From IMG/VR virus record IMGVR_UViG_3300024182_000003, positions 1 through 62,199 of that record: 62,199 bases of DNA; one strand, given 5' to 3'. The notes under the pieces are model-generated. The model was given only the letters and a program-made list of their open reading frames with translations. It had not been told where the DNA came from and searched no databases. This DNA comes from a virus (taxonomy: Duplodnaviria > Caudoviricetes). The position numbers and the translations under genes were made by a program. Within the stretch, counting starts at the first letter, position 1; every line of letters starts with the position of its first letter. Shown here one piece after another: positions 1 through 62,199 of the stretch.

Positions 1-125
1 TGTTACTGACGAACTCAGTGTTGATGGTGTCGCTAATCGAAGTAGTCTGTATGGTCGTACTGGCATACAGATGGCGTGGATCATTGATGAGTCGCTTGAG
101 ATTGACGGTATCAATGAAGACGATC
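1..125. repeat. Direct terminal repeat (copy 1); assembly overlap indicating a circular/circularly permuted genome
   Basis: Bases 1-125 are identical to 62075-62199; an ORF reads in frame across the join. Confidence 0.95.
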
Positions 126-391
126 AACAAGACCTTGTTGCGATCTACGAGACTTCAGGCGATGGAGGTACTTGCTTGCCGTGCATCGGTGCTGCGGAAG
201 CTTCACCATATCCGCCTCTTCAAGGCCCGTTTCCTGGAGCGGTATGTTTTGGTCGAAGTCGTTGCAGGTGTAAGAGAATTCTCGTGGTAAGTCGTCATCT
301 TCGAGTTCAAGTGGCTAGTGTTCGAGAGACAGCGTTAGCGGGTGGGCTTAATCCAAATCTCGCAAGCATTATCAGGAAGTTTCGTATATGA
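2..391 (+). CDS. C-terminal part of putative minor head / head-morphogenesis protein (starts at 61806, spans the join, about 219 aa)
   Basis: In frame with ATG 61806; follows portal; TCLPC...CRC Cys motif typical of SPP1 gp7/Mu gpF-like proteins. Confidence 0.7.
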   Translation, partial: VTDELSVDGVANRSSLYGRTGIQMAWIIDESLEIDGINEDDQQDLVAIYETSGDGGTCLPCIGAAEASPYPPLQGPFPGAVCFGRSRCRCKRILVVSRHLRVQVASVRETALAGGLNPNLASIIRKFRI

Positions 392-747
392 AAAGAAGCG
401 GTTTTATAAAGCGAGGCAAACCGTTACTTAGACGCGGAGGAAGAATTAAGCCTGGGAAGCGAATGAAGAAATGGAATCAGGTATCGCAAACTGTAAGATC
501 GGAACTTGACAGACGTGGAATTAACTATTGCGAGTTTGCTGGATATATTGAACACGATTGTAATGGATTTTTGGCACCTGTACACGCAAGGAAACGTAGT
601 GGTGGTAGGATTACATTAGATGATGACGAACAATGGAAGAAGTGCGCGTTAGGTTGTCAGAACATCGGTCAAAAACTTGATGATCGAAGATACTTTTCGT
701 CAGAGCAAATGGAACGTGTAGTTGAAGAGGCGATAGCAAGACGATGA
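388..747 (+). CDS. Hypothetical basic protein, possible degenerate HNH-like
   Basis: ATGA coupling to previous gene; Arg/Lys-rich N-terminus, Cys/His cluster. Confidence 0.5.
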   Translation: MKRSGFIKRGKPLLRRGGRIKPGKRMKKWNQVSQTVRSELDRRGINYCEFAGYIEHDCNGFLAPVHARKRSGGRITLDDDEQWKKCALGCQNIGQKLDDRRYFSSEQMERVVEEAIARR

Positions 748-1115
748 TTTGTCAATGTCCGCTTTCTAAGTCTTTAAGGTTTCTGGGTTATCGAGGATGT
801 CAGGCAGAAGGTACGGAAATGCCGGTACTAATTGTGTTATCGCATCCTAACTTGGCGTTTCTAAACATTCAACCAATGCAAGTCGAAGTAGAGCTTGCGA
901 TATGTGTGAAGTGCTCTGAAGACTTGCGACCGCAAGATATATTGAACGATACTATTTGGAATGAGATCGAAACCAGATTGCGAAATAAAGGCTTGCAGTT
1001 GATGCCTGAACGAGAAGATGTCCTCTTGGCGTTTGTTGGAGTCGAAGAAGCTCAGGTTGTAAAGTTTTCGGGAATAAGCGCGATAGTTGAAAATACTACT
1101 CGTGCGATACTGTGA
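744..1115 (+). CDS. Hypothetical protein
   Basis: ATGA coupling; 123-aa ORF with Cys pairs. Confidence 0.55.
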   Translation: MICQCPLSKSLRFLGYRGCQAEGTEMPVLIVLSHPNLAFLNIQPMQVEVELAICVKCSEDLRPQDILNDTIWNEIETRLRNKGLQLMPEREDVLLAFVGVEEAQVVKFSGISAIVENTTRAIL

Positions 1116-1116
1116 A

Positions 1117-1134
1117 TGTCACTTCGAAGTGACA
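1117..1134. promoter_or_regulatory. Perfect-palindrome copy of the 18-bp dyad (TGTCACTTCGAAGTGACA), putative protein-binding site
   Basis: Exact palindrome lying 1 bp upstream of the -35 box of the head-operon promoter. Confidence 0.75.
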
Positions 1135-1135
1135 C

Positions 1136-1164
1136 TTGACACGTAGTGACCGTCATAGTAGAAT
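1136..1164 (+). promoter_or_regulatory. Sigma70-type promoter for the scaffold/capsid operon
   Basis: TTGACA-17 bp-TAGAAT. Confidence 0.75.
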
Positions 1165-1230
1165 AACCACACTTTGCCGCAGAGTGCATAAAGCTCACTT
1201 TTGCAGCCCCAATAAACGGGAGATCAATCA

Positions 1231-2073
1231 ATGAAAGTACGGGGAAAGAAAAAGAAACGTAGTGGTGCGTCATCTGAGGCTGATGAGCGCGAGCGTCAAT
1301 TAGCTGAGGACGAGGGAGAAGATTTCGAGTTTGAGATAGACGAGACACGACTTGCGGCAAACCTTCAGACTTATCTTCAGAAGCACGGAGGTAAGACTGA
1401 TACGAATGCTGATCCAGCGGTTTCGGCTCTCTTTCGCGATGGCTTGAAGTCTCAAAAACGTGCAAAGCATTGGCGTGAGTTTGTATTAGCGATTTCAGAC
1501 GCAACAGGGCTAAGTATTGACGAACTGGAAGAGCTTGCAGACGATTCACGTGTTCTTAAACCGGAGGAAGCGAAGGTTTGGGATGCGTTTATTGCTTTGA
1601 AGCTTAAACCGGAAGAAGTCGCTAATATCGTCAAGAATCACGATGACCTAAAGACAAGAGTAGCCAAGGCTGAACGTGCTAACGGTATAGCAACGGCTGC
1701 GAAGGTTTCCCACTACAATTCTGATGCGCTGTCTCGCTTACTAGATGCTGACAGCTTGCAAATCGAAACGCGACCTGTTCCTTCTGGCGAGGAAGGTAAA
1801 GGCGACGTAGACCGTGCATTTGTCTACAAGCTCGATAAAGACGGCAAGAAGACAGATGAGATACTTCTCACCGAGTATGCCAATAAGAATTGGTCGGCCT
1901 TTAAGGCGTCACTCCAGAGTGACAACGAGAGCGGTGATGAAGAAGAAGGTGTTACGTTTGTCAAGCAACCTCCGAGTGATTCAGGTGGAAAGAATAAGGG
2001 GAAGGAAACGGTTGTGGCTGCGAGAAACTATCTCAGTGGCGCTTACGGTACGTCTAAAGAAAAGACGACTTAG
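1231..2073 (+). CDS. Putative capsid scaffolding protein
   Basis: Acidic, helical 280-aa protein upstream of decoration and major capsid genes. Confidence 0.6.
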   Translation: MKVRGKKKKRSGASSEADERERQLAEDEGEDFEFEIDETRLAANLQTYLQKHGGKTDTNADPAVSALFRDGLKSQKRAKHWREFVLAISDATGLSIDELEELADDSRVLKPEEAKVWDAFIALKLKPEEVANIVKNHDDLKTRVAKAERANGIATAAKVSHYNSDALSRLLDADSLQIETRPVPSGEEGKGDVDRAFVYKLDKDGKKTDEILLTEYANKNWSAFKASLQSDNESGDEEEGVTFVKQPPSDSGGKNKGKETVVAARNYLSGAYGTSKEKTT

Positions 2074-2093
2074 GCGCGAGGGAGTAAGGTAAG

Positions 2094-2726
2094 ATGGGGA
2101 AACTAGTCTTCACGCCGTTTGCTCAGAACGATCCAGGAGATTTATGGATTGGCGACTTTACAGGTCGTGAACATAATCTTCCTGGCGGTGCGAAGGTAGA
2201 CGCTTCCCAATTCCTTGCTGAAGATGCGGTCAAAGTGGAAGTAGACACGGCAGGGGCAGCGGGTAATGCAACGGCAGTGCCTGTGATTGCTCTTTCCAGG
2301 GCTATTCCCAACGGTACAACGCTACATTTTGGATCGAAGAAGTTTGCCAAGCTGACTGCGGGTGCAGCGGCAGGGGCAACGTCTTTGACTGTTGAGGCAC
2401 TTCCGACTGCATTAGTCGCAGGGGATCAGGCCGTGTACGCTGGTACATTGCCGAAGCGGATACCATCGGGCACACTTCTTGGTCGAACCATTGCCGAAAG
2501 AAACGCGGGTACTGGATTTGGCCCGTGGGTTAACACTGACGAAGAGACGTACTTGCTTCTTTTTGACATTGTTGATGCTGCGGATAATCCGGAATGCGAG
2601 TTGTATCGGCAAGGGAGCTTGGTCAAGGAAAACTTCCTTCCTTCGTGGACTGACGCTACAATCTGGACAGCGGAAGCCAAGGAGGAAATGCGATCACTGT
2701 ACGAAACCACACAGGGGGTGTCATAG
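2094..2726 (+). CDS. Putative head decoration protein
   Basis: Directly upstream of the capsid gene; IPSGTLLGR motif, Ala/Gly-rich insertion. Confidence 0.6.
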   Translation: MGKLVFTPFAQNDPGDLWIGDFTGREHNLPGGAKVDASQFLAEDAVKVEVDTAGAAGNATAVPVIALSRAIPNGTTLHFGSKKFAKLTAGAAAGATSLTVEALPTALVAGDQAVYAGTLPKRIPSGTLLGRTIAERNAGTGFGPWVNTDEETYLLLFDIVDAADNPECELYRQGSLVKENFLPSWTDATIWTAEAKEEMRSLYETTQGVS

Positions 2727-2729
2727 CTT

Positions 2730-3839
2730 ATGGACATTGCATCGTTACTTGCGAAGATGATTCGCGATGGTGTCTTTGCCCTTACGGCGAATGACCCTCG
2801 CATACAATTTGGGACGCCGCGTAGACAGTATCTTGGAGCTACGTTGCTTCCTGAGAGACAAACGGAAAACGCATTCACCGATTCCGAGATCAGGTATCGG
2901 AGCTTGCTTGCAAACGCTGGTTCTCGCTACTCGCCTGTTCAGCGTAAGAACAATGGACAACTCGTTGGTCAATTCCAGGTGACTCTTGGTAATCAAGACA
3001 TCGGTTCTGAATTTGCCGGCCCTGTATTCGATGCTTTAATCCTTCTGCTCGGCAGAACTGGAGCGGCACCGTCTATTCAGGCTGAGGCGGAGATTATCAG
3101 GTTCACTGATTTGACTATCGTGCGTCCATTGGTTGAGCTAACTGAGCTTACGAGATGGCAAGCGTTGATTGACGGTCAGGTTGAGATATACGGCGACAAT
3201 GGATTTCACGATGTTGTGACTTATCCGAATACGACTGGTCAGCGCGTTAATACCGTTGCTGATTGGACTGACCCGGATGCAAACATTTGGGATGACATTC
3301 TCGAACGACATCAATTCCTCGTTGATCAGGGCTATCAGGTTAATCGAATCATTACAAGTCGAAGAGTCGTGGGCTTCATCTCGAAGAATAAGGGTGTAGC
3401 CACACGAACTGGACGGTTGATCATCATTGGTGGAGCAAGTGAAACCCTTACGGGTAGCGTTGCGTTGGCAGATATCAATCAGGCATTATCAAATGACGGT
3501 CTGCCACCGATTGAAACCTACGACTTGCGCTATCAAACCACTTCGTCAGGTGGTCGATTTATGGCTGATGACGTGATGATCTTCGTTTGCGACACTGGAC
3601 GTGATGAAACGATTGATCTTGGGCCGGACGCAGGACAGCGGTTTATCACTGGTACTCTCGGTTATATGGCTATCGGTCGAGCAGCAGGCCAAACAACCAA
3701 GGGTCGTATTGTTCACGTCAATCCCTTCTTGACTACGAAACCTCCAAGGCTCGAAGCTGAAGGATGGCAGACTTCAATGCCCGTCCTTCAAGACCCACAA
3801 GCCTTCGATGTGTTGAAGGGAATTGGACGACACTTCTAA
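2730..3839 (+). CDS. Major capsid protein (lambda gpE-like family)
   Basis: 369 aa; YLGATLLPE, E.TRWQAL.DG, W.DPDANI..DI and C-terminal ..MPVL..P motifs; position in head module. Confidence 0.8.
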   Translation: MDIASLLAKMIRDGVFALTANDPRIQFGTPRRQYLGATLLPERQTENAFTDSEIRYRSLLANAGSRYSPVQRKNNGQLVGQFQVTLGNQDIGSEFAGPVFDALILLLGRTGAAPSIQAEAEIIRFTDLTIVRPLVELTELTRWQALIDGQVEIYGDNGFHDVVTYPNTTGQRVNTVADWTDPDANIWDDILERHQFLVDQGYQVNRIITSRRVVGFISKNKGVATRTGRLIIIGGASETLTGSVALADINQALSNDGLPPIETYDLRYQTTSSGGRFMADDVMIFVCDTGRDETIDLGPDAGQRFITGTLGYMAIGRAAGQTTKGRIVHVNPFLTTKPPRLEAEGWQTSMPVLQDPQAFDVLKGIGRHF

Positions 3840-3888
3840 AGTGTCACTCCGAAGTTACACTAAGTAAATTTCGGAAAGGGGAAAGATC

Positions 3889-4281
3889 GTGGCAAAGACA
3901 CCAGCCAAGAAAACTATTCGGCGAATACTTCTGTCGGATGACTTTGTTTGGAACGGTACTGTTTATCCTCGTGGCTTTGTCAAACTTGGAGAAGTTCGCC
4001 TGTCAACTTACGGTAATAAAGTAATCGTAACTGATGAGATACTTAATCGACTTCAAAGGGCCGAAACAAGCCTTCATCCACCGAAGGAAGTTGTCGAGTC
4101 TGAAGAAGTAGATCAAGACACTCCGTTGCCAGAGGACTTTCCAGCGTATGACACTTTGATCGAGGCCGGTTTGTTGACTATCGAGAGTGTCAGAGCTAAG
4201 AGACCGCCTGAACTAATCGCATTAGGGATACCACCTGATGTGATAGTCGAGATTTCCGAAGCTCTTGATGCCGAAGACTAG
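3889..4281 (+). CDS. Hypothetical head-module protein
   Basis: GTG start with purine-rich RBS, after capsid gene; acidic C-terminal helical hairpin. Confidence 0.55.
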   Translation: MAKTPAKKTIRRILLSDDFVWNGTVYPRGFVKLGEVRLSTYGNKVIVTDEILNRLQRAETSLHPPKEVVESEEVDQDTPLPEDFPAYDTLIEAGLLTIESVRAKRPPELIALGIPPDVIVEISEALDAED

Positions 4282-4332
4282 GGACGGTAGGCTGATGTGC
4301 TCATTACCTACCGTCTCTGGAAGGAGTTTGAT

Positions 4333-4842
4333 ATGAAAGGTGAAGCGGCACAGCTTCGAGCCGTTGCAGCAGCTTTAGAAGATACGAGCAACGAAGACTT
4401 GATTGCTGATGGTTCGATTTCGACTGCTAAGCTTGCTGATGGTGCGATCACAAAGGCGAAGCTTGGAGTTGACGCTGGTTTTGCCGCGCTCATAGCAGCC
4501 GGTTTGGGAGTATCACAATCGTATGCAAAGGCGTTAGCTGGAGCAGCGAATTTACTCTTTACTCAGGATGCGACAGCGCGAGTAGTTCTAGTCGTTGTTC
4601 ACGTTGATGAAGTAATGGCAGCGGGATCAGGGACAGCGCCAACTTACAAGATCGGCGAAGTGGATACACCGGAGAAGTTCATTGCAGCAGCGACTATCGC
4701 TGGAAAGGCAGCGGGATCAATTCTTGTTGCAGCGGGTGCGCTCTCGGCCAATAAGAACTTGATCGTAACTAACACTCCTGCTGTAGGAAATGGAACGGGT
4801 GGAATCACAGTGACTGTTTTGATTCTACCGGCTGCGGCGTAA
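4333..4842 (+). CDS. Putative virion protein (head fibre-like)
   Basis: AAGGAG RBS before ATG 4333; Ala/Gly-rich with ADG.I..AKL repeats. Confidence 0.55.
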   Translation: MKGEAAQLRAVAAALEDTSNEDLIADGSISTAKLADGAITKAKLGVDAGFAALIAAGLGVSQSYAKALAGAANLLFTQDATARVVLVVVHVDEVMAAGSGTAPTYKIGEVDTPEKFIAAATIAGKAAGSILVAAGALSANKNLIVTNTPAVGNGTGGITVTVLILPAAA

Positions 4843-4857
4843 CTTCGGAGTGACACT

Positions 4858-5223
4858 ATGCCCACGCTTGCGCAGATCAAGAGTCAGTCAACGGATATCT
4901 TCGATGCGAATGAAGTGGACAAGGTTCGAGAGATCATTCGCTTCAAAGGTACTGGAACGCAGTTAGCACAGGTTCAATCGATGTGTGAGGCACTAAGTCT
5001 TGCACATCGACAGTCTGTGCGAGCTTTTATTGAAACCTGGGATCGTACAGGTGATTCGACTGAAAAGATGCGTGGTGGTGTCAAAGGCTTAGATCACGAT
5101 GTCGAGCGTAATCGTTTGTGGGTTACTAATCAGGTTCGTATTTTGTTAGGACTCGATGAATTGATTACCGAAGCAGAACGAGAAACTTTTTCAACTGTAT
5201 CGGAAGCTCGACCGAGGTGGTAA
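4858..5223 (+). CDS. Putative head-tail adaptor
   Basis: Size and position after head genes; helical. Confidence 0.5.
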   Translation: MPTLAQIKSQSTDIFDANEVDKVREIIRFKGTGTQLAQVQSMCEALSLAHRQSVRAFIETWDRTGDSTEKMRGGVKGLDHDVERNRLWVTNQVRILLGLDELITEAERETFSTVSEARPRW

Positions 5224-5576
5224 TGGCGCTTGATATAACGCCAATTGAAGCAGTAGGACTCAACGTACAACGCAATTTGTTTTTAGGCGATCGTACTTTG
5301 AAGATTCTGTCGCTTGCTTCTGAAGAGGATCGTGGATACTCTGAGGTTACGACTATAGCGGATAACTGGTTTGTCGAAACTGGTTCGCCAGGAAAGCCGC
5401 TTGATTTACAAATTGCTCAGATCGATCCAGTAACAAAGGATCAACTTCGTAAGGCTGCATTTTTTGCACTCGATGATGCTGTTTATCGAGTAGTTGATAA
5501 AGGAGTCGATCAGCCGTTTGGTGAATCGCTGATTTGGGTGTTTCGTATTGAGCCAACGACTGAGACTTTCTCGTAA
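5223..5576 (+). CDS. Putative head-tail joining (stopper) protein
   Basis: TAATG coupling; small beta-rich protein in neck position. Confidence 0.45.
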   Translation: MALDITPIEAVGLNVQRNLFLGDRTLKILSLASEEDRGYSEVTTIADNWFVETGSPGKPLDLQIAQIDPVTKDQLRKAAFFALDDAVYRVVDKGVDQPFGESLIWVFRIEPTTETFS

Positions 5577-6061
5577 TGCCAGTAAAGTTTTTCAAGAACG
5601 TAAAGAATTGGGAACAGTTCGAGATTGTATTAACTCGTGCTATTACTAAAGCCTTTACGTACTTAGGCCGTACTCTTAGCCGTTCAATTGAGCGAAGGGC
5701 TGAGACTTTTCATTTTACTCGTGATTATCAACTTAACGTCAGATGGTTAATAAGTGGTCGAGGATTAAATACTCGTTTTGAGATGTTTGATACTTCTGAA
5801 CACGCCGATGTAGTTGAAGGTGGTCGAGGTGCGAATAAGAAAGCTCCACCTGTCGAAGCGATTATGTCGTGGGTTGCAGTTAAGATACATCCACGTCAGA
5901 AGGAACTGCGTGGAACTGCTTTTGTAGTTGCGAGATCGATAGGTAGAAAAGGCTTTCCAGGGCACTTTCTTTTCCGTGATGTGGTGGGTCGTAATCCAGC
6001 GGCGATGAGAGATGCTTGCAAGATAATCGAGACAGAAGCAGCGATTGGATACAATGCCTAA
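5576..6061 (+). CDS. HK97 gp10-like neck protein
   Basis: HA.VVE.G...PP..AI..W...AF.VARSI..KG..G..F motif. Confidence 0.7.
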   Translation: MPVKFFKNVKNWEQFEIVLTRAITKAFTYLGRTLSRSIERRAETFHFTRDYQLNVRWLISGRGLNTRFEMFDTSEHADVVEGGRGANKKAPPVEAIMSWVAVKIHPRQKELRGTAFVVARSIGRKGFPGHFLFRDVVGRNPAAMRDACKIIETEAAIGYNA

Positions 6062-6560
6062 TCAGGAAGCGATAGGCATAAAACTCAAGACGGGTTTTGA
6101 GTCCGTTGAAGACACTGGTAAGATTTTAACAGAGTTTCGTACTGCTGAAAATCTTGATCAGATGTTTGCGATCATTGCTAATCAAAATAATGGAGTTTGT
6201 CACGGCTGGTTAATAGCGTGGACTCAGATACCGCAACAAGCTGAAGGGACAAACGATTGTGAGGTAGACGTAACTTACAGGTTTAAGCTCGGAGCCTTTT
6301 ATCCGTATAAGCACAAGCGAGAAGATGGTAGTACGTCAGATAAGAAGTTTCGCTTGATGGTTGAAGCGGTTAACGATTGGCTAAACGAGAATCGAGGACT
6401 AGGATTTCAAGTCGAAGGACATTCGGATAGATATGTGAATCATCAATTTTTGCAAAGTCAAAGCGATTTCATCGTAGCTGTTTGGTCACAAGGTGAAAAC
6501 GCTATTCGAACTCATTTTGCTGAGTTTATCCTAGACGTTGTAGTGACCAGGGTTTACTGA
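6054..6560 (+). CDS. Putative tail terminator/completion protein
   Basis: Position between gp10-like gene and tail tube; size. Confidence 0.5.
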   Translation: MPNQEAIGIKLKTGFESVEDTGKILTEFRTAENLDQMFAIIANQNNGVCHGWLIAWTQIPQQAEGTNDCEVDVTYRFKLGAFYPYKHKREDGSTSDKKFRLMVEAVNDWLNENRGLGFQVEGHSDRYVNHQFLQSQSDFIVAVWSQGENAIRTHFAEFILDVVVTRVY

Positions 6561-6573
6561 AAGGAGAAACGCT

Positions 6574-6951
6574 ATGGCGAAAATTCTGTTGTCAGGTTCC
6601 ATCAAGACAGTCGGAGATGTAGTTCCGTTTGAAATGTCCGAAGAACAAGACGGTGCAATCTTTGGTGATATCGTTGTTGCAGCGGGTGCAACGGTAGACA
6701 TCGCTATTGCATTTGTTAAAGCAAAGATTGCCTTCTTCTTTATGGTTGCGGATCAGAACGTGACCGTGACCTTTGAGAATGGAGGTACAGCGGATTCATT
6801 CGTTAGGCCAGCGACAAAAGCATTCTTCTGGTCTTCGTCTTTAGGACTTGTGAATCCATTCACGAGTAACGTTGTCAGTATGACCGCGCACAATACCAGT
6901 GATACTGAGACCGTGCTCAAGATTCGCGGTGTCGAAGATATCTCTTCGTAA
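6574..6951 (+). CDS. Hypothetical virion protein
   Basis: AAGGAG RBS; beta-rich 125 aa. Confidence 0.55.
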   Translation: MAKILLSGSIKTVGDVVPFEMSEEQDGAIFGDIVVAAGATVDIAIAFVKAKIAFFFMVADQNVTVTFENGGTADSFVRPATKAFFWSSSLGLVNPFTSNVVSMTAHNTSDTETVLKIRGVEDISS

Positions 6952-6978
6952 CTTTGAAGTGACGTTGGAGGTAAAAAG

Positions 6979-8010
6979 ATGACAATGCTCGTATCACCTC
7001 GTAGTTCGCAGTTTCGGGTAGTGAGATCAGCCTGGAAAAAACAGACTGATATCGATACTCCGATTCCGCTGAATGAAATTCTAACGGCCTTCAATTTAGC
7101 CGACAAACAAGTCCTACAAATTGAAAAAACCAGAGAAGCGATTCTCGATTGCTCTGGTCAATTCAGACTCGGTTATCGCAGTTTGACTAAGCTTGGTCGA
7201 TTGCCAATGTCAATCGAGATTGACCCAACAACTTTGGCGGGACTACTTGCCTTTGCTTGCGGTAAAGCTGCTGCGCCTTCTGGAAACACTAGCGCGATAA
7301 CGATCCTGGATGACACAGAGTTCGATCTTCCGATGACGAGCTTTGTGACAGGGTTTAAGGGCGGCGCTTCTCCTGGTCAATGGTTTCAGAGTGCCGTGCT
7401 GAATGAGCTTCGATTTGGTGGACGGATACGTGAGAGAATGAAAGCAACGGCTGATTGGGTTGGTCGTGGTGATCGTCCACCGGCAACAGGGTTTTCTTAT
7501 CCCAATTGCTCGGCTTATACTCCGTTGCTGTTATCGGATGGAGCGTTGAGTATTAACTCAGTCGAGTATTTACTCAAAGCATCAAATCCACCTCGTCGTT
7601 CAACTCAATTCGAGATGTTGATTCAGAACAAGGCGCTAACTTCCGATGATCCGTTTACGTTAGGTGATGATCAGACTCACCGTATGCAAAGGGCCGATCT
7701 TCGCGAGTGGCAATTTAATTGGAAAGTCGAAGGCGAGGAAAGCGACTCACTTCATTCTCAGGCTGTTGCGGAAGATGAAGTTGAAGTTATTTGGAGAATC
7801 GGTGGAGGGCCGGACTCTACACCTCCATACGTGGTAGTGACAGCGCCTGTCTGCATAATGCGTGAAGACGCTACTCCAAGTAATTTCGAAGGTGAAGCAA
7901 ATCGCAATGTGCTCAACATAGTGCTTGAGCCGAAGAAGGTTTCTGGCGACGCTACGACGCCGTTTACTGTCTCTGCTGTAATGAGCAACTCAACGCCGTT
8001 CCTTGGCTAA
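6979..8010 (+). CDS. Major tail tube protein
   Basis: GGAGGT RBS; 343 aa beta-rich protein preceding chaperones and tape measure. Confidence 0.65.
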   Translation: MTMLVSPRSSQFRVVRSAWKKQTDIDTPIPLNEILTAFNLADKQVLQIEKTREAILDCSGQFRLGYRSLTKLGRLPMSIEIDPTTLAGLLAFACGKAAAPSGNTSAITILDDTEFDLPMTSFVTGFKGGASPGQWFQSAVLNELRFGGRIRERMKATADWVGRGDRPPATGFSYPNCSAYTPLLLSDGALSINSVEYLLKASNPPRRSTQFEMLIQNKALTSDDPFTLGDDQTHRMQRADLREWQFNWKVEGEESDSLHSQAVAEDEVEVIWRIGGGPDSTPPYVVVTAPVCIMREDATPSNFEGEANRNVLNIVLEPKKVSGDATTPFTVSAVMSNSTPFLG

Positions 8011-8023
8011 GAAGGGGAAAAGG

Positions 8024-8410
8024 ATGACTAGCGGGTTTACGAAAGAAAAAATTCAACACACGGTCAGGCTTGAACTGACGTTGCCTGATATCTACAAAGA
8101 CGATGACGGTGTACCATTTGTCTTTGTAGCGTATATGCAAGTTCAGGCTCGCGCGGCAATGGATGAGATCGAAAAACAGCAAATCTTGCAAGAGTGGGAT
8201 CGTGATAGACGAAACCTTGAGATATTTGCTGTATTGACGGAAAAGCTTGAAGGATTCGAAGATTTGCTTGTGTCACCTCAGAGTGACGAAACTATGGCTG
8301 ATACGATTCGGAGGTACTTTGGGACACCGGATATGTTCGTGTTTGTGAACAGCTTTGTTCGCTTGTACGAATATGCGATGGTGCCCCCGCAGCTTTTTCG
8401 TCGTCTTTAG
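8024..8410 (+). CDS. Tail assembly chaperone
   Basis: Acidic protein between tail tube and tape measure. Confidence 0.6.
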   Translation: MTSGFTKEKIQHTVRLELTLPDIYKDDDGVPFVFVAYMQVQARAAMDEIEKQQILQEWDRDRRNLEIFAVLTEKLEGFEDLLVSPQSDETMADTIRRYFGTPDMFVFVNSFVRLYEYAMVPPQLFRRL

Positions 8411-8810
8411 AATCTTTGCGTGGCAGTTTACGTATGCTCAGGATATGGCGCGGGAGCTTGGCCCTGCGTTTTATTGTCCTTTATGTGAACGGCCAGAAAA
8501 GGACTTACCTCGTGGGTGTCCGCAATGTCAATTGACAGAAGTTCAAAACATCTTGTATGCGGTAACTGTTGAAGAGGTACTTCGTCGTAATAGGTTTCAG
8601 GAAAGGTTTCAGCGATGGGGATCAGTTTCGCTTCAACAGATCGAGCGATTGCATAGTCTAGTTTCGAAACTGATGACGAATGATGTGGTCTGGCGAGGAT
8701 CATCGCTATTACTTGCGAAGTTAGCCGACATAGTACAAGGCGAACGGACTCAAGCTGAACGGGTGAAGATATTTAACGCTGAAGCTGAGCTAAGGGCGCG
8801 AAATAAGTAA
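8355..8810 (+). CDS. Second tail-chaperone ORF (possible frameshift extension), Cys-pair containing
   Basis: Overlaps previous ORF in +1 frame, ends in TAATG coupling with tape measure; CPLC...CPQC. Confidence 0.5.
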   Translation: MFACTNMRWCPRSFFVVFRIFAWQFTYAQDMARELGPAFYCPLCERPEKDLPRGCPQCQLTEVQNILYAVTVEEVLRRNRFQERFQRWGSVSLQQIERLHSLVSKLMTNDVVWRGSSLLLAKLADIVQGERTQAERVKIFNAEAELRARNK

Positions 8811-11599
8811 TGCCGAACAAAGCCAGAATCGAGATAGAAGTTGATGCTTCGGGTAAGGTACGAGCTACCGTTAAAGACATTGACGGATTAGTAGACAAGC
8901 TCGGTCGTACTGGCGAAGCTACAGGGCATAAACTCGATACTGCTTTTGGTGTTTTTAGTGGCGAGATCATTGCAGACTTCTTTCGTGAAGGCTTACGCGA
9001 AGCTGAGCACTTTGCTAGTGAGTCAATTAAGAAGTTTAACGAGTTAAAGCTTTCGCAACTTGCGCTTAGGTCTACTGCTGGTTTTTTCGGATTCTCTCCT
9101 GATGAAGCTGAACGTTCTGTTCAGAGCTTAAACGGATTTAGATTAGGGTTGTTAAACGCTAAAGAAGGTGCTCGTGCGTTACAGCTACTGATGAGTTCTT
9201 CGTTTAAGTTTTCACTACAAGATTCAGTTCAAATTGTTAACGGCCTAACCGATGCAGCGTCTCTTAATCGGAATATGATCTATTCCGTTGGGCAAGCTGT
9301 AGAGTACGCCGCTCAGGGTATCAAGAATAAGAATCTTCGTCAGGTTGAAGAAGCTGGTATAACGACAAGTGTCAATCGAATACTTGAGCAACAAGGGATT
9401 AAGGAAGCAGACCTTAACGATAAGACGAAAGCTAGCGCAGTATCGCAAGCTCTTAAAGTTGGACTGTTGAAAGAGACTGCGCAGTTCTATGGCGATGCTG
9501 AGAAGAAAGCCGCTACTTTTCAAGGTCGTATGCTTCAGATCGATACGATCTACTTGAAGCTTCAACAAACGTTTGGCAAAGCGATTGAAGAAAATCCCGA
9601 AGTCTTAAAAGGTATTACCGACATTGGTGATAAGTTAGCGAAAGCACTAGTTGAAGCTTCAACGCCAGGAACTAAGCTTAATCAAACGTTAACTGATTTT
9701 ATTTCTTTAGGCGGTGAGGCTGTACAAGTAGGTGCGAAGCTAATTGAGTTTACTACTAAGTGGGCCGGAGAAATTGCAGCACTTATTAAGGTCGCTGCTG
9801 GAATAGGCGTGGTCTTTGCACTAAGTAAGGGAACGGCTGCTGCTGGCTTTGTTGGAGGGTTGTTAGGTAAGTCTCCGTTTGGGCTCAATCGCGCAGTAAG
9901 AGAAGTCGAAGGTGAGTTTGGCGGAGGTGTTGCTGTAGGGACGAGAAGCGGTGAAACCGTAGTAGCTGGTCAACGGATAAGCAAAGAAAGAGAAGCGGGT
10001 GATGTACTTGAAAAGTTCAATATTGCTGCGAAAAAGTCAACTGGAAGCTTGCAGGAAATGGAGAAGAAAGCTTCGTCTATGTGGAAGGATTTCGCAAGTG
10101 GTGGTATTGGAAAGGTCGGTAACACTGCGCTTATTGTTGGGCCACTTGTAGCCGCTTTGACAGAATGGATTACTGGCGCAATAAGAGAAGCGAAAGAAAA
10201 AGCTCTAGGTGATATTTCTCGAACTGCGAACTTAGGTCTAGGCGAAAAAGACCTAACCGAACGAAGAAAAGAACTAGAGCAATTACGAACGCTTCAACCT
10301 TCTGAGGCGAATGGATCACAAGCCGATATTAACTTACGTATTGCACAAACTGAAAAACTTCTCGATCTTCAAAGGCAACTTGCAGACTTCAAGAAAATTG
10401 GCGATAGCTTAACAGCGCTTCGTCAAGGTGGTGCGACTTATGCCGAGGTAACGAAGAAGCTGCAAGAGACTACCAGATTTCAATCACTGGAAGCTCTTCA
10501 AGACGAGATCAGAAAGACCGAGCTTGCGCTTAAAGCGGGTGGAGGTGGATCGTCAGATGCAATCACGAAGATGTTCCAGGAAATTCGTATTCCTGGGGAA
10601 GAAACTTCGAAGCTTGTAAACGAGCAAATGCATCGCATACATACTGCGATCAGCGCTTCAAGTAAAGAGTTCGTTGATATGCTTGCGTCACTCCAAAGTG
10701 ACACCGGCAACCCTTACGTTGCGATCTTTCGTAAGGCAAGTAAGGCTCAAGAAGAGTTCGAAAAGAAATTTGGTAGACTACCCGAAAGTATTCAATCAGT
10801 ATTTGAGAAGGTTCGTACTCAAGAACTTGGCGTTGAGATATTCAAGCAAGACCTAACTCAGATCAAGGGTGCGGCAGAGCTTCAACTTGAGCAACAACGC
10901 TTGAGTGTTAATCGTGGGTTTGAACAGACTCGCGAGCAAAGAGACATCGACCTATTCGAGAAGCTGACAGCGTTCGATAAGCAAAAGAAGAATCTTTTTG
11001 CGCAATCAACTATTCCAACTGCAAGCGATCTTGCGAGACTTGCAGATCAGTTTACTGGCGATAGTCTGTCAAAAGCTATCTTGTCGGCAACTGCTGGTTT
11101 GTCACCTGAAGAGATTCGAGGTGAAGGACTTCAGTATAAGATTGCTTATGCGCTTGACAGGGAAAAAGATAGAACTCAACGTGAAGCTGATATAACAAAT
11201 CGCAAGGATCAGTTACAGAGGGATTCTCTGACTGATAGTTTACGTAAACTTGATGAACGTGCAGCTTCTGAAGGTGAATTATCGATATTCAAACAGACGG
11301 CATTGACACAGGCAAAGCTTGATGAGTTCAAACGTCTGACTGATGATCAACTTTCACCTGAACAACGTGAGCTTAAGATGCGGTTAATCAGTGACAAGCT
11401 TGCTCAAGACTCTGCATTAAGGCAGGCCGCTGAGAAACAGGAAGCAGACCGTCAAAGCGCTCAACAGGATTTCATTAACAAGTTGAACACGTTTACAAAT
11501 TCACTACCGTATGAGCTTCGTATACAGGTTCTTGATGATACTGTAAACGGTGTAGAGTCAACGAAGATTTTAGGACACTCTAAAGCAACAAGCGAATAG
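8810..11599 (+). CDS. Tape measure protein
   Basis: 929 aa helical Ala/Gly/Leu-rich protein with hydrophobic stretches; N-terminal I.I..D.SG motif; position. Confidence 0.85.
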   Translation: MPNKARIEIEVDASGKVRATVKDIDGLVDKLGRTGEATGHKLDTAFGVFSGEIIADFFREGLREAEHFASESIKKFNELKLSQLALRSTAGFFGFSPDEAERSVQSLNGFRLGLLNAKEGARALQLLMSSSFKFSLQDSVQIVNGLTDAASLNRNMIYSVGQAVEYAAQGIKNKNLRQVEEAGITTSVNRILEQQGIKEADLNDKTKASAVSQALKVGLLKETAQFYGDAEKKAATFQGRMLQIDTIYLKLQQTFGKAIEENPEVLKGITDIGDKLAKALVEASTPGTKLNQTLTDFISLGGEAVQVGAKLIEFTTKWAGEIAALIKVAAGIGVVFALSKGTAAAGFVGGLLGKSPFGLNRAVREVEGEFGGGVAVGTRSGETVVAGQRISKEREAGDVLEKFNIAAKKSTGSLQEMEKKASSMWKDFASGGIGKVGNTALIVGPLVAALTEWITGAIREAKEKALGDISRTANLGLGEKDLTERRKELEQLRTLQPSEANGSQADINLRIAQTEKLLDLQRQLADFKKIGDSLTALRQGGATYAEVTKKLQETTRFQSLEALQDEIRKTELALKAGGGGSSDAITKMFQEIRIPGEETSKLVNEQMHRIHTAISASSKEFVDMLASLQSDTGNPYVAIFRKASKAQEEFEKKFGRLPESIQSVFEKVRTQELGVEIFKQDLTQIKGAAELQLEQQRLSVNRGFEQTREQRDIDLFEKLTAFDKQKKNLFAQSTIPTASDLARLADQFTGDSLSKAILSATAGLSPEEIRGEGLQYKIAYALDREKDRTQREADITNRKDQLQRDSLTDSLRKLDERAASEGELSIFKQTALTQAKLDEFKRLTDDQLSPEQRELKMRLISDKLAQDSALRQAAEKQEADRQSAQQDFINKLNTFTNSLPYELRIQVLDDTVNGVESTKILGHSKATSE

Positions 11600-11608
11600 G
11601 GAGGGCAC

Positions 11609-11758
11609 GTGGAAAAGAAGATGTTAGTATTGCTTACGATAGTCGATGGTCAAGTTGTTGTCAAAGGAGTATGCGAACTTGATAATCGCGACTTGGCTGA
11701 TGAATGGAAAGAAGGGGATAAGCATCGTCAAATTCACGAGGTTGATGTTTTAGAGTAA
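11609..11758 (+). CDS. Small hypothetical protein (49 aa, not in ORF track)
   Basis: GGAGG RBS, GTG start, fills the gap after tape measure. Confidence 0.5.
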   Translation: MEKKMLVLLTIVDGQVVVKGVCELDNRDLADEWKEGDKHRQIHEVDVLE

Positions 11759-11761
11759 GCG

Positions 11762-12196
11762 ATGGCAAAGCCTTATGCGCAAGGGTCAATCGCTGGAGTT
11801 GACCTGAAGAAAGACGGTGTAAACTGCCAATGCTTTATCGTAGACGGTGGAGCATTTAAGCTTGGACTTCGTGGATCGATGGCGTTGGCTGCTGACGGTT
11901 CACCGAAGGTTCAAATACTCGTGACAGGGCAAAAAGGAATTGTGTTTGGAGTTCATCTGACGTACTTCCCTGTCAGCGTATTTGATGCTGTACTTACTGC
12001 AATTGTGAATGCGATCGGTGGAGGGTCTACATTTGTTGTAGCATTACAAGATGAACTACATACGATCAATCATAATTGTACGTGGGACTTTAGTGCTGCA
12101 CCAAACGGCCCAACTTATCCAGAGCAAAGAACTTCGGCAGAGTCGATTAAAGATGTGACGTTGAGACTAGTTACAACGGGTGCTGTGTCACCTTAG
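11762..12196 (+). CDS. Putative distal tail protein
   Basis: Follows tape measure; .A.DG...V motif; beta-rich. Confidence 0.45.
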   Translation: MAKPYAQGSIAGVDLKKDGVNCQCFIVDGGAFKLGLRGSMALAADGSPKVQILVTGQKGIVFGVHLTYFPVSVFDAVLTAIVNAIGGGSTFVVALQDELHTINHNCTWDFSAAPNGPTYPEQRTSAESIKDVTLRLVTTGAVSP

Positions 12197-12205
12197 AGTG
12201 ACGTT

Positions 12206-12400
12206 ATGGCGAGATATAACAAGTTCTTTGTTGCTGTTGCCGGTGCGTTGATAATGGTACTGTTAACACTTGAAGACGGTCATATCGACCTTACCGAGTG
12301 GGTTAAAATTGGCATATCGATTATCACAGCGATACTTGTTTTCTTAATCGGTAACAAGGAGAAAGAAGACGATGGCAGGTCTGGTAGATCGGATTTTTAA
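12206..12400 (+). CDS. Small two-TM membrane protein, holin-like
   Basis: KFFVAVAGAL...EWV.I...IITAILVFLI.N with charged tail. Confidence 0.55.
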   Translation: MARYNKFFVAVAGALIMVLLTLEDGHIDLTEWVKIGISIITAILVFLIGNKEKEDDGRSGRSDF

Positions 12401-13433
12401 CGGCACATCTTGGGTTGCGTCAAACTGCCGTCTAGTTCACGTTGTGCCTTCTTCGGGAGGTGTATTTGCTGTAGTAACTGCTGTGTCGAATTTTAGCGGT
12501 GAAGCTATAGCTGATGAATACGTATTGACTTTTTCCGACGTAGATACAGTAGGTAATACTGCTAAGGTCTACGTAATGCCTCAGAGTCCGAACAATCCTT
12601 ATCGAAACGTTGCTGGCATTGATATCATAATAGACGGTTCAACGATTCACTCAGAAGTGGTTCCTGGTATCGATCTAGTTTTTAGTGCTTCAGGAAGTTT
12701 TTCAGATACGTGGAGTGATAAGATTTTGATTGGTGTGTATCAAGGTACGTTCAATGCCTTTGGTGACACCGCTGGACTTCCTGGCATTGCTGTACGACAT
12801 CAGGTACTGAACGAAGATTCAGGTGCAGCCGCAGATTGTCTTGCCACTTTGAAAGTGATGTCGATTCAAGTGAGAACTAACGGGATTATATTTGCAGACA
12901 TCAAACCTTTCGCAGATAGTGCTACTGAGAAAGTCTTAGGTGGTGGTTCCGAGCGTGTGATGCCTTATCACGTTACAGTAGCTAACGTGACAGGTGTAGG
13001 CGCTTCGAAGGTAATGGACTTATCAGTTGACGGTTCACACGTTGATGTTCAAAACTTGAGTACCGGAGCTACTACGACTTCGACAGGTCTAAACGTAGTG
13101 GATAGATACAAGATTGCTTCGGGCGATCTTATCTCGTTTGAGTTCAAGTTGAGTCAGAGCGCGGAAGATAGTAGCACTGCAAATGTGATGATCTTTCAAA
13201 AGCGATATCAACAGATTGCACCTGATGTTGATGGAGTTGCGGGAGCTTGGGGAACGTCTGATGTACAACTTACACAAAGCGGTGAGAGTGCAGGAGTAAT
13301 TCAGCCAACTGCGGTAGCATACTATTGGACACGTCCCCTTGTACCAGACGGTGCCGATGGATCATCTAACCCGTATCCTGGTAATGTGTTCTTAGTTGGC
13401 AAGCAAACTGGTACGGCGGGATGGGTAGCCTAA
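12372..13433 (+). CDS. Minor tail/virion protein
   Basis: 353 aa, Gly/Ser/Val-rich beta protein in tail module. Confidence 0.6.
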   Translation: MAGLVDRIFNGTSWVASNCRLVHVVPSSGGVFAVVTAVSNFSGEAIADEYVLTFSDVDTVGNTAKVYVMPQSPNNPYRNVAGIDIIIDGSTIHSEVVPGIDLVFSASGSFSDTWSDKILIGVYQGTFNAFGDTAGLPGIAVRHQVLNEDSGAAADCLATLKVMSIQVRTNGIIFADIKPFADSATEKVLGGGSERVMPYHVTVANVTGVGASKVMDLSVDGSHVDVQNLSTGATTTSTGLNVVDRYKIASGDLISFEFKLSQSAEDSSTANVMIFQKRYQQIAPDVDGVAGAWGTSDVQLTQSGESAGVIQPTAVAYYWTRPLVPDGADGSSNPYPGNVFLVGKQTGTAGWVA

Positions 13434-13440
13434 AATACGG

Positions 13441-13591
13441 TCTAGGATAGCTCATAAGATAGCGATTCCCGGCGTCCAGGCTTGATTTCCGGGCCTTTTA
13501 GACCTGACCCGATAGGTAGGGTAGGGGTCGAGGGAAAGTGGCTTAAATCAGTGGTTACGGAAGAAATTGCTAATGTAACTTCAGAGTGACA
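13441..13591 (+). repeat. ~150-bp conserved intergenic element, copy A
   Basis: Ungapped match to 52621-52771 (+) and 26315-26465 (-): TTCCCGGCGTCCA, GATTTCC, AAAGTGGCTTAAATC, TTACGGA, terminal dyad. Confidence 0.9.
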
Positions 13592-13604
13592 ATCGAGGGA
13601 AAAG

Positions 13605-15602
13605 ATGGCATTTGCAAGACAGTTAATCATCGGACAAACCTCTACTGGTTCTCAGATCGGACAAGTAGAAACCAGCGGAGAGTCGTTAGCTAAAGGTGAT
13701 GCCGCTGATTTACGAGATGAGGATGGTAGCGCGAGTCGATTTACGGGCTCACTAGCTCACGTTGGATTTCAAGCGAACATCGGGCCTACACGTCACTTCC
13801 TAACTATCAAGATACCGCTCAAAGGAAACCTCCCTGCCTTTAGTCGAGTCTTTCAGGCTTTCTTAAATCTAAGTATTGAACGTGGATCATTCCCAAGCGG
13901 TGTGGTTCCTGGAGGTACGGTTAAAGTCAGTTTGTATGGTATTCGTCGCCCTGGCTTTGATTATGCGACCTTTGAATGGGATGTGTATAAAACGTCTACT
14001 GCCTGGGCCGAGTTTGGAGGTAAGATTGGAGTCGATTACACTGCACTTGAGATCGGGCTGTTCAACTTTTCTCAAACCGATTATGATACCTTGGGCAGTT
14101 CGGGTAAGATGTTCAAAGCTATAGAGTGCGCTGCCGAAATTCAATATCACACTGATCGAAATGAAGATGGTTACGTAACTGCTATGCCAGCAGCGGTAGG
14201 ATGGAGAGTTGCAGCGGTTGCACGTGAATATGTGTTTGTTGAAAATCCTGCTTCGTTTACTACTTCACCACATCACTATTTGACTATCAAATACGTTCCT
14301 TCTCTTGTGTTGCATAGTTCGCTTGCAACTTCAGGTAGAGCGATTGATCTAAACGGTGTATTAGACAAAGACTCGTTTGAGTCGAGCAAGCATATCTATC
14401 TTGGCTTTATTGATCAAGGCGAGATAGGTGATCCAGTCAAGTATTGGATTCGTAATACTAGGACAGATCGAGTTGCTAGAAGGATTATTTTAGAAGCGAC
14501 CCGTTCGATGGCAACTACACCTGTAGCTAACGTTGCTAATGTTGGAACCAAGACCTTGCGAAGTGTTGATGTCTATGATCTTCATCAGTCTGCCGGTGTT
14601 ACTGATGAGTTAACACCTCGTGGTGCGTGGTATTGCATTGCGACAAGTTCCACTCAGTATAGCGTTTATTTTCAAGCCGATTTTACTGGTTCTTACACTA
14701 TCGTTGCTTCAGGTAAGGCGTTCGGTAGTGATGAAATAATCTCAGTATCTTCGGTGAAGAAGATTCGTCTTCGTTCTGCTAAGTGGTCAGCGGCTACACC
14801 AACAACAAATGATCGTTGGGACTTTGAGACAGTTGGCGATACAACTGATCCAAACTTCTCGACAGATTCTAAGTCAATGATGGATTTGATTCCTCCGACG
14901 AGCTTGTTTGCTGGCGACTCACCTGATACTTCAAAGTCTCGACCTGTTACTGGTAAGACTCAAAGGTTGAGAGGATCAACGTATAACTTTGATGACTCTG
15001 GCACTAATCGTAGTGTGGTTATGTTGGCTGATTGCGAAACAGGCTATAGTGTGAATCAGTGGGGATACATCTTTGACGGCACAGGATACGAAGCTGTACA
15101 AATTCACGCAATCAAGCAAACAGCCGATGCTCTGCCAACGGGTGCTCCTGGAGGTGAAGTAGGTGATGCGGTAGTTACTACGACTCAGCTTTCAAGAACT
15201 TATGCAGCGGGAGCTTACTTTACAACGGGTCTTTATATTGACTCGATTGCCAAAGCTTCAGATACTTTCGTAGCTGTTGGAGGCGCGGCTGCTGGACAGA
15301 ACTTGATCAATTTAACTACAGCGGTTGATTGGTCTGCAAGCGATACGGTTAATGCAATTCATCTCGATACAGGATTGGTTGAAACCTACGTGATTGATGC
15401 GAACCTTGGAGGATTGCAAATTCGTGTAACATCGAATCTACTATCTTCACTTGCAGCGGGTGATTTAGTCCTAAAGACTGTAGCGACTAATTCAGCAAGC
15501 TTCTTTGCTCGTGGTGAAGTGCCGGAAGGTGCATCACTTGGAGATCGACTTGCATTCTTGCGAGTGTATGAAGCAAGATCGAGCTTGCAAAATATCGTCT
15601 GA
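13605..15602 (+). CDS. Large tail/virion protein, N-terminal DNRLRE-like carbohydrate-binding domain possible
   Basis: 665 aa beta-rich; A.LNL...AT..W......W...GG..G.DY pattern. Confidence 0.55.
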   Translation: MAFARQLIIGQTSTGSQIGQVETSGESLAKGDAADLRDEDGSASRFTGSLAHVGFQANIGPTRHFLTIKIPLKGNLPAFSRVFQAFLNLSIERGSFPSGVVPGGTVKVSLYGIRRPGFDYATFEWDVYKTSTAWAEFGGKIGVDYTALEIGLFNFSQTDYDTLGSSGKMFKAIECAAEIQYHTDRNEDGYVTAMPAAVGWRVAAVAREYVFVENPASFTTSPHHYLTIKYVPSLVLHSSLATSGRAIDLNGVLDKDSFESSKHIYLGFIDQGEIGDPVKYWIRNTRTDRVARRIILEATRSMATTPVANVANVGTKTLRSVDVYDLHQSAGVTDELTPRGAWYCIATSSTQYSVYFQADFTGSYTIVASGKAFGSDEIISVSSVKKIRLRSAKWSAATPTTNDRWDFETVGDTTDPNFSTDSKSMMDLIPPTSLFAGDSPDTSKSRPVTGKTQRLRGSTYNFDDSGTNRSVVMLADCETGYSVNQWGYIFDGTGYEAVQIHAIKQTADALPTGAPGGEVGDAVVTTTQLSRTYAAGAYFTTGLYIDSIAKASDTFVAVGGAAAGQNLINLTTAVDWSASDTVNAIHLDTGLVETYVIDANLGGLQIRVTSNLLSSLAAGDLVLKTVATNSASFFARGEVPEGASLGDRLAFLRVYEARSSLQNIV

Positions 15603-15613
15603 TGGATTAAAAA

Positions 15614-16012
15614 GTGAAGTTAAAAGATATAATTTGGAGTGCAGGGTTTCTCGAAGGTGATGGAGGATTCTATTTTACTACCACAGCGGTAGTAAGTGCA
15701 GGACAGGATCAACTCTGGCCGTTAGAAGAACTTAAGAGAATTTACGGAGGGTCTATCGTTTATAGTGAGCATTCTCAATGGCATATCTACGGATATGAAG
15801 CTGCCGCAATTATGATGACTCTTTATGATCTTGTATCGCCTAATCGACAAGAACAAATTAGATATGCTTTGAATCAGTGGATGAAAATGAATATTGCGAA
15901 TAAGCTTAAAGAAAGATGTCCAAGGGGACATCTTTATACGGTTACTACGAATAGACGGGTTAACCGAAGGATATGTCGAACTTGTACTAGAGCACAATTC
16001 AAATTCGTGTAA
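15614..16012 (+). CDS. Free-standing LAGLIDADG-like homing endonuclease with C-terminal Zn-finger
   Basis: WSAGFLEGDGGF motif; CPRGHLY...CRTC; locally AT-rich. Confidence 0.75.
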   Translation: MKLKDIIWSAGFLEGDGGFYFTTTAVVSAGQDQLWPLEELKRIYGGSIVYSEHSQWHIYGYEAAAIMMTLYDLVSPNRQEQIRYALNQWMKMNIANKLKERCPRGHLYTVTTNRRVNRRICRTCTRAQFKFV

Positions 16013-16029
16013 TGTCACTCTGAAGTGAT

Positions 16030-16764
16030 ATGCCTATTAACCAGTATGTTCCTGCAACGATCTATACATTACTTGGTGTCGCAACGACTTCGATTCTCAG
16101 GATTGCTTCACCGTGTGATGGCTGGATCACAGAGTTCTACGCAAAGTGTGGAACGGGGCCGGTAACTACTGATGCGCTCTTTGATATCAATATCGCGGGT
16201 ACATCCATCTTTACTTCCGATCCTACACAGCGTCCCAAGATTGTCGCTGGTGGAACTACCGTCACGAAGGTTATCAATCAGGCAGTTTCGAAAAACGATA
16301 TTTTGACTATCGATCTAGATGCTCTTGGCTCTGCTCCGATTGGCAATCCTATCGATTTACGTCTTACCATTAAAGAGGGTTCACCTCGAAAATCAATTTC
16401 ATATACGACAGGTTCTTTAGCTGACGGTGCAAGTGAAGACTTCACTCTAGCGTTAGGATTTGGATTTGTTATTGAACGAATTACAACAACTTTCAAGGCT
16501 TGGGTACGTGGTTACAATACTCCGGCCTACAGAACTAGCGATGCATCCAGGGCGATTACTCAACCTCCTACTGGCGAACACGGAGTTATCTTTGACGTAT
16601 ATTTGAATGATGCCGCTAATTTGACGATTGACATTATGAATGGAAGATTTGGAACCGACTTGCAAGGTACTCGTGATGGAAATATTGCATTCACGCTTCA
16701 GAATAAGAGTGGAGGAACGCAAACAATTCAGGTAACGCTTGACTACTTGGAGCTTGAGTTATGA
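16030..16764 (+). CDS. Minor tail / fibre-associated protein
   Basis: Thr/Gly-rich beta protein in tail module. Confidence 0.55.
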   Translation: MPINQYVPATIYTLLGVATTSILRIASPCDGWITEFYAKCGTGPVTTDALFDINIAGTSIFTSDPTQRPKIVAGGTTVTKVINQAVSKNDILTIDLDALGSAPIGNPIDLRLTIKEGSPRKSISYTTGSLADGASEDFTLALGFGFVIERITTTFKAWVRGYNTPAYRTSDASRAITQPPTGEHGVIFDVYLNDAANLTIDIMNGRFGTDLQGTRDGNIAFTLQNKSGGTQTIQVTLDYLELEL

Positions 16765-17648
16765 GTTACGCTGCTACTGCTGCGCTTGCGCCTGACAATT
16801 CAACTGATGCTAACTTTCGTGCCTGGGGTAGTGCGATTTCGGCCAAGTTTGCATCTATGGGACTTGTAAATACTACGGACACAGGTCAAATCAATTGGAC
16901 TACCGTTACTCATCCAACAACTACTAATGCAAAAACGGGATATGAGATATGGCGTTTTAACGATACGCTTCAGTCAACAGTTCCACTTTACCTGAAGATC
17001 GAGTACGGAAGTGGTGGTGCTGCTAATGCACCTACGCTTTGGATTAGTATCGGTTCTGGAAGTAATGGAAGTGGAACTCTAACTGGTCAACTCGGATGGG
17101 TACAAGCGAAAATTGGAACCTCGAACGCAAACAGTACGAGTACAAAGAACTGTGTGTTTTCAGGTGATACAGGTCGAGTAGGAATGGCGCTTTGGACGGA
17201 CTTTAGTACAGGTGCTTGTGCGTGGTTTATCGAGCGCACAAAGAATACTGATGGTACTGATTCATCACTTGGATTTTTGTTTGCGTTCTATGCTTCTTCG
17301 GCTGATTCAAGCTTTGCTCGCGCTCAGCAATTCATTCCAGCTACGGGTGCAGTTCCAGGAGGCAATACCGATAACAACATCTTCGTTCCGTTTGGTGTGA
17401 CAGGTGGAGCTTACGGCTCAGATACAGCGGTGTATCCGTTCCTGGTTAATCAAGGTGGATCATTTCTCAATGCCGGTATGTCGCATCTAGGATACTTTCC
17501 AGCGGACATTACTCGTGATGTAACGTTCACGATGACTATTTATGGTGCGACTCATACTTACTATCCGCTTGGTGGTACATCGAACCTTGCTACCTGTTTT
17601 CGAGGTAACTCACCATCTGGCGGTACAATTGCAATGAGGTACGAATAA
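16761..17648 (+). CDS. Virion/tail protein
   Basis: ATGA coupling; TGQINWTT...GYEIWRF.D......YLKIEYG pattern, Gly/Thr/Ser-rich. Confidence 0.6.
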   Translation: MSYAATAALAPDNSTDANFRAWGSAISAKFASMGLVNTTDTGQINWTTVTHPTTTNAKTGYEIWRFNDTLQSTVPLYLKIEYGSGGAANAPTLWISIGSGSNGSGTLTGQLGWVQAKIGTSNANSTSTKNCVFSGDTGRVGMALWTDFSTGACAWFIERTKNTDGTDSSLGFLFAFYASSADSSFARAQQFIPATGAVPGGNTDNNIFVPFGVTGGAYGSDTAVYPFLVNQGGSFLNAGMSHLGYFPADITRDVTFTMTIYGATHTYYPLGGTSNLATCFRGNSPSGGTIAMRYE

Positions 17649-17822
17649 ATGGCTAAAGTCTTACAACCGATCGCGGGAGTGAAGGGACAGATTTTTATCA
17701 ATCCGCCTCATAAGTATGTATTTGCTTATGAAACGGCGACTGGTACTCCGGGTGTTCCGCCAGGGGTATCCACGTGGCCTGATGGTGGTCAAAGAATACC
17801 GCATCCTTCAGCGGTAGTGTAA
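17649..17822 (+). CDS. Small hypothetical protein (57 aa, not in ORF track)
   Basis: ATG immediately after previous stop with GAGGT RBS; its stop lies inside an 18-bp dyad. Confidence 0.5.
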   Translation: MAKVLQPIAGVKGQIFINPPHKYVFAYETATGTPGVPPGVSTWPDGGQRIPHPSAVV

Positions 17823-17829
17823 CTCTGAG

Positions 17830-18927
17830 GTGACGTTGCCTGTTTTAGCAAATCAGGATATCGTGTGGCCACATCCACTCTTTGTTAGTAGTGTGCCTGT
17901 TGACGGAACTGCACTTGTCGATCTAGGTGATCCGGTATCTGCTTTGTGGAGTGCTAGGCGTGAGTCTTGGTATCCAATAGATACGGATCAGTTTAGATTC
18001 AATGGGGTACTTGATAATAGCTGGTCACTCACGTCATCTATCTATACTGCACTTTGTGATGTCGGGCTCTTTCCTGAGTTAACTTATGTCGTTTACTTAC
18101 AAGCTGAGACAACCGGAGGGTACAAGGCAATTACTAAGATTACTTTCGGTACTCGTTTAGGTCTTGAAGGTGATTTTAATGAGATAGATGTTCAGGCTCA
18201 ATCGGTTAAAGAAGGGCCGAGTGGACTGTTAGACCTTACGAGATATATAGGCAGAGAGTCATCGCAACTGTTAGACCTTACGAGGTATATAGGTAGAGCA
18301 ACACTACAAACGTTAGACCTTGGACGTTATGTAGGAGGTGAAGCTAGAGGCGTAATTGATTTCTACTTAAGTCAAGTCGGAAGTGCTGGTAGCGATGAGC
18401 TTCAGTTTACTATTACCGTTGTGCCTGATGGAACGTTTGTTGCACTCGATATGCACTTCAATTCGGGTGGAAGCGAAATAGTTAGAATGCAAGTCCTATC
18501 GCCTCCGATTTGGGCACTAGATAGTGAACAGATTCCGGTACTACTAATAGCTCGAATAACACCAGCGGTTGATGTTGGCAAGTTGAGACTATCTCACGCG
18601 AAGGATTTTTACGTTGAAGCCTTTAATACTACTGGCGTTGGTGATCCGGTCGAAGAAACAGTTTTTAGTGCAAAGACAGTTAAGGTCGAGATACTTGGTC
18701 GAGGATTCCTAGTAACTGCAAAACAAGTAGCTAGTCAAGGCGGATTTGTTAATGCGATTGTATCATTAGATACTCTCGTGTCGTTAGTTGAAGAAGTAAT
18801 AAACGCTTGTGGACTTGGGCCGGAAATTCGTGAGATAGCTACCGTATCGGTTGATATTGTACACGGTGATGACATTCAGATATTTGTTGATCTAGTTTCG
18901 AGTGATTGGGAGGAAGTTGGATTGTGA
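17830..18927 (+). CDS. Tail-module protein, paralog of the next gene, with three 14-aa repeats
   Basis: LLDLTRYIG-type repeat x3; shares N- and C-terminal blocks with 18924-19763. Confidence 0.6.
   Translation: MTLPVLANQDIVWPHPLFVSSVPVDGTALVDLGDPVSALWSARRESWYPIDTDQFRFNGVLDNSWSLTSSIYTALCDVGLFPELTYVVYLQAETTGGYKAITKITFGTRLGLEGDFNEIDVQAQSVKEGPSGLLDLTRYIGRESSQLLDLTRYIGRATLQTLDLGRYVGGEARGVIDFYLSQVGSAGSDELQFTITVVPDGTFVALDMHFNSGGSEIVRMQVLSPPIWALDSEQIPVLLIARITPAVDVGKLRLSHAKDFYVEAFNTTGVGDPVEETVFSAKTVKVEILGRGFLVTAKQVASQGGFVNAIVSLDTLVSLVEEVINACGLGPEIREIATVSVDIVHGDDIQIFVDLVSSDWEEVGL
18226..18351 (+). repeat. Intragenic 42-bp tandem repeat x3 (degenerate)
   Basis: GTTAGACCTT core in units starting 18226, 18268, 18310. 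Confidence 0.8.
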
Positions 18928-19763
18928 CCGCTCCAATAGCTTCTCAGTTAATTCCGGTTGACGGAGAGACTATAGCAGACCTGGATCGTGTTAGTATCGT
19001 ATGGAGTGGTGCTGGCGGTGATCCGGTTGATACGACTCAGTTTGAATTCTTGCGAGGTATGACTTCACTTTCAACATCGTTTACTCCGCTTGGTGGTGAT
19101 AATTGGCAAGTGTTTGCCGAGGCGGGTCTTTTCCCTGATGAAGTAAACGTACAAGTAACTGCGAAGGCAAAATCAATTGGAGGTACGCAAGCAACATCTG
19201 TTCGTACCTTTTCAACTAGAACGTCTATGCAGTTTACAACGCCTTATGAGTTTCTGAATCGTGCGAGCTATGTCTTTTCGTTTATTCAACTCGAAGCGTT
19301 CATTGCAAGTATCGGCGTTATCGGGACGCAACTCAACTTTAATGTTCGTCCTAATGTAGCCGGTGACGAACTGATAGCATTTCAGATCGTAAAGATGTTC
19401 GGGTCTGCCGATTTGGGTAAGATGAAGATTTCAGCGACTCGTCAAATTATTCAGCTACTTGGAATAAACGCACAAGGTATTGGCATACCTACTGAAGGAT
19501 TTGGAGAGAACGCGAAAGACATTCATCCTATCGTAAAAAGCTCCGGCCTTAATACTTTGACTCTTGTAGCTGAAGACGAGAGACCGCTATTTCAGACACT
19601 TGAAGCATTACTGCCGTTTGAAGACTTATTAGTTCTACAAACGTTAGTGAGTGGAATAGAGAAAGATTCGATTGCAATAGTTGCTATCGATATAAGCTCA
19701 GGTGACGGAATTGTAATCTTCGTTGATTTGATTGATGCGGGACTGGTAGAAGTAGGCGAATAA
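18924..19763 (+). CDS. Tail-module protein, paralog of the previous gene
   Basis: GTGA coupling; PVDG, P.DT.QF.F, GLFP, D.GK..S, IFVDL...EVG shared. Confidence 0.6.
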   Translation: MTAPIASQLIPVDGETIADLDRVSIVWSGAGGDPVDTTQFEFLRGMTSLSTSFTPLGGDNWQVFAEAGLFPDEVNVQVTAKAKSIGGTQATSVRTFSTRTSMQFTTPYEFLNRASYVFSFIQLEAFIASIGVIGTQLNFNVRPNVAGDELIAFQIVKMFGSADLGKMKISATRQIIQLLGINAQGIGIPTEGFGENAKDIHPIVKSSGLNTLTLVAEDERPLFQTLEALLPFEDLLVLQTLVSGIEKDSIAIVAIDISSGDGIVIFVDLIDAGLVEVGE

Positions 19764-19782
19764 CGTAACTCCGAAGTGACGT

Positions 19783-21639
19783 ATGACTGATTCGATAGTT
19801 ATCAACAGGATTCAGCTTCTTAAGAACGGTTCACCTCTACCGATACGCGACTTTACTTTACAGTCGCCTTCGAATGCCTTGGGGTTGAAGCTATCAGCTA
19901 CATTCGCTAAACCTGATGTCGTTGTGACAACTGACGATGCAATCAGTCTTCGAATTGGAGTAGTTAAGGACGGAAATACTAGTTGGATCGATTACATCAC
20001 TGATGGTAAGGTAGCCGGTCAAACTGCACTAGTTGAGTTTCGTAACGACACGCTTACTATCGAGGCTATCAACTTACTAGCTGACCGTTGGCGTCTATGT
20101 TCACGCCAGCCGATAGTTTGTTATGATCCTAACTTGATTTCATTTGAAGAGGTTGATCCGGTACGAACTCAAAATGATTTAGTTGATGAAGATTCGGTGC
20201 CGATTGAGTTTATACTTGAGGCTATCGAAGGCTTAACACTTCGTCAAGTCTTACATCGAGCTTATGTTGTGGGATGTGGGTTTCAGAAGGTCGTAACAAA
20301 CCTACCAGACTATCCTATTCGTAGAATCGACTTTGCTATTTCTGCTGGATATCACGCAGCCGTACTTCCCTTTGTCAGTTTCTTTGATCCTGTCTTTTAC
20401 GCAGATGATAACAACGTTCTTTTTATCATTGATATCGATGGTACTTTGCCGTCAGAGCTTGTATCGAAAAAACTAAGACTCAAATCGTACAAGTCAGTTT
20501 CCTTTGAACGTCCATTGAGTAATATTTCAAATGCAATACTACTAACGTTCAAGGAAGATGCAGCAGATGGAGGCGATGATTGGCCTGATAACGCTACTGA
20601 AAAGATTATCTCTACCTGGGATCAAACCGGAGAAGTGTTTCAGCCTGGATGGACTCGACAGGAAGTAGATACGTACTACAAGGAATTTCATAGTGATCCT
20701 GCAAAGCCTGATCGGGTTACTAGGCGAGTACAGTTTCGACTTATAACAAGGAACTACGCTTTTGATGAAGCTCGTGGAATTCCTGTTCTTATTTCTACTG
20801 AAACAGAAGATGATAAATGGATTCAGAACTTTCGTCTTAAGAGTGGTTATACTAAGACGATAGAGTCGAGATTGTCAGTTCCTTATGGTGGGCCTCGAAG
20901 ACTACTTGTAAATGCCTGGACTGAGATTAACTCTATTGTTTGGACTCCTTCGCTTACAAGTCCAGACGAGTTTCAAAAACAATCCGAAAGAACTGAGATC
21001 GAAGGACTGATTCTTTATGAAGGACAGTTTACAGATACGCTTCAAGAAGGTTCGACTGTTACATCGGCAGTAGCTTTGATTCAGGCTAATGATAATCGAC
21101 TGGTAACTCAAGACGGATTTCAACAAATCAAGCGAGGGCCGATAAAGACTGAGTTTGAATTTTGGCGTGATACTGGCACGGATCAAATCGATGTCTTGCA
21201 TACAGTGATTGATCATCTAATCCCTCAAGTCAAAACCTCAAAGACCGTTCAATCGATTTCTGATAGAACAGTGAATATCAATAAGCAACGTACAGTTACT
21301 ATGCTAATCCGTGATGAGGAAGCTGAAACGGCTTTTGGTTTGATGGAACCGCTAGCCTTAAATGCCGGTGAAGTTCCTTTTGATATTGCGTATAAGGTTG
21401 CACTACGTCAGCTTGAAAGGCTTGGAGCTAGACCGAGAAGTGCCAAGGTTGAACTTCCACGCTTTGATGCAGCGATTAGAAAAGGCAGTCTTCGTGATAT
21501 AGATGATCGAGAAGGTGACAGTCATAAGTATTTGATTACCGGATGGACTATCACGGGTCGTGAACTTGGTGGAGCGAATGGATCAATTTCAATGTCTACT
21601 GATGGGGTTGCAACGCGAGAAGATATCACTTCGGAGTGA
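19783..21639 (+). CDS. Putative baseplate hub / tail tip protein
   Basis: 618 aa in distal tail module; C-terminal ..G..I.....YLITG.T pattern. Confidence 0.5.
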   Translation: MTDSIVINRIQLLKNGSPLPIRDFTLQSPSNALGLKLSATFAKPDVVVTTDDAISLRIGVVKDGNTSWIDYITDGKVAGQTALVEFRNDTLTIEAINLLADRWRLCSRQPIVCYDPNLISFEEVDPVRTQNDLVDEDSVPIEFILEAIEGLTLRQVLHRAYVVGCGFQKVVTNLPDYPIRRIDFAISAGYHAAVLPFVSFFDPVFYADDNNVLFIIDIDGTLPSELVSKKLRLKSYKSVSFERPLSNISNAILLTFKEDAADGGDDWPDNATEKIISTWDQTGEVFQPGWTRQEVDTYYKEFHSDPAKPDRVTRRVQFRLITRNYAFDEARGIPVLISTETEDDKWIQNFRLKSGYTKTIESRLSVPYGGPRRLLVNAWTEINSIVWTPSLTSPDEFQKQSERTEIEGLILYEGQFTDTLQEGSTVTSAVALIQANDNRLVTQDGFQQIKRGPIKTEFEFWRDTGTDQIDVLHTVIDHLIPQVKTSKTVQSISDRTVNINKQRTVTMLIRDEEAETAFGLMEPLALNAGEVPFDIAYKVALRQLERLGARPRSAKVELPRFDAAIRKGSLRDIDDREGDSHKYLITGWTITGRELGGANGSISMSTDGVATREDITSE

Positions 21640-23006
21640 CAATGGACTGGAATGAGAAATTCTTAAAGGGCGACTCGCTTAAGCTAAAGATTAGACCTAT
21701 TCGTGGGCCGCGTCCAAAGCCAGTTGAGCCTGTACGTTTTAGGGGTCAACGTCAACCTTTCCTGCCAGATGATGATTTGATTGAAGGAGTAAAGATACGA
21801 TTCTTTGATCTTGGAACAAGATTTAGTCAAGTCGATCCTAATCTTAAAGTTGGATGGGCGCTTGTTCTAAACAGCGGGGTGTCGAGTACGAGAAGCACTG
21901 AGCCAAATCTTGTCAATGGATATGCCGAAAAAGATATTGAGACGATCTTGATTACTCAGCTTTCCGATCAAATGAAGATCAGGAATACGTATCTAGAGGA
22001 TGATCCTTTCGGTAGTAGCCCTGCGTCACTGTCGGGTAGATCAATACATAATTGTTGGCCGCTTTATCATCCTTGTGGAGACTTGTTCTTGGATGCGTAC
22101 TTTTATAAGCGAGGTGATGTGGGTGAGGCGTTAAAGGAACGACATTACACGCTTCAGCAAGGATCACAAGATTGGCATCAAAGAATTGACGTAGACACAC
22201 GTCTTGCAAGTTTCGAGGGTATTAAAAGCTGGTTTACAAATCCAATTGCAAAAGAACAAGCAGATGACATCTTAGGTGAACTCGAACTTGAGAAACGAGA
22301 AAAGTGGTTATCGCTTGAGCTTGGACTGCTTCATAACGAAGGTGTATTACAGCCACGTGCATTACCAGACAGGTACGATTTGAGAATGAACTCACCTTAT
22401 TACTATGAGCCTATTGATACAAACGACACGATCAACTATAAATACACAAGTGAGCCGAATTTCTTCTCAAGTGATGTTGTAATTCCGCGACTGAGGTTTG
22501 GTGAGAACTTTCGGGCCGACATCGGAATCTATCTTGTGCCGCAGTTTTGGCAAGTGAAGGTCTTTTACTTTGCGTGGTATTTGTTTGTGACGTTTTGGGC
22601 ATTCACGTATGTTCGGTTTCCAGCGGTCTTTACATATCATAATCGTTTTCCACTTTTTCCAAGACCGTTTGCTTTAGGCTCAACTGATTACGCTCCAATC
22701 TGGAATTGGATTGAGCGTAGTCAACAGCATCAACTATCAGCCGCAAGAGATTTAGCCGTTCAGTTCTTTACGCCTTTTATGGCAATGGTTTTCTTGTTTA
22801 CCTCCGATGGTAGGTATGAGATCAGAAGGGTAAACACGTTTCCAGGTGCTTTGGTAGGCGTTGTAAAGTTTGGAGAAAAACGGTATTATATTTGGCGTAG
22901 AACTGTAACAAATCGAGACTTGACTACTTCGATAAGTGAGGGGCCGGTCAATACGTACTGGATCAACTCATTTAACATCGGAGTAACGGGGACGCTTAGA
23001 TTTTAA
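21636..23006 (+). CDS. Hypothetical protein (aromatic-rich C-terminal half)
   Basis: 456-aa ORF, GTGA coupling inside an 18-bp dyad. Confidence 0.6.
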   Translation: MTMDWNEKFLKGDSLKLKIRPIRGPRPKPVEPVRFRGQRQPFLPDDDLIEGVKIRFFDLGTRFSQVDPNLKVGWALVLNSGVSSTRSTEPNLVNGYAEKDIETILITQLSDQMKIRNTYLEDDPFGSSPASLSGRSIHNCWPLYHPCGDLFLDAYFYKRGDVGEALKERHYTLQQGSQDWHQRIDVDTRLASFEGIKSWFTNPIAKEQADDILGELELEKREKWLSLELGLLHNEGVLQPRALPDRYDLRMNSPYYYEPIDTNDTINYKYTSEPNFFSSDVVIPRLRFGENFRADIGIYLVPQFWQVKVFYFAWYLFVTFWAFTYVRFPAVFTYHNRFPLFPRPFALGSTDYAPIWNWIERSQQHQLSAARDLAVQFFTPFMAMVFLFTSDGRYEIRRVNTFPGALVGVVKFGEKRYYIWRRTVTNRDLTTSISEGPVNTYWINSFNIGVTGTLRF

Positions 23007-23335
23007 TGAATCGCTTCCTTGACAAAGTTGGGAGGGAGATCGGTTATGTTCCGATTGATTGTGTATCAGGTACTAACTTGAACTTTGCCACATTTCAAGT
23101 TGTACCTGATGCGAACTTGTCACTTCAAGGTGATACTGACTCGGATGTCGAGTTACAAGTAAAAATGCCAGGAGGTGTGTTCGAGTCTTTACCTATTGAT
23201 CTTTCTACGTTTCCTCACAATGTCCCGTTATTAGTTGAAGTTAGAGCAGTTCCGTCAAATCTATTTACAGGTCGTAAGCGCCTGATGATGTTTCTTGGAG
23301 TAACCAGGAAAACGGAGGCGGGATGGAGGACGTGA
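23006..23335 (+). CDS. Hypothetical protein
   Basis: TAATG coupling; 109 aa. Confidence 0.55.
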   Translation: MNRFLDKVGREIGYVPIDCVSGTNLNFATFQVVPDANLSLQGDTDSDVELQVKMPGGVFESLPIDLSTFPHNVPLLVEVRAVPSNLFTGRKRLMMFLGVTRKTEAGWRT

Positions 23336-23943
23336 TGAAACCTTGTAGCGCCGATGATCCTTGTTTACTGTTGATCGTGGAAGATGATAGCGCGATCAGA
23401 CGAATGTTTCATATTTGGCAAGAGGTTGGACGGTTAAAAGAAACGATCAATCTTGTATTTGCAAAGACGTGTCAGGAAGCAGTTGAAATCCTGAAGCAAC
23501 GTCACTTTGAAGTGATACTACTCGATTTGGCATTGTCTGATTCGAATGGTCTAGGGACGCTAGATATTATTGTCGCGTCAGTTAAAGATCAGGTTCCAGT
23601 TATTGTTTTTACAGGCGTACTACCAGAAGGGATAACTGAAGATGATATCTTACGCCACGGTGCTCAAGACATTATCTTTAAGCCTGGGCCACACATCGAA
23701 GAGATAATGCGGTTGATTAGGTATGCGGGTAGTAGGCATCGCATTCGAATTCATTACCTTGATGTGATAGCTCGTTTGCAAACAGAATGTGAGGAAGCAA
23801 AAGAAGCGCTGTCGCAGATTCAAGATCAGTGCCAATCTTGTCCGACTGTGCATCCAGAAGTTGCCCAAAGAGTCGCTACTGGTATTGGCATACAGAGACT
23901 GGAAAGAGTCATAAACCGAATTCAAGCACTAGCTGGATCGTAA
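23335..23943 (+). CDS. Response regulator receiver (REC) domain protein with C-terminal coiled coil
   Basis: LIVEDD, ILLDL.L.DSNGL (phospho-Asp), PVIVFTG, GAQD...KP. Confidence 0.85.
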   Translation: MKPCSADDPCLLLIVEDDSAIRRMFHIWQEVGRLKETINLVFAKTCQEAVEILKQRHFEVILLDLALSDSNGLGTLDIIVASVKDQVPVIVFTGVLPEGITEDDILRHGAQDIIFKPGPHIEEIMRLIRYAGSRHRIRIHYLDVIARLQTECEEAKEALSQIQDQCQSCPTVHPEVAQRVATGIGIQRLERVINRIQALAGS

Positions 23944-23947
23944 TGCG

Positions 23948-24373
23948 ATGCTTATCGAATTTTTCCAGGATGTTCAGCAAATGGTTGAACATCACTGGCC
24001 GTATCTTGCTTTAGGTGTAATCAGTACAATACTAGGTACAATTTTAGCCAGTCCACTTATCGTCAAAATATATGAATCACGTAAAGCTAAAAAAGAAACT
24101 CTACATATTATTGATCGAGATGTAGAACTAAACAAGGATCAAGAACTTTATAAGATACGTGAGGAACTAAGAGCCGAAGTTGAAACTTTACGAGGAATTA
24201 GAGAACAGATTCTTGCCGAAAAAATGGAGCTTACGCATCAAAACTTTTTACTCGATGCAACTATTAAACAAATGAGAATTTATGAGACTGAGCTTGAAGA
24301 GGAAGTTGCATCTCGTGATAGAAGTATCGAGAAGCTTGAAGAGGAACTGCGAAAAGCGAAAGGAGTCGTATGA
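23948..24373 (+). CDS. Putative holin-like protein (1 TM + coiled coil)
   Basis: N-terminal hydrophobic helix, Glu/Leu coiled coil, directly before endolysin. Confidence 0.55.
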   Translation: MLIEFFQDVQQMVEHHWPYLALGVISTILGTILASPLIVKIYESRKAKKETLHIIDRDVELNKDQELYKIREELRAEVETLRGIREQILAEKMELTHQNFLLDATIKQMRIYETELEEEVASRDRSIEKLEEELRKAKGVV

Positions 24374-24840
24374 AACTCAGTGAAAACGGATTAGTGCTAC
24401 TTAAGCAGTGGGAGGGTTATGCAACTCACGCCTATCGTGATTCTGCAAATCTTCTCACTATCGGAGTTGGACATTTGTTGACTCGAAGTGAACTCACATC
24501 AGGGAAAATACTTATAGGTGGATCACCTGTTCGGTACAGAGACGGTCTGACAGATGATCAGATCGTTGCCTTACTTGCTCAAGACGTTATACCAGTGGAG
24601 CAAACTGTCTCGACTAACGTCAAGGTTTCTTTGAATCAGAATCAGTTCGATGCTTTGGTCTCATTTACATTCAACGTTGGGAGAGGGGCATTTCTCGGTA
24701 GTACGTTACTGAAGGTTCTCAACCAGGGGTTTTACACAGACGTGCCGACACAACTTGCTCGTTGGAATCGTTCTGGTGGACAAGTCGTACTCGGTTTAAC
24801 TAATCGCCGTAACAAAGAAATCGCCTTATGGAAGGCGTAG
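24370..24840 (+). CDS. Endolysin, GH24 lysozyme
   Basis: WEG...AY.D....LTIGVGH, QNQFDALVSF.FNVG, GL..RR..E..L motifs. Confidence 0.92.
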   Translation: MKLSENGLVLLKQWEGYATHAYRDSANLLTIGVGHLLTRSELTSGKILIGGSPVRYRDGLTDDQIVALLAQDVIPVEQTVSTNVKVSLNQNQFDALVSFTFNVGRGAFLGSTLLKVLNQGFYTDVPTQLARWNRSGGQVVLGLTNRRNKEIALWKA

Positions 24841-24851
24841 GAGGTTTGGAT

Positions 24852-25430
24852 ATGCATCACTTTGGAGTGACACTGAGCCGTTTACTTCTGTCGTGTGCTT
24901 TAATGGTTGCTGTGATGGTGGGTTCGGTTGCTATACTTTCAATGGAAGGCTGCAAAACGACCGCTGTCAAGACAACGCCAGGAAAACCGCGCGATGAAAA
25001 CCTAATCAAGATTGCCTTGGCCTGTAAAGACGTCACTGATGGTGTGACCTTTGGGATTAAGGTAAAACGAGCGCTGTACGCAGATGGAGGCCCAAACAGT
25101 AAGATCAGCAAAGCTGTGTCGAGTACGATCACAACTTACTTGACTAAGGTTCAGAACGCGACCAATGAGCTTGCAGCTAAATCGCTACTGTTTGACACCT
25201 TCACTGCTGGTCAAGCCGATTTGTTCAAGCTATTTCGGGTTCTACTTGACGCAAGGAAAGACCTTGAAGTCAATGGAACTATTCCAGGCTTTTCGGGTGT
25301 GATGGCTGAGATTTTTCAGGCTATCGACATCGGTCTAAACGCTATTACACCTCTGTTTCCTACTTCGCTATCAGCCCCTCAGCAACTGAGAGTCGATGTC
25401 TGGTTCAAACCTCAGTGGCAACTGGTCTAG
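24852..25430 (+). CDS. Putative lipoprotein (lysis accessory)
   Basis: GGAGGT RBS; hydrophobic signal followed by EGC lipobox-like Cys; after endolysin. Confidence 0.5.
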   Translation: MHHFGVTLSRLLLSCALMVAVMVGSVAILSMEGCKTTAVKTTPGKPRDENLIKIALACKDVTDGVTFGIKVKRALYADGGPNSKISKAVSSTITTYLTKVQNATNELAAKSLLFDTFTAGQADLFKLFRVLLDARKDLEVNGTIPGFSGVMAEIFQAIDIGLNAITPLFPTSLSAPQQLRVDVWFKPQWQLV

Positions 25431-25479
25431 AGCGCGAAGCTTTGTCAGAATTTCAACCGTAGTTAAGGGAGGTGGAAAA

Positions 25480-25716
25480 GTGCAATTCGACTTTCAAAAA
25501 ATTCTTGAGTTGGCGGGTGCTGCTGCAACAGCGGCAGGAAATGCTGGAGTTCCATTTGCGGGGCTAGCTGGTACGATCGCTACAGAAATTGACGCATTAA
25601 TTACCAGAACTGCGAATGCTTCAGGGAAGACACGTGAAGAGATCATTGCTCAGATGCAGATCGATGGTGCTCAGAACTTAATCGAGCTTGCCAAGGATGC
25701 TGCAAAGGGCGAGTAG
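25480..25716 (+). CDS. Hypothetical Ala-rich protein
   Basis: GGAGGT RBS before GTG 25480. Confidence 0.55.
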   Translation: MQFDFQKILELAGAAATAAGNAGVPFAGLAGTIATEIDALITRTANASGKTREEIIAQMQIDGAQNLIELAKDAAKGE

Positions 25717-25781
25717 TTTACCGTCGTCTAGGAATGGAGTCCTTTCGCGGGCACTGCACGAGCAGAGGACGGTATGGTATA

Positions 25782-25821
25782 GAAGGCCGAGAATTTTTGG
25801 AATATTCTCGGCCTTCCTTTT
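25782..25821 (+). terminator. Intrinsic terminator between convergent late and early arms
   Basis: 13-bp stem GAAGGCCGAGAAT/ATTCTCGGCCTTC followed by CTTTT. Confidence 0.8.
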
Positions 25822-25823
25822 GT

Positions 25824-26183
25824 CTATAGAATTTCGTGACAGGCATTGCAGATTGTCACAGAGTCGTGGTCATCTATTGGATGAAGGCATTCTGTTCCTG
25901 GAACTTCGTAACCTTCATCATTCACGGCCCTTCCAGTTGGGGAAAGAATGTCATTGTTTTCCATAACAGTCTTGAGAGAACTGAGAAGGAAAACCTGTGA
26001 GCACATTGGCCCGTCCTTTTTGATCCAGATTCCGAAGCATCTTGATCGTCGCCCTCTCTTAGGTAAATCGACATAGTGAATTTCAACAACGTCGCCCCTT
26101 TCAAACTGTAAGGGTTTGACTGCTTTTGCAATCTGCTTGGCAGTAGGTTTACGTAGCTTGGTTGTTTTTGACATATTGTCCAT
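25824..26183 (-). CDS. Hypothetical protein
   Basis: 119-aa ORF with own promoter and AAGGA RBS. Confidence 0.55.
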   Translation of the reverse strand: MDNMSKTTKLRKPTAKQIAKAVKPLQFERGDVVEIHYVDLPKRGRRSRCFGIWIKKDGPMCSQVFLLSSLKTVMENNDILSPTGRAVNDEGYEVPGTECLHPIDDHDSVTICNACHEIL

Positions 26184-26227
26184 CCTTTTTCAATGATCTA
26201 GGGTTGTCACCTTGAAGTGACACTGAA

Positions 26228-26256
26228 TGTATACAGGATAGGACGGATTCTGGCAA
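26228..26256 (-). promoter_or_regulatory. Sigma70-type promoter with an 18-bp dyad over the predicted start site
   Basis: TTGCCA-17-TATACA; dyad at 26205-26222. Confidence 0.5.
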
Positions 26257-26314
26257 GAGTATTTTGCAGGGGTATCTAGGGCAAAGCTAGGCATACTCCC
26301 CAAAATAGGTAGTA

Positions 26315-26465
26315 TGTTACCTAATGTGACAGTTTGCACAAGCTCCGTAAGCTCTGATTTAAGCCACTTTGATCTAGGGGGATACTAGGGTATGCCTTCA
26401 CCCTTAAAAGCCCTGGAAATCGCTTCTGGACGCCGGGAAAAGGCATCTTATGAGGGTATCTAGAC
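26315..26465 (-). repeat. ~150-bp conserved intergenic element, copy B (inverted)
   Basis: Reverse complement carries the same blocks at the same spacing; terminal dyad has a 5-bp spacer. Confidence 0.9.
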
Positions 26466-26516
26466 TGGTATTTGTGGGGTAGGGAATTCAGGGTCGGATG
26501 TCACTTTGAGGTGATG

Positions 26517-26816
26517 TTACTTGATCCTTGATAGAAGGTAGTATCGAAGTGTTACTTCCTCACATCGCTGAAATCTCATTCTTGTTTTCGTTCCTTCTTG
26601 CCACTGTTCTTTGAATTGCCAACCCTCTGCGGCAAGACCTGGCTTCATTCGGTTAAGCCAATTGACCCACTCGTCTGTCGTGTCAACATTGTAGATTCGA
26701 CTTCTGCATTCAGTGATATACACTGAGTCAAAGGCCCACACAGTTAGGACGCTGAGGGCCACACAGAATATACCGAACGCGATCTTGTTTTTCCATAGCC
26801 GCTTTAGAAAGTTCAT
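26517..26816 (-). CDS. Hypothetical membrane-anchored protein
   Basis: N-terminal TM helix; ATGA coupling. Confidence 0.55.
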   Translation of the reverse strand: MNFLKRLWKNKIAFGIFCVALSVLTVWAFDSVYITECRSRIYNVDTTDEWVNWLNRMKPGLAAEGWQFKEQWQEGTKTRMRFQRCEEVTLRYYLLSRIK

Positions 26817-27157
26817 TGATATCCTCCTCTTATGAATGCGTACTTGTTCAGTATTTTTACAAAACGCTTCGCAGCATCTTCTTGAGAATTATCTTCAGTG
26901 AAGAATCCTGCGAGATCAAAGCAAACGTCCTCTATGAAGCCTAGTGCCTGTCTACGTGCTTCAGGTGTATCGCTTTCATTAGAACCGTTATAACAGGTAG
27001 CGTAATGCATCGCTAGCATTATATGTTCAAAAAGAAAACCACTCGCATTCCTGATCGATACTACTAGCGTTTCGTCACTTTGTAAGTGATAAAGTTTTGA
27101 GAGTGTGTGCAGAGCATCTGTACCTATTTCAGTCGTGATCTGATTTGTTAATGCCAC
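26813..27157 (-). CDS. Hypothetical protein
   Basis: AAGGAGG RBS; 114 aa. Confidence 0.55.
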   Translation of the reverse strand: MALTNQITTEIGTDALHTLSKLYHLQSDETLVVSIRNASGFLFEHIMLAMHYATCYNGSNESDTPEARRQALGFIEDVCFDLAGFFTEDNSQEDAAKRFVKILNKYAFIRGGYQ

Positions 27158-27166
27158 GGTTCCTCC

Positions 27167-27382
27167 TTATACGTTCTTAACAAGTTTCCAACGTCTTCTC
27201 GTCTTACTATCAAGATCGAGTTGTTGCTTAGCGTAGGGAAAGTATTTCCACCAAGACTCTTCACCGCACTCAGGGCACAAATGTGATTCTACGTTACCAC
27301 TGAAGCGGTCTGGATGTTGCCACACGTGTCCACTAGAACAGCGATGTCTATGGTTGCCTTTCTTCAGCGGTAGTAGTCTCAT
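27167..27382 (-). CDS. Small Zn-ribbon-like protein
   Basis: C..GH.W...CPECG. Confidence 0.5.
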   Translation of the reverse strand: MRLLPLKKGNHRHRCSSGHVWQHPDRFSGNVESHLCPECGEESWWKYFPYAKQQLDLDSKTRRRWKLVKNV

Positions 27383-27849
27383 AGCTTTTCTCCATCGATC
27401 AAACTTATAAAGCTATTGACGCGGTTAATCATCTCGGTGAATCGAGACTGGTCTGCTTCAGTCTTAGCGGCTTGTTCTAAATCAGCCGTGGTTTGCATTA
27501 GTTGTGAGACGTGTAGTCTGTGAGTTCTTGGTTCAACAAGCATCAGTGCATCTTTAATGGGCCAAGTCTCACAGAGGCTCGATGTCATCTCTTCTTTTTC
27601 GCCACAAGCTATCCAAAGTCCAGCGACTATCAAAGCGATGACGTATACACCTGTACACTTGATATAGATGTCGAAGTTCTTGACTAAAAACTTTGACTCG
27701 TGAATTTGGTGTAGTGGTTCTCGTAAGGATAGTTCACCGCATTCGTCAAGCATTGCCTTGAGTTCTTGAAATGACATCAATCGAAGCTCAGGGATGATCC
27801 CTACCATATACCACATCGTAGCCATCTTCAAAGCAATGAGACTTGTCAT
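27379..27849 (-). CDS. Hypothetical protein with a hydrophobic segment
   Basis: ATGA coupling on both sides. Confidence 0.5.
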   Translation of the reverse strand: MTSLIALKMATMWYMVGIIPELRLMSFQELKAMLDECGELSLREPLHQIHESKFLVKNFDIYIKCTGVYVIALIVAGLWIACGEKEEMTSSLCETWPIKDALMLVEPRTHRLHVSQLMQTTADLEQAAKTEADQSRFTEMINRVNSFISLIDGEKL

Positions 27850-28052
27850 TGAAGTTCTCCACCGAACTCTGGAAACATCAAATCGCAGATGATGTCTACT
27901 GCTGTTGCGCCTTCAGGTGTTGAAAGCCAACAGCTAGTACAAAGACTTTGATCGATAGCTCTTAAACGAATGAACCGTAGATTGTCGTCACCACAATCTA
28001 GGTCTACTTCGTAGAACTGTCCGCAGTGTTTACAACGGATTACGATGAACAT
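27846..28052 (-). CDS. Small Zn-finger-like protein
   Basis: CKHC...CTSC. Confidence 0.5.
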   Translation of the reverse strand: MFIVIRCKHCGQFYEVDLDCGDDNLRFIRLRAIDQSLCTSCWLSTPEGATAVDIICDLMFPEFGGELQ

Positions 28053-28055
28053 AGT

Positions 28056-28373
28056 TTAAGCCTTATGGGGATGCTCAGGTGATCCAGCTATAGCGTCGAT
28101 AAGCCTGGGAATGCTTCGTATTTCTTCTGAGCGTATAGCCCTGATAGCTTCAGCAATTCCCTTACGTACATCGCGCCAGTAAGTTGTATTCGTGAAGAGT
28201 CCGTCTTTGCGCATCGCTTCGACAAGAGATTGTGGAATGTCGAAGTGGCTTTGTCCGGTTAGACCTCTCCAAAGAGATCGATGAGACTTAAGCCAGTTGA
28301 TTCGCTCTAGTAACCTTTGACTTGCTGGTTTTCTTCTTTTGATCAGTGGCATCGTGTAACCTCGGAGTGACAT
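28056..28373 (-). CDS. Hypothetical protein
   Basis: Basic ORF in operon; start uncertain. Confidence 0.45.
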   Translation of the reverse strand: MSLRGYTMPLIKRRKPASQRLLERINWLKSHRSLWRGLTGQSHFDIPQSLVEAMRKDGLFTNTTYWRDVRKGIAEAIRAIRSEEIRSIPRLIDAIAGSPEHPHKA

Positions 28374-28564
28374 CTATAGCTCCAAAGATGTCGGCTATGA
28401 ATGGAGTGATTGCAATTGGAATTTCGACCTGAGATTCTTTGCAATACTCTGTCAGATTAGCGTATTGCTCGAAAAGGATTGCAGTCTCTTCACATTCAAG
28501 TTGATAAACATAAGGTGATCCGGTATGTGGGCCGACTACATTACCGAATGTTACCTTGCTTCCC

Positions 28565-28840
28565 TTACGTTCCACCCAACGTGTCATTTTTAGCATTCTC
28601 ATCCTCCGGTTCACCTGTTACTATGTCGTGAGAAACGAGAACCTGTTTTCCTTCGCACTCGACAAGATTAACGATCTTGGTATTCAAGCCAGCGGTAGGT
28701 ATCTGGCTTAAGATATCGTCTGTGAGTTCCTGTTGAGTGAAGTAATCACCAGGGCCGTCGTCTCCAATACCATCATCTGCAATGATGATTGTTGCTAACC
28801 AGAACTTCATACGTCCTCCCTTAACTTCAACGGTTTCCAT
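28565..28840 (-). CDS. Hypothetical acidic protein
   Basis: ORF in operon; GGAGG before internal Met. Confidence 0.45.
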   Translation of the reverse strand: METVEVKGGRMKFWLATIIIADDGIGDDGPGDYFTQQELTDDILSQIPTAGLNTKIVNLVECEGKQVLVSHDIVTGEPEDENAKNDTLGGT

Positions 28841-29220
28841 CCAGGTTGACCCTTGTCCATCTTGAATGGTTGCTTGACGTGATGACCATTACCTTTGCCG
28901 TCAGGTTCCCACTTTCGATGCTTGTTGATTTGCATCTTCTGATTGACTCGATCTTTCAAGATGAATCCAGCAAAGGCTGCAAACCGATAAAGGTTGATCA
29001 TCACATCGGCTGCTTCTTTCATTATTCCAATATCGTCTTCAGCTTCAACTGCTTCTGCAAGCTCATCGAATTCCTCAGACATTCTATTGTAGGCACTTCG
29101 GATTCGAGTCCATCGATCCTTGTCTCCAGGGCCGAAGGTCTGATTCATCCAGTTGTTGACCGAAAATTGATCTTCTTCGATCAAAGGAATCGTAAGCAGT
29201 GTCTTATCCTTTTTAGGCAT
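28807..29220 (-). CDS. MazG-like dATP/dGTP pyrophosphohydrolase (DUF550-like)
   Basis: W...TFG...EE..EL......EAADV.I......KM.IN..RKW. Confidence 0.75.
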   Translation of the reverse strand: MPKKDKTLLTIPLIEEDQFSVNNWMNQTFGPGDKDRWTRIRSAYNRMSEEFDELAEAVEAEDDIGIMKEAADVMINLYRFAAFAGFILKDRVNQKMQINKHRKWEPDGKGNGHHVKQPFKMDKGQPGWKPLKLREDV

Positions 29221-29587
29221 TGATCTTTTTCTCCAACGCTTCAAATGCTTTGTTAAAGGTTTCACCTTCAACTGAAAATCCTGTACAATCCGTCCATCGA
29301 CAATAGATCAGGATTGTATTTGGATGATGCTCGTTTGGTGATTCGTGTAATATACCTGTACGTTTACATACCGGACATACAAAGTGATTAAGTCTTACTC
29401 TTTGTACGAGAGTTACGCAAGCATTTAAGGCTCTACGGATCGTTGATTCGGGCATCTTGTGTTCTTGAATGCAATCGCAGCAGACGCCAAGGAAGAAGCA
29501 ATCGAGTTTAGCTTCTGTTACAACTGTCCATTGGCGTCTACAGATTGCACAAGTGAAGACGTGATTACCGACCGGACTCTTCTTCAT
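29213..29587 (-). CDS. Cys-rich hypothetical protein
   Basis: Several CxxC pairs. Confidence 0.5.
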   Translation of the reverse strand: MKKSPVGNHVFTCAICRRQWTVVTEAKLDCFFLGVCCDCIQEHKMPESTIRRALNACVTLVQRVRLNHFVCPVCKRTGILHESPNEHHPNTILIYCRWTDCTGFSVEGETFNKAFEALEKKINA

Positions 29588-29746
29588 ACACCCTCACTTG
29601 AACACTCTTAAGTCTCATCGCAATAATACATTCAGACATTGGTCGTTGATGAGTTGAGCAATGCAATCCAGTTGAATCAGGAAAGCATCCACGTGGAAAG
29701 TTGGCCGTAGCTTCTGGTTGTGTTCGTGGAACCTGTTCGATCATCT

Positions 29747-30166
29747 TTAACCTCCCGGTGTCACTCTGAGGTGATGTTTAGAACATCGCCATTCAACCTC
29801 AAGTGGTTTGCGATAGTCACGGTGATGTGCTTCGACGTTTTTACTACCACAAACCATACAAGGCTGCTTAGTAAGTCTTTTGTCTCGAATTGCATTATTC
29901 ACCGCAGTTCGAGCTTTATATCTTTCGGGGTACTTGGCTCGATGCTTCTGACTAGCTGTTGTTGTATACCCGGCGGGTCTTTGCCGTGTAAGTTCATAGA
30001 CTCGATAGTATTCAGCATTGTCTTTCCGGTTTGTTTTGACTACTTCTTTTGTGCATTGTTTACATTTCGAGGATAGATACTTATCGGTATTGTCATTCGT
30101 ATATCCGTAGAAGGCAGATACCGGCAAGACCTGTCCGCATTGTCCACGACACCTTTTCTTTTTCAT
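29747..30166 (-). CDS. HNH-like endonuclease
   Basis: PCMVCG...EAHH.DY.KPLEV.W.C..HH plus N-terminal Cys pairs. Confidence 0.7.
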   Translation of the reverse strand: MKKKRCRGQCGQVLPVSAFYGYTNDNTDKYLSSKCKQCTKEVVKTNRKDNAEYYRVYELTRQRPAGYTTTASQKHRAKYPERYKARTAVNNAIRDKRLTKQPCMVCGSKNVEAHHRDYRKPLEVEWRCSKHHLRVTPGG

Positions 30167-30225
30167 ACGAGAATTATATCATAGGTGTCAATAAATCAAC
30201 GAAACTAGATGCAAACCTTTTCGGA

Positions 30226-30711
30226 TTAAAAAGGGATGTCACTTTCCGAAACAGGCTCCGATTTCCTTGCCTTGGCTTTTGCTTTACCCCTGGACGGTGG
30301 TTCTTGCTGAGCTTTCTTTTTCGATCCTCCACCTTTCGTGACCTTACTAGTCTTTGAAGGTCGTTCTCCACTTGAGTCTTGACCACTACCGAGGAAGAGA
30401 AGTTGACTGACTGTGACAGCGAGAGTCCATCTAGGATTGCCCTCGTTGTCCTCCCACTCTTCAACCCTTAAACGGCCCTCTATGTAAACCTGTCTTCCCT
30501 TCTCAAGGTATTGTTCTGCAAGCTCAGCGAGCTTGTTCCAACACGTAGCTTTGTACCAGTAGGTCTCTTCTACTTCGTCACCATCTCGGTTTGTATACTT
30601 TTCGGTATGAGCAACTGAGAAGTCACATACCGGAGTTCCTTTGTCAGTGTAGCGCATCTCAGGATCACGTCCTAGATATCCTATCACTGTTACCTTAGCC
30701 ATCGAAGCCAT
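30226..30711 (-). CDS. ssb: Single-stranded DNA-binding protein
   Basis: IGYLGRDPE.RYT, KG.QVYIEGRL, C-terminal DIPF. Confidence 0.95.
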   Translation of the reverse strand: MASMAKVTVIGYLGRDPEMRYTDKGTPVCDFSVAHTEKYTNRDGDEVEETYWYKATCWNKLAELAEQYLEKGRQVYIEGRLRVEEWEDNEGNPRWTLAVTVSQLLFLGSGQDSSGERPSKTSKVTKGGGSKKKAQQEPPSRGKAKAKARKSEPVSESDIPF

Positions 30712-30749
30712 TTTGTATTCTCCTTCGGTTACGAGTTAATGGTTGAGCG

Positions 30750-30938
30750 TCACTCTGAGGTGACAACACGGTAAGATGAAGCGAGCTTGATCACATCCTC
30801 TTCCGTGAGTAACGCTTTGTAAAGCTGACCAGTTGGACTGATGATATTGTACCGCTGAATATTCGTAGCGGAGTGTTCTATTTTGAATTCCATCTTGGTC
30901 AGCTTGGCGACTGCTGTATTGAATCGTGAGTTCGACAT
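30750..30938 (-). CDS. Hypothetical protein
   Basis: AAGGA RBS; stop inside an 18-bp dyad. Confidence 0.5.
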   Translation of the reverse strand: MSNSRFNTAVAKLTKMEFKIEHSATNIQRYNIISPTGQLYKALLTEEDVIKLASSYRVVTSE

Positions 30939-30942
30939 TTGA

Positions 30943-31254
30943 TTATCCTTTCACTTCTTTGAAGTCTACATCTATAGCGTCATCTATTGCAGAGGGTTTT
31001 GGTAGCTCGTACCCTAGATGATCTACTAGTTTAAGAATCTCTTCGCGTGTAATCCACTTATCGACCCTATTTGCACCTATCCATAGTTTGCGATGTCGTT
31101 TTGTAGTAGCGCTGTAGACATCTGTGCAAAATCGGATGTCGAGGTCTTTGTACCAGACTCCGATAAGGGTTTCATAGCTGAAGAAAAGCTGAATGCTTTC
31201 GGTTTCAACTATGACAGCGGTATTGGTTCCTGCAAGTAGTTTGACTTTAATCAT
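30943..31254 (-). CDS. Hypothetical protein
   Basis: FSYET.I...YSATT.RH...W pattern seen in small phage proteins. Confidence 0.55.
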   Translation of the reverse strand: MIKVKLLAGTNTAVIVETESIQLFFSYETLIGVWYKDLDIRFCTDVYSATTKRHRKLWIGANRVDKWITREEILKLVDHLGYELPKPSAIDDAIDVDFKEVKG

Positions 31255-31553
31255 TGCTCTACCTCGTCATCGAATGTGATCGAGTGTCTATGATCAAAGA
31301 TATGAGCGACTAAGTTATACTTGTCGTCTGCTATCCACCGAGCAATAGTTTCCAGGTCTTGTTCAACGTTACCCGACAAGACCTTTACGGATAGGCACTT
31401 CATATCCTCTGGTAAACAATCGCTCGAATTGAGTGCGAACTTGACTCGCTCTGCTACTGAGTCTTCGCCTTTTCCTGAAAGGTCTAGTAATATTTGCATC
31501 TTTCTTACCTCCTGGTCGTCCTGTTGGTCGTGGTTGAAAATGAATGACTTCAC
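31251..31553 (-). CDS. Hypothetical protein
   Basis: ATGA coupling at 3' end; likely start at internal Met with AGGAGG RBS. Confidence 0.45.
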   Translation of the reverse strand: MKSFIFNHDQQDDQEVRKMQILLDLSGKGEDSVAERVKFALNSSDCLPEDMKCLSVKVLSGNVEQDLETIARWIADDKYNLVAHIFDHRHSITFDDEVEQ

Positions 31554-31683
31554 CGAGTGCTATATCTACTCGATGATACTTTCCTTTGTCTGCGTTTAGA
31601 TCAGTGAGTCTGCCTTGTCGGATATACTTACGAACAGTTTCCACTGACACCTTTAGAAGCTTGGCTGTTTCTGGTAGGTTCAT
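31369..31683 (-). CDS. Excisionase/MerR-like helix-turn-helix DNA-binding protein
   Basis: E.AKLL.VS.ETVR.YIR.GRL; RPTGRP tail. Confidence 0.7.
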   Translation of the reverse strand: MNLPETAKLLKVSVETVRKYIRQGRLTDLNADKGKYHRVDIALGEVIHFQPRPTGRPGGKKDANITRPFRKRRRLSSRASQVRTQFERLFTRGYEVPIRKGLVG

Positions 31684-32705
31684 TGTTGATTCATTCTCCA
31701 CGGTGGAAGTGTAGCTGTAAAAACTCCTTGTCTGTATCTACTAGGCCAAATATCTCGCTTACGACAAATCTTCAATTGGTTTAGTCCCTTCATTATTTCT
31801 TCTTTCGCAAACATCAGACTGTGATCGTCTATTTTGTAAACTACTACTTCGTATGGAGGATTTTTTCCTACGCAGACATTGAATGAAGGGACTGTTCGGT
31901 TAATCTCACCTGAAGATGATGGTTCGTGATAATCAAACAAAGCATTGCGTACCATTTGATAGAGCATAGCTTGATGAGCATAGCCGAATCTATCTACTGC
32001 TCGACTGAATCCTTGTGGATAGGGATCGATTGCAATCTTCAAGTCCCAAAAGACTCCGGGTTTATACTTCTGTTTGTTGAATTCGAATGGAGTAGTGATG
32101 ATCTTGTCGTACTTGACTTTGATCTTGATCTCGTTCTGAGGTTCGATCCATCGTGCTCCTTGTTCGTATCGTCCAGTTGCTTCAAGTAATCGTTTGACTT
32201 CTTTATGAAGTGAAACGTTTGCAGCCATATCAGCGGCCTGTAGTAACTCGGAATGAAAGAGGCAAAGCTGTCCTTTACGTTCACGAGCTAACATATCATC
32301 TCGAAGAATTCTACCCTCCTTTGTAGTAGCGTTATGATCCTCCACTACGTATACATCTTTGACCTTTTCAGGTTCAAGAATGTATAGGTGAACCATAGAG
32401 CCTATACTATAGAACCTATCCTTGGCCGTAGGCTTGGCATAGGGAGGGGGTATAGTGTGGGTGATATGTAGACCTTCAAATAAGGGTATAGACTCAAGAA
32501 AAGGCTCAAAAGTAGACAGGGAAAGCCACTCCTGATCTTTATGGTATCGATCATTGCTTACATCCCACCATTCAGCCTGTCCAGGTTCAGTCGGCCCAGG
32601 TGTATTGTCGGAAGCTAGACTCATCACTCCCTGTTCATCGGGAGTTAGATCGATAGGTTCTGACAGCTTAAACTGTTCTTTCGGAGTCTTCTTTTTTCTT
32701 GGCAT
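31680..32705 (-). CDS. RecE/exonuclease VIII-like PD-(D/E)XK nuclease
   Basis: YH...LS.S, GS.VH..ILEP, K.K.D...DLK, Y..QA..Y motifs. Confidence 0.8.
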   Translation of the reverse strand: MPRKKKTPKEQFKLSEPIDLTPDEQGVMSLASDNTPGPTEPGQAEWWDVSNDRYHKDQEWLSLSTFEPFLESIPLFEGLHITHTIPPPYAKPTAKDRFYSIGSMVHLYILEPEKVKDVYVVEDHNATTKEGRILRDDMLARERKGQLCLFHSELLQAADMAANVSLHKEVKRLLEATGRYEQGARWIEPQNEIKIKVKYDKIITTPFEFNKQKYKPGVFWDLKIAIDPYPQGFSRAVDRFGYAHQAMLYQMVRNALFDYHEPSSSGEINRTVPSFNVCVGKNPPYEVVVYKIDDHSLMFAKEEIMKGLNQLKICRKRDIWPSRYRQGVFTATLPPWRMNQQ

Positions 32706-32874
32706 CTTTTGTCCCTAACACTTTGCTAGTAACGCGCCCACAATGATCATTAGAAAAGACCAAGCAATGAAACCCAGGTGTCTGAGTTTTCGGATTTGTC
32801 CTCGTTCTATTTCGCCTAGATTAACTCCACCGTCTCTATCGTACATTGTTGCCTCCGTAACTCTGGAGTGACAC

Positions 32875-33222
32875 TCACTTTCTAATCTTACGAATATAGG
32901 ATTCAATCTTCGACAGATCATCTTCAGTTTCGGTTGCTGTAAGAAGCAGGAATCTACCCGGCCACTTCGGAAAAGCATAGACAGGTGCAACTTGAGTCAC
33001 GTCAAATCTCAATGGATTAGGATTAACGCCTTTGTTGATCCTTCGAAGTAGACAAATCCAGTTCTCGCTAGAACCAAGTAGAAAACATTCCTTGGCCCTC
33101 GAAAAAAGCTTCATAGTAGCCGGTGGTTTTCCTTTGACAGTCAACGATACTTCTTTCTTGTAGTCAAGTTCTTCGAAGAGTAAGACTAAGCGTTGTTCAA
33201 TACCATTCTTGATCTTCGCCAT
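32875..33222 (-). CDS. Hypothetical protein
   Basis: 115-aa ORF with GAGGA RBS. Confidence 0.5.
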   Translation of the reverse strand: MAKIKNGIEQRLVLLFEELDYKKEVSLTVKGKPPATMKLFSRAKECFLLGSSENWICLLRRINKGVNPNPLRFDVTQVAPVYAFPKWPGRFLLLTATETEDDLSKIESYIRKIRK

Positions 33223-33223
33223 C

Positions 33224-33598
33224 TTATTCCTCTTCCATTATGACATCGTATTCCAGTTCTGTAAGCCAGGATTGAATCGACTTTGCTAGCTGAGCTAATC
33301 GTTCCTTCTTTTCTCCACCGAACGTGATCATTAGGCAAGCGCCTGATACGGACACTGTAGCGGTAGGAGTTAGTTCGCCTCGCTTGTAAGCACGATGAAT
33401 CTCAGACATCAGAAAGTTGGCTTCGTCAAGTTGATCCTTTGCTTTTTTACGAAGCTCAGTGTCTTCAGATGTAGTGAGATCGTTGAAGACAACTAGTGCA
33501 TAGGTACTTGTGTCGTGCTTTGCGATAGCTGCTAGCCGACCTTCTTTAGTTAATATGCATTCGGTACACATAGTTTGTCCTTTATCGAAAGTCTTCAA
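33224..33598 (-). CDS. Hypothetical protein
   Basis: 124-aa ORF in operon. Confidence 0.5.
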   Translation of the reverse strand: MKTFDKGQTMCTECILTKEGRLAAIAKHDTSTYALVVFNDLTTSEDTELRKKAKDQLDEANFLMSEIHRAYKRGELTPTATVSVSGACLMITFGGEKKERLAQLAKSIQSWLTELEYDVIMEEE

Positions 33599-33956
33599 GA
33601 GGTACTTTACTACCGAGTTTTATATTCTTCGGGACTAGCTTGACTATTACTTTAGCGTCTTTGATATTGCCAAGTTTAACAATTGCTACGAGTATACCCT
33701 TGTTGTTAAAGACACCTATTGCGTGTTCTTTATCAACTGTAAACGTGACCATATCCAACACAAACTCTCGTTACTGTTGTAATGGTACGGAAGTACCTGT
33801 TGCACGAACACTAATCAAAATTACAAAAGCAGCAAAGTACAATCGAATCTTACTCATCTTGACGAACCTCCAATCGTAATGTTATCATTTAATGACGGTG
33901 ATAGTGATGCGCGTATCCTTTCCTGCTGGTTGGGAGCGAGGCATTAAGTTTCGCTC

Positions 33957-34670
33957 CTAACTGGTAAACGTTACCTTTGCTACGTCAGCTAAGTAAACCC
34001 AAATCCTACTGACTTCTTGATTGCCAGCCGTTGCCATTGTTGCGTAACTGGAAGCTAAATCGCTCACCTCTATTTCGACAAAGTATCGTTTTTGAAAGCC
34101 TATAAGCTTGAAGTCTTCAATTGCGATCTTTGCATCTGTAAAAACTTCGTGCTTAGACTTTCCGCCCTTCTTACTTCTAACGTCTTTTTGGACTCTTACT
34201 CTTGCACTCTTACTCCAAAGCAGAACACGTGGGTCGAATCCTGTAAGAAGATTGAATGCTTTAATCCTTGCCCGTATCCCTTCGATCGTGGGTTTACTGA
34301 TTTCACACTCGACCTGATAGTGATCAATTACATTCTCAAGTGGACGTGCTTTCTTCTCGCGTTTCTTATGTTCTCGTTTTTGACCTAATACCGTAAGACA
34401 GTTACCACAAGTATTTTGTTTGGTTGTTAAGTAGGCTGAAGCGGTAAGGAACTGATCTGTTCGTCGCTTTCCTTCAACGGGATCAAGATCAATGACGTTG
34501 GGCATAAACTCACCGTCAAGATTTATATAGCGACCTACTCTGATTTTCTCCCGCAGTTCCTTAGCACATTCATACTTACAGACTGTAAAGAAGTGTCCGA
34601 AGAGTCGTCGTTTCATTTCATTTCTCAAAGTGAAGACCGAAAGTAAGAATGCTTCTTTCGAGTGCTTCAA
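33957..34670 (-). CDS. Hypothetical protein
   Basis: Long basic ORF in operon; start uncertain. Confidence 0.5.
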   Translation of the reverse strand: MKHSKEAFLLSVFTLRNEMKRRLFGHFFTVCKYECAKELREKIRVGRYINLDGEFMPNVIDLDPVEGKRRTDQFLTASAYLTTKQNTCGNCLTVLGQKREHKKREKKARPLENVIDHYQVECEISKPTIEGIRARIKAFNLLTGFDPRVLLWSKSARVRVQKDVRSKKGGKSKHEVFTDAKIAIEDFKLIGFQKRYFVEIEVSDLASSYATMATAGNQEVSRIWVYLADVAKVTFTS

Positions 34671-35238
34671 GATAAGCTACGTTATCATTCTCTTTTCGTT
34701 CACGCTCAAACCCTGAACGGAATCGTTTTGGTATAGGTTGTTGAGCTTCAACGTAGATTCTCATCCAGTTACTAACATTCGGAGCATCTGTAGGAATGTC
34801 ATCATAGAAGGAAGCTGGATGACCTTCAAGGCAACAAGCTTCACAATTTGCAGCTTCGTCATTATCCGATTTACGTGTACCGTGATAATGTTTGAATGAT
34901 TGCAAAGCCATCGCGTGTAATTGTTTTACTTTGTCGTCAGACCAGGGCGTTATCATCTTCCTTTTCCTTGCTACTGCATACTTGACAGGGTACTGAAAAC
35001 GGCTAGGAACGTCTCCTAAGTGGCTTTTTAATGCTTCCTGAAGTGAGTATGTACAGTGCTCACCTACACAAAGAATAGACCTTTTGCCGAACTCGCTGGC
35101 ACCCATTAGTTGATTCTCGAACATTACAACGTGAGTAGCCCTGGTTCTATCAATCGAGTTCTTGATCACGTCTGCTTGGTCTATACCAAACTCGTTGATC
35201 AAAGCTTCAAGTGTTACTTCAACTGGATTCGTTATCAT
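34618..35238 (-). CDS. Hypothetical protein
   Basis: 206-aa ORF starting just after an 18-bp dyad. Confidence 0.55.
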   Translation of the reverse strand: MITNPVEVTLEALINEFGIDQADVIKNSIDRTRATHVVMFENQLMGASEFGKRSILCVGEHCTYSLQEALKSHLGDVPSRFQYPVKYAVARKRKMITPWSDDKVKQLHAMALQSFKHYHGTRKSDNDEAANCEACCLEGHPASFYDDIPTDAPNVSNWMRIYVEAQQPIPKRFRSGFERERKENDNVAYLEALERSILTFGLHFEK

Positions 35239-35241
35239 CTG

Positions 35242-35766
35242 TCACCTCGGAGTGACGCCTCGTTGCGCTGAGGCATCCATTGCTTTTCGAATACGGCCCT
35301 TGTAGAGTCCGTATTGGTTGTCAATAGTAGAGCAGGAAAACCGACAAGCTGGATAGCGTATACATCCATAGAACTCGTGTTTGTCTTTACTCTTTCGTAG
35401 AACTAAAGGCCAACCACATTGAGGGCAATCGGCTACAAGAAAGTCTCGCCAACGATCAAGTCTATCTTGAAGATTCTGTTTCCATCCTTTGACTCGATGA
35501 ACCCGTTTTGCTCCACCGAGCATCATTATTTGATCTTCTGCAACCTTACACCAAAGAGTAACTCGTATAGCATCCTTGCCAACTGATCGAGAATGACCCG
35601 AGCTTGTAATGCCAGTGTAGACTCGAAGTGACAAAGGATACCTGGAACCTTTGATTCGTCTTGAAAACACAATCTCTCTTGTTCTTGGAACTACGATAAC
35701 CTGGAAGCCTTGACTCTCCAGGAACTCTCGCATTTCAGAAAGAGAAATGTCGTAATACTCAGCCAT
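35242..35766 (-). CDS. Protein with topoisomerase-type C4 zinc ribbon
   Basis: CPQCG..LV.R......FYGC.RYP.C. Confidence 0.7.
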   Translation of the reverse strand: MAEYYDISLSEMREFLESQGFQVIVVPRTREIVFSRRIKGSRYPLSLRVYTGITSSGHSRSVGKDAIRVTLWCKVAEDQIMMLGGAKRVHRVKGWKQNLQDRLDRWRDFLVADCPQCGWPLVLRKSKDKHEFYGCIRYPACRFSCSTIDNQYGLYKGRIRKAMDASAQRGVTPR

Positions 35767-35900
35767 TGAACTACCTCTACTTGAAGAATCGTCCTGGCTT
35801 ACCGCTAAGTTCCCGTAGATCATCATAACGTTTGAGTATTCCAATGATAACCATTCCGAATACTATTCCTATCCAGCTAACTGTGAGAACACCTTGATGA

Positions 35901-36176
35901 TCAACGTAAAACTGTGCGACTCTGTAGAACCATTCGCTGTGATTGTGCCAAGTCCAAAGAGTCGAAGTGGGCCTTATTTGGATCGGCCTTAGCCTGTTCG
36001 TGAGGCTGAAAGTAGATCGTTCCAACCCGATTACCATTAACATCGTGCAAGATTCTCATTCCAATGGTTTCGGGAGTGGCTCTATCAATTGCTTCGTGAA
36101 GAATGCGTCGGAATTCGAAAGGATTATTATCCTGAATCGCTGCATTCTCCGTTGACATTGTGATTGTCATTTTCAT
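35901..36176 (-). CDS. Hypothetical protein
   Basis: ENAA...D.NGNRVG pattern; ATGA coupling. Confidence 0.5.
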   Translation of the reverse strand: MKMTITMSTENAAIQDNNPFEFRRILHEAIDRATPETIGMRILHDVNGNRVGTIYFQPHEQAKADPNKAHFDSLDLAQSQRMVLQSRTVLR

Positions 36177-36460
36177 TCGTCATCGTCTCCATTGCTATCT
36201 GAAGCTGTCTGTCCTGCAACAGTAATTTCGAGTCCGGGGTAAGGCTCGCCGGTTTTCTTGTTTGTTTTGGTTACGGTCTTGAAGTTAGCATAGGGAAATG
36301 CCAGCTTTGCCGCAGTGTTGAATGCAGTATTTTGACGGCATCTGCTTCTGACAAGCTTTGCAAACTTCGTGATTGTCCAAAGCTGTTGAGCGTTGAGTTC
36401 ACCAAATCGTTCTTTGAACTCTTTCTCTAAGCCACTCGCAATTTCAGTATAGTGCTTCAT
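36173..36460 (-). CDS. Hypothetical protein
   Basis: AAGGAG RBS; 95 aa. Confidence 0.55.
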   Translation of the reverse strand: MKHYTEIASGLEKEFKERFGELNAQQLWTITKFAKLVRSRCRQNTAFNTAAKLAFPYANFKTVTKTNKKTGEPYPGLEITVAGQTASDSNGDDDE

Positions 36461-38489
36461 TGGTTGAAACTCCTTTGATCAGGAAAAATAGATTCATCTT
36501 TGTACGTGTTAAGGCAACGTACCTAAGATTGTATTCCTGTTCTGTTTGCCACGGTTGTTGGTTTGCCCAAATGAACGGGAGCTTATCAGGTTCGAGTATC
36601 CAAATAGTCTCGGCCTCTAGTCCCTTTGCCTTATGAACAGTCGAGAGAACGATTCCACCATTCTCATCGCTGAACAAGTTATCGATTTCTCGAATCAGTT
36701 CTTCAGGTGAACGGGTTTGAAATGTCTTGTAGCAGACATCGATGGATTCGATCCTATCTTGCAAGGCTTCGATTGCGCCTTCACTCCACTTGCGTTGTGC
36801 AAGCTTTTCTCTTTGTTGCTTGAAGTAGATATCAAGGAACTGTAAGAATTCCTTTGTGAACACCTCATCCTTGTATCTAGGGTAATCAGGAGCGCCGTAG
36901 CGCTGCTTTGCAAGCTCCATTACTTGATTGACAATGGTCGTCAGAAGCTTCCCTATATTCCGTCCCTTGACACTTGCTGGTCGTCTATTCCTGATTAGCT
37001 CAAGGCATAAGGAAATAAGTGGAGCGGTTACACGACAGATAATCAAGTCACCGCTCTTGACCCTGGTTAGTATCGAAGACAGTGGAACGTTTTCAATGAC
37101 TCCTTTTGGGGCTCCCTTACGTGCTCTGATTTCAGGGACAATTGCCTGAGCCAATTCAATCGGCCCTGTAGGACACCTGAAGGATACCGACAAAGGAAGC
37201 TCACCGGCCTTCAATCGTCGCTTGATGTTGTAGTAACTGTTCGAGTCAGCACCGGAAAATCCGTATATTGCTTGATTTGGATCACCCACGACAGTCATCC
37301 TGCAACCCTTTGCTCTAATCTTTAAGAGCAGTTCGAGTTGAAGACGGTTTAAGTCTTGTACCTCATCAACCAGAATGTCTTTGTAGCGTGATACAGGTTC
37401 AAGCTTCCACTTCACGGGAAGATAGATCATATCAGTATAGGTGATCGTACCTTCGTTACGTGCTAACTGTTCACCTTCATCAAGAGCGCGAGTCACGATG
37501 CTTAACATCAAGTTGAGATCATCCTCGAATTTTCCTGTTAGTGAAGGAATGTCTAGACCGAAATGATCAATTAACATTGCAACACTTTCAAGGTCATCAG
37601 GATCGGTGAGCGTAACTTGAATATATTCGAGCAAATCATCAGCCGCATTTCTGACTTCGAATTCTGTTGGAATACCGATCTTGTTCAAGCTACTGGTTCG
37701 GATGTTTGAAACGATTCGCTTGATGTCTGGAAACATTATGTTGCTATATTTCCAGTTTTGCAGATCGAGTCGTCCGATTTCTTGTCTGAGAATTTCGTTT
37801 CCTATGGAATGAATGGTTCGACACTCCATTAGACCTTGTAGTCTAGTTCGAAGCTCAGCAGCGATGTCGCGACCGAATGCACAAAACAAAGCTGAAACCT
37901 GTCGGCCTTTAGGTGTGAAATACTTGATTACCTGAGCTAGTCGTTCTAGGACTGTTGTCTTACCGCATCCTGCAACGCCTTTGATAATCAAGTTTCCTTG
38001 ACCACCAATATACCACTTGAAAACGTCTACTTGTTCAGGCGAGGGAATGAAGGGTTTAAGCTGTCCTCGATATCCTACTTCACGCCACTTAGACATTAAC
38101 GGCTTCAATTTTGTATCAGCAGCGCGAGGATCAGAAACCAGTTCGATTAGTGAATTCACTCTTCGAAGAGGATCATCTTTATCGATAGGTTCAGTTGAGG
38201 TTCCGAGTTGCCAGATAGTGTCTTCAGTTTCTTCCGTTGTCACTTCGGAGTGACGCAGAGGACGTTCGCAAAACATCTCATCTGAAGCTTCGTCAATCAG
38301 TCCCTGGGGAGGTTCTGACTTCTTTCTTTTCTTGATCACGTCTTGAGTTGATTCGTATAGATTGCCTGCCGAGTCCACAAACTTCAAACAATCAGGGCAT
38401 CGTTGAGCGACCTTGATTTTTGAAAGATTTAGACTTGGATGCGGACAAGCGGTAGGTTTCTTTTTCGTTGTTGTCTTTTTGGCTTTCAT
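36444..38489 (-). CDS. UvrD/Rep-family SF1 helicase
   Basis: GVAGCGKTT, LVDEVQD, VGDPNQAIYGF.GA, SFRCP, STVHKAKGLE, YVALTR. Confidence 0.92.
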   Translation of the reverse strand: MKAKKTTTKKKPTACPHPSLNLSKIKVAQRCPDCLKFVDSAGNLYESTQDVIKKRKKSEPPQGLIDEASDEMFCERPLRHSEVTTEETEDTIWQLGTSTEPIDKDDPLRRVNSLIELVSDPRAADTKLKPLMSKWREVGYRGQLKPFIPSPEQVDVFKWYIGGQGNLIIKGVAGCGKTTVLERLAQVIKYFTPKGRQVSALFCAFGRDIAAELRTRLQGLMECRTIHSIGNEILRQEIGRLDLQNWKYSNIMFPDIKRIVSNIRTSSLNKIGIPTEFEVRNAADDLLEYIQVTLTDPDDLESVAMLIDHFGLDIPSLTGKFEDDLNLMLSIVTRALDEGEQLARNEGTITYTDMIYLPVKWKLEPVSRYKDILVDEVQDLNRLQLELLLKIRAKGCRMTVVGDPNQAIYGFSGADSNSYYNIKRRLKAGELPLSVSFRCPTGPIELAQAIVPEIRARKGAPKGVIENVPLSSILTRVKSGDLIICRVTAPLISLCLELIRNRRPASVKGRNIGKLLTTIVNQVMELAKQRYGAPDYPRYKDEVFTKEFLQFLDIYFKQQREKLAQRKWSEGAIEALQDRIESIDVCYKTFQTRSPEELIREIDNLFSDENGGIVLSTVHKAKGLEAETIWILEPDKLPFIWANQQPWQTEQEYNLRYVALTRTKMNLFFLIKGVSTNEALY

Positions 38490-38523
38490 TGTTTTTCCTT
38501 TTGCGTTTTTGTAAAACGCTGGC

Positions 38524-38715
38524 TTAGGGTTTGTCATTCCACCTTCGATCAGGAAAGGGAATGTCGATTCTTTGTCTTCTACGTTCGGGAGTAATGTAGA
38601 CAATAACTGAAGATGTTCTATAAACCATTACCTTGTCAGTGAAGGTTCTTAGAACTACCTCAATCGTACTAGGACGTGGGGGCACGTACAGTTCGAGTTC
38701 TTTAGTTCGAGTCAT
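38524..38715 (-). CDS. Small hypothetical protein
   Basis: 63-aa ORF upstream of helicase. Confidence 0.4.
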   Translation of the reverse strand: MTRTKELELYVPPRPSTIEVVLRTFTDKVMVYRTSSVIVYITPERRRQRIDIPFPDRRWNDKP

Positions 38716-39383
38716 TTGGTTCTCAACGGGTGCCTAAACGCTCCCCGTATTTGCTGAAGAAAGCTGACGTTGCAATGATCGCGATGATCATCAAAGAACC
38801 TGTTATCCAAAGCATTACGAAACCTCCACGTCACTCTGAAGTGACGCACACAGGGACTTGAGAACCCTGTCGTCGCATTAACCGAAGCGCTGCTTGCTAT
38901 CACTTTGCCTCGGCCTCTCTGCGATTTTTACCAGTCGCATTAAGATCGCAAGCCCCACCAGTTCGCCCGAACTTCCCTTTAAGCCTCTTTGCGTAGCACC
39001 CGACATTGGTTCTCATTTCATTAACGATGTCTGCGGCGGGAAGGTAACTACTCTGACGATCAGTTCCTCGGAAAATCTAGATCAAAGACTTAACGAACTT
39101 TCGAACAATTAAGTTAATGTCAATTTGAGAAAGTGTAAGTGCGTTGACTAACTCTCGGAATCGCTGAACGCCAGCAACCCTGGCCTTTCTTGCTTATGAG
39201 ATTGATAATTAAGCTCTTGCAGAGTGGCTGTGACTGAAGCTTCAAGAAGGATTCAAGACTAACTAGCGCTCAGCGTCATCTGGCCTTTTGCTAGCCTTGT
39301 TGGGCTATCTTACGCTAGCCTTCTCTTGGCTTGTCCTTTGCCTATCCTATGTTCAAAGATCAGAAATCCTAACTACTAGGTAA

Positions 39384-39412
39384 ATTTTACACCCTAAGCC
39401 TTGGAAAGTCAA
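39384..39412 (-). promoter_or_regulatory. Sigma70-type promoter
   Basis: TTGACT-17-TAAAAT. Confidence 0.7.
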
Positions 39413-39444
39413 CCCTTATTTATAATCAAATTTGCTAGTGAATT

Positions 39445-39803
39445 TTAGGATAGAGATGGAATTTTAATTACTTTTCTTCTTTGTCTCTTATTATGTGCTT
39501 GTTCCAAAGCGGTTGCCCAACGTAAATTTCCCGGTTCATAATTTCCGTTATTATCAGGATAACGATCTAAACTATAGAGCGAAGATGGACGTGGCCCAAG
39601 ATTGTAATGATCCAATCATAAAAAGCAAGAAAGTTATCTTTCCACTCATCGTATACTTTAATACCGCGTCTACCGTAGTTTTTATAACCTTTATCATTTG
39701 GATTATAACATCGATACATCATACCCTTCCAGGCTCGGTACTCAGGTGTCTGTGATAAACGTGGAATCTTAAGTAAATAGTCGAGATTGTGCATTTGTAT
39801 CAC
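39445..39803 (-). pseudogene. Frameshifted HNH homing endonuclease
   Basis: N-half EY.AW..M..RCYN...Y..YG.RGI.V..EW; C-half LGPRPS..SLDR..DNNGNYEPGNLRWAT..EQ..N continues in another frame from about 39600. Confidence 0.8.
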
Positions 39804-40150
39804 TCTGAAGTGACATTGAACCGTTTTCGGAAAAGATACTCAGGTCGCTGAGGGACTAACGTTGTTTGTGTAACAATTTGAATTTCAGGGAGCCGTTGCT
39901 TATCGTTCCAACGAATAACTAGCTTTACGTTACCAGTCGGAGGTGATGGAAATTCTCTAATAGCCTGATACTCTTTTGCCGAGCACCAACTATTCGATTT
40001 GACCTGGACATAATAGATAAAGTCGAGACCGCTACAAATAAGGTCAAATTCTCCAAAGGAACCACCGGCGCGAGTAACACGATATCCTTCGAATATAAAC
40101 CAATCTCGTGTTTTGTACTCACGCCGATTTCCTTTTTGCTTTCGATTCAA
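39800..40150 (-). CDS. Holliday junction resolvase, Hjc-like
   Basis: KG...E......GY.V.R..GS.G.FDLI.......VQVK. Confidence 0.75.
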   Translation of the reverse strand: MNRKQKGNRREYKTRDWFIFEGYRVTRAGGSFGEFDLICSGLDFIYYVQVKSNSWCSAKEYQAIREFPSPPTGNVKLVIRWNDKQRLPEIQIVTQTTLVPQRPEYLFRKRFNVTSE

Positions 40151-40638
40151 AATGGTGCTCCTTCATCGAAGGGCACTAAATACCGGATCGGTTTACCCTG
40201 ATTCATTGCGTAATCGATTTCGTTTCCAGTGCTATCGCCGATATATCCTCCAACGTTGAGCACAAAGACTTCATCAGCTAAGTCGATCTTACGTAGATGA
40301 AGCTCATCAAGCATTCGTTTCTGATCGACCGTAACGCCTACATCCTCACCGTGTGGAGTTTTAGAGAAGTCCGCGTGAGGATAAAAACCGACAGTTAACA
40401 CGATGTTCCCCTTCATTGTTTCTTCGAAGTTGGCTTGTTGAAACTGTTCGTAGAAACGCGTTGATCCACACAAGACAACGATATGTGGCCTGTCTACCTG
40501 TCCCTCTTCGAATAGTTTAACGACTTCGTTGAAGTTGTTTTCGTGGCAAGCGACCCCAATGGTTCTTTTCTGAACGTTGTTGTTTCCTACCACGGTTACT
40601 TTGTATCCTTCGATTCGCTGTGTCAGTTCCTTTCTCAT
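40147..40638 (-). CDS. DUF4406 / nucleoside 2-deoxyribosyltransferase-like fold protein
   Basis: LCGSTRF...H..KID.ADEVFVLN..GYIG.ST..EI.YA...GK.I.Y. Confidence 0.6.
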   Translation of the reverse strand: MRKELTQRIEGYKVTVVGNNNVQKRTIGVACHENNFNEVVKLFEEGQVDRPHIVVLCGSTRFYEQFQQANFEETMKGNIVLTVGFYPHADFSKTPHGEDVGVTVDQKRMLDELHLRKIDLADEVFVLNVGGYIGDSTGNEIDYAMNQGKPIRYLVPFDEGAPF

Positions 40639-41987
40639 TTCTTTCCTTTCTTGGTTGCGACTTTTTTAGTCGATAACTTCTTAGTTCCAGTCACTTTCTT
40701 TGTCGTTTTCTTAGTGGCTGGTCTTGATTGCTCAGCTTTCCAGTCCGCGTGCTGCTTTGCCAGAAATTCCAAGACTCGTCCAAGTTCATCGTCTGGTATT
40801 TCGGTAACTCTTGTGATACCTACTTCGTCAAGTGGGTTCTCTTCGCGAGATACTAAGTAGGTGGCAATGGTAGTGAAAGCGTCATCCCAGGATTCAAAGA
40901 ATCCACTCTGTTTCATTGCTACGAGTTGATCCTTTACGCTTTCCTGCATAGCAGCTATTTGTTTCGTACTGAGCTTGGTTTGTGTTTGCTCTGGCTTGGG
41001 TTCTTTCGCAGCTTTCTTTGTAACCTTCCTCGTTGAAGATCGTTCTTCGTCTTGTTCTTCCGTGTCTTCACCTGTTTCTTCGTTTTCTTCATTTGGTTCG
41101 AGTCCAGAACCGATCTCAAGTTCCTCAAGGTCTTCCAGGTCTGTCGTAAAGAACTCTGAAGCGTTACAAGCAATAACAGTCGCTCCAACAAAGGAACGTT
41201 TTTGAGCAACACCTTGAATGGTATTGATCACGTCAAAGATATTCGGATTGGTGATTCTATAAACAGTGCTATCAAGCTCGTAAGCTGCATACTTCTTTTT
41301 CTTTCGAGTTTCTTTCTTGATAGCTACTGCTCGACCATCAGCGATAGCTTCTTCCCACATCTTCCAGTAGGTTTCTGGTTTACCGTACTTGCCTTCAGTC
41401 TCAGCTTTCTCGACTGCAAACCTAAACTCGACAATCTTTGAAGCACGTTTTGGAAGATCACCAATTTTGTAACCCAGGAACTTTGCTTCCGTTTCGTCAA
41501 CCCAACGAAAGCGATATCGTGATTCCCAGGAATTGTTTGAACGATCCAGGGATACGATCAAAGTCATTTCTAGATTTCCGTTAGGTGCCAAAATTTGCTT
41601 GAACACATCAGTTCGATAGCTGAAGTAGAACAGTGGTTCTCCGCCGTGATCTTTACCTGTCCAATCCATTATCTCAGCAATAGGATAAATCTTAGGCTTA
41701 AAACCAAAGAACGTAAGAAGCTTTTCTGCTCCAGGCTTGAGAAGGGTTTTCTTTTCGACATCGCCAATAGTACCGAAGTCCTTGCCTTCGACCATCTGGC
41801 CTTTAATAAACTCAAGCATTTGATTGTATCGATCCATTGCTTGAGCAATTGTAAGGGCTGGTGCAAAGTCCGGCCCAATAGACATCGGTTGAGATGACAC
41901 GACCTGAAGAGCTTGCTTAGGCTCGACAAACTGTGCATCTACGGCAGGGGATTCTTTAGCTTTCTTCATTTTGTTCTCCGTTGTCAC
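40635..41987 (-). CDS. Putative recombination (single-strand annealing-like) protein with acidic and Lys-rich tail
   Basis: G.DFG.I...K.TLLKPGAEKL and NTI...AQKR.FV.A blocks; functional call is tentative. Confidence 0.45.
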   Translation of the reverse strand: MTTENKMKKAKESPAVDAQFVEPKQALQVVSSQPMSIGPDFAPALTIAQAMDRYNQMLEFIKGQMVEGKDFGTIGDVEKKTLLKPGAEKLLTFFGFKPKIYPIAEIMDWTGKDHGGEPLFYFSYRTDVFKQILAPNGNLEMTLIVSLDRSNNSWESRYRFRWVDETEAKFLGYKIGDLPKRASKIVEFRFAVEKAETEGKYGKPETYWKMWEEAIADGRAVAIKKETRKKKKYAAYELDSTVYRITNPNIFDVINTIQGVAQKRSFVGATVIACNASEFFTTDLEDLEELEIGSGLEPNEENEETGEDTEEQDEERSSTRKVTKKAAKEPKPEQTQTKLSTKQIAAMQESVKDQLVAMKQSGFFESWDDAFTTIATYLVSREENPLDEVGITRVTEIPDDELGRVLEFLAKQHADWKAEQSRPATKKTTKKVTGTKKLSTKKVATKKGKK

Positions 41988-42382
41988 TCCGGGGTGACAC
42001 TGACTTGTGGATTCGCAAACTGTTCACAGGCCCAATGTCCGCAATGTGGACAAACGGGAATGTCTTCAACTTCACAATTAAAATAACCAAGCAGTAGGCC
42101 GTGTTGACTGGCTGCACGTTCTTCAAGAACTATTAAAATATCACGAAGAAGTAGAAGTGCTCTTCGGTTAGTGCCGTGTGGTTTTTGATTATCGACATAT
42201 TTAATTCTATCGATAAGTACGCGAATAACTTCTTGTGTAGTTGTACCGTGGTAATGACCAACATTGCCTGGAAAGTTATCACCTTCACGTTTAACAAACC
42301 GTAAAGTATGTAGAGGCCATTCGTGGTCTTCCTTATCAAGTTCGGCAAGAATATACTCGTGACCTGGATCGAGAATTTTCAT
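41984..42382 (-). CDS. Possible Acb2/Tad1-like hairpin protein
   Basis: PGH.Y.L...L.F......GTT.QEVI.VLIDR.......P...N..A...L......LE.R pattern recalled from that family. Confidence 0.4.
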   Translation of the reverse strand: MKILDPGHEYILAELDKEDHEWPLHTLRFVKREGDNFPGNVGHYHGTTTQEVIRVLIDRIKYVDNQKPHGTNRRALLLLRDILIVLEERAASQHGLLLGYFNCEVEDIPVCPHCGHWACEQFANPQVSVTPE

Positions 42383-42705
42383 TGTAATGTACCTTGTCCT
42401 TTTGCGTATTTGAGAAAGTATCGAACTTTAGTTTTTTTCCGTTCAATACGTTCTCTATTAGTTAATCCGGCCATAATTTCTGGAACGCCTGCTTCTTCGA
42501 GAAGTTCCATTATTGCTTTCATATCTGAAACCTCACGCGAAATTCGTTCTCGATTATTTCCTTTATCTTCATTTGTGTAGCGTCGAATATTTTCTTCTGG
42601 TTCATCTATTCCGAAACGTAATGCTTTACTTGTAGCCTGAGCTATCTCAGAACATTCTTCCGAGAAGGTTACAAGTAAGTGTTCAAGTTTATTCATCATC
42701 ATCAT
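42379..42705 (-). CDS. MazG-like nucleotide pyrophosphohydrolase
   Basis: EEC.E..QA.SKALRFG.......N...I..E..D. Confidence 0.65.
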   Translation of the reverse strand: MMMMNKLEHLLVTFSEECSEIAQATSKALRFGIDEPEENIRRYTNEDKGNNRERISREVSDMKAIMELLEEAGVPEIMAGLTNRERIERKKTKVRYFLKYAKGQGTLQ

Positions 42706-44194
42706 CCTTTCTCGGCGTCTTACTACTTATCGGTCGCCACAAATTGTCGAAGTGCATTATAGGTGCAGAGTAGACTACTCGATCTACTCCTGTAACTCCA
42801 TCTCGATTCTTGGCTGTAATCAGTTCGGCGATACCTTTGTTAAGATCGGTCTGATTATAAACTTCGTCTCTATAAACAAAGGTTACAACGTCACTATCCT
42901 GTTCGACAGCACCCGTATTTCTAAGGTCTGAAAGAATAGGCCGATGTCCTCCCTGTCCATCCTTACGTCTTTCACATTCTCGATTGAGTTGTACTAGCAC
43001 TATTATAGGTAGATCGAACTCGATTGAGATTTGAACTAGACCGTTTGACTTTTCCGTAGTCTCAGCAGTAAGTCCGTCACTTCGGAGTGACGCCATTAGA
43101 TCGAGATAATCTATGATCAGTAGATCAAGTTTACCGTGCTTGAGAATGAACTGTCGTACACTACTACGAATATCTAACCAAGTTTCTCCACCTGTATCAT
43201 CGATATGGATCGGCAAGTTCTCGAAAGTATCCAGGGCATCCGCTACCCGTTCCCACTCTTCTTTGTCTAAATCAGCGTGTCGTAATCTTGTGGCATTGAC
43301 TCTTGCTATAGCGGCAATATATCGTTCAACAGTTCGCTTAGCTTTCATCTCGTAAGACTTATGAAAGACAATGTAGTTCTTTTTCGCTGCATATAGACCA
43401 ACGCCAACAGCAAGAGAAGTTTTTCCCATCGAAGGTCTGCCAGCAATAGTATAGTAGCCCTGTCGTAACCCACCTAACCGTGCATCAAAATCGTTGAGTC
43501 CTGTGGGTAGGCCAATAAGAGCACCAGGATTTTCAGCACGTATTCTAAGCTCTTCTGCGAATTCATCGGCACCTTCTTTAGCTGAATAAATCCTTCCACC
43601 GCTATTGAAGGGTAATAGAGAAAGAAGTTCTGTTTGAGCGAAGGTGAGAACTTTGCCAAGGTCTTCTTCTTCGAAGCAGAGTTCAATGATTTTATTTGCG
43701 AAGGTAATGAACTGACGAAGCTGCGACTTGTCCTTGATAAGTCGTGCATAGTATTCAATAGTATCTGTTCGCGGGACTCCATCGATAAGAGAAGAGAGAT
43801 ACGATCCACCACCAATTTGCTCTAATTCTCCGAAGCGTCTTAGCTCGCCTCCAAGTGTAATCATATCGATTGGAAGTTGTTGTTCGTGTACGCTAATCAT
43901 TCTTTCAAAAATACGTCTATGTGATTCGAGAAAGAAGTCTTGCCGTCTTAAGAGTTCTATTGCTTGATCTATGATATGTCCTGATTTACCGAAGCTGTCT
44001 AGTAAGATTGCGCCCAAGACAGAACGTTCTGATTCGAGATCACTTGGTAATCCTTTTTCGAAGAATGGATCATTACCTGTAGCTCGGTTGCCTTTATAGG
44101 TAACGACCTTGCGGGTGATACTAGATGGTGGTTTGCCTTTTTTGACAACGACTCGTTTACTCTTAGTCGAAGGCTGATTTTTTTTGTTTTTCAT
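42689..44194 (-). CDS. dnaB: Replicative DNA helicase
   Basis: P...E.E.SVLGAIL, GRPSMGKT, IIDYL.LM, QLNR, P.LSDLR.TG.VEQD.D, KNR.G. Confidence 0.95.
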   Translation of the reverse strand: MKNKKNQPSTKSKRVVVKKGKPPSSITRKVVTYKGNRATGNDPFFEKGLPSDLESERSVLGAILLDSFGKSGHIIDQAIELLRRQDFFLESHRRIFERMISVHEQQLPIDMITLGGELRRFGELEQIGGGSYLSSLIDGVPRTDTIEYYARLIKDKSQLRQFITFANKIIELCFEEEDLGKVLTFAQTELLSLLPFNSGGRIYSAKEGADEFAEELRIRAENPGALIGLPTGLNDFDARLGGLRQGYYTIAGRPSMGKTSLAVGVGLYAAKKNYIVFHKSYEMKAKRTVERYIAAIARVNATRLRHADLDKEEWERVADALDTFENLPIHIDDTGGETWLDIRSSVRQFILKHGKLDLLIIDYLDLMASLRSDGLTAETTEKSNGLVQISIEFDLPIIVLVQLNRECERRKDGQGGHRPILSDLRNTGAVEQDSDVVTFVYRDEVYNQTDLNKGIAELITAKNRDGVTGVDRVVYSAPIMHFDNLWRPISSKTPRKDDDDE

Positions 44195-44435
44195 TCTTCT
44201 GTTTAGGGTCTACACTTGCATCGTTCCAGGTATTAAACTGCGTAGGATCAATAATAGTTCTCGTGACAACAACCGGAGGACGGCATCGAGGACAAGGCTT
44301 GTATATATCCTTGCCTACCTTAACGATGAATAGGTCTTTACAAAGTCGGCAATTAGGCTTTTCTTTTCTTGGCTTTGCTTTTCTTGCCAACTGTCGCAGT
44401 GCCTCTATCGCCTGACTTGTTTTTGTTTGCCTCAA
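44163..44435 (-). CDS. Small Zn-finger-like protein
   Basis: CRLC...CPRC. Confidence 0.45.
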   Translation of the reverse strand: MRQTKTSQAIEALRQLARKAKPRKEKPNCRLCKDLFIVKVGKDIYKPCPRCRPPVVVTRTIIDPTQFNTWNDASVDPKQKNEKQKKSAFD

Positions 44436-44817
44436 GAGTCCTTCCTCGTTGAATAGCTGCTTCGATTATTTCTTTTATATCCGCATAGAATGGCCCGTCA
44501 TTTCTTCGTAATCCACTTTTGTCTTTACCACCTTCAAGTTTTACTACATTCTCACCACAATTACGGCATCTAATAAGTAGCTTTACAATACGGTATCTAT
44601 TAGTTAGCTCAGCAGCGATACTGTCAACATCTATAGGATAGTCATAAGGTCTATTAGGATAGAGTGTATCCTTTCCCTCTGCAAAGCCTTCAAGTATAAG
44701 ATAGCGTATTGGACGACGATCAAGTTCAGACTCCTTTTGTTTATTAGCGAGATTTTCTGCAAGCTGTGCTTGCTTTCGCTCTGTTTCAGTCTGCGAGTTT
44801 CTCGCCATCAACGTCAC
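44353..44817 (-). CDS. Hypothetical protein
   Basis: 154-aa ORF in replication operon. Confidence 0.5.
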   Translation of the reverse strand: MTLMARNSQTETERKQAQLAENLANKQKESELDRRPIRYLILEGFAEGKDTLYPNRPYDYPIDVDSIAAELTNRYRIVKLLIRCRNCGENVVKLEGGKDKSGLRRNDGPFYADIKEIIEAAIQRGRTLEANKNKSGDRGTATVGKKSKAKKRKA

Positions 44818-45007
44818 TCCGAGGTGACACAGGATTCAATCTACTAAACGTACTTTGAAAACAAGCTTCAGCGGAATCGAACTGAGCGTGACAGTCTTTG
44901 CACTGGTAAAGCGTATTCAGTTCTCCACCGCAATTGATACACCTAGCAGTACCGTAGTCCAATGGTACTGATATTTGATCCGAACTGTACTTGATATTAT
45001 CAGTCAT
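44786..45007 (-). CDS. Small Zn-ribbon protein
   Basis: CINC...CKDC; GAGGT RBS. Confidence 0.5.
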   Translation of the reverse strand: MTDNIKYSSDQISVPLDYGTARCINCGGELNTLYQCKDCHAQFDSAEACFQSTFSRLNPVSPRSDVDGEKLAD

Positions 45008-45204
45008 CTATCTACCTCGTTGAGTAATACTAACGTTCACATAATCCTGTATTGCTTTACGTTCGTTAGCACCTAAATGAGTTTCTTTTGCGATTACGTT
45101 TCCAGTTAACGTCATTACTATGACTTCTCGAACTGTTACTTGATCAAGAAGTAATAATTCACAGGAAACGTTTGGGTCTTCAGGAATAACGATGACTTTA
45201 TATT

Positions 45205-46182
45205 TCATAGGTCTCCTTTTTTCGGAGGTTGTCCATTGAGATGTTGCTTGCAAAACGACACGTAGGAACCCCAATGTTTCAGAATTGTTTCCGGTGATGG
45301 TGGATCAAACGGCCTGCCCGAGCTTGTCTTAGATGTCCACCAAACTCCAAATCCGATAATCAACTTGTTGATATCTTCATCGGACTTGCTCGTATATAAG
45401 CTTCGTATTCGACTTTCTGTGCGTCCAATTCTTGATCCTGTGCCTGAAGGTGCGATTTCAAGATAGATCGCTGATGCCTCAACGATAGCATCAAAAACTA
45501 GATTTCGCTCCCTTTTCTTCTTCGGAGATTTCGCGGCCTCTTTATTAACTATGCTAGATTGTTGAGATGAAGTTTCATTATCTTTTACTACTTTATAGTC
45601 GAATAACTCATCATCCTGGTGTGGCACGATAGTTGCTCTTATATTATTATTACTAGTAGAAGATTTGTTATCTTCGGTATTTGTAATGTTAGAGTCTTGT
45701 ATAAATGCCCTATATCTCTCGGTGCAAAATATCGATTTAAGAAAAGTCTCTTTTTCATTTTCATCGAGGTCTTCGAAAACCTCAATTGCTGAATTTACGT
45801 CCATTTCTCGCTCTGTCACTTTGAAGTGACGGGCCTCTTCAATTAAAAGATCGGCTATAGTATCAAGGTGAAGCTTTAGATTTCGATGTTGACTTTTTTT
45901 TGCTGAATCTACTTGTAGTAATTGGCTTGTAATAAATCTGCGATTCATTGCTTTAATGGTTGGCTTCCGTAAACCGCTATCCTCTGCTAGTTTCGTTAAG
46001 GTGTAGCTAAACCACCCTCGAATATTCGTTGCTTTACTTTGTTTGAGTAGTAGGGTCATTATAACAGCGGCGTCAGCACTACCCCCCAAGATTCGAATCA
46101 ACGCCGGAGAAACGGAAATGTTTTCTTCAGCGTAAGTGTATAGGACTGCCTTATGTTTATCCGAAAGCTCGTTCCAGGACAT
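45205..46182 (-). CDS. Putative replication initiator
   Basis: N-terminal wHTH-like GWF......L.EDSGL, low-complexity AT-rich linker, C-terminal P.P.TI.KHW; upstream of dnaB. Confidence 0.6.
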   Translation of the reverse strand: MSWNELSDKHKAVLYTYAEENISVSPALIRILGGSADAAVIMTLLLKQSKATNIRGWFSYTLTKLAEDSGLRKPTIKAMNRRFITSQLLQVDSAKKSQHRNLKLHLDTIADLLIEEARHFKVTEREMDVNSAIEVFEDLDENEKETFLKSIFCTERYRAFIQDSNITNTEDNKSSTSNNNIRATIVPHQDDELFDYKVVKDNETSSQQSSIVNKEAAKSPKKKRERNLVFDAIVEASAIYLEIAPSGTGSRIGRTESRIRSLYTSKSDEDINKLIIGFGVWWTSKTSSGRPFDPPSPETILKHWGSYVSFCKQHLNGQPPKKGDL

Positions 46183-46234
46183 TTATCTATAACACCGTAT
46201 ATGAATCTAAAAGACACTGCTTAAGCCCTTCAGT

Positions 46235-46263
46235 ATTGTAACCGAAAAACCTAACCAAGTCAA
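46235..46263 (-). promoter_or_regulatory. Sigma70-type promoter for the initiator/dnaB operon
   Basis: TTGACT-17-TACAAT. Confidence 0.7.
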
Positions 46264-46346
46264 TATGTGGCCGAGTATAAGAAAAAGGCTGCGACCGTTG
46301 CATTACGTCGCAGCCCAATGTCACTTCGGAGTGATCTTTGTGTGGA

Positions 46347-47639
46347 TCACATTGGAGGTTCTTCGTCAGCTTTCTTGCCTTTCTTTGCGGGAGGCTTTGG
46401 GATTGATGCTTCCTTCTTTTTCCCGATTGGCTCTTTACCCTCTCGAACGCGCTTGGCTTTCTTGAGGATGTCTTGAGCTTTCTTTTGAGATTCCTTGGCG
46501 GTCTCTTCAAGTTTCGAAGCTGCCTCAGTTCTCTTTTGCTCTTCGCTGATCTTAGTGACTCGTTCCTTGATCTTAGCCTTGATTGTTGCCGGGTCTGAGA
46601 TATTCTTCTTGGGGCTATCAAGCATCTTGACATAGGCTGCCCGTTCTCCTTCTGGTAGTTTCTCCGCAGCCTTGATCACTGAATCTCTTACTTTCTTCAG
46701 TGCGTTAGCCTTCTTAGTCTCAGCAGCAATCTCTGTCAGACGAGCTTTGACGAGTTCCTTGATTTCGTCAAGGTCAGTTCCTTCCTTGTCGGCCATCTTT
46801 GCGTACTTGGCTTGTTCATCGGCAGGGAGTTTCTTGACGACTGTTGTAATGGCGTCTTGTCTTGCCTTCTCGTCAACTTCGTCTGCGTAATCAGGATCGA
46901 TGTGGTACTTCTTGGCGTGTGCCCACTCTTTGTCCAGGAATTGAGAATACGCCAAGGCACCTTCGTCTGCTTCTTTGCCCCTGATTGTAACGTGAAGTGG
47001 ATCATAGATTCTGTCACCACGTTCACGTTCGTATCCTGGGCCTTTCGAAAACTCTCTTACTTCCTTAGCTAGGCGTTCAACAGTCCACGTCTTGCCTTTA
47101 TCCTTACCTTCCTTGTCGCCGGCGATTGCATCCTTGATGAATTTCTTGATCTGCGGCTTTTCAAGGGAAGTGAGTTTTCGGAAGTGTGAGAATGTGAGAA
47201 GTGGCTTACGTGTTTCAGGATCAAGAGCGAGTTCTCGAAGCTCGTGAGGAATCTTATTTCCCACGCTATTCATATTTCTGAGAGTCGCAGGGTCTTTACC
47301 TGAGATCGCAGCCGCTTGGTGATACTTCTCTCTGTAGGTGAATTGACCGTAGTTGAGGTAATCAACCCACGCCCACTCCATTGCATCATCTGCTACCGTA
47401 AGATCGTTCCCTATCTGTTCATACTCTTCGAAGGGCATATCCTTCTTCATCAACAAGCCTACAGGTGTCAATACTACGTTCTTATCCTTGGCAAGTGATG
47501 CGAAAGAGTTTCTTGTTGCGATAGCATTTGGTGGTATTTCACCTTCCAGGAATTGAGGTTCGGCTATTACCTTGGCTTTCTTCTTGGTTTTTACCTTACC
47601 TTCTTCTTCGTCTTTTGTTACTACTTTTTTCTTCGCCAT
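46347..47639 (-). CDS. Lys/Glu-rich putative DNA-binding protein with LmbU-like N-terminal domain
   Basis: W.W.DYLNYG...Y.EKY.QAA...G....TLRN...V.....LTFSHF; charged helical C-terminus. Confidence 0.6.
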   Translation of the reverse strand: MAKKKVVTKDEEEGKVKTKKKAKVIAEPQFLEGEIPPNAIATRNSFASLAKDKNVVLTPVGLLMKKDMPFEEYEQIGNDLTVADDAMEWAWVDYLNYGQFTYREKYHQAAAISGKDPATLRNMNSVGNKIPHELRELALDPETRKPLLTFSHFRKLTSLEKPQIKKFIKDAIAGDKEGKDKGKTWTVERLAKEVREFSKGPGYERERGDRIYDPLHVTIRGKEADEGALAYSQFLDKEWAHAKKYHIDPDYADEVDEKARQDAITTVVKKLPADEQAKYAKMADKEGTDLDEIKELVKARLTEIAAETKKANALKKVRDSVIKAAEKLPEGERAAYVKMLDSPKKNISDPATIKAKIKERVTKISEEQKRTEAASKLEETAKESQKKAQDILKKAKRVREGKEPIGKKKEASIPKPPAKKGKKADEEPPM

Positions 47640-48082
47640 ATCCTATCCTTTCCTGACATACCAGAATTGACGGTGATAGTCAGTGTTCCGAGGTTAACTG
47701 CTTTATCACTCTGAAGTGACATTGAACTATCCATAACATCCATTCTACCTAACTGGTCTGAGGTGTCAAGCTCAAAAGTGAGGATTTCAAGTTGTAGGCA
47801 AAAAATATAGAGTTTTAGATGATCTTCCCTTAATCCACCCCAGGTAGCAGCTTCAGGATTGAAGATAGTGGCGAAAGCTTTGATATGCTCAACAAGTAAG
47901 GTCTCTTCGTTGTAATCCAGGATTCCGTCAGTTCTAAAAGACGGGTGTTTTAGCATCCATAAATGGAGTTGCAACTTACGAGCCTTTTCTATTAGCTGTC
48001 TTTTTGTTTTTGTGATTTTCATAAGGAACCTGAGCCGCGCTTCTTCCGATATGGGCTGCTTGTAGCCATTCGATTGCATCAC
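47621..48082 (-). CDS. Hypothetical protein
   Basis: ORF in operon; start uncertain. Confidence 0.45.
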   Translation of the reverse strand: MMQSNGYKQPISEEARLRFLMKITKTKRQLIEKARKLQLHLWMLKHPSFRTDGILDYNEETLLVEHIKAFATIFNPEAATWGGLREDHLKLYIFCLQLEILTFELDTSDQLGRMDVMDSSMSLQSDKAVNLGTLTITVNSGMSGKDRIWRRKK

Positions 48083-48245
48083 TAGTGCAGTCGGTTACGA
48101 TAAAGTTACCATACGGCCCTGATCCTTTATCAATGCCTAAGCAGAATCCTTGTTCTTCGCAAAACTTCGATAGATCGTTTAGGAACTTATCAATGTCTGG
48201 TCTAATGATTCGTTTTTCGTGAAGATAAGAATATCTGGCTGGCAT
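47976..48245 (-). CDS. Hypothetical protein
   Basis: ATG adjacent to previous stop. Confidence 0.45.
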   Translation of the reverse strand: MPARYSYLHEKRIIRPDIDKFLNDLSKFCEEQGFCLGIDKGSGPYGNFIVTDCTSDAIEWLQAAHIGRSAAQVPYENHKNKKTANRKGS

Positions 48246-48533
48246 TTATTCTTCCTTACGATTTAGCTTTGTTCTAAATCCAACTGCACTTGGATGTAAG
48301 CAACGACCTGTCATAGCCGGACAAGAACAACTTCCTGTTATGACATCTACGTTGTATCTTTGTCCACCTTCTTTGCTTAAGACAGACCATAAGTTTTTCG
48401 TACCCGGAATAGGCTTTGCTGTAATAGCGTAAACTAGAAATTCGAGTATCCTATCGTCTCTTTTGCAAAATGGTTTAGCGAGTTTTAGGAGTTTATAGAA
48501 AGCTTCTTCTTCTTTAGCTTTTAGCTCGATCAT
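48246..48533 (-). CDS. SWIM-type Zn-finger protein
   Basis: Y.V.....CSCP.....C.H. Confidence 0.65.
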   Translation of the reverse strand: MIELKAKEEEAFYKLLKLAKPFCKRDDRILEFLVYAITAKPIPGTKNLWSVLSKEGGQRYNVDVITGSCSCPAMTGRCLHPSAVGFRTKLNRKEE

Positions 48534-48843
48534 TTTTACTCGGTCTACCTACTGGACGTTTGTTCTTATTGAATCTGTCCAGTGTAGATTGATAGAAATA
48601 GATTCTTCGCTTGGCTGTATCGCGTCTATCAATAGTGAGGTTCTTTGCTATATAGACGTGATACTTCAATGCAGCCATTGATGGGAGTTCGCAGTAATCA
48701 ACTGCTTCTGCTGACGTGAATTGTCTTTGTCTAGGTTCCATTTGTTCGGTTCGTCCTTTTCTTGAGATCGTTGACATAGCGAGGTTTTTTTGGTAGAATC
48801 TTCTTGGCTCGCCGGTAGGTTGAACCGTCATTGAACCTAACAC
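48514..48843 (-). CDS. Putative HTH DNA-binding protein (first gene of the leftward operon)
   Basis: FT..EA..Y.....ALKYH...F..S.LD.F....RPVGRP; alternative start 48741. Confidence 0.55.
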   Translation of the reverse strand: MLGSMTVQPTGEPRRFYQKNLAMSTISRKGRTEQMEPRQRQFTSAEAVDYCELPSMAALKYHVYIAKNLTIDRRDTAKRRIYFYQSTLDRFNKNKRPVGRPSKNDRAKS

Positions 48844-48899
48844 TTTGCTGTACTCCTAAAAGTTACTTCATCACTTTGAAGTGACATTGCATAGTTAGG

Positions 48900-48928
48900 A
48901 TTATAGCAAAGTATGTTTTTATAGTCAA
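48900..48928 (-). promoter_or_regulatory. Near-consensus leftward sigma70 promoter flanked by two 18-bp dyads
   Basis: TTGACT-17-TATAAT; dyads at 48869 and 48980. Confidence 0.8.
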
Positions 48929-49064
48929 CTGCTAGCGAGCTGCCTTGATATAAAGATCGGGGAAACTTAGCCCAAACAGTGTCACTCTGAAGTGATGCTA
49001 AGCAACTTTTTGACTTAACATTCTCTCGGTGTTCTCAAGCCGAGATTCGAAGGAGATGACTTTT

Positions 49065-49148
49065 ATGGCTAAAGCAAAAAAGACCGCTAAGAAAAAGAAG
49101 AAAGGCGCAGTTGGCAAAAAGAAGGGTGGTGGCGGTCGCACTGGATAA
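49065..49148 (+). CDS. 27-aa Lys/Gly-rich micro-peptide MAKAKKTAKKKKKGAVGKKKGGGGRTG (not in ORF track)
   Basis: AAGGAG RBS; flanked by hairpins at 49024-49045 and 49169-49201. Confidence 0.7.
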   Translation: MAKAKKTAKKKKKGAVGKKKGGGGRTG

Positions 49149-49168
49149 TCCCTTCCGGTAAAACAGAT

Positions 49169-49205
49169 GAGGGATTCTATCTGTCGCGGGTAGAGTCCCT
49201 CGTTT
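49169..49205 (+). terminator. Hairpin/weak terminator between micro-peptide and PP-loop gene
   Basis: GAGGGATTCTATC/GGTAGAGTCCCTC stem (G-U allowed) followed by GTTT. Confidence 0.55.
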
Positions 49206-49908
49206 GGTGTCTATTATGGACGTATTAGCAGATTGTATTCAAAGGCTTGAAGTAGTGGCTAAGCGCACTGAGGGTAAGTTACTTGTGTCTTATTCTGGCG
49301 GAAAAGATAGTCTTGCAATTCTTGATATAGCTAGTCGAATCTTTGATCATATTGAATGCTTCTTTATGTACTTCCTGCCTGATATGCAATGCGTTCAACC
49401 GATGCTGAAGTTCGCCGAAGAAAACTATAAAGTTACAATTCATCAGTATCCGCATTGGGCTCTAGCTGTGTCACTTCGAGAAGGTATTTTTTGTGACAGT
49501 TATTATACTCTTGCTTCTCTTGATTGGTCATTGAAGGATATTTATACGCTTGTTGTTGACGATACTGAGATTCCTGCAATAGCTGTTGGTGCTAGGCGTA
49601 AAGAATCTCAGTGGCGTAGACGTACTATTAAGCAGATGGCGAAAATTAAGGAGGTTGTTTATCCTATTGAGAATTGGACAAAGCTCGATGTTATTGGATA
49701 TTTGAAGAGACGTGGATTACCTGTACCAAGATTAGATAAAGATGATCGCAGTGGTGTTGGCTTGTCGCCGGATCATATTCTTTGGTTGTATAAGCATTGG
49801 CCTCAAGATTACGCGAAGATAGTAAAGCGGTTTCCTTATATCGAAGCTGTGATTTGGAGAGAGAGATTCTATGGCGAAAGCGAAAAAGTCAGCGTCACCT
49901 CAGAGTGA
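49204..49908 (+). CDS. PAPS-reductase-like PP-loop protein
   Basis: VSYSGGKDS, G.R..ES..R, YPI.NW...DV..YL; no Fe-S Cys cluster or ECGLH tail. Confidence 0.85.
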   Translation: MVSIMDVLADCIQRLEVVAKRTEGKLLVSYSGGKDSLAILDIASRIFDHIECFFMYFLPDMQCVQPMLKFAEENYKVTIHQYPHWALAVSLREGIFCDSYYTLASLDWSLKDIYTLVVDDTEIPAIAVGARRKESQWRRRTIKQMAKIKEVVYPIENWTKLDVIGYLKRRGLPVPRLDKDDRSGVGLSPDHILWLYKHWPQDYAKIVKRFPYIEAVIWRERFYGESEKVSVTSE

Positions 49909-50608
49909 CACTGCTACTATATTTGACAATTATGTGATTGTCGAGATATATCGATCTGAGGCAAAGAATGCTCCCTATAATCCTCGTATCCTTTCTGCTT
50001 CTGCGCGAGAGAAATTACAAAAAGGGATTGATAAGTTTAAGTTATTAGGCCCACCGATTTGGAACCGAAAGACTGGAAATATTGTAGGTGGTCATCAGCG
50101 TCTTTCTATTTTAGACAGTCTTGCCGGTACAAAAGATTATCGATTAAAGGTTGCTGCTGTTGAGTTAAACGACAAACAAGAACGAGAAGCGAATATCTTA
50201 TTGAACAATCCTAATGCTCAGGGCGATTGGGATATCGAGAAACTTGGTGATTTACTTAAAGACCCTGAGATCGATATCGCTGGTACTGGATTTGGACTAG
50301 CTGATATTTACCGAATGTTTGGTGATGCACCGTTTCTTGATTCTGCCGAAAGAGCGGAAACTTTAGCTGCTGAGTTAAGGGAAGCTCGTGAACGTTGGGA
50401 AAAGATTACAAGTGCTGCGCAGGAAGAAGCTAGCGAAGAGTTTTATATCGTTGTGATCTTTGAGGACGGTAAGAAATTGATGAAGTTCTTTAAGATATTA
50501 GGACTTGAAGCTAATCGTTATCAGGATGCGCGAGATATTATACGTCACTTTCCAAAAGCTCTTCAGCCGTCGTTCGAATTGACTCCAAAGAAAGCTTCAA
50601 AAAAGTGA
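49871..50608 (+). CDS. ParB/Srx N-terminal domain protein
   Basis: APYNPR.......L...I..F....P.IWN..TG.IVGGHQRL. Confidence 0.85.
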   Translation: MAKAKKSASPQSDTATIFDNYVIVEIYRSEAKNAPYNPRILSASAREKLQKGIDKFKLLGPPIWNRKTGNIVGGHQRLSILDSLAGTKDYRLKVAAVELNDKQEREANILLNNPNAQGDWDIEKLGDLLKDPEIDIAGTGFGLADIYRMFGDAPFLDSAERAETLAAELREARERWEKITSAAQEEASEEFYIVVIFEDGKKLMKFFKILGLEANRYQDARDIIRHFPKALQPSFELTPKKASKK

Positions 50609-51058
50609 GTCCTGCGTCACTTCAGAGTTACGTTCAGGTAATGGATAGGCGTTGTATTCTTGAGAGTTTCTTTCGATTGCTTTTTGAAGGTCTGATGCGA
50701 ATACATAGTGGTCTCGATAGATATGTGCGATATCTACTTCCGGTAGAAGTTGAACTGCAATCTCGTGATGTCTATGACATTCGCCAGGAGCTTCTTCGAG
50801 GCATAACAGCAGTAGGTTCATTTGTTGATGTTCTCGGAGAAAATCTAATCCGGTTTGTTGAACTTGTTGGCCTCCTAGCTGCGGCATTGATATGTACTGT
50901 TCTTGAATGACTCTTTGTAAGTTGTAGAGTGAGAATTCAGGATTGCGGGAATAAGGCGAGCGCCTAGTGTCGATAAGCAGGTCAATATCGAGATGAGAAA
51001 TTATTCGGTTAAGGGATTCGGCTCTAGACAATCGTTGATATCCTATGCTCCAAATCAT
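50597..51058 (-). CDS. DUF488 family protein
   Basis: IWSIGY, LID.R..PYSR.P.F, LGG, LLC.E..P..CHR. Confidence 0.8.
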   Translation of the reverse strand: MIWSIGYQRLSRAESLNRIISHLDIDLLIDTRRSPYSRNPEFSLYNLQRVIQEQYISMPQLGGQQVQQTGLDFLREHQQMNLLLLCLEEAPGECHRHHEIAVQLLPEVDIAHIYRDHYVFASDLQKAIERNSQEYNAYPLPERNSEVTQDSLF

Positions 51059-51065
51059 AGGACTC

Positions 51066-51094
51066 ATTATATCACGAATATTGAGGATTGACAA
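51066..51094 (-). promoter_or_regulatory. Promoter for DUF488 gene (likely leaderless)
   Basis: TTGTCA-17-TATAAT, 7 nt before ATG 51058. Confidence 0.6.
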
Positions 51095-51098
51095 GATT

Positions 51099-51527
51099 AT
51101 GCGGCTTAATAGACAACGACTTTCCGACGAAGAAAAGAGCAAGCGGTGTGTGTCTTGTGGTAAGTGTTGTATGATAATGTCGATCGATGGTGGTGAACTT
51201 ACCGAGGATAAAGAAGACGAGATACGGTGGGCAAAACTTCACGGTGTTATCATTGAGACCTTTACGTATCGAGGTAAGACGCATTTTTACTATACGATTC
51301 CTAAGCCGTGTAATGCTTTAGATATTTCAGAAGACGCGGACGGACAAAAGCAATACAGGTGCAGTATTTATAATACACGTCCTCAAGTGTGCGTAGATTA
51401 TGATGGTGACGATGCACCTCCAGTCGGAATTACTGATTGTGCTTGGCGAACTGAGCCGTTATCTAAGTCTTTTGATGTTGGTTATCAATTCGTGCAAATT
51501 GAAAAAGCTTCAAGCGAAAGAGCTTGA
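51099..51527 (+). CDS. YkgJ-family (CxxCxxCC) protein 1
   Basis: CVSCGKCC...PC..L...C.IY.TRP.VC..Y. Confidence 0.8.
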   Translation: MRLNRQRLSDEEKSKRCVSCGKCCMIMSIDGGELTEDKEDEIRWAKLHGVIIETFTYRGKTHFYYTIPKPCNALDISEDADGQKQYRCSIYNTRPQVCVDYDGDDAPPVGITDCAWRTEPLSKSFDVGYQFVQIEKASSERA

Positions 51528-51709
51528 AATGGTTAGCGATGAGATTGTCTTCATTCACGTTGTTAGTCACGAGATCAGAAATGTACGTCTTGCTTTTAAT
51601 CCTGGTTTGTATAAGTATTCACACTGTGATGAATGTGGCGATCACGCAATGGTAATTTTCTATGATGGTTTACATTTCGCTGTCAAATGTCATCGACATA
51701 TTGTAGAGC

Positions 51710-51738
51710 TTGCATAGATAGGTTTTTCGTGGTATAAT
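51710..51738 (+). promoter_or_regulatory. Promoter for second YkgJ gene (likely leaderless)
   Basis: TTGCAT-17-TATAAT with extended TG, 7 nt before ATG 51746. Confidence 0.65.
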
Positions 51739-51745
51739 CGTAGCT

Positions 51746-52135
51746 ATGTCGATCCTTAAGAAGCTTCCAGTATTGTATGATTGCGATAAATGCCCTGCTT
51801 GGTGTTGTACGTATGAAGAGATCGAGATTTCAGATAAAGAGATTCAACGAATTGCCGATCATTTCAAAATTTCTTTTACTACTGCGAGGCGTCGATTTAC
51901 TCAGGCTACCGAAGAGGGTGATGGACGGAGCTTATCTATTATTCCTGATCCTGATCCTGATTACTTCGGCAAAGCTTGTGTGTTTCTTGATCTTGGAAAA
52001 CGGTTCTGTACTATTTACGAAGTGCGTCCTCAAGTATGTAGATCATTTCCGTATGCCAAGCACTGCGGTTATTGGGACTTTCTAAAGTTTCAACGTAAGC
52101 ACGCTTTAGATGATAAACTTATCGCAAAGACCTAA
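51746..52135 (+). CDS. YkgJ-family (CxxCxxCC) protein 2
   Basis: CDKCPAWCC...CVFLD....CTIYE.RP.VCR.FP. Confidence 0.85.
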   Translation: MSILKKLPVLYDCDKCPAWCCTYEEIEISDKEIQRIADHFKISFTTARRRFTQATEEGDGRSLSIIPDPDPDYFGKACVFLDLGKRFCTIYEVRPQVCRSFPYAKHCGYWDFLKFQRKHALDDKLIAKT

Positions 52136-52324
52136 TGTCACTTCGGAGAGACAGAGTAGAAATTCAATGGAGTGCAGATGAGTGGCAACAGTGTTTAATA
52201 TGTCGAGCTTGGCATTATGAAAGAAACCGATCTAGCATATTTAGCATCGATATGTGCGGTTGTTGGCATCAACCGTTATTACAAGATTCTATATGTTCAC
52301 ATATACCGAAAGGAGGTGATCGCA

Positions 52325-52492
52325 GTGAAAGGGACAAAAGGACTCAAGGTCAACACGATGACAAAGATGAGAAAGAGCAGCGGAAAGCTCGGCCCTCGTC
52401 AGGATCAGTCGGGTGCAGGTACGAACAACTTTCTTTCGCGGGGCACGAGAGGGATAGCTAAGAACCGAAAACGTGCTCAGCCGAATCAGTAG
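52325..52492 (+). CDS. 55-aa basic low-complexity micro-protein
   Basis: AAAGGAGGTGA RBS before GTG 52325. Confidence 0.6.
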   Translation: MKGTKGLKVNTMTKMRKSSGKLGPRQDQSGAGTNNFLSRGTRGIAKNRKRAQPNQ

Positions 52493-52620
52493 CTTGCAGG
52501 AGTGAGGGCGCACACTCTATATGCGCCCGAGGATTTATGCTGGATTGTGAGGAATTTATCAAGTTTCTAGGCTTTGATTGCGAGAATGACATTACAGACG
52601 ATGGTGAGGTTCTTTTCGGG

Positions 52621-52771
52621 GTTAGGATGGCCCGTAGGATGGTCATTCCCGGCGTCCACAGGCGATTTCCGAGGCTTTTGGAGGTGAAGGCATACGGTAG
52701 TACCCTTTCGAACTAAAGTGGCTTAAATCTTTACTTACGGAGATTTTCGTTTGTGTCACTTTAGAGTGATG
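52621..52771 (+). repeat. ~150-bp conserved intergenic element, copy C
   Basis: Ungapped alignment with 13441-13591, ending in the dyad at the same offset (+133). Confidence 0.9.
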
Positions 52772-52773
52772 TA

Positions 52774-52986
52774 ATGGACGATAGACAGTATCTTAATAAG
52801 GCTAAAGATGCCTTAGCTTCCGTATGGATTGGAAGTAAGACTGATTTTCGAATTCATAATGCCTTATGGAGACTTGAACGACTTTTGGATTATCAGGATT
52901 ATCGAAAGCAAAAGGTTCCGTGTAAAGGTTGTAAACGTTTTTATCCGATGCACGAGATTGACTGTCCTCTCAATGGTAACTTCTAG
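52774..52986 (+). CDS. Hypothetical protein
   Basis: 70 aa, CKGC...H..DC. Confidence 0.45.
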   Translation: MDDRQYLNKAKDALASVWIGSKTDFRIHNALWRLERLLDYQDYRKQKVPCKGCKRFYPMHEIDCPLNGNF

Positions 52987-53239
52987 GCTGGTTACAAGTT
53001 GTTGAATGTCTAGGGCTGCGAGGACTACCGTGACGCGAAGGAGTTTTCGGTCTCTGAGCCTACGAGTAGCGGTAGTTCTCGCCTATTTGTGTATGAAGGT
53101 TAGGAGGTGGTTCGGAATGCCTCTACGATGTATGTTGCTCATTTCGTCTCTGATTCTGTTCTATAGAGAACGTCAGGGTTTGTTTTTCATCTTTAACAGC
53201 GTGTTCACGAAAGATACGCAATTCGAAGGAGATATCACT

Positions 53240-53605
53240 ATGGCTGAAGGCAAAGAAGGACAATTGTTTGCGATCACTGCTACTCCGAAGTCGAAGAGTG
53301 GCAAAACGGCGAAGATTCAGGATGGATCAGCCGAATGGTTTTCTGGCGATCTTGATGTTGCTGACGTGCATCTAAAGTCAACTTTGGATGCGAACAATAA
53401 CATCATCGCCAGCGAGAATGAGCTTCAGGTTGTTGTCGAACTCAAGGCAGAGGGAAGCACTTTGGTTTCTCTGAGTGCTGACGCTGATCCGAGTGAAGCG
53501 GTCAAGACGATCATCGGGACTCTTCCGGTAGTCTGCTTGGTCGGTGACGCGGTAGTGTTCGACATTCAGGCAGGTCCGCCGGTTGATCCTCCCGCGACGA
53601 CTTAG
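53240..53605 (+). CDS. Hypothetical acidic beta-rich (Ig-like?) protein
   Basis: AAGGAG RBS before ATG 53240; W.S.D..VA pattern. Confidence 0.5.
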   Translation: MAEGKEGQLFAITATPKSKSGKTAKIQDGSAEWFSGDLDVADVHLKSTLDANNNIIASENELQVVVELKAEGSTLVSLSADADPSEAVKTIIGTLPVVCLVGDAVVFDIQAGPPVDPPATT

Positions 53606-53763
53606 TGTCACTTTGCGGTGACATTGCGGGGGTTTTACGATGAACCATAAGCACAGGTGTCCTCGTCACGGCGAATACATCTGTGCTTATGTCACTCAAT
53701 GCGGCGTTAAAGAAGGGAGAGTCGGATTAGATTATCATTGCCCCAAGTGTATAGAGAAGCGTT

Positions 53764-54789
53764 ATGCCAAGAAGAAAAAGCAAAGAAAGCAGCGATGAAT
53801 CAGGCGTATCTGATACCTTGCAAATAGCCCTTGCTGATATTAACAGGATGTTCGGCCCAGGGACTATTATGCGGTTAAACGACAAGCCGCTTGATATTCC
53901 CTCTATACCGACAGGTTCGTTAGGTCTCGACATTGCTATAGGTATAGGCGGCATTCCACGTGGAAGACTTATCGAACTCTATGGCCCTGAAAGTGGTGGA
54001 AAATCTACGCTTGCTTTGGGAATGGTTGCTCAAGTGCAGAAGATCGGAGGTGTAGCAGCTTATATCGATGCTGAACACGCCCTTGATAGGAATTGGGCTG
54101 AGACGGTTGGCGTAAACACAAACGATATGTTTATATCTCAGCCTGATAATGGAGAACAAGCACTTGAGATTGTAGAAGCTTTAGTACGTCACGCTAATAC
54201 AACTGATCTCGTGATAATTGATTCAGTAGCTGCACTTGTTCCTGCTGCTGAGCTTGCCGGTGATTATGGCGATGCAAATATGGGACTTCAGGCACGGCTT
54301 ATATCTCAAGCCTGTCGAATGTTAACCGCGATCGTACATAAGTCTGATTCAACAATCGTATTTATAAACCAGATTCGTGAGAAGATTGGAGGTTATGGTA
54401 ATCCTGAAACTACTACTGGCGGTCGAGCGCTGAAGTTTTATGCTACTGTTCGTCTTGATATTCGTCGTATTGCAGGTGGTGCTATTAAGAACGGTGAAGA
54501 GATTATCGGATATCGAACTAAGGTCAAGGTCGTGAAGAACAAGGTAGCTCCACCGTTTAAGGAATGTGAGTTCGATCTTATGTTTGGCGAAGGTATTTCA
54601 CACGAAGGTGAGTTAATTGACGTTGCAGTTCAAACAGGTGTCTTCACTCGTAGCGGTGCTTGGGTGCTGTTCAAGGGTAAGAAAATAGCCCAGGGTCGTG
54701 AGAATGCGAGAAAGTTACTTAAAGAAGATAAAGACCTTGCACGTGAAGTTGAGGTTGCAATTTACGATGATGAGGTAATTTCGGAGTGA
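53764..54789 (+). CDS. recA: Recombinase A
   Basis: [55 protein letters not shown]. Confidence 0.97.
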
Positions 54790-55007
54790 CAATCGAGCTT
54801 TGGTATCGTGATCCTAAGTTGAAGCTACTAGGAAGTCGTGAGATACCTGATTCCTGGGTCGATGTAAACGGTTTACCTGAGATCGTGATTTGTTGTGTTA
54901 GACCTTCGGAAGGGTTTATGAGCTACTTCAAGCTCGATACCGACAAGGACTTCGGGACTCCTGGTTATTGGCTTATCGGTGCAAATAAGGTTTACGGGAT
55001 AGATTAA
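54786..55007 (+). CDS. Hypothetical protein
   Basis: GTGA coupling with recA. Confidence 0.5.
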
Positions 55008-55799
55008 ATGAAAACCTTACACGTTAACGTCTTAGACCACGGTTACATAAGGCATATTGAATCGTGGGGTAGTGGCGAGGCTGGACAACAGAGTGTTGAA
55101 ATTGAACGATATGGTGAGTCATTCTCACCTTTTGATTTTGAATGTGGTATTATCGAAGCCGCTCGTCAGTCAACTCAAGGAAGCTTCCGAGGATGGGAAA
55201 AAGATGAAAGACTTCTAAAGTTTATGTTCGAACATAAACATAACTCGCCCTTTGAGTTTGCGGGGATGATTATTGAAGTTCAAGCTCCGATCTTTGTTTT
55301 TCGCGAGTGGCATCGACATCGAACTCAATCTTATAATGAGATGAGTGCCCGTTATACGCCACTTCCTGATCTTCACTATGTTCCTGATCGTGAGCGGTGC
55401 TTTATGGTTCAGGAAAAGAATAAACAAGCTCAAAGTCAATCGGGAAGTTCCTTGATTGATCGTGATGTTATTGGCTGGCTTAACGGTCTACAGCGGTTCT
55501 ATGAGCAAGCCGAGGTTTTCTATCAGTTCGGGTTAAATCTTGGCATACCGAAGGAGCTTGCGAGGGTATGTATGCCTGTAGGTCATTATTCACGTATGCG
55601 AGCTTCAGCTAATCTTCGCAATTGGCTTGCGTTCTTAACTCTTCGAATGCATCCTGATGCACAATGGGAAATTCGTCAGTTTGCTAATGCGGTAGGTAAG
55701 ATTATTTCTGAACAGTTTCCTCGAACCTGGAAGCTTTTTGCCGTAGAAGCTATGAAGCCTTTTACGGATAAGAACTTTGATGAAATGACCGCAACGTAA
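55008..55799 (+). CDS. thyX: Flavin-dependent thymidylate synthase
   Basis: H.SPFE, PIFV.R.W.RHR..SYNE.S.RY, E.AR, LR....AQWEIR. Confidence 0.95.
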   Translation: MKTLHVNVLDHGYIRHIESWGSGEAGQQSVEIERYGESFSPFDFECGIIEAARQSTQGSFRGWEKDERLLKFMFEHKHNSPFEFAGMIIEVQAPIFVFREWHRHRTQSYNEMSARYTPLPDLHYVPDRERCFMVQEKNKQAQSQSGSSLIDRDVIGWLNGLQRFYEQAEVFYQFGLNLGIPKELARVCMPVGHYSRMRASANLRNWLAFLTLRMHPDAQWEIRQFANAVGKIISEQFPRTWKLFAVEAMKPFTDKNFDEMTAT

Positions 55800-55993
55800 C
55801 TTTGGAGTGACACGATGACTGATCACTATAATACTTCTCGACCACCTCCTGTCGGTTCGTTAGTTGATTGGGGCTATTAAACACGGTTATGATCCTGGGC
55901 GTGACGTGAAGTTCAAGACTGTTGTTATTGATTCCGTTTCCTCTCTTGACTTTATCGATATTGAAGGTCACGTAGTAGAAGACGAGGTACAAA

Positions 55994-56101
55994 ATGAAAC
56001 GAAAACTCAGCAAGAAACAAAAAGCGGCCTTAGCAAAAGGTCGAAAGCATCCAAAGTCAAAAGCTCTCCGCTCTCGCTTAAGAAATAAGGGTAAGCGGTA
56101 G
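55994..56101 (+). CDS. 35-aa highly basic micro-peptide MKRKLSKKQKAALAKGRKHPKSKALRSRLRNKGKR (not in ORF track)
   Basis: GAGGT RBS; no acidic residues. Confidence 0.5.
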   Translation: MKRKLSKKQKAALAKGRKHPKSKALRSRLRNKGKR

Positions 56102-56263
56102 ATTACTTCGAGGGTAAACTTATGATCAATGGTCTGCATCAGCATCGTTGCAGAGAGTGTGGACGTAACTTTGAATGCGCGAGGGTTACTCACTGCAATC
56201 TCGATAGTAATAATGAAAACTTCTCTAAACGTCCAGTCTGTGACGACTGTATAGGGAGCGTAA

Positions 56264-56506
56264 ATGCCAAGCAATAAGCAAGTAATGAAACGTAAAGTAG
56301 AGGTCTGTCCGAATTGTAATCAGGTAAGGCTTCATCGTAAGGGTGAGTGGCCTTGTACTACGTGCAAAGAACCTGTTAAATGGCAAGACGGAACTCAACT
56401 CAAATGGAATGGAACGATAGCCGAAGTGAAAGCTCATCAACAGATTCACGACAGTGGTAGATACTGTGCAATCTGCGAAGGTGACGCTTCAACACGGACA
56501 AAGTAA
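56264..56506 (+). CDS. Small Cys-rich protein
   Basis: CPNC, CTTC, CAIC. Confidence 0.5.
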   Translation: MPSNKQVMKRKVEVCPNCNQVRLHRKGEWPCTTCKEPVKWQDGTQLKWNGTIAEVKAHQQIHDSGRYCAICEGDASTRTK

Positions 56507-56737
56507 TAAATGTCTAAGTACAATCTCAAGGATGTAAGACAGGCTATACGATATAGTCAGTTTAGAGTCTTAGCTTTGGAACGTCAAATCGAGCAACTAA
56601 ATAAAGAACTTGTATTACATCGTGACATCTTAGAGAAAACCGTGAAGTTTGCCGAGAAATTGGAAAAGCGAGAGAAAAGAAAACGATGAACGTAACTTTG
56701 GAGTGACATCACGAACTTTTTATAGTATATTGCCACT

Positions 56738-57622
56738 ATGAAACGTGTATTTACCCTGTTTGAGCCAACAGAAGCCGATATAAAGCTGAATGGGCTTCGT
56801 CGTGGTAATCGAACAATCTCGCAATCAGCGCTTGCGATAACAGAATGGTACGATCAAAACGGCATTCCTGTTTGGGCAATTCATAGGTCTCGTGGCTATC
56901 CTGTATGTGGTGGACGTGTTGCAAAACGTCCTGAATTGTGTTGTCAAAAGTCCGAACGTTTATCAACTGGTAGGTGCCCTCGTCACGGTGGAAGAGGTAC
57001 GGTAAAGGATTCGTTAGTTGGTCGTCCAGTACAAGGGAATCCGATGCGTTGGGACAAGTATCTTCCTTCTCGTTTGCGTAATCGTTTAGCAGAGCATCCG
57101 GTTGACAGTACGTTGCTTGATTTAACGTCTGAAATTCAACTGTTCGATCTACGGATAGCTGAACTTATCGATGGCTTGACCGAGAATAATCCAGTAGAGA
57201 CGTTAAAGCGAGCGCAAGAAGCTTTTCGTAACTTTCAAATTGCGTATAAAGCTGGCGATGTTGATTCGATACAAGAGAACTTGCGAAGTCTCAATGGAAT
57301 TTTAAGGCGTGGTGTTAGTGATACTTATACGTGGAATGAGCTTCGTAGTATGGCGCTTCTTCGAAAGGAACTCATTCAAGCGCAACAACAACTTTCGCTT
57401 AATGCAGGTCGAGCGTTAATGAAAGACGAGTTGAAATACTTAGTCTTTTTGGCTGGTGAACAGTTCAGAGCCGCAGTACAGCGTAACTTGACACTTGAGA
57501 ACGTTGCAAAGTATACTCCTGTCGCGCTGCAAAACGAGATTTTACGTACTGCTTCATTTGGGATAGCGAAAATCTTTGCGATGGGTCAAGGTGAATATCC
57601 CAAGTCTGTTACTTCAGGGTGA
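56738..57622 (+). CDS. Putative terminase small subunit (HGGxSTG-like N-terminal domain)
   Basis: CG.......C........GRC..HGG; helical C-terminus; upstream of terL. Confidence 0.6.
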   Translation: MKRVFTLFEPTEADIKLNGLRRGNRTISQSALAITEWYDQNGIPVWAIHRSRGYPVCGGRVAKRPELCCQKSERLSTGRCPRHGGRGTVKDSLVGRPVQGNPMRWDKYLPSRLRNRLAEHPVDSTLLDLTSEIQLFDLRIAELIDGLTENNPVETLKRAQEAFRNFQIAYKAGDVDSIQENLRSLNGILRRGVSDTYTWNELRSMALLRKELIQAQQQLSLNAGRALMKDELKYLVFLAGEQFRAAVQRNLTLENVAKYTPVALQNEILRTASFGIAKIFAMGQGEYPKSVTSG

Positions 57623-57637
57623 CGAAAGGAGAACGCT

Positions 57638-57901
57638 ATGAGTTGGTCTGTTAGTTTGTTCGGAAGTCCATCAGGTGTATCGAGTAAGCTCGATGAGATC
57701 AGTGAGATGTTGACTGATCAATCGAAGGAAGAGTTCGATGAAGCAAAGCCGAATCTTCAAGGACTACTTTCGCAAGTGGTTGGTAACAATACGAACGTGA
57801 GACTAGTTGCGAGTGGTCACGCGAGTTTTACTGACGGTGAGAAGACAAACGGAAACATCACTGTCGATTTGAGCACATTCTACGGTGAATGGTGCGACTA
57901 A
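57638..57901 (+). CDS. Hypothetical acidic protein
   Basis: AAGGAG RBS; 87 aa. Confidence 0.6.
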   Translation: MSWSVSLFGSPSGVSSKLDEISEMLTDQSKEEFDEAKPNLQGLLSQVVGNNTNVRLVASGHASFTDGEKTNGNITVDLSTFYGEWCD

Positions 57902-57905
57902 AGAT

Positions 57906-58162
57906 TTCGGCCCTGGAAATTCACTCGAAAGGAGTATGGCAAACTGCTAATCGGTGAAACGTGATGACAACCTTCCAAACTCCAGGGCCGAACTTACAAT
58001 TGATATAGCTAACGTCAAAAGGCTTGCCGACGCAAAGAGGTTCGACGATACAGGCCAGAAGTCTGCAACGACTCTCTTGACGTTAGCTTCTATTTAAGGT
58101 GTTACGATGATGAGGGCTAAACTGGTACGAAAATGGGGTCGTACTAGATTATCGTAACATCT
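57906..58162. ncRNA. Candidate structured RNA(s): three consecutive stem-closed domains
   Basis: 12-15-bp closing stems at 57906-57992, 58007-58088, 58097-58162 in a non-coding gap. Confidence 0.4.
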
Positions 58163-58163
58163 T

Positions 58164-59885
58164 TTGTCACTTCGGAGTGACGTAAGGGTGCAACGGAGAG
58201 ACTTTTTACACGGTAGTGCCGCAAGCTTAGCCGCAGGACTCTTAACTCCTACCATCGATCTTATAGGTTCTCGCCCTGAATCAGCCGCTGAATCCTTTTG
58301 TCGTGATCTCGCATCAGCCTTAGCTCCGAATATAGGTGTACAGCAACCGTTTATTGATTGGTTGCCCGGTGCTTCACCTTCTACTTGGCGCTTCGATGGA
58401 GCAAACGTAAGATTTCAGGCAGCGAAACTTCAAGAACTGCTTCACGGTGGATGCGATAAGGGTCATATCAATTACTTACGTTTGACTGTAGGTGCCGAAT
58501 GTCCTATCGAGACTTGTAGCGGTAAGATTGAAGGCCCAGGCATTAAGGATTATGACGGTAAACGTAAGCGGAGGATGATGCTATTTGAACCTCCGCGTCA
58601 CTTTAAGACCGAGACTGTTACAGTTCGCTTTCCCGTCTACTTTATGCAGGACAATCCAGTAAGACGTGTTCTGCTTTCGTCGTATAATCAAGACTTCACG
58701 AATAAAGTCTCTCGTAAGATGAGGCGAGTTGCTGAAGGTCGCCTTGACATCATTGGCAAGCTCGTACAAGATTGGGAACTTCAACAAGGCGGTGGAGTAA
58801 CTGCGCGAGGTGTTGGTGCTGGCGCGGCAGGATTAGGCGCACATCTAATTATTATCGATGATCCTATTAAGAGTCACGCTGAGGCAAACTCGCCTACTTA
58901 TCGTGAGGGTATTTGGGAATGGTGGAGTGACGAAATATTTACTCGACAAGAGCCTGAGATTGAAGGTGGCGAAGCTTTAATGATCTTAATGTTTGCTCGT
59001 TGGCACGAGGATGATTTAGCTGGCCGTATAATGGACTCCGAAGATGCCGAAGAGTGGGCCGTTATTAACGTTCCTGCTGAAGCTGAGACGCAAGAAGAGC
59101 GAGACTATTGGGCGAAGAAATGGGGATTAGAGCATCACGTTGGTCAACCCGATCCTTTGGGACGCCAACCAGGAGAAGCGTTAGACGAAGATCGGTTTCC
59201 ATCGAAGAAACTTGAGAAGTTCAAGAAGGTCGTTATTGGATATTCAGGACTTTATCAAGGTCGTCCACGTAGAAAGCAAGGGCGAAGATTTCAAGAAGAA
59301 TGGTTCAATCATCGTGTCAAGTGGGATCAAGTACCTAAACGCAATATGGTTTGGGTACGCTATTGGGATAAAGCAGGAACTGAAGGTGGAGGTAAGCGAA
59401 CGGCAGGTGTGTTGATGGGAATTCATCAGCCTACGCTTATGGTTTACGTCGCTGATTCTCATTGCGGACAGTGGGAAGCACATAAACGTGAACGTGAGAT
59501 CAAGAACGTGGCTTTAGCCGATAGTATTCGTTTTGGAAGTAAGAGCGAAGTAACTATTTACGTTGAGCAAGAACCAGGATCAGGCGGATTAGAGTCCGCG
59601 ATGAATACTGTTAAGAATCTAATCGGGTATAAGTGTTATAGACGATCACCTCAAGGTAATAAGGCAGCGCGAGCAGAACCTTTCGAATTTTATGCTTCAA
59701 ACTCGATGGTTATTCTTGTACAGGGGCCGTGGATTAAGAGTTGGCTTGACGAACACCTTGACTTTTCAGAAGATGCGTTGTTTACTGATCAGGTTGATGC
59801 CACGTCAGGTGCTTTCGGTGAGCTTGCAATAGTTGCGGAGATTGATGAAGATGTCGGAAGTGTTGGAGGATCAGTCTTCGGTTGA
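58164..59885 (+). CDS. terL: Terminase large subunit
   Basis: PPRH.KT Walker A, IIIDDPIK Walker B, RWHEDDL.GR, RYWD.A, EQEPGSGG, DQVDA; alternative start GTG 58188. Confidence 0.93.
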   Translation: MSLRSDVRVQRRDFLHGSAASLAAGLLTPTIDLIGSRPESAAESFCRDLASALAPNIGVQQPFIDWLPGASPSTWRFDGANVRFQAAKLQELLHGGCDKGHINYLRLTVGAECPIETCSGKIEGPGIKDYDGKRKRRMMLFEPPRHFKTETVTVRFPVYFMQDNPVRRVLLSSYNQDFTNKVSRKMRRVAEGRLDIIGKLVQDWELQQGGGVTARGVGAGAAGLGAHLIIIDDPIKSHAEANSPTYREGIWEWWSDEIFTRQEPEIEGGEALMILMFARWHEDDLAGRIMDSEDAEEWAVINVPAEAETQEERDYWAKKWGLEHHVGQPDPLGRQPGEALDEDRFPSKKLEKFKKVVIGYSGLYQGRPRRKQGRRFQEEWFNHRVKWDQVPKRNMVWVRYWDKAGTEGGGKRTAGVLMGIHQPTLMVYVADSHCGQWEAHKREREIKNVALADSIRFGSKSEVTIYVEQEPGSGGLESAMNTVKNLIGYKCYRRSPQGNKAARAEPFEFYASNSMVILVQGPWIKSWLDEHLDFSEDALFTDQVDATSGAFGELAIVAEIDEDVGSVGGSVFG

Positions 59886-60075
59886 TCCATTAACAGGAAG
59901 TAAGCAACGTTGTAAGTGCGGTTGGTTAGTTCCGAATAATAAGACTTTAACTATAACACTCAATCGTGAAGAAGGATGTGAGCACGATTATGAAGTTGCG
60001 GAAGTTGAAATGGCCTGTCCTGAATGCGGTAATGTATTTGCGGTTGATGGTTTAGTTCCGCTAGTAATACATTAA
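59851..60075 (+). CDS. Small Zn-ribbon protein
   Basis: CKCG...CPECG. Confidence 0.45.
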   Translation: MSEVLEDQSSVDPLTGSKQRCKCGWLVPNNKTLTITLNREEGCEHDYEVAEVEMACPECGNVFAVDGLVPLVIH

Positions 60076-60104
60076 ACGTAACTTTGAAGTGACACGGAGA
60101 AAAG

Positions 60105-61790
60105 ATGGCGACGATAGAAATTGATCTAAGTCAACCATTCGAAGACCTATCTATCGAAAAGGTGAGAGCATTCGTTCAAGGCGTTGACGAAGGTATTCAA
60201 TCTAATCGTTTATATTTGGCTGGCGATCATTGGCAAGATGGTACTGCGTGGATAGGGCCGCGTCCAGATGAAGCAGGAAATACGAAGTTTCAAGATACGA
60301 TGAAAGAGATTTCGAAGGCTCTCGTATCTAAGAACGTTGTAAAGGAAGTAGTCTTTCGTCATAGTTCAGCCGTTATAGGTCACGATCCAAACTACGTCTT
60401 TACTCTTAAGCGTCCACTCAAGAAAAATACAAACACCGATCCAACAGGTGACGTTACTCCCGAAAAGCCTAATCCGACAGAACAAGAGGTAATCGATGAA
60501 GTTGAAGCTGCTATTGTCGAATGGTGGGATAAGCGACGAATGCTTCACTTACTTCGTAGTTCTGTTGAACGTTTGCTTAACGAAGGTAAGGTAGTGTTGC
60601 GAGTCTTTATTCCTCGTAACAACTTGACTATCGCTGAAGACGGTAAGGTCAAGATCAATTTCGCTAGTGGAGCGACCGAAGGCGATGCACTTCGTTCTGC
60701 GTTATCTAAGTTGTTTGTCGATTTAATTGATAATGATAGTTCTGGCGTACATAGTGATCCTAATACTCGCGCTGAGCTTGGATTTTATCTGACGAAGATT
60801 CCAACTAATCCCGAAGGAACAGAAGAGCAAGACGTAGCCGAGGTTTGTTACACTAATGACCAGGGAGAAACTATCTTACAAGTTATTACTGAAGGCGAGT
60901 CAACTAAAGAAGACGTAAACAAGACTGTCTTGAAGCTCGATGGTCATCTAACGATTTTTGAAGTTCGAGAAAGTGAGATTATTACTGAGCAAATTCGTCA
61001 AAATCAAAACCTGATAAACCTCGCGCTTACTATGATGACTCGTAATGTTGTTTATGCGGGTTTTCGTGAACGAGTTATTATCAATGCCAACCTTCCCGAT
61101 CAAAAGAAGACGATTGAAGATGACGAAGAGAAGTTCTTCCCGAACGTTTACTCTGTTGGTGTTGGTGCAGTTCATAATCTTATTGGTCATACATTTACTG
61201 ATGCTGCGGGAGTGAAGACCTATACTCAACCATCGATGCAAATCTTCGATCCTGTCTCGCCTGATACCTTTATTGCAACTGCCGACAAAGCTTATGCGAA
61301 CATACTAGAGGAAGTATCGCAACTTCACGCGCTTATTGCTGGCGATGCAGTAACAAGCGGAGTAAGTCGTATTCAGGCCAAGGATGATTTTCGTGCTCGT
61401 GTGTCACCAACGAAAGGTGCAGTTGATGAACTTGTGCGGTGGATACTTGAAACGATACTAGCTTTTGCTGCATCGATTGCAAACAAGTCGGCACGGTACA
61501 GTATTTTGCGCGTTAATACCGATACGAAGATTGACATTGGTAGACCTGATGCGAACGAGGTAACAGTTGCGACAACTTTGGTCGATAAGAAGATATGGTC
61601 ACGTCAACGTGTTCAGATATATACTGGCGTTGATGATCCTGCGGCTGAAGATGCGTTGATTTCACAAGAGAATCCGCAGCATAAGATCGAGCTTGCAACA
61701 AAACAACAAGTTCTCGCTAATGAGCAAGCGTTTGGTGCTTCGATTGGTGCGGACTCTCAGACAGGTGGAGCAGCGGGGCAAGGTGCGTAG
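60105..61790 (+). CDS. Portal protein
   Basis: 561 aa after terL; Y..GDHWQ, SG.SR, helical C-terminus typical of SPP1-like portals. Confidence 0.8.
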   Translation: MATIEIDLSQPFEDLSIEKVRAFVQGVDEGIQSNRLYLAGDHWQDGTAWIGPRPDEAGNTKFQDTMKEISKALVSKNVVKEVVFRHSSAVIGHDPNYVFTLKRPLKKNTNTDPTGDVTPEKPNPTEQEVIDEVEAAIVEWWDKRRMLHLLRSSVERLLNEGKVVLRVFIPRNNLTIAEDGKVKINFASGATEGDALRSALSKLFVDLIDNDSSGVHSDPNTRAELGFYLTKIPTNPEGTEEQDVAEVCYTNDQGETILQVITEGESTKEDVNKTVLKLDGHLTIFEVRESEIITEQIRQNQNLINLALTMMTRNVVYAGFRERVIINANLPDQKKTIEDDEEKFFPNVYSVGVGAVHNLIGHTFTDAAGVKTYTQPSMQIFDPVSPDTFIATADKAYANILEEVSQLHALIAGDAVTSGVSRIQAKDDFRARVSPTKGAVDELVRWILETILAFAASIANKSARYSILRVNTDTKIDIGRPDANEVTVATTLVDKKIWSRQRVQIYTGVDDPAAEDALISQENPQHKIELATKQQVLANEQAFGASIGADSQTGGAAGQGA

Positions 61791-61805
61791 TGTCACTTTG
61801 GAGTG

Positions 61806-62199
61806 ATGAATTCGTTTATCCGACAAGCTGTTGTTCAACAACAAGACGCATTTGCTGAGCAAGTACGTAAGCTCGCAGAGATACTTGAACGAAGTGGAAA
61901 TACCGATGCTTGGCAAACCAGGATGCAAGCTGCGATTCGGCAAAACATCTTAGAGCAAGCTCGTAATGTAATCCAGGCACGACTGCCAAACGGTGTTGGT
62001 GATATAGCGGCGAAGTTACTTCTTCAAGACGTTAAGTATCTGAATCGGTTTCGAAATGAGATTGATCGAAAGCTTGTTACTGACGAACTCAGTGTTGATG
62101 GTGTCGCTAATCGAAGTAGTCTGTATGGTCGTACTGGCATACAGATGGCGTGGATCATTGATGAGTCGCTTGAGATTGACGGTATCAATGAAGACGATC
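61806..62199 (+). CDS. N-terminal part of putative minor head protein (continues at window start to 391)
   Basis: Open frame from ATG 61806 (inside a dyad) through the terminal repeat, in frame with 71..391. Confidence 0.75.
   Translation, partial: MNSFIRQAVVQQQDAFAEQVRKLAEILERSGNTDAWQTRMQAAIRQNILEQARNVIQARLPNGVGDIAAKLLLQDVKYLNRFRNEIDRKLVTDELSVDGVANRSSLYGRTGIQMAWIIDESLEIDGINEDD
62075..62199. repeat. Direct terminal repeat (copy 2)
   Basis: Identical to 1-125. Confidence 0.95.

Follow-up and report, generated by a model that had tools for sequence, protein, structure and literature searches.

Dispersed dyad repeats of phage genomes had entered the literature by 2015 at the latest, and they are as yet without an assigned function. 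The Cluster O mycobacteriophages, such as Corndog, carry more than 30 copies of a 17-bp dyad repeat in genomes of ~70 kb (PMC4351075). In the description given there, 14 of 34 copies are intergenic, 10 lie near the 5' ends of genes and 10 are inside genes, and the phages are not obviously temperate. Its authors predict a dimeric DNA-binding protein with a role other than transcription initiation, and their description of the repeats assigns no function (PMC4351075). No later paper on the function of the Cluster O repeats was found in our literature search.

Other families of dispersed sites are also relevant. Stoperators are repressor sites, present in dozens, that act away from promoters. The start-associated sequences of Cluster K mycobacteriophages are an asymmetric motif, found only at starts, that lies just 5' of the start codon and includes the ribosome-binding purines; we know of no intragenic or evenly spaced copies. 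In the ParB-parS, Noc-NBS and KorB-OB systems, HTH dimers recognize palindromes of 13-16 bp and from there exert their effect across kilobases through spreading or sliding. The sites of KorB and Noc are scattered, some of them inside genes, whereas parS sites cluster near origins. Dyad-symmetric sites in a coding region are known from the lambda O-type iterons, which lie inside the initiator gene, and the DNA uptake sequences of Haemophilus and Neisseria are over-represented, reported to be even and located at gene ends or in tolerant intragenic frames. The stoperators of Cluster A phages such as L5 occupy many short intergenic spaces, overlapping stops and starts, and are described as asymmetric and oriented with transcription, in the same account that names the Cluster K sequences (PMC4351075).

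The dyad family and its spacing

The window analysed here is a complete phage genome of 62,199 bp. This soil phage carries ~45 copies of a single short palindromic site at near-even intervals, and it is this regularity that adds a quantitative clue to the earlier descriptions of such repeats. The dyad has the form rY-GTCAC-YYYRRR-GTGAC-Ry (Table 1), with 45 copies at no more than one mismatch in the 16-nt core (0.05 expected). GTCAC-N6-GTGAC is matched exactly 17 times (0.05 expected), and dyad matches with up to one mismatch number 47, against 1.59 expected. In terms of mismatches to GTCACYYYRRRGTGAC, 16, 29, 2 and 7 sites have none, one, two and three, respectively, compared with expectations of 0.0, 0.05, 0.65 and 5.15; this sets a sharp limit to the family at 45 sites (47 with two weak ones), and the same spectrum contains no decayed copies. 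A chance origin of the copies is excluded. The weak copy at 54775..54790, with two mismatches, was kept out of the statistics, one sensitivity run apart.

The arms depart from the consensus by at most one mismatch, the YYYRRR centre is not fixed in sequence, and the site has no orientation to transcription. Symmetry extends past the core to 18 bp, position 0 being a pyrimidine in 44 of 45 copies and position 17 a purine in all 45, and the flanks beyond differ between copies (on average 6.6 of 24 positions identical). No related phage was found in the databases searched, and a genome scan gave no host genome rich in the dyad among the matches listed.

Table 1. Dyad copies in the window, in order of position, followed by the genes of candidate dyad-binding proteins
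Feature	Position	Strand	Setting
Dyad, perfect	1118..1133		Intergenic; 3 nt past stop of 744-1115, 2 nt 5' of TTGACA-17-TAGAAT
Dyad, perfect	1908..1923		Deep in gene 1231-2073; ASLQSD, residues 226-231 of 280
Dyad, 1 mismatch	3843..3858		Intergenic, past major head protein gene 2730-3839
Dyad, GTAAC arm	4839..4854		TAA is stop of 4297-4842; then ATG at 3 nt
Dyad, GTAAC arm	6948..6963		TAA is stop of 6574-6951; ATG at 15 nt with own GGAGG
Dyad, perfect	8272..8287		Deep in ORF 8003-8410; VSPQSD; tail chaperone by position only
Dyad, perfect	10687..10702		Deep in 929-aa ORF 8810-11599; ASLQSD; tape measure by position and size
Dyad, perfect	12187..12202		Contains TAG stop of 11762-12196; ATG at 3 nt
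Dyad, 1 mismatch	13575..13590		Intergenic; ATG at 14 nt
Dyad, 1 mismatch	16014..16029		1 nt past a stop; adjoins ATG 16030
Dyad, 1 mismatch	17819..17834		Junction 17822/17830
Dyad, 1 mismatch	19765..19780		Junction; ATG at 2 nt
Dyad, 1 mismatch	21625..21640		TGA is stop of 19783-21639; ATG at 1 nt
Dyad, 1 mismatch (GTGAT)	23119..23134		Deep in 23006-23335; LSLQGD
Dyad, 1 mismatch (GTGAT)	23501..23516		Within receiver domain of 23323-23943; RHFEVI
Dyad, 1 mismatch	24856..24871		Opening codons after ATG 24852, gene next to lysozyme gene (downstream)
Dyad, perfect	26206..26221		Edge of 333-bp non-coding 26184-26516; 22 nt upstream of ATG 26183 (minus strand)
Dyad, 1 mismatch	26500..26515		Opposite edge of 26184-26516; 1 nt past stop of 26517-26816 (minus strand)
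Dyad, 1 mismatch	28356..28371		3' end of 28288-28614 (minus strand); 3 nt upstream of ATG 28352
Dyad, 1 mismatch	29760..29775		Junction; ATG at 15 nt
Dyad, perfect	30749..30764		TGA is stop of 30750-30938 (minus strand)
Dyad, 1 mismatch	32857..32872		Junction; ATG at 10 nt
Dyad, perfect	35241..35256		TGA is stop of 35242-35844; ATG at 2 nt
Dyad, perfect	38239..38254		UvrD-like helicase 36444-38603, orphan N-terminal extension; RHSEVT on minus strand
Dyad, perfect	38830..38845		Among tiny ORFs; GGAGG and ATG at 14 nt
Dyad, 1 mismatch	39799..39814		TGA is stop of 39800-40150; ATG at 4 nt
Dyad, perfect	41983..41998		TGA is stop of 41984-42382; ATG at 13 nt
Dyad, perfect	43076..43091		Within DnaB 42689-44194; ASLRSD, loop directly after DYLDLM
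Dyad, perfect	44813..44828		Last 30 codons of 44786-45007; VSPRSD; ATG at 4 nt
Dyad, perfect	45815..45830		Intragenic, 45205-46182 (weak DnaD-like); RHFKVT; in-frame ATG 10 nt downstream
Dyad, 1 mismatch	46320..46335		Intergenic, past stop of LmbU-like gene
Dyad, 1 mismatch	47705..47720		Coding; MSLQSD, 84 nt before stop of 47621-48082
Dyad, 1 mismatch	48870..48885		Between leftward promoter-like site 48928-48900 and first leftward gene
Dyad, 1 mismatch	48981..48996		Divergent control region; 111 bp from copy 48870
Dyad, perfect	49894..49909		TGA is stop of PAPS-reductase-like gene; also ASPQSD in ORF 49871-50608
Dyad, 1 mismatch	50616..50631		Junction; ATG at 9 nt
Dyad, 1 mismatch	52137..52152		Junction 52135
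Dyad, 1 mismatch	52755..52770		ATG at 3 nt
Dyad, C at core position 10	53607..53622		GTCAC and GTGAC arms intact; junction; ATG at 17 nt
Weak dyad, 2 mismatches	54775..54790		At RecA stop
Dyad, GTAAC arm	55796..55811		TAA is stop of ThyX 55008-55799
Dyad, 1 mismatch	56692..56707		Intergenic; GTGACA doubles as first hexamer of promoter-like site
Dyad, 1 mismatch	57608..57623		TGA is stop of 56738-57622; ATG at 14 nt
Dyad, perfect	58166..58181		5' end of large terminase ORF
Dyad, 1 mismatch	60078..60093		Junction; ATG at 11 nt
Dyad, 1 mismatch	61792..61807		Junction 61790/61803
Candidate binder, HTH_17/excisionase-like protein	31369..31701	-	
Candidate binder, 430 aa	46347..47639	-	LmbU-family-like residues 60-292 and K/E-rich helical tail
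Candidate binder, MerR/HTH_17-like	48514..48843	-	First leftward gene; ESM Atlas lead only, model pLDDT 0.50

The mean spacing of the dyads is 1.4 kb, and the gap CV for all 45 is 0.47; random placement gives 0.97, and not one of 20,000 simulations came down to the observed value. Both tails of the gap distribution are short. No gap is longer than 2998 bp, whereas under random placement the longest averages 6061 bp (P = 1e-4); three gaps are below 500 bp where 13.4 are expected (P = 2e-5), and none exceeds 3000 bp where 5.1 are expected (P = 1.2e-4). Regularity is evident too among the 37 junction copies, for which the CV is 0.585 versus 0.92 when 37 of 107 gene starts are drawn randomly (P = 5.5e-4). 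The largest-gap test on the junction sites alone is not significant (P = 0.14), nor is the regularity of the 17 perfect sites alone (CV 0.84, P = 0.36).

When the junction copies only are considered, the five largest gaps measure 5239, 3589, 3231, 2830 and 2725 bp, and each contains at least one of the eight intragenic copies; the sixth (2439 bp) has none inside. In 20,000 random placements of eight sites, the probability of hitting all five was 0.0023 and that of an equally small sum of squared gaps 0.00015. The intragenic copies are off-centre in their gaps, that at 38239, for example, having 2998 bp free on one side and 591 bp on the other. The 44-62 kb region shows no enrichment of promoter-like hexamer pairs (35 versus 31.9 in shuffles). 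The original prediction, made from the letters of the sequence, that several intragenic copies fill large site-free gaps in long genes and that site density matters in itself, is confirmed on the first count and supported on the second. Ruler-like spacing, with coding copies as gap-fillers, argues for selection on DNA coverage rather than for the control of particular genes.

Copies at gene edges and within genes

In 21 of the 37 non-intragenic copies, the dyad is followed at -2 to +17 nt by the start codon of a frame of 40 codons or more, an adjacency that leaves room for a role in expression. The upstream stop lies within the dyad in 11 of the 37, as TGA at positions 13-15 (seven copies), TAA at 2-4 (three) or TAG at 8-10 (one). 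GGAG or GAGG is present at dyad positions 9-12 in half of the 10 copies situated 0-4 nt from a start, compared with none of the eight intragenic copies (hypergeometric by hand, P ~0.03), so that the central bases are free enough for co-option.

All seven of the intragenic copies originally predicted are present to within 1 nt; five are perfect GTCAC-N6-GTGAC, and those at 23119 and 23501 have a single mismatch, with GTGAT as the last five bases. To these is added an eighth deep copy, at 1908-1923, which that prediction lacked and which codon-usage scoring places inside gene 1231-2073. Of the names given to the host genes of these copies, Pfam supports those of DnaB, the UvrD helicase and the receiver domain. 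The other names are weak or positional: that of initiator corresponds to a weak PHROG DnaD-like match (E 2.5e-5), and those of tail chaperone and tape measure to gene order and size alone, neither protein having a Pfam match and the latter matching an unnamed PHROG only. To call the genes conserved was an overstatement, since just the DnaB and receiver-domain copies sit in conserved domains; the UvrD copy is upstream of the helicase domain, which begins near residue 202.

That the site constrains protein sequence is supported. Each of the 13 dyad-spellable hexapeptides in the predicted proteome is dyad-encoded, whereas residue shuffling gives an expectation of 0.075 dyad-compatible hexapeptides and a maximum of two (2000 shuffles). 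Coding dyads are in frame and use only two stop-free frames, x-S-[LP]-[QR]-[SG]-D and R-H-[FS]-[EK]-V-[TI]; the frame containing a stop is avoided. In DnaB, the loop bearing the dyad reads [AST]GRGRxES in 119 of 119 aligned homologues and ASLRSD in the phage. There is no insertion at this point, so the site there arose by substitution. For the tape-measure C terminus and the N-terminal 200 residues of UvrD, no homologue was found, and the receiver peptide, RHFEVI, is largely native to its family, Aquifex NtrC1 having KHFNVV at the same place. Dyad codons are not rare (mean RSCU 1.08 versus 1.13 for the genome). On these grounds, the cost to the proteins looks small. The genome is a clear example from nature of amino acid sequence being set by a DNA signal, with thirteen forced hexapeptides, one of them in the ATPase domain of the replicative helicase.

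A proposed protein-binding array and its alternatives

Near-even sites, coding where there is no intergenic gap, point to a protein-binding array that needs whole-genome cover. We consider it somewhat probable that the dyad is a double-stranded DNA binding site for a symmetric dimeric protein and that the ~45 copies constitute an array selected for coverage of the whole genome. The binder is probably phage-encoded. Such an array would cover the 62-kb genome with no gap above 3 kb, and its placement would follow cost. Most copies occupy the few bases between genes, overlapping the upstream stop, and their purine-rich right half can act as the Shine-Dalgarno sequence of the gene that follows; if a gene is too long, or a junction overlaps, so that no space is free, the dyad is written into coding sequence in one of the two stop-free frames. 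Every bound site would, we infer, serve ~1.5 kb on each side. One way of achieving this would be the nucleation or loading of a spreading, sliding or bridging protein, as by ParB-, KorB- and Noc-type proteins; under this loading model, coverage would count and position relative to promoters would not. Such coverage might serve to coat or protect the genome, to compact it or to silence it globally. If coverage is under selection, the mechanism is narrowed to processes of limited reach, namely spreading, sliding, bridging and roadblocking.

It is a more tentative proposal, and on balance a doubtful one, that this genome-wide ruler loads the phage's own DNA-binding protein, which spreads or slides ~1.5 kb per site and so coats the whole chromosome. 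If true, the outcome would be a phage 'self' coat or chromatin, serving to shield, compact or silence the DNA, and selection for unbroken coverage would have been so strong that codons in DnaB, the tape measure and further genes were overwritten; similar reasoning might account for the Cluster O repeats.

Predicted domains make an LmbU-like protein and two MerR-like proteins candidates for the dyad binder (Table 1). The first matches the NCBIfam LmbU family at E 1.4e-16 with 61 bits, below the NCBI curated cut-off of 125 bits, and neither Pfam nor PDB sequences support it; the quality of the AlphaFold models of this protein and of the initiator was insufficient (pLDDT <50 in the relevant domain; mean 40.2). 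LmbU itself is described as an HTH homodimer that binds a palindrome, and was modelled by its authors on the ParB protein Spo0J (PMC6510168).

Several alternatives have to be weighed against a DNA-binding array. The gene-edge copies, with their nearby starts, overlapped stops and purine-rich right arms, are where an RNA-level element might be expected, either a hairpin that hides the Shine-Dalgarno sequence and couples the translation of neighbouring genes or the operator of an RNA-binding repressor, and 24-nt segments of the sense strand have a mean MFE of -5.2 kcal/mol. Arm pairing, however, is found in 86.3% of cells, a value equalled or exceeded in 499 of 500 shuffles (88.2%), arm pairs that show one-sided variation include no two-sided changes, and the flanking pair is C-A in 16 sites versus C-G in 5. 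The arms thus vary independently, without compensatory changes, which fits a dimeric protein reading double-stranded DNA and not a hairpin. Five of the 45 segments, mainly GTAAC variants, are weaker than -2 kcal/mol; a terminator, processing or Shine-Dalgarno-sequestering hairpin was rejected on this weak folding and on pairing and covariation below the shuffled level. Moreover, eight copies are deep in genes, those at 1118, 26500, 48981 and 56692 are far from any start, many genes carry their own Shine-Dalgarno sequence 3' of the dyad, and a per-gene RNA signal is not expected to be evenly spaced on DNA. We regard an RNA element as very improbable. Mobile palindromes of the REP or MITE type, or functionless recombination scars, would account for a short palindromic repeat that is mostly outside genes, but hardly for unrelated flanks, the absence of decayed copies, a DnaB copy that is not an insertion, coding copies held in frame and regular spacing; the selfish elements were rejected, and this whole class of explanation is scarcely credible.

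Three other roles would also involve a protein acting on DNA. In the likeliest of these, though still an unlikely one, a global repressor would block elongating RNA polymerase genome-wide, in a lysogen or at a stage switch, and spacing would matter because every transcription unit must be blocked. The short-intergenic sites overlapping stops and starts resemble the Cluster A stoperators as described (PMC4351075), one copy separates the first leftward gene from the best leftward promoter-like site, and the HTH_17 protein is weakly similar to L5 gene 36 (E 0.001). A small MerR-like repressor, D29 Gp36, is reported to act in a lytic phage (PMC12266134). However, Pfam scans of 71 window proteins, a set that takes in only some of the small ORFs, gave neither an integrase nor a partition pair nor a CI-like repressor, and the L5 sites, located with the stoperator consensus, are uneven (CV 0.79-1.02, P 0.33-0.71). 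As a single roadblock per operon suffices, even tiling inside long operons is left unexplained. Recognition by origin-binding or helicase-loading machinery, with dispersed copies as loading or restart sites, is less likely again. It is favoured by Dehalococcoidia genomes, in which the identical 16-bp core, embedded in CCATTGGTCAC-N6-GTGACCAATGG, forms tandem arrays of 3-4 with a period of 108-109 bp inside ORFs that match O-like PHROGs of replication initiation (E 7e-5, 1e-4) and have a DnaB-like gene one or two genes away; the phage itself has a copy within the DnaD-like gene of the dnaB module and two that are 111 bp apart in the divergent control region. Yet tblastn, BLASTP and phmmer found nothing like the Dehalococcoidia initiators among the phage proteins, the flanking bases there are G and C as opposed to Y and R, and an origin requires iterons in clusters together with an unwinding element rather than 45 isolated sites. 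We would be most surprised if the dyad were the target of a DNA-modifying or cutting enzyme, such as a nicking enzyme or the PAPS-reductase-like and ParB-like pair at 49204-50608. These two genes are adjacent, two CxxCxxCC proteins follow, and PAPS-reductase relatives are described as acting in DNA phosphorothioation systems (PMC12839542), but nothing ties the pair to the dyad, and the ParB-like N-domain protein is matched in PHROGs only, with no Pfam or NCBIfam match.

Relation to known systems

The array can be set beside each of the systems described above. DNA uptake sequences are a feature of host genomes and, unlike the dyad, are asymmetric and shorter. The lambda O-type iterons and the Dehalococcoidia arrays also place dyad sites in a coding region, but as tandem clusters at a single locus rather than genome-wide; tandem copies of the lambda O type are absent from the phage initiator gene (45205-46182), which has a single dyad. 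With the ParB, KorB and Noc arrays, the 16-bp core and 18-bp symmetry of the dyad share palindrome size, the number of copies per kb being far higher in the phage, whose binders are candidates only; the observations bearing on a ParB-family binder are the LmbU-family match, below its cut-off, and the PHROG match of the ParB-like N-domain protein.

In common with stoperators, as they are described, the dyads number dozens, occupy short intergenic spaces and overlap stops and starts. Stoperators are asymmetric, however, whereas the dyad is symmetric to 18 bp, and L5 is annotated as temperate, with an integrase and an immunity repressor, neither of which was found among the 71 scanned window proteins. 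Membership of the Cluster A stoperators was rejected on asymmetry and orientation as well as on the lack of an immunity repressor and an integrase among the proteins scanned.

The Cluster O repeat differs in sequence, being described with 7-bp arms and a 3-bp spacer, and tblastn showed no protein in common with Corndog except for a weak ThyX match; common descent was rejected on these two grounds. The 34 Corndog sites, which are denser in the right arm of the genome, are also unlike the phage array in not being even (CV 1.06, P = 0.77, largest gap 9229 bp). In having at least 30 dispersed dyad copies with conserved arms, a variable centre and a sizeable coding share, the Cluster O repeats, as described, nevertheless provide the closest precedent for the phage dyad.

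Motif and repeated unit

Exact matches to GTCAC-N6-GTGAC number 17, where chance would give 0.05; allowing up to one mismatch raises the count to 47, where chance would give 1.59. Along the direction of transcription the consensus reads r-Y-GTCAC-YYY-RRR-GTGAC-R-y, with a pyrimidine preceding the core in 44 of 45 sites and a purine following it in all 45. Scored against the 16-nt degenerate core, 16, 29, 2, and 7 sites have 0, 1, 2, and 3 mismatches, where 0.0, 0.05, 0.65, and 5.15 are expected; the dyad family is sharply bounded, without decaying copies. The statistics reported here were computed on the 45 sites with no more than one mismatch, excluding the two-mismatch sites at 2968 and 54775, the addition of which changes nothing (coefficient of variation (CV) of the gaps 0.473, largest gap 2998 bp).

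The flanks of different copies are unrelated (on average 6.6 of 24 bases are identical), and the repeated unit is therefore only ~18–20 bp long. Half-sites outside the dyads are not markedly avoided (35 and 42 against about 56). One pair of copies, in the presumed tail chaperone (8248–8287) and tape-measure (10663–10702) genes, has left flanks that match at 17 of 24 bases (all-pair mean 6.6, S.D. 2.2). These copies, at 8272 and 10687, encode the similar peptides EGFEDLLVSPQSD and KEFVDMLASLQSD, and their likeness could stem from a motif in common or from a small duplicated segment.

Spacing and placement in coding sequence

The original prediction held that site density matters in itself, and the spacing of the dyads bears this out. 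Measured on a 62,074-bp circle, the 45 gaps have a mean of 1379 bp and a CV of 0.47, compared with 0.97 at random, and none of 20,000 simulations gave a value as low. Both extremes of the distribution are depleted: only three gaps are shorter than 500 bp (13.4 expected, P = 2e-5), none exceeds 3000 bp (5.1 expected, P = 1.2e-4), and the largest, at 2998 bp, compares with a mean largest gap of 6061 bp at random (P = 1e-4). The sites at gene junctions are themselves more even (CV 0.585) than 37 of the 107 gene starts drawn randomly (0.92, P = 5.5e-4). Two tests were not significant, namely the largest gap among junction sites alone (P = 0.14) and the regularity of the 17 perfect sites alone (CV 0.84, P = 0.36).

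All seven copies predicted to lie within genes are indeed there, and an eighth is found at 1908. As was also proposed, these copies fill large gaps. With the junction sites held fixed, the five largest gaps take in all eight (P = 0.0023), and only 0.015% of random placements reduce the sum of squared gaps as much.

In the frame that starts at its first base, a dyad includes TGA; a gene can therefore accommodate it in just two frames, which are exactly the two in use. One yields the peptides ASLQSD, VSPQSD, ASLQSD, LSLQGD, and ASLRSD, and the other RHFEVI, RHSEVT, and RHFKVT. In the predicted proteome of 107 ORFs (19,515 residues) there are 13 hexapeptides that a dyad could spell, and all 13 are encoded by dyads, confirming that the motif constrains protein sequence. 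When residues were shuffled within proteins, 0.075 such hexapeptides were expected, with a maximum of two in 2000 shuffles; the 13 exist because of the DNA signal.

The further suggestion that the host genes are conserved stands for two of the eight intragenic copies, those in DnaB and the receiver domain, but not for the rest. In an alignment of DnaB homologues, 119 of 119 read [AST]GRGRxES at the position of the dyad after DYLDLM, and the phage loop has one residue fewer. The dyad thus arose by substitution in the loop rather than by insertion. In the receiver domain, the phage reads QRHFEVILLDL where Aquifex NtrC1 reads EKHFNVVLLDL, and the dyad required no more than small changes to a family-native peptide. 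Homologue searches with UvrD residues 1–200, which hold the dyad, and with tape-measure residues 400–929 (the C-terminal 530) matched only the queries themselves, and the other genes hosting intragenic dyads have no family assignment. The dyad codons carry no rare-codon signal (mean relative synonymous codon usage 1.08 against 1.13). As for internal starts, an in-frame ATG lies within 10 nt only at 45815 and 8272, which is not above chance. Substitution in a loop, a family-native peptide, regions free of homologues, and ordinary codons all mark these positions as cheap: the dyads dictate local protein sequence, yet occupy positions where this costs little.

In 21 of the 37 copies not deep in genes, the start codon of a reading frame of at least 40 codons lies between −2 and +17 nt past the dyad end, and in 11 the stop codon of the upstream gene is within the dyad (TGA at positions 13–15 in seven, TAA at positions 2–4 in three, and TAG in one). 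The TAA stops account for part of the GTAAC variants. GGAG or GAGG occupies positions 9–12 in five of the 10 copies located 0–4 nt from a start, compared with none of the eight intragenic copies (hypergeometric P of about 0.03, calculated by hand); the loosely specified center doubles as a ribosome-binding site at copies that require one. Copies at 28356 and 38830 counted as intragenic in a list of longest ORFs were reassigned to junctions by codon-usage scoring. Copies away from starts, together with others in coding sequence near gene ends, are included in the table. Promoter-like hexamer pairs in the 44–62-kb region are not enriched (35 against 31.9).

Within the leftward block, the 333-bp non-coding stretch at 26184–26516 contains three of the four copies of ATCTAGGG in the genome, plus near-copies, and could be an origin or control region. 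The adjoining minus-strand ORF at 25824–26183 outscores the plus-strand ORFs that overlap it.

Principal features of the phage genome, its dyads, and the Dehalococcoidia arrays
Feature	Position	Strand	Description
Rightward block	1 to ~25.7 kb	+	Head, tail, and lysis genes: major head protein, 929-aa tape-measure-sized ORF, lysozyme
Leftward block	48.8 to 25.8 kb	−	DnaB, DnaD-like, UvrD-like helicase, SSB, PD-(D/E)XK protein, MazG
Second rightward block	from 49.2 kb	+	PAPS-reductase-like, ParB-like, RecA, ThyX, large terminase
Candidate binder, 430 aa	46347–47639		NCBIfam LmbU family, E 1.4e-16, 61 bits against a cut-off of 125
Candidate binder, first leftward gene	48514–48843		MerR/HTH_17-like in ESM Atlas, low-confidence model
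Candidate binder, HTH_17 protein	31369–31701		Weakly resembles L5 gene 36
Dyad away from starts	1118		Directly upstream of promoter-like TTGACA-17-TAGAAT
Dyads away from starts	48870, 48981		Divergent control region
Dyads away from starts	26206, 26500		Both edges of 333-bp non-coding stretch
Further dyads in coding sequence	24856, 44813, 47705, 49894		Close to gene ends
Dehalococcoidia arrays	L161:3347–3578; L141:755–1094; L211:2606–2838		Further arrays on G001 contigs C19 and C30

What the dyads may be for and what might read them

The account we favor, with slightly better than even confidence, is that the dyads tile the genome with duplex-DNA sites for a putative dimeric protein, that selection acts on coverage, and that the coding copies fill gaps. 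Going one step beyond coverage, we infer that the binder would spread or slide ~1.5 kb from each dyad. The gap-filling copies are off-center in their gaps, which counts against a coverage reading, as does the result for the 17 perfect sites taken alone. The alternative of an RNA element, acting as a hairpin, would draw on the mean folding energy of the 24-nt sense-strand segments (−5.2 kcal/mol), although five of the 45 fold more weakly than −2. Across the 45 aligned sites, however, a 7-pair stem has 86.3% of its cells paired, against 88.2% in shuffles, 499 of 500 of which were at least as high, and the covariation score is below that of 498 of 500 shuffles. Arm pairs that vary change on one side only; the mid-arm C-G pair has 12 unpaired cells, one U-G, and zero two-sided changes, and the flanking pair is C-A in 16 cases and C-G in five. 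The two halves of the dyad therefore vary independently, which fits a symmetric dimer that reads half-sites spaced by one helical turn of duplex DNA but not a hairpin; we regard an RNA element as very unlikely.

Of the readings that remain, a stoperator-like roadblock array is unlikely. That the dyads are replication or helicase-loading sites is distinctly unlikely; the arrays described below speak for it. It is highly improbable that they are the target of an enzyme, and selfish palindromes, set beside a short repeated unit in unrelated flanks and an even spacing, are barely credible.

Support for proteins able to recognize the core comes from outside the phage. A scan for the 16-mer over 185,579 species genomes gave at least 120 matches and, among the matches listed, all were scattered singles except those at three loci in two Dehalococcoidia genomes. 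At these loci, the core is repeated in tandem in three to four copies with a period of 108–109 bp, each within a 28-bp palindrome, CCATTGGTCAC-N6-GTGACCAATGG, and the repeat peptide is GHSEVTNG. The array-bearing ORFs weakly match O-like replication-initiator PHROGs (E 7e-5 and 1e-4) and, in the two 8-kb loci (L161 and L211), are one or two genes away from a DnaB-like gene. The arrays resemble origin iterons embedded in the coding sequence of an initiator, pointing to putative proteins of replication modules that would read this core. The core is common to the phage dyad and the arrays, but the flanking bases differ, and no phage proteins resembling the Dehalococcoidia initiators were found.

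Among candidate binders in the phage (see the table), the product of 46347–47639 has a below-cut-off match to the family of LmbU, a helix-turn-helix homodimer that binds a palindrome and was modeled by its authors on the ParB protein Spo0J (PMC6510168). Pfam and PDB sequence searches with this product returned nothing, and AlphaFold single-sequence models of its relevant domain and of the initiator were too low in confidence for a fold search. It has a lysine-rich N terminus, a middle resembling the LmbU family, and a long K/E-rich helical C-terminal region with repeated segments, ...LPADEQAKYAKMADKEG... and ...LPEGERAAYVKMLDSPK.... The response regulator at 23323–23943 was rejected as a binder, its C-terminal part looking like long helices rather than a helix-turn-helix. 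This receiver-domain gene belongs to the late block, between the genes that follow the tape-measure ORF and the one for lysozyme; its product has a match in PHROG 731 (unknown function), and a kinase gene was not observed.

Elsewhere, a module at 49204–52135 comprises a PAPS-reductase-family gene, a ParB-like gene, and genes for two CxxCxxCC zinc/iron-chelating-domain proteins, and may be a DNA-modification system. Its ParB-like protein contains GGHQRL and has matches in PHROG only. Upstream, a 27-codon ORF (49066–49149) encodes a peptide very rich in lysine (MAKAKKTAKKKKKG...) and has a good ribosome-binding site. This ORF is followed, directly before the PAPS-reductase-like gene, by a 20-pair stem-loop (49164–49206).

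Relatives and comparison with known systems

The phage record covers a whole virus: its 62,199 bp include a 125-bp terminal repeat, and completeness is estimated at 100%. Pfam scans of 71 of its proteins detected no integrase. The sole sequencing run containing the phage is a DNA run, kept as contigs, of a soil metagenome, probably its source; no RNA run is listed as containing it. A megablast search with 12 kb of the window found nothing among 50,697 phage records, tblastn with DnaB reached at most 35% identity, and a DnaB-based search of IMG/VR returned no related locus. Against 5.8 billion proteins, the best DnaB matches besides the protein itself are 46–50% identical; the named ones among the nearest are from Blastocatellia or Acidobacteriota, a weak hint that the host may belong there. 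For the large terminase, the best matches are at most 50% identical, and the dyad is absent from all 80 terminase-related IMG/VR loci kept of 575 found. The exact 16-mer has 16 single matches in IMG/VR, 14 of them on 4–5-kb contigs, which were treated as chance. Two of the terminase-related contigs have repeated dyads of their own, which may be terminators or site arrays: in L025 (21 kb), nested GGCGA/GCGAG/CGAGG inverted-repeat counts imply the palindrome GGCGAGG-N5-CCTCGCC (n = 6), and in L084 (18 kb) the repeat is GGGTT-N9-AACCC (n = 7).

In lambda, origin iterons lie inside the initiator gene, a pattern that the putative iterons within the initiator-like ORFs of Dehalococcoidia match. Among published systems, the 17-bp dyad repeat found in Cluster O mycobacteriophages comes closest to the phage dyad itself; its copies are likewise partly intragenic. 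It was described as of unknown function, and its authors favored binding by a dimeric protein over a role in promoter control (PMC4351075). A limited literature search found no report of its function, nor of phage genomes with comparable evenly spaced sites. When the sites of Corndog, a Cluster O phage, were recomputed from its genome record, the published 34 (PMC4351075) were recovered. Unlike the phage dyads, they are irregular genome-wide (CV 1.06, P = 0.77), with mild regularity in the right arm (CV 0.67, P = 0.036). In L5, a Cluster A mycobacteriophage, stoperator-like sites located with a stoperator consensus are also irregular over the first 50 kb (CV 0.79–1.02). New here are the ruler-like spacing, the use of coding copies to fill gaps, and proof that peptide sequence is dictated by the motif.

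Follow-up and report, generated by a model that had tools for sequence, protein, structure and literature searches.

Comparative analysis points to an undescribed three-part system, composed of a microprotein, a PP-loop enzyme and a ParB-like protein, in a soil phage and most of its relatives. The window, by which the whole analysed stretch of 62,199 nucleotides is meant, encodes the three proteins in this order on the plus strand. The conservation of the open reading frame for the microprotein (micro-ORF), its linkage to the enzyme pair, the polarity of the peptide (a basic body and a Gly end) and its free C-terminus are established here. The role of the peptide can be proposed only tentatively: with a probability a little short of even, the translated micro-ORF is the third member of the module and a putative dedicated substrate or carrier of the PP-loop/ParB pair, which would act on its Gly C-terminus.

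The microprotein gene (49065-49148, plus strand) encodes 27 residues with a polybasic body and an oligo-Gly C-terminus (MAKAKKTAKKKKKGAVGKKKGGGGRTG). The initial annotation had described a 27-aa ORF with an AAGGAG ribosome-binding site here, and both are present, the Shine-Dalgarno (SD) site at 49050-49055 on the plus strand, 9 nt 5' of the ATG. Under a rule requiring a KR content of at least 28%, at least three Gly among the last eight residues and no more than one acidic residue, this is the sole ORF to qualify on either strand of the window. The exact peptide is not found in a collection of 15 billion proteins, so the label 'unannotated' is correct; seven of the ten microproteins that were looked up are missing from the same collection. 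The window stretch occurs in only one DNA sequencing run, which may be that of the source sample, with no RNA run listed, and a nucleotide search of the window against cultured phages gives no match. Rfam has no match to positions 48000-51500 at an E-value of 1 or less, and a tRNA search of the window finds none. A consensus scan places a sigma-70-like promoter candidate (TTGACA-17-TAGAAT with TG) at 48771-48799 on the plus strand, which could drive the rightward operon. The divergent control region 5' of the micro-ORF holds two perfect copies of the palindrome TCACTYTGAAGTGA (48871-48884 and 48982-48995, without assigned strand), a genome-wide 14-nt element with 57 strand-matches in the whole window against 1.65 expected.

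Hairpins had been reported on both sides of the micro-ORF. The one on the 3' side (49164-49206, plus strand) is strong: it has a 20-pair stem with a weak U-tract after it, a minimum free energy of -30.8 kcal/mol and a z-score of -5.5, and none of 200 dinucleotide shuffles folds equally well. It lies in the 67-nt spacer between the micro-ORF and the PP-loop gene and is a candidate partial terminator or attenuator. On the 5' side a stem-loop is indeed present (49024-49046, plus strand), but it is weak and does not rise above chance, with a z-score of -0.38 and 60 of 200 shuffles equally good. Across relatives, a structured spacer follows the micro-ORF in 10 of the 17 loci where the spacer is at least 30 nt long, while in 14 of 31 loci the gap is 16 nt or less and the micro-ORF is coupled to, or overlaps, the start of the PP-loop gene.

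The enzyme gene (49216-49908, plus strand, with an alternative TTG start at 49204) encodes a 230-aa protein of the PAPS_reduct family (PF01507, E 7e-13). It is a PP-loop ATP pyrophosphatase of the adenine nucleotide alpha hydrolase fold, a Rossmann-like alpha/beta superfamily marked by SGGxDS behind the first beta strand. Its SGGKDS motif has invariant S27, G29, K30 and D31, with S32 at least 90% conserved, in 35 sequences. Its model, with a pLDDT of 90, gives 208 PDB matches at an E-value of 1e-3 or less, among which LarE, TtuA (also as the 5gha complex with the GG-tailed TtuB), TilS and GMP synthase come first. The description of a PAPS-reductase-like protein that keeps SGGKDS and lacks Fe-S cysteines and an ECGLH tail is borne out, since PF01507 matches, no Cys is conserved among the 35 relatives and the C-terminus reads ...RERFYGESEKVSVTSE. 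The protein is not a PAPS/APS reductase of the CysH type, which carries its catalytic Cys within the C-terminal ECGLH motif, and the NCBIfam CysH models score it at only 15-23 bits against cut-offs of 154-254. Nor is it a DndC/SspD protein (TIGR03183 at 13.1 bits against a cut-off of 290.4, PADLOC DndC at E 0.002-0.013, no conserved Cys). It also differs from IbrA, whose architecture is PAPS_reduct with a C-terminal DUF3440, in that PF01507 is the sole Pfam domain of its 230 residues. The enzyme is not of the QueC family either, for which the PADLOC model gives only E 0.028. With the PP-loop protein as the single query, a scan of viral contigs gave no match, and the relatives came from alignment queries.

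The partner gene (49871-50608, plus strand) encodes 245 residues and, as had been described, starts with MAKAKK, overlaps the PP-loop gene (by 38 nt) and belongs with ParB. It matches phrog_9353 at 4e-46 together with ParB PHROGs, and no Pfam family at an E-value of 0.01 or less. Membership of the ParB/Srx superfamily follows from the N-domain fold and the Gly-x-x-Arg nucleotide-binding motif: Foldseek ranks the ParB-CDP structure 6sdk first for the model (E 8e-7), ahead of Noc, KorB and sulfiredoxin, and the GGHQR motif has invariant G74 and Q76, with H75 and R77 at least 90% conserved, in 33 sequences. Beyond the N-domain the model continues as a long helix and a small C-domain. Judged from secondary structure only, it shows no obvious HTH, the central DNA-binding domain with which chromosomal and plasmid partition ParB proteins recognise parS. 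The two enzymes are almost always paired, a PP-loop gene lying upstream in 77 of 80 ParB relatives, and fused PP-loop-ParB forms exist. Over 51 rows that include some duplicates, the median pI is 5.3 for the ParB partner, an acidic protein, and 9.0 for the basic PP-loop protein. The short-form pair family comprises 588 clusters (50% identity) at an E-value of 1e-30 or less. Downstream in the window lies a convergent DUF488 gene (50597-51142, minus strand; PF04343, E 4e-8), whose true start is probably internal; this family is a recurrent neighbour of the pair, found in 12 of 52 clustered sequences. The pair and micro-ORF lie about 9 kb upstream of TerL in the window, and TerS and TerL adjoin the module in the relative L004 and in the cultured phages RAP44, BS-TP2 and LR1. 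The three genes are gp53-gp55 in the Bacteroides phage BS-TP2, and an unannotated 44-aa ORF with gp33 and gp32 in the Riemerella phage RAP44.

A search for conserved short, basic, Gly-ending ORFs beside homologous pairs had been proposed as a check, and such ORFs prove to be strongly enriched. Among 98 non-redundant PP-loop/ParB pairs, 92 of them at assessable loci, a basic small ORF with a Gly-rich C-terminus lies directly upstream of the PP-loop gene in 50 of 92. Control genes have such an ORF in 58 of 1068 cases (odds ratio 20.7, p 3e-32). Another 15 loci fail the charge filter only and were judged plausible by eye. In a composition-blind test, ORFs ending in Gly number 35 of 89 against 51 of 715 controls (p 1e-14), and Gly makes up 0.35 of the last five residues as opposed to 0.10 of the body. 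The terminal residue is Gly in 43 of the 50 micro-ORF peptides, and position 2 is Ala in 24. These protein features persist over a GC range of 29-69%, with Lys swapped for Arg in high-GC genomes while the charge and the Gly end are kept. Most micro-ORFs start with ATG, and 27 of 31 homologous ones have an SD-like motif. One clade shares the C-terminal motif F/Y-RRKS-x-GG-x-GG, and tandem paralogues within one genome (L100 with L104; L032 with L017) are alike in tail type and differ in their bodies. No in-frame fusion of the peptide occurs in 98 PP-loop ORFs, and no micro-ORF lies upstream of 35 PP-loop relatives that lack a ParB gene. Taken with the recurrent structured spacers, the enrichment supports the view that the peptide belongs to the enzyme pair and that its C-terminus is the constrained end.

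The Gly tail is not universal, as about a quarter of the loci have a basic small ORF ending in K/R (L033, L036, L037, L039 and L041; the MAETAEQ...RRVTR and MARGDN... groups) or nothing detectable; a basic small ORF without the Gly tail is uninformative as a class, 581 of the 1068 controls having one. Since the peptides are of low complexity, homology among them is not demonstrable by alignment and rests on position, composition and polarity. Pfam, PHROG and NCBIfam searches with the peptides give nothing above cut-offs and only compositional matches to chlamydial Hc2, such as that of L007 to PF07382 (E 1.6e-5, below the family cut-off). In L004 the micro-ORF stands 3' of the ParB gene and directly before TerS, with an SD site and a clean terminator to itself, so that it need not adjoin the PP-loop gene. 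In L003 the gene directly upstream of the micro-ORF encodes what we take, by motif, to be a SET-domain protein, and the window encodes two CxxCxxCC proteins (PF03692); a link to lysine methylation was rejected, as neither recurs in the clustered flanks. Three further ideas were discarded. Against a frameshift or readthrough from the micro-ORF into the PP-loop gene, there is neither a linking plus-strand ORF of at least 20 aa nor any in-frame fusion (0/98). A use of the poly-Gly codons as the SD site of the enzyme gene is ruled out by the 67-nt spacer of the window and by the Gly tail of L004, which lies away from the enzyme gene. A sensor of Lys codons is ruled out by the replacement of Lys with Arg at high GC.

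Several other explanations of the micro-ORF have to be weighed. The peptide may be a non-covalent, H1-like DNA-binding accessory, which would give the acidic ParB protein, whose model shows no obvious HTH, an affinity for DNA in trans, tether the PP-loop/ParB complex there and stay chemically unmodified. The low pI of the ParB partner and the absence of an HTH from its model agree with such a role, as do the longer relatives that resemble H1/Hc2-type AKKAAKK repeat proteins (L007, with its sub-cut-off PF07382 match, and similarly L015 and L045), the relatives without a Gly tail and a phage ParB protein that is reported to lack a DNA-binding domain and to act as an activator on double-stranded DNA. 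A mere accessory, however, leaves unexplained the polar, terminal placement of the Gly run (frequency 0.35 at the end, 0.10 in the body) and the Gly that is the very last residue in 43 of 50 peptides; moreover, a fused tethering tail would work well, and yet no fusion to either partner is seen. This explanation is unlikely, although it retains an appreciable share of the probability. It is improbable that the peptide is instead an independent abundant polycation, whether a co-packaged DNA-condensing counter-ion or an early protein that targets the host nucleoid, which stands near the pair only through a shared operon position by the packaging genes. The adjoining TerS and TerL genes of L004, RAP44, BS-TP2 and LR1 are consistent with that idea, the L004 micro-ORF being placed directly before TerS with its own SD site and terminator, and strong SD sites with terminator-like hairpins would suit a highly expressed small protein. 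But the ORF tracks the PP-loop/ParB pair and not the terminase, which in the window is about 9 kb downstream (TerL); it is absent before all 35 PP-loop genes without ParB, and it is linked by coupling or overlap with the PP-loop start in 14 of 31 loci.

That the micro-ORF is a regulatory upstream ORF, whose Lys/Gly-rich translation tunes PP-loop and ParB expression through an attenuator hairpin while the peptide itself is functionless, is very improbable. The 20-pair hairpin that separates the ORF from the enzyme gene in the window, and the structured spacers of 10 of 17 loci, would fit it, but the constraint is at the protein level, where Arg takes the place of Lys at high GC with the charge, the Ala at position 2 (24/50) and the Gly end all kept; in 14 of 31 loci there is no room for an attenuator, and the L004 ORF does not precede the enzyme genes. 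A chance intergenic open frame, which the shortness and low complexity of the ORF and its omission by gene callers might suggest, has almost no probability left against the enrichment (p 3e-32 and 1e-14), the SD sites and the singularity of the ORF in 62 kb.

In the favoured reading, that of a dedicated substrate or carrier, the module would consist of a disordered polycationic protein with an oligo-Gly or GG tail, a Cys-less PP-loop ATP pyrophosphatase and a ParB/Srx-like protein apparently without a DNA-binding domain of its own. The Gly C-terminus of the microprotein would be the part acted on, and the putative chemistry is probably adenylation. The thin, flexible Gly tail would reach into the PP-loop active site, where its terminal carboxylate could be adenylated (ATP to AMP-peptide and PPi), and the adenylated peptide might then be passed to a nucleophile; candidates are ammonia, sulfide and an amine, carried either by DNA or by a protein bound to it. 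The initial annotation had already suggested that the enzyme may activate the C-terminal Gly and attach the peptide, for example, to DNA or a virion protein. Through its basic body the microprotein would stay on DNA, where the ParB-like subunit may load or activate the enzyme, and the hairpin or terminator 3' of the micro-ORF could keep the peptide in excess over the enzymes. We know of no member of the PAPS_reduct family that adenylates a peptide carboxylate. A complex model of the PP-loop alignment, the ParB protein and a 30-aa form of the peptide scored 0.00 in both runs, which were without controls, and counts neither for nor against an interaction; the pLDDT of the peptide was under 50 in at least one modelling run. 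A bolder version, in which the peptide is a fold-less 'ubiquitin-like' phage tag whose C-terminal Gly is adenylated by the PP-loop enzyme without an E1 and then ligated covalently, under ParB guidance, to phage DNA or a bound protein before packaging, is quite improbable. If true, it would amount to a ribosomally encoded peptide-DNA hypermodification that shields the genome from host nucleases.

Among known systems, TtuA-TtuB and Ncs6-Urm1 likewise join a PP-loop enzyme to a small Gly-ending protein, and the TtuA/TtuB complex (5gha) is among the best structural matches of the phage enzyme. TtuB has a beta-grasp fold, undergoes E1-like activation and serves as a sulfur carrier to an Fe-S site, and its C-terminal Gly-Gly enters the active site of TtuA. 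In contrast, the phage peptide is a polycation without a fold, no Cys of the enzyme is conserved and no E1 gene is seen nearby. Despite the terminal Gly of 43 of 50 peptides, the microprotein is not a ubiquitin-like or sulfur-carrier protein of the ThiS, MoaD, TtuB or Urm1 kind, as a beta-grasp is not possible for 27 residues of low complexity with so low a pLDDT. In Cap9-CdnD (type IV CBASS deazaguanylation) and QatC-QatB, QueC-family PP-loop enzymes are reported to act on unstructured, Gly-bearing protein tails, and the phage module would by analogy resemble them in having a PP-loop adenylating enzyme dedicated to a flexible Gly motif of its partner. These host defences differ in that the Gly motif is N-terminal and gives the amine, the carboxylate coming from 7-deazaguanine, and in that the enzyme belongs to PF06508, whereas the tail of the phage peptide is C-terminal, its enzyme is of the PAPS_reduct family and its owner is a phage. 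The microprotein is thus not a substrate of the QatB/CdnD type, its Gly motif being C-terminal and position 2 being Ala in 24 of 50.

In gene pair, gene order and packaging-module context, the phage pair is like IbrA/IbrB (YbdN/YbdM of E. coli K-12) and the phage pairs labelled 'PAPS reductase + ParB-like nuclease', but unlike IbrA the window enzyme is short (230 aa) and has PF01507 only, with no DUF3440. A search of the accessible literature found no functional study of PAPS-reductase-like/ParB-like pairs, nor is a Gly-tailed, small and basic partner mentioned there. DndB/DndC and SspB/SspD, of DNA phosphorothioation, bring together a ParB-superfamily protein and a PAPS-reductase-like PP-loop ATPase on DNA, with DndC bearing both a 4Fe-4S centre and a Cys dyad (PMC10853773). 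The phage enzyme differs in having no conserved Cys, and no cysteine desulfurase, DndD or DndE is seen. The predicted outline of the window ParB protein is that of 5mYOX-ParB, described in its abstract as a phage ParB with a nucleotide-binding N-domain, a C-domain and no obvious DNA-binding domain, which a thymine dioxygenase needs on double-stranded DNA; there, however, the partner is an Fe/2OG dioxygenase, and the abstract reports no small basic protein. The likeness to a RiPP operon is confined to the order of the genes, the strong SD site and the hairpin that trails the ORF. The clustered flanks show no leader motif, protease or exporter, no leader/core organisation or tailoring enzymes are seen, and the label 'RiPP precursor' is not established.

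By analogy, the module would be a variant of those PP-loop systems whose target is the tail of a protein (TtuA-TtuB, Cap9, QatC). Pairs of PAPS-reductase-like and ParB-like proteins are among the commonest unexplained cassettes of phages and are often labelled as sulfur metabolism, and gene callers systematically overlook the microprotein (seven of ten being absent from the 15-billion-protein collection). Should a third, unannotated component whose free Gly C-terminus is conserved prove to be part of the system, the pair would gain a defined candidate substrate. If the proposed role is true, PP-loop action on disordered Gly-bearing tails would extend from host defence to phages and from N-termini to C-termini.

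Upstream of the PP-loop gene (49216-49908, + strand) and its ParB/Srx-like partner (49871-50608, + strand) lies a micro-ORF (49065-49148, + strand) encoding the 27-residue basic, Gly-tailed peptide MAKAKKTAKKKKKGAVGKKKGGGGRTG. Its AAGGAG ribosome site, reported in the initial annotation, is confirmed 9 nt ahead of the ATG; an alternative in-frame ATG at 49056 abuts this Shine-Dalgarno (SD) site and is unlikely to serve as the start. The ORF had been described as unannotated, and the exact peptide is indeed absent from a collection of 15 billion proteins. On both strands of the window it is the sole ORF that combines a Lys+Arg fraction (KR) of at least 28%, at least three Gly among the last eight residues and at most one acidic residue. 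Two hairpins had been proposed to flank it. The 3' hairpin (49164-49206), with 20 pairs and a folding energy (MFE) of -30.8 kcal/mol (z -5.5), is equalled by none of 200 dinucleotide shuffles and is followed by a weak U-tract. The 5' hairpin exists but folds only at chance level (z -0.38, with 60 of 200 shuffles equal to it).

The virus record is complete (62,199 bp, GC ~44%) with direct terminal repeats at its ends, and only one sequencing run, a DNA run from a soil metagenome and possibly the source of the record, contains the stretch. Genes from ~26 kb to 48.8 kb, including those for a DnaB-like helicase and a DnaD-like loader, run leftward. From 49 kb on the direction is rightward, and the micro-ORF module heads this block, which continues to a UvsX/RecA-like recombinase (53764), ThyX (55008) and the large terminase (58164). 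Two outward-facing, near-consensus sigma-70-like candidate promoters, each with 11 of 12 matches, lie back to back at 48771-48928 across the divergent region, and their predicted transcripts would overlap by ~90 nt. A 14-nt palindrome, TCACTYTGAAGTGA (stem TCACT/AGTGA, loop of 4 nt), occurs at ~45 sites across the window, with 57 strand-matches at two or fewer mismatches versus 1.65 expected and a maximum of 4 in 100 shuffles. Examples of the sites are 1119, 3844, 6949, 16015, 19766, 21626, 26207, 39800, 45816, 47706, 48871, 48982, 49895, 50617, 53608, 58167 and 61793. In both transcription blocks the majority of sites fall where one gene meets the next; possible roles of the palindrome are a stoperator-like repressor site and an intercistronic RNA hairpin.

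Three related loci (L002, L003 and L004) were first found via the ParB protein, and others came from viral contigs, species genomes and metagenomes by searching with PP-loop (A1, A2) and ParB (A3) alignments. Loci whose PP-loop proteins share at least 90% identity were then merged, which reduced the 139 loci with both genes to 98; the assessable ones, with 200 nt or more of sequence upstream, number 92. An automatic rule accepted ORFs that were 12-140 aa long and whose end fell from -250 to +160 relative to the PP-loop start, with KR of at least 20%, net charge of at least +5 and at least two Gly in the final five residues. The search upstream of homologous pairs proposed in the initial annotation bears out its expectation: such an ORF is present in 50 of 92 loci, versus 58 of 1068 control ORFs of at least 120 aa taken from both strands of the same loci (odds ratio 20.7, p 3e-32). 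These controls are conservative because they include shadow frames and pair-adjacent frames. By eye, 15 more loci have a Gly-tailed ORF with a start codon in the same place that fails the charge filter only (L199, for instance, ends ...AKKGNVGSMGG), bringing the total to ~65 of 92. A composition-blind test considered only the longest ORF that began with ATG, was 15-140 aa long and had its end from -150 to +30 relative to the start; its last residue is Gly in 35 of 89 pair loci, and in controls the figure is 51 of 715 (odds ratio 8.4, p 1e-14). Gly frequency in these pair-adjacent ORFs is 0.35 in the last five residues versus 0.10 in the body, the control values being 0.07 and 0.06.

The 50 rule-positive peptides have a median length of 39 aa (range 18-130), with terminal Gly in 43 and Ala at position 2 in 24. 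Among 31 hand-listed micro-ORFs, 27 have an SD-like motif and 14 overlap the PP-loop start or end within 16 nt of it. The loci range from 29% to 69% GC and Lys is swapped for Arg at high GC, so the constraint acts on the protein. In L002 and L003, basic Gly-ending ORFs (MAKKKIRGNRRSRGGRGKGGGGGGG and MARKVTRKTRKAATRKTTRKSRGARKAARRTGGGG) with strong SD sites directly precede the PP-loop gene, while in L004 the micro-ORF (MAKRKAAKKLKARGAKKSGGGKKGKGGGGGGGG) follows ParB just ahead of TerS and TerL and has a separate SD site and a clean terminator. The L003 gene at 1555-2052, directly upstream of its Arg/Lys-rich micro-ORF, is presumably SET-domain-like (lysine methyltransferase-like), judging from motifs in its translation. 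One clade (L180, L185, L188, L194, L197, L219 and others) shares the C-terminal motif ...F/Y-RRKS-x-GG-x-GG. The 42-aa L188 microprotein clusters in a protein collection with ~500-aa proteins, one named CobQ, which looks like an artefact of low-complexity sequence. Several genomes carry tandem copies with differing bodies and agreeing tails (both GGGGQ in L100, both GGGGGGG in L104; further cases are L105, L032 and L017/L165). Some tails of L100 and L015/L186 end in Gly-Gly-Gln or Gly-Ala-Gly-Gln, reminiscent of Pup, the prokaryotic ubiquitin-like protein, which ends in GGQ. Basic small ORFs ending in K or R occur in L033, L036, L037, L039 and L041 and in the MAETAEQ...RRVTR and MARGDN... groups, and part of the pair loci show no detectable small ORF beside the pair. 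In a FastTree phylogeny of the 98 PP-loop proteins, Gly-tailed ORFs fall on either side of the midpoint root, consistent with an association that is old and that later varied or was lost. Homology among these low-complexity peptides is suggested by position and composition only.

The two larger genes are themselves closely linked. A PP-loop ORF lies directly upstream in 77 of 80 ParB relatives, two of the three exceptions being cut by a contig end and one (L203) being true, and two proteins, P0016 (445 aa) and P0017 (436 aa), are PP-loop-ParB fusions. For PP-loop relatives of no more than 28% identity, the fetched DNA contains no ParB gene, and a basic Gly-tailed ORF is found in 0 of these 35, many of which are near-identical. 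No basic oligo-Gly extension occurs in frame at the N-terminus of the 98 PP-loop ORFs, nor in the eight N-extended representatives inspected among 150 listed, despite the short or absent gap in 14 of the 31 hand-listed cases. Among spacers of at least 30 nt, 10 of 17 loci fold much better than mononucleotide shuffles (z <= -2.4).

The PP-loop protein matches PF01507 (PAPS_reduct, E 7e-13), and its own family comprises 588 clusters (50% identity) at E <=1e-30. The reported lack of Fe-S cysteines holds, no Cys being conserved across 35 relatives, as does that of the ECGLH tail; S27, G29, K30, D31, G125, P150 and W154 do not vary. Modelling gave a confident structure (pLDDT 90), its nearest solved folds being LarE, TtuA (including the TtuA-TtuB complex), TilS, GMP synthase and APS reductase, and the best PDB matches of the sequence profile are CysD, LarE and argininosuccinate synthetase. 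CysH, DndC and IbrA were rejected as identities, since the enzyme lacks the defining features of each. The ParB-like gene overlaps the PP-loop gene by 38 nt and begins MAKAKK, as previously noted. Its product keeps a GGHQR motif and is modelled (pLDDT 81) with a ParB-type N-domain whose nearest structure is ParB-CDP 6sdk; this is followed by a long helix and by a small C-domain, and a helix-turn-helix is not obvious in the model. Across 51 rows, some of them duplicates, the enzyme is basic (median pI 9.0) and the ParB partner acidic (median pI 5.3).

A DUF488 gene (50597-51142, - strand), convergent on the ParB gene, has further matches to two PADLOC models of defence candidates, PDC-M19A and PDC-M45B; DUF488 occurs beside the pair in 12 of 52 clustered sequences, as does a small minus-strand protein which we take to be ASCH-like. 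Two paralogous CxxCxxCC proteins (PF03692, a family that includes FliB, the flagellin lysine N-methylase) follow the module at 51099-51527 and 51746-52135 (+ strand) and are not recurrent in the clustered flanks of relatives. Terminase genes do recur near the pair. Cultured phages have only distant pairs (32% identity or less), each followed by TerS and TerL. The enzyme gene is preceded in Bacteroides phage BS-TP2 by an annotated, basic 'hypothetical protein' of 53 aa whose last residues are ...GVRGANGSNG, and in Riemerella phage RAP44 by an unannotated basic ORF of 44 aa; no basic small ORF is visible there in Lactobacillus phage LR1.

These data show a microprotein gene that looks translated and goes with the PP-loop/ParB pair; the encoded peptide has a basic body, and its Gly-rich C-terminus is free. 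We infer that the Gly tail may be the part acted on by the enzyme pair. Many PP-loop enzymes (LarE, QueC, NAD synthetase, asparagine synthetase) adenylate a carboxylate or carbonyl oxygen, and a thin Gly tail is what brings TtuB, a small carrier, into the active site of TtuA; both precedents favour the tail as target. So does recent work on QueC-family PP-loop enzymes, for which modification of unstructured, Gly-bearing partner tails has been shown or proposed. A phage ParB that lacks a DNA-binding domain is reported to activate a DNA-modifying enzyme on dsDNA, which suggests a role for the ParB-like subunit. The peptide would be positioned on DNA by its basic body. The existence of relatives without a Gly tail weakens this reading of the tail, as does the low complexity of the peptides, whose homology shows in position and composition only.

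The main rival is that the peptide is a non-covalent DNA-tethering accessory, which accounts for the charge complementarity but leaves unexplained both the terminal polarity of Gly and the lack of fusions. The terminase surroundings in relatives would suit a packaging counter-ion, a role that fits poorly with the strict tie to the PP-loop/ParB pair, and a leader peptide, although compatible with the hairpin, is at odds with the protein-level constraint.

The PP-loop/ParB gene pair itself is already known and widely annotated. Full-text literature searches yielded no functional study of it, and a basic, Gly-tailed small partner goes unmentioned there; supplements may list such genes. The microprotein module is filed as a variant among PP-loop systems acting on a protein tail, in no named family.
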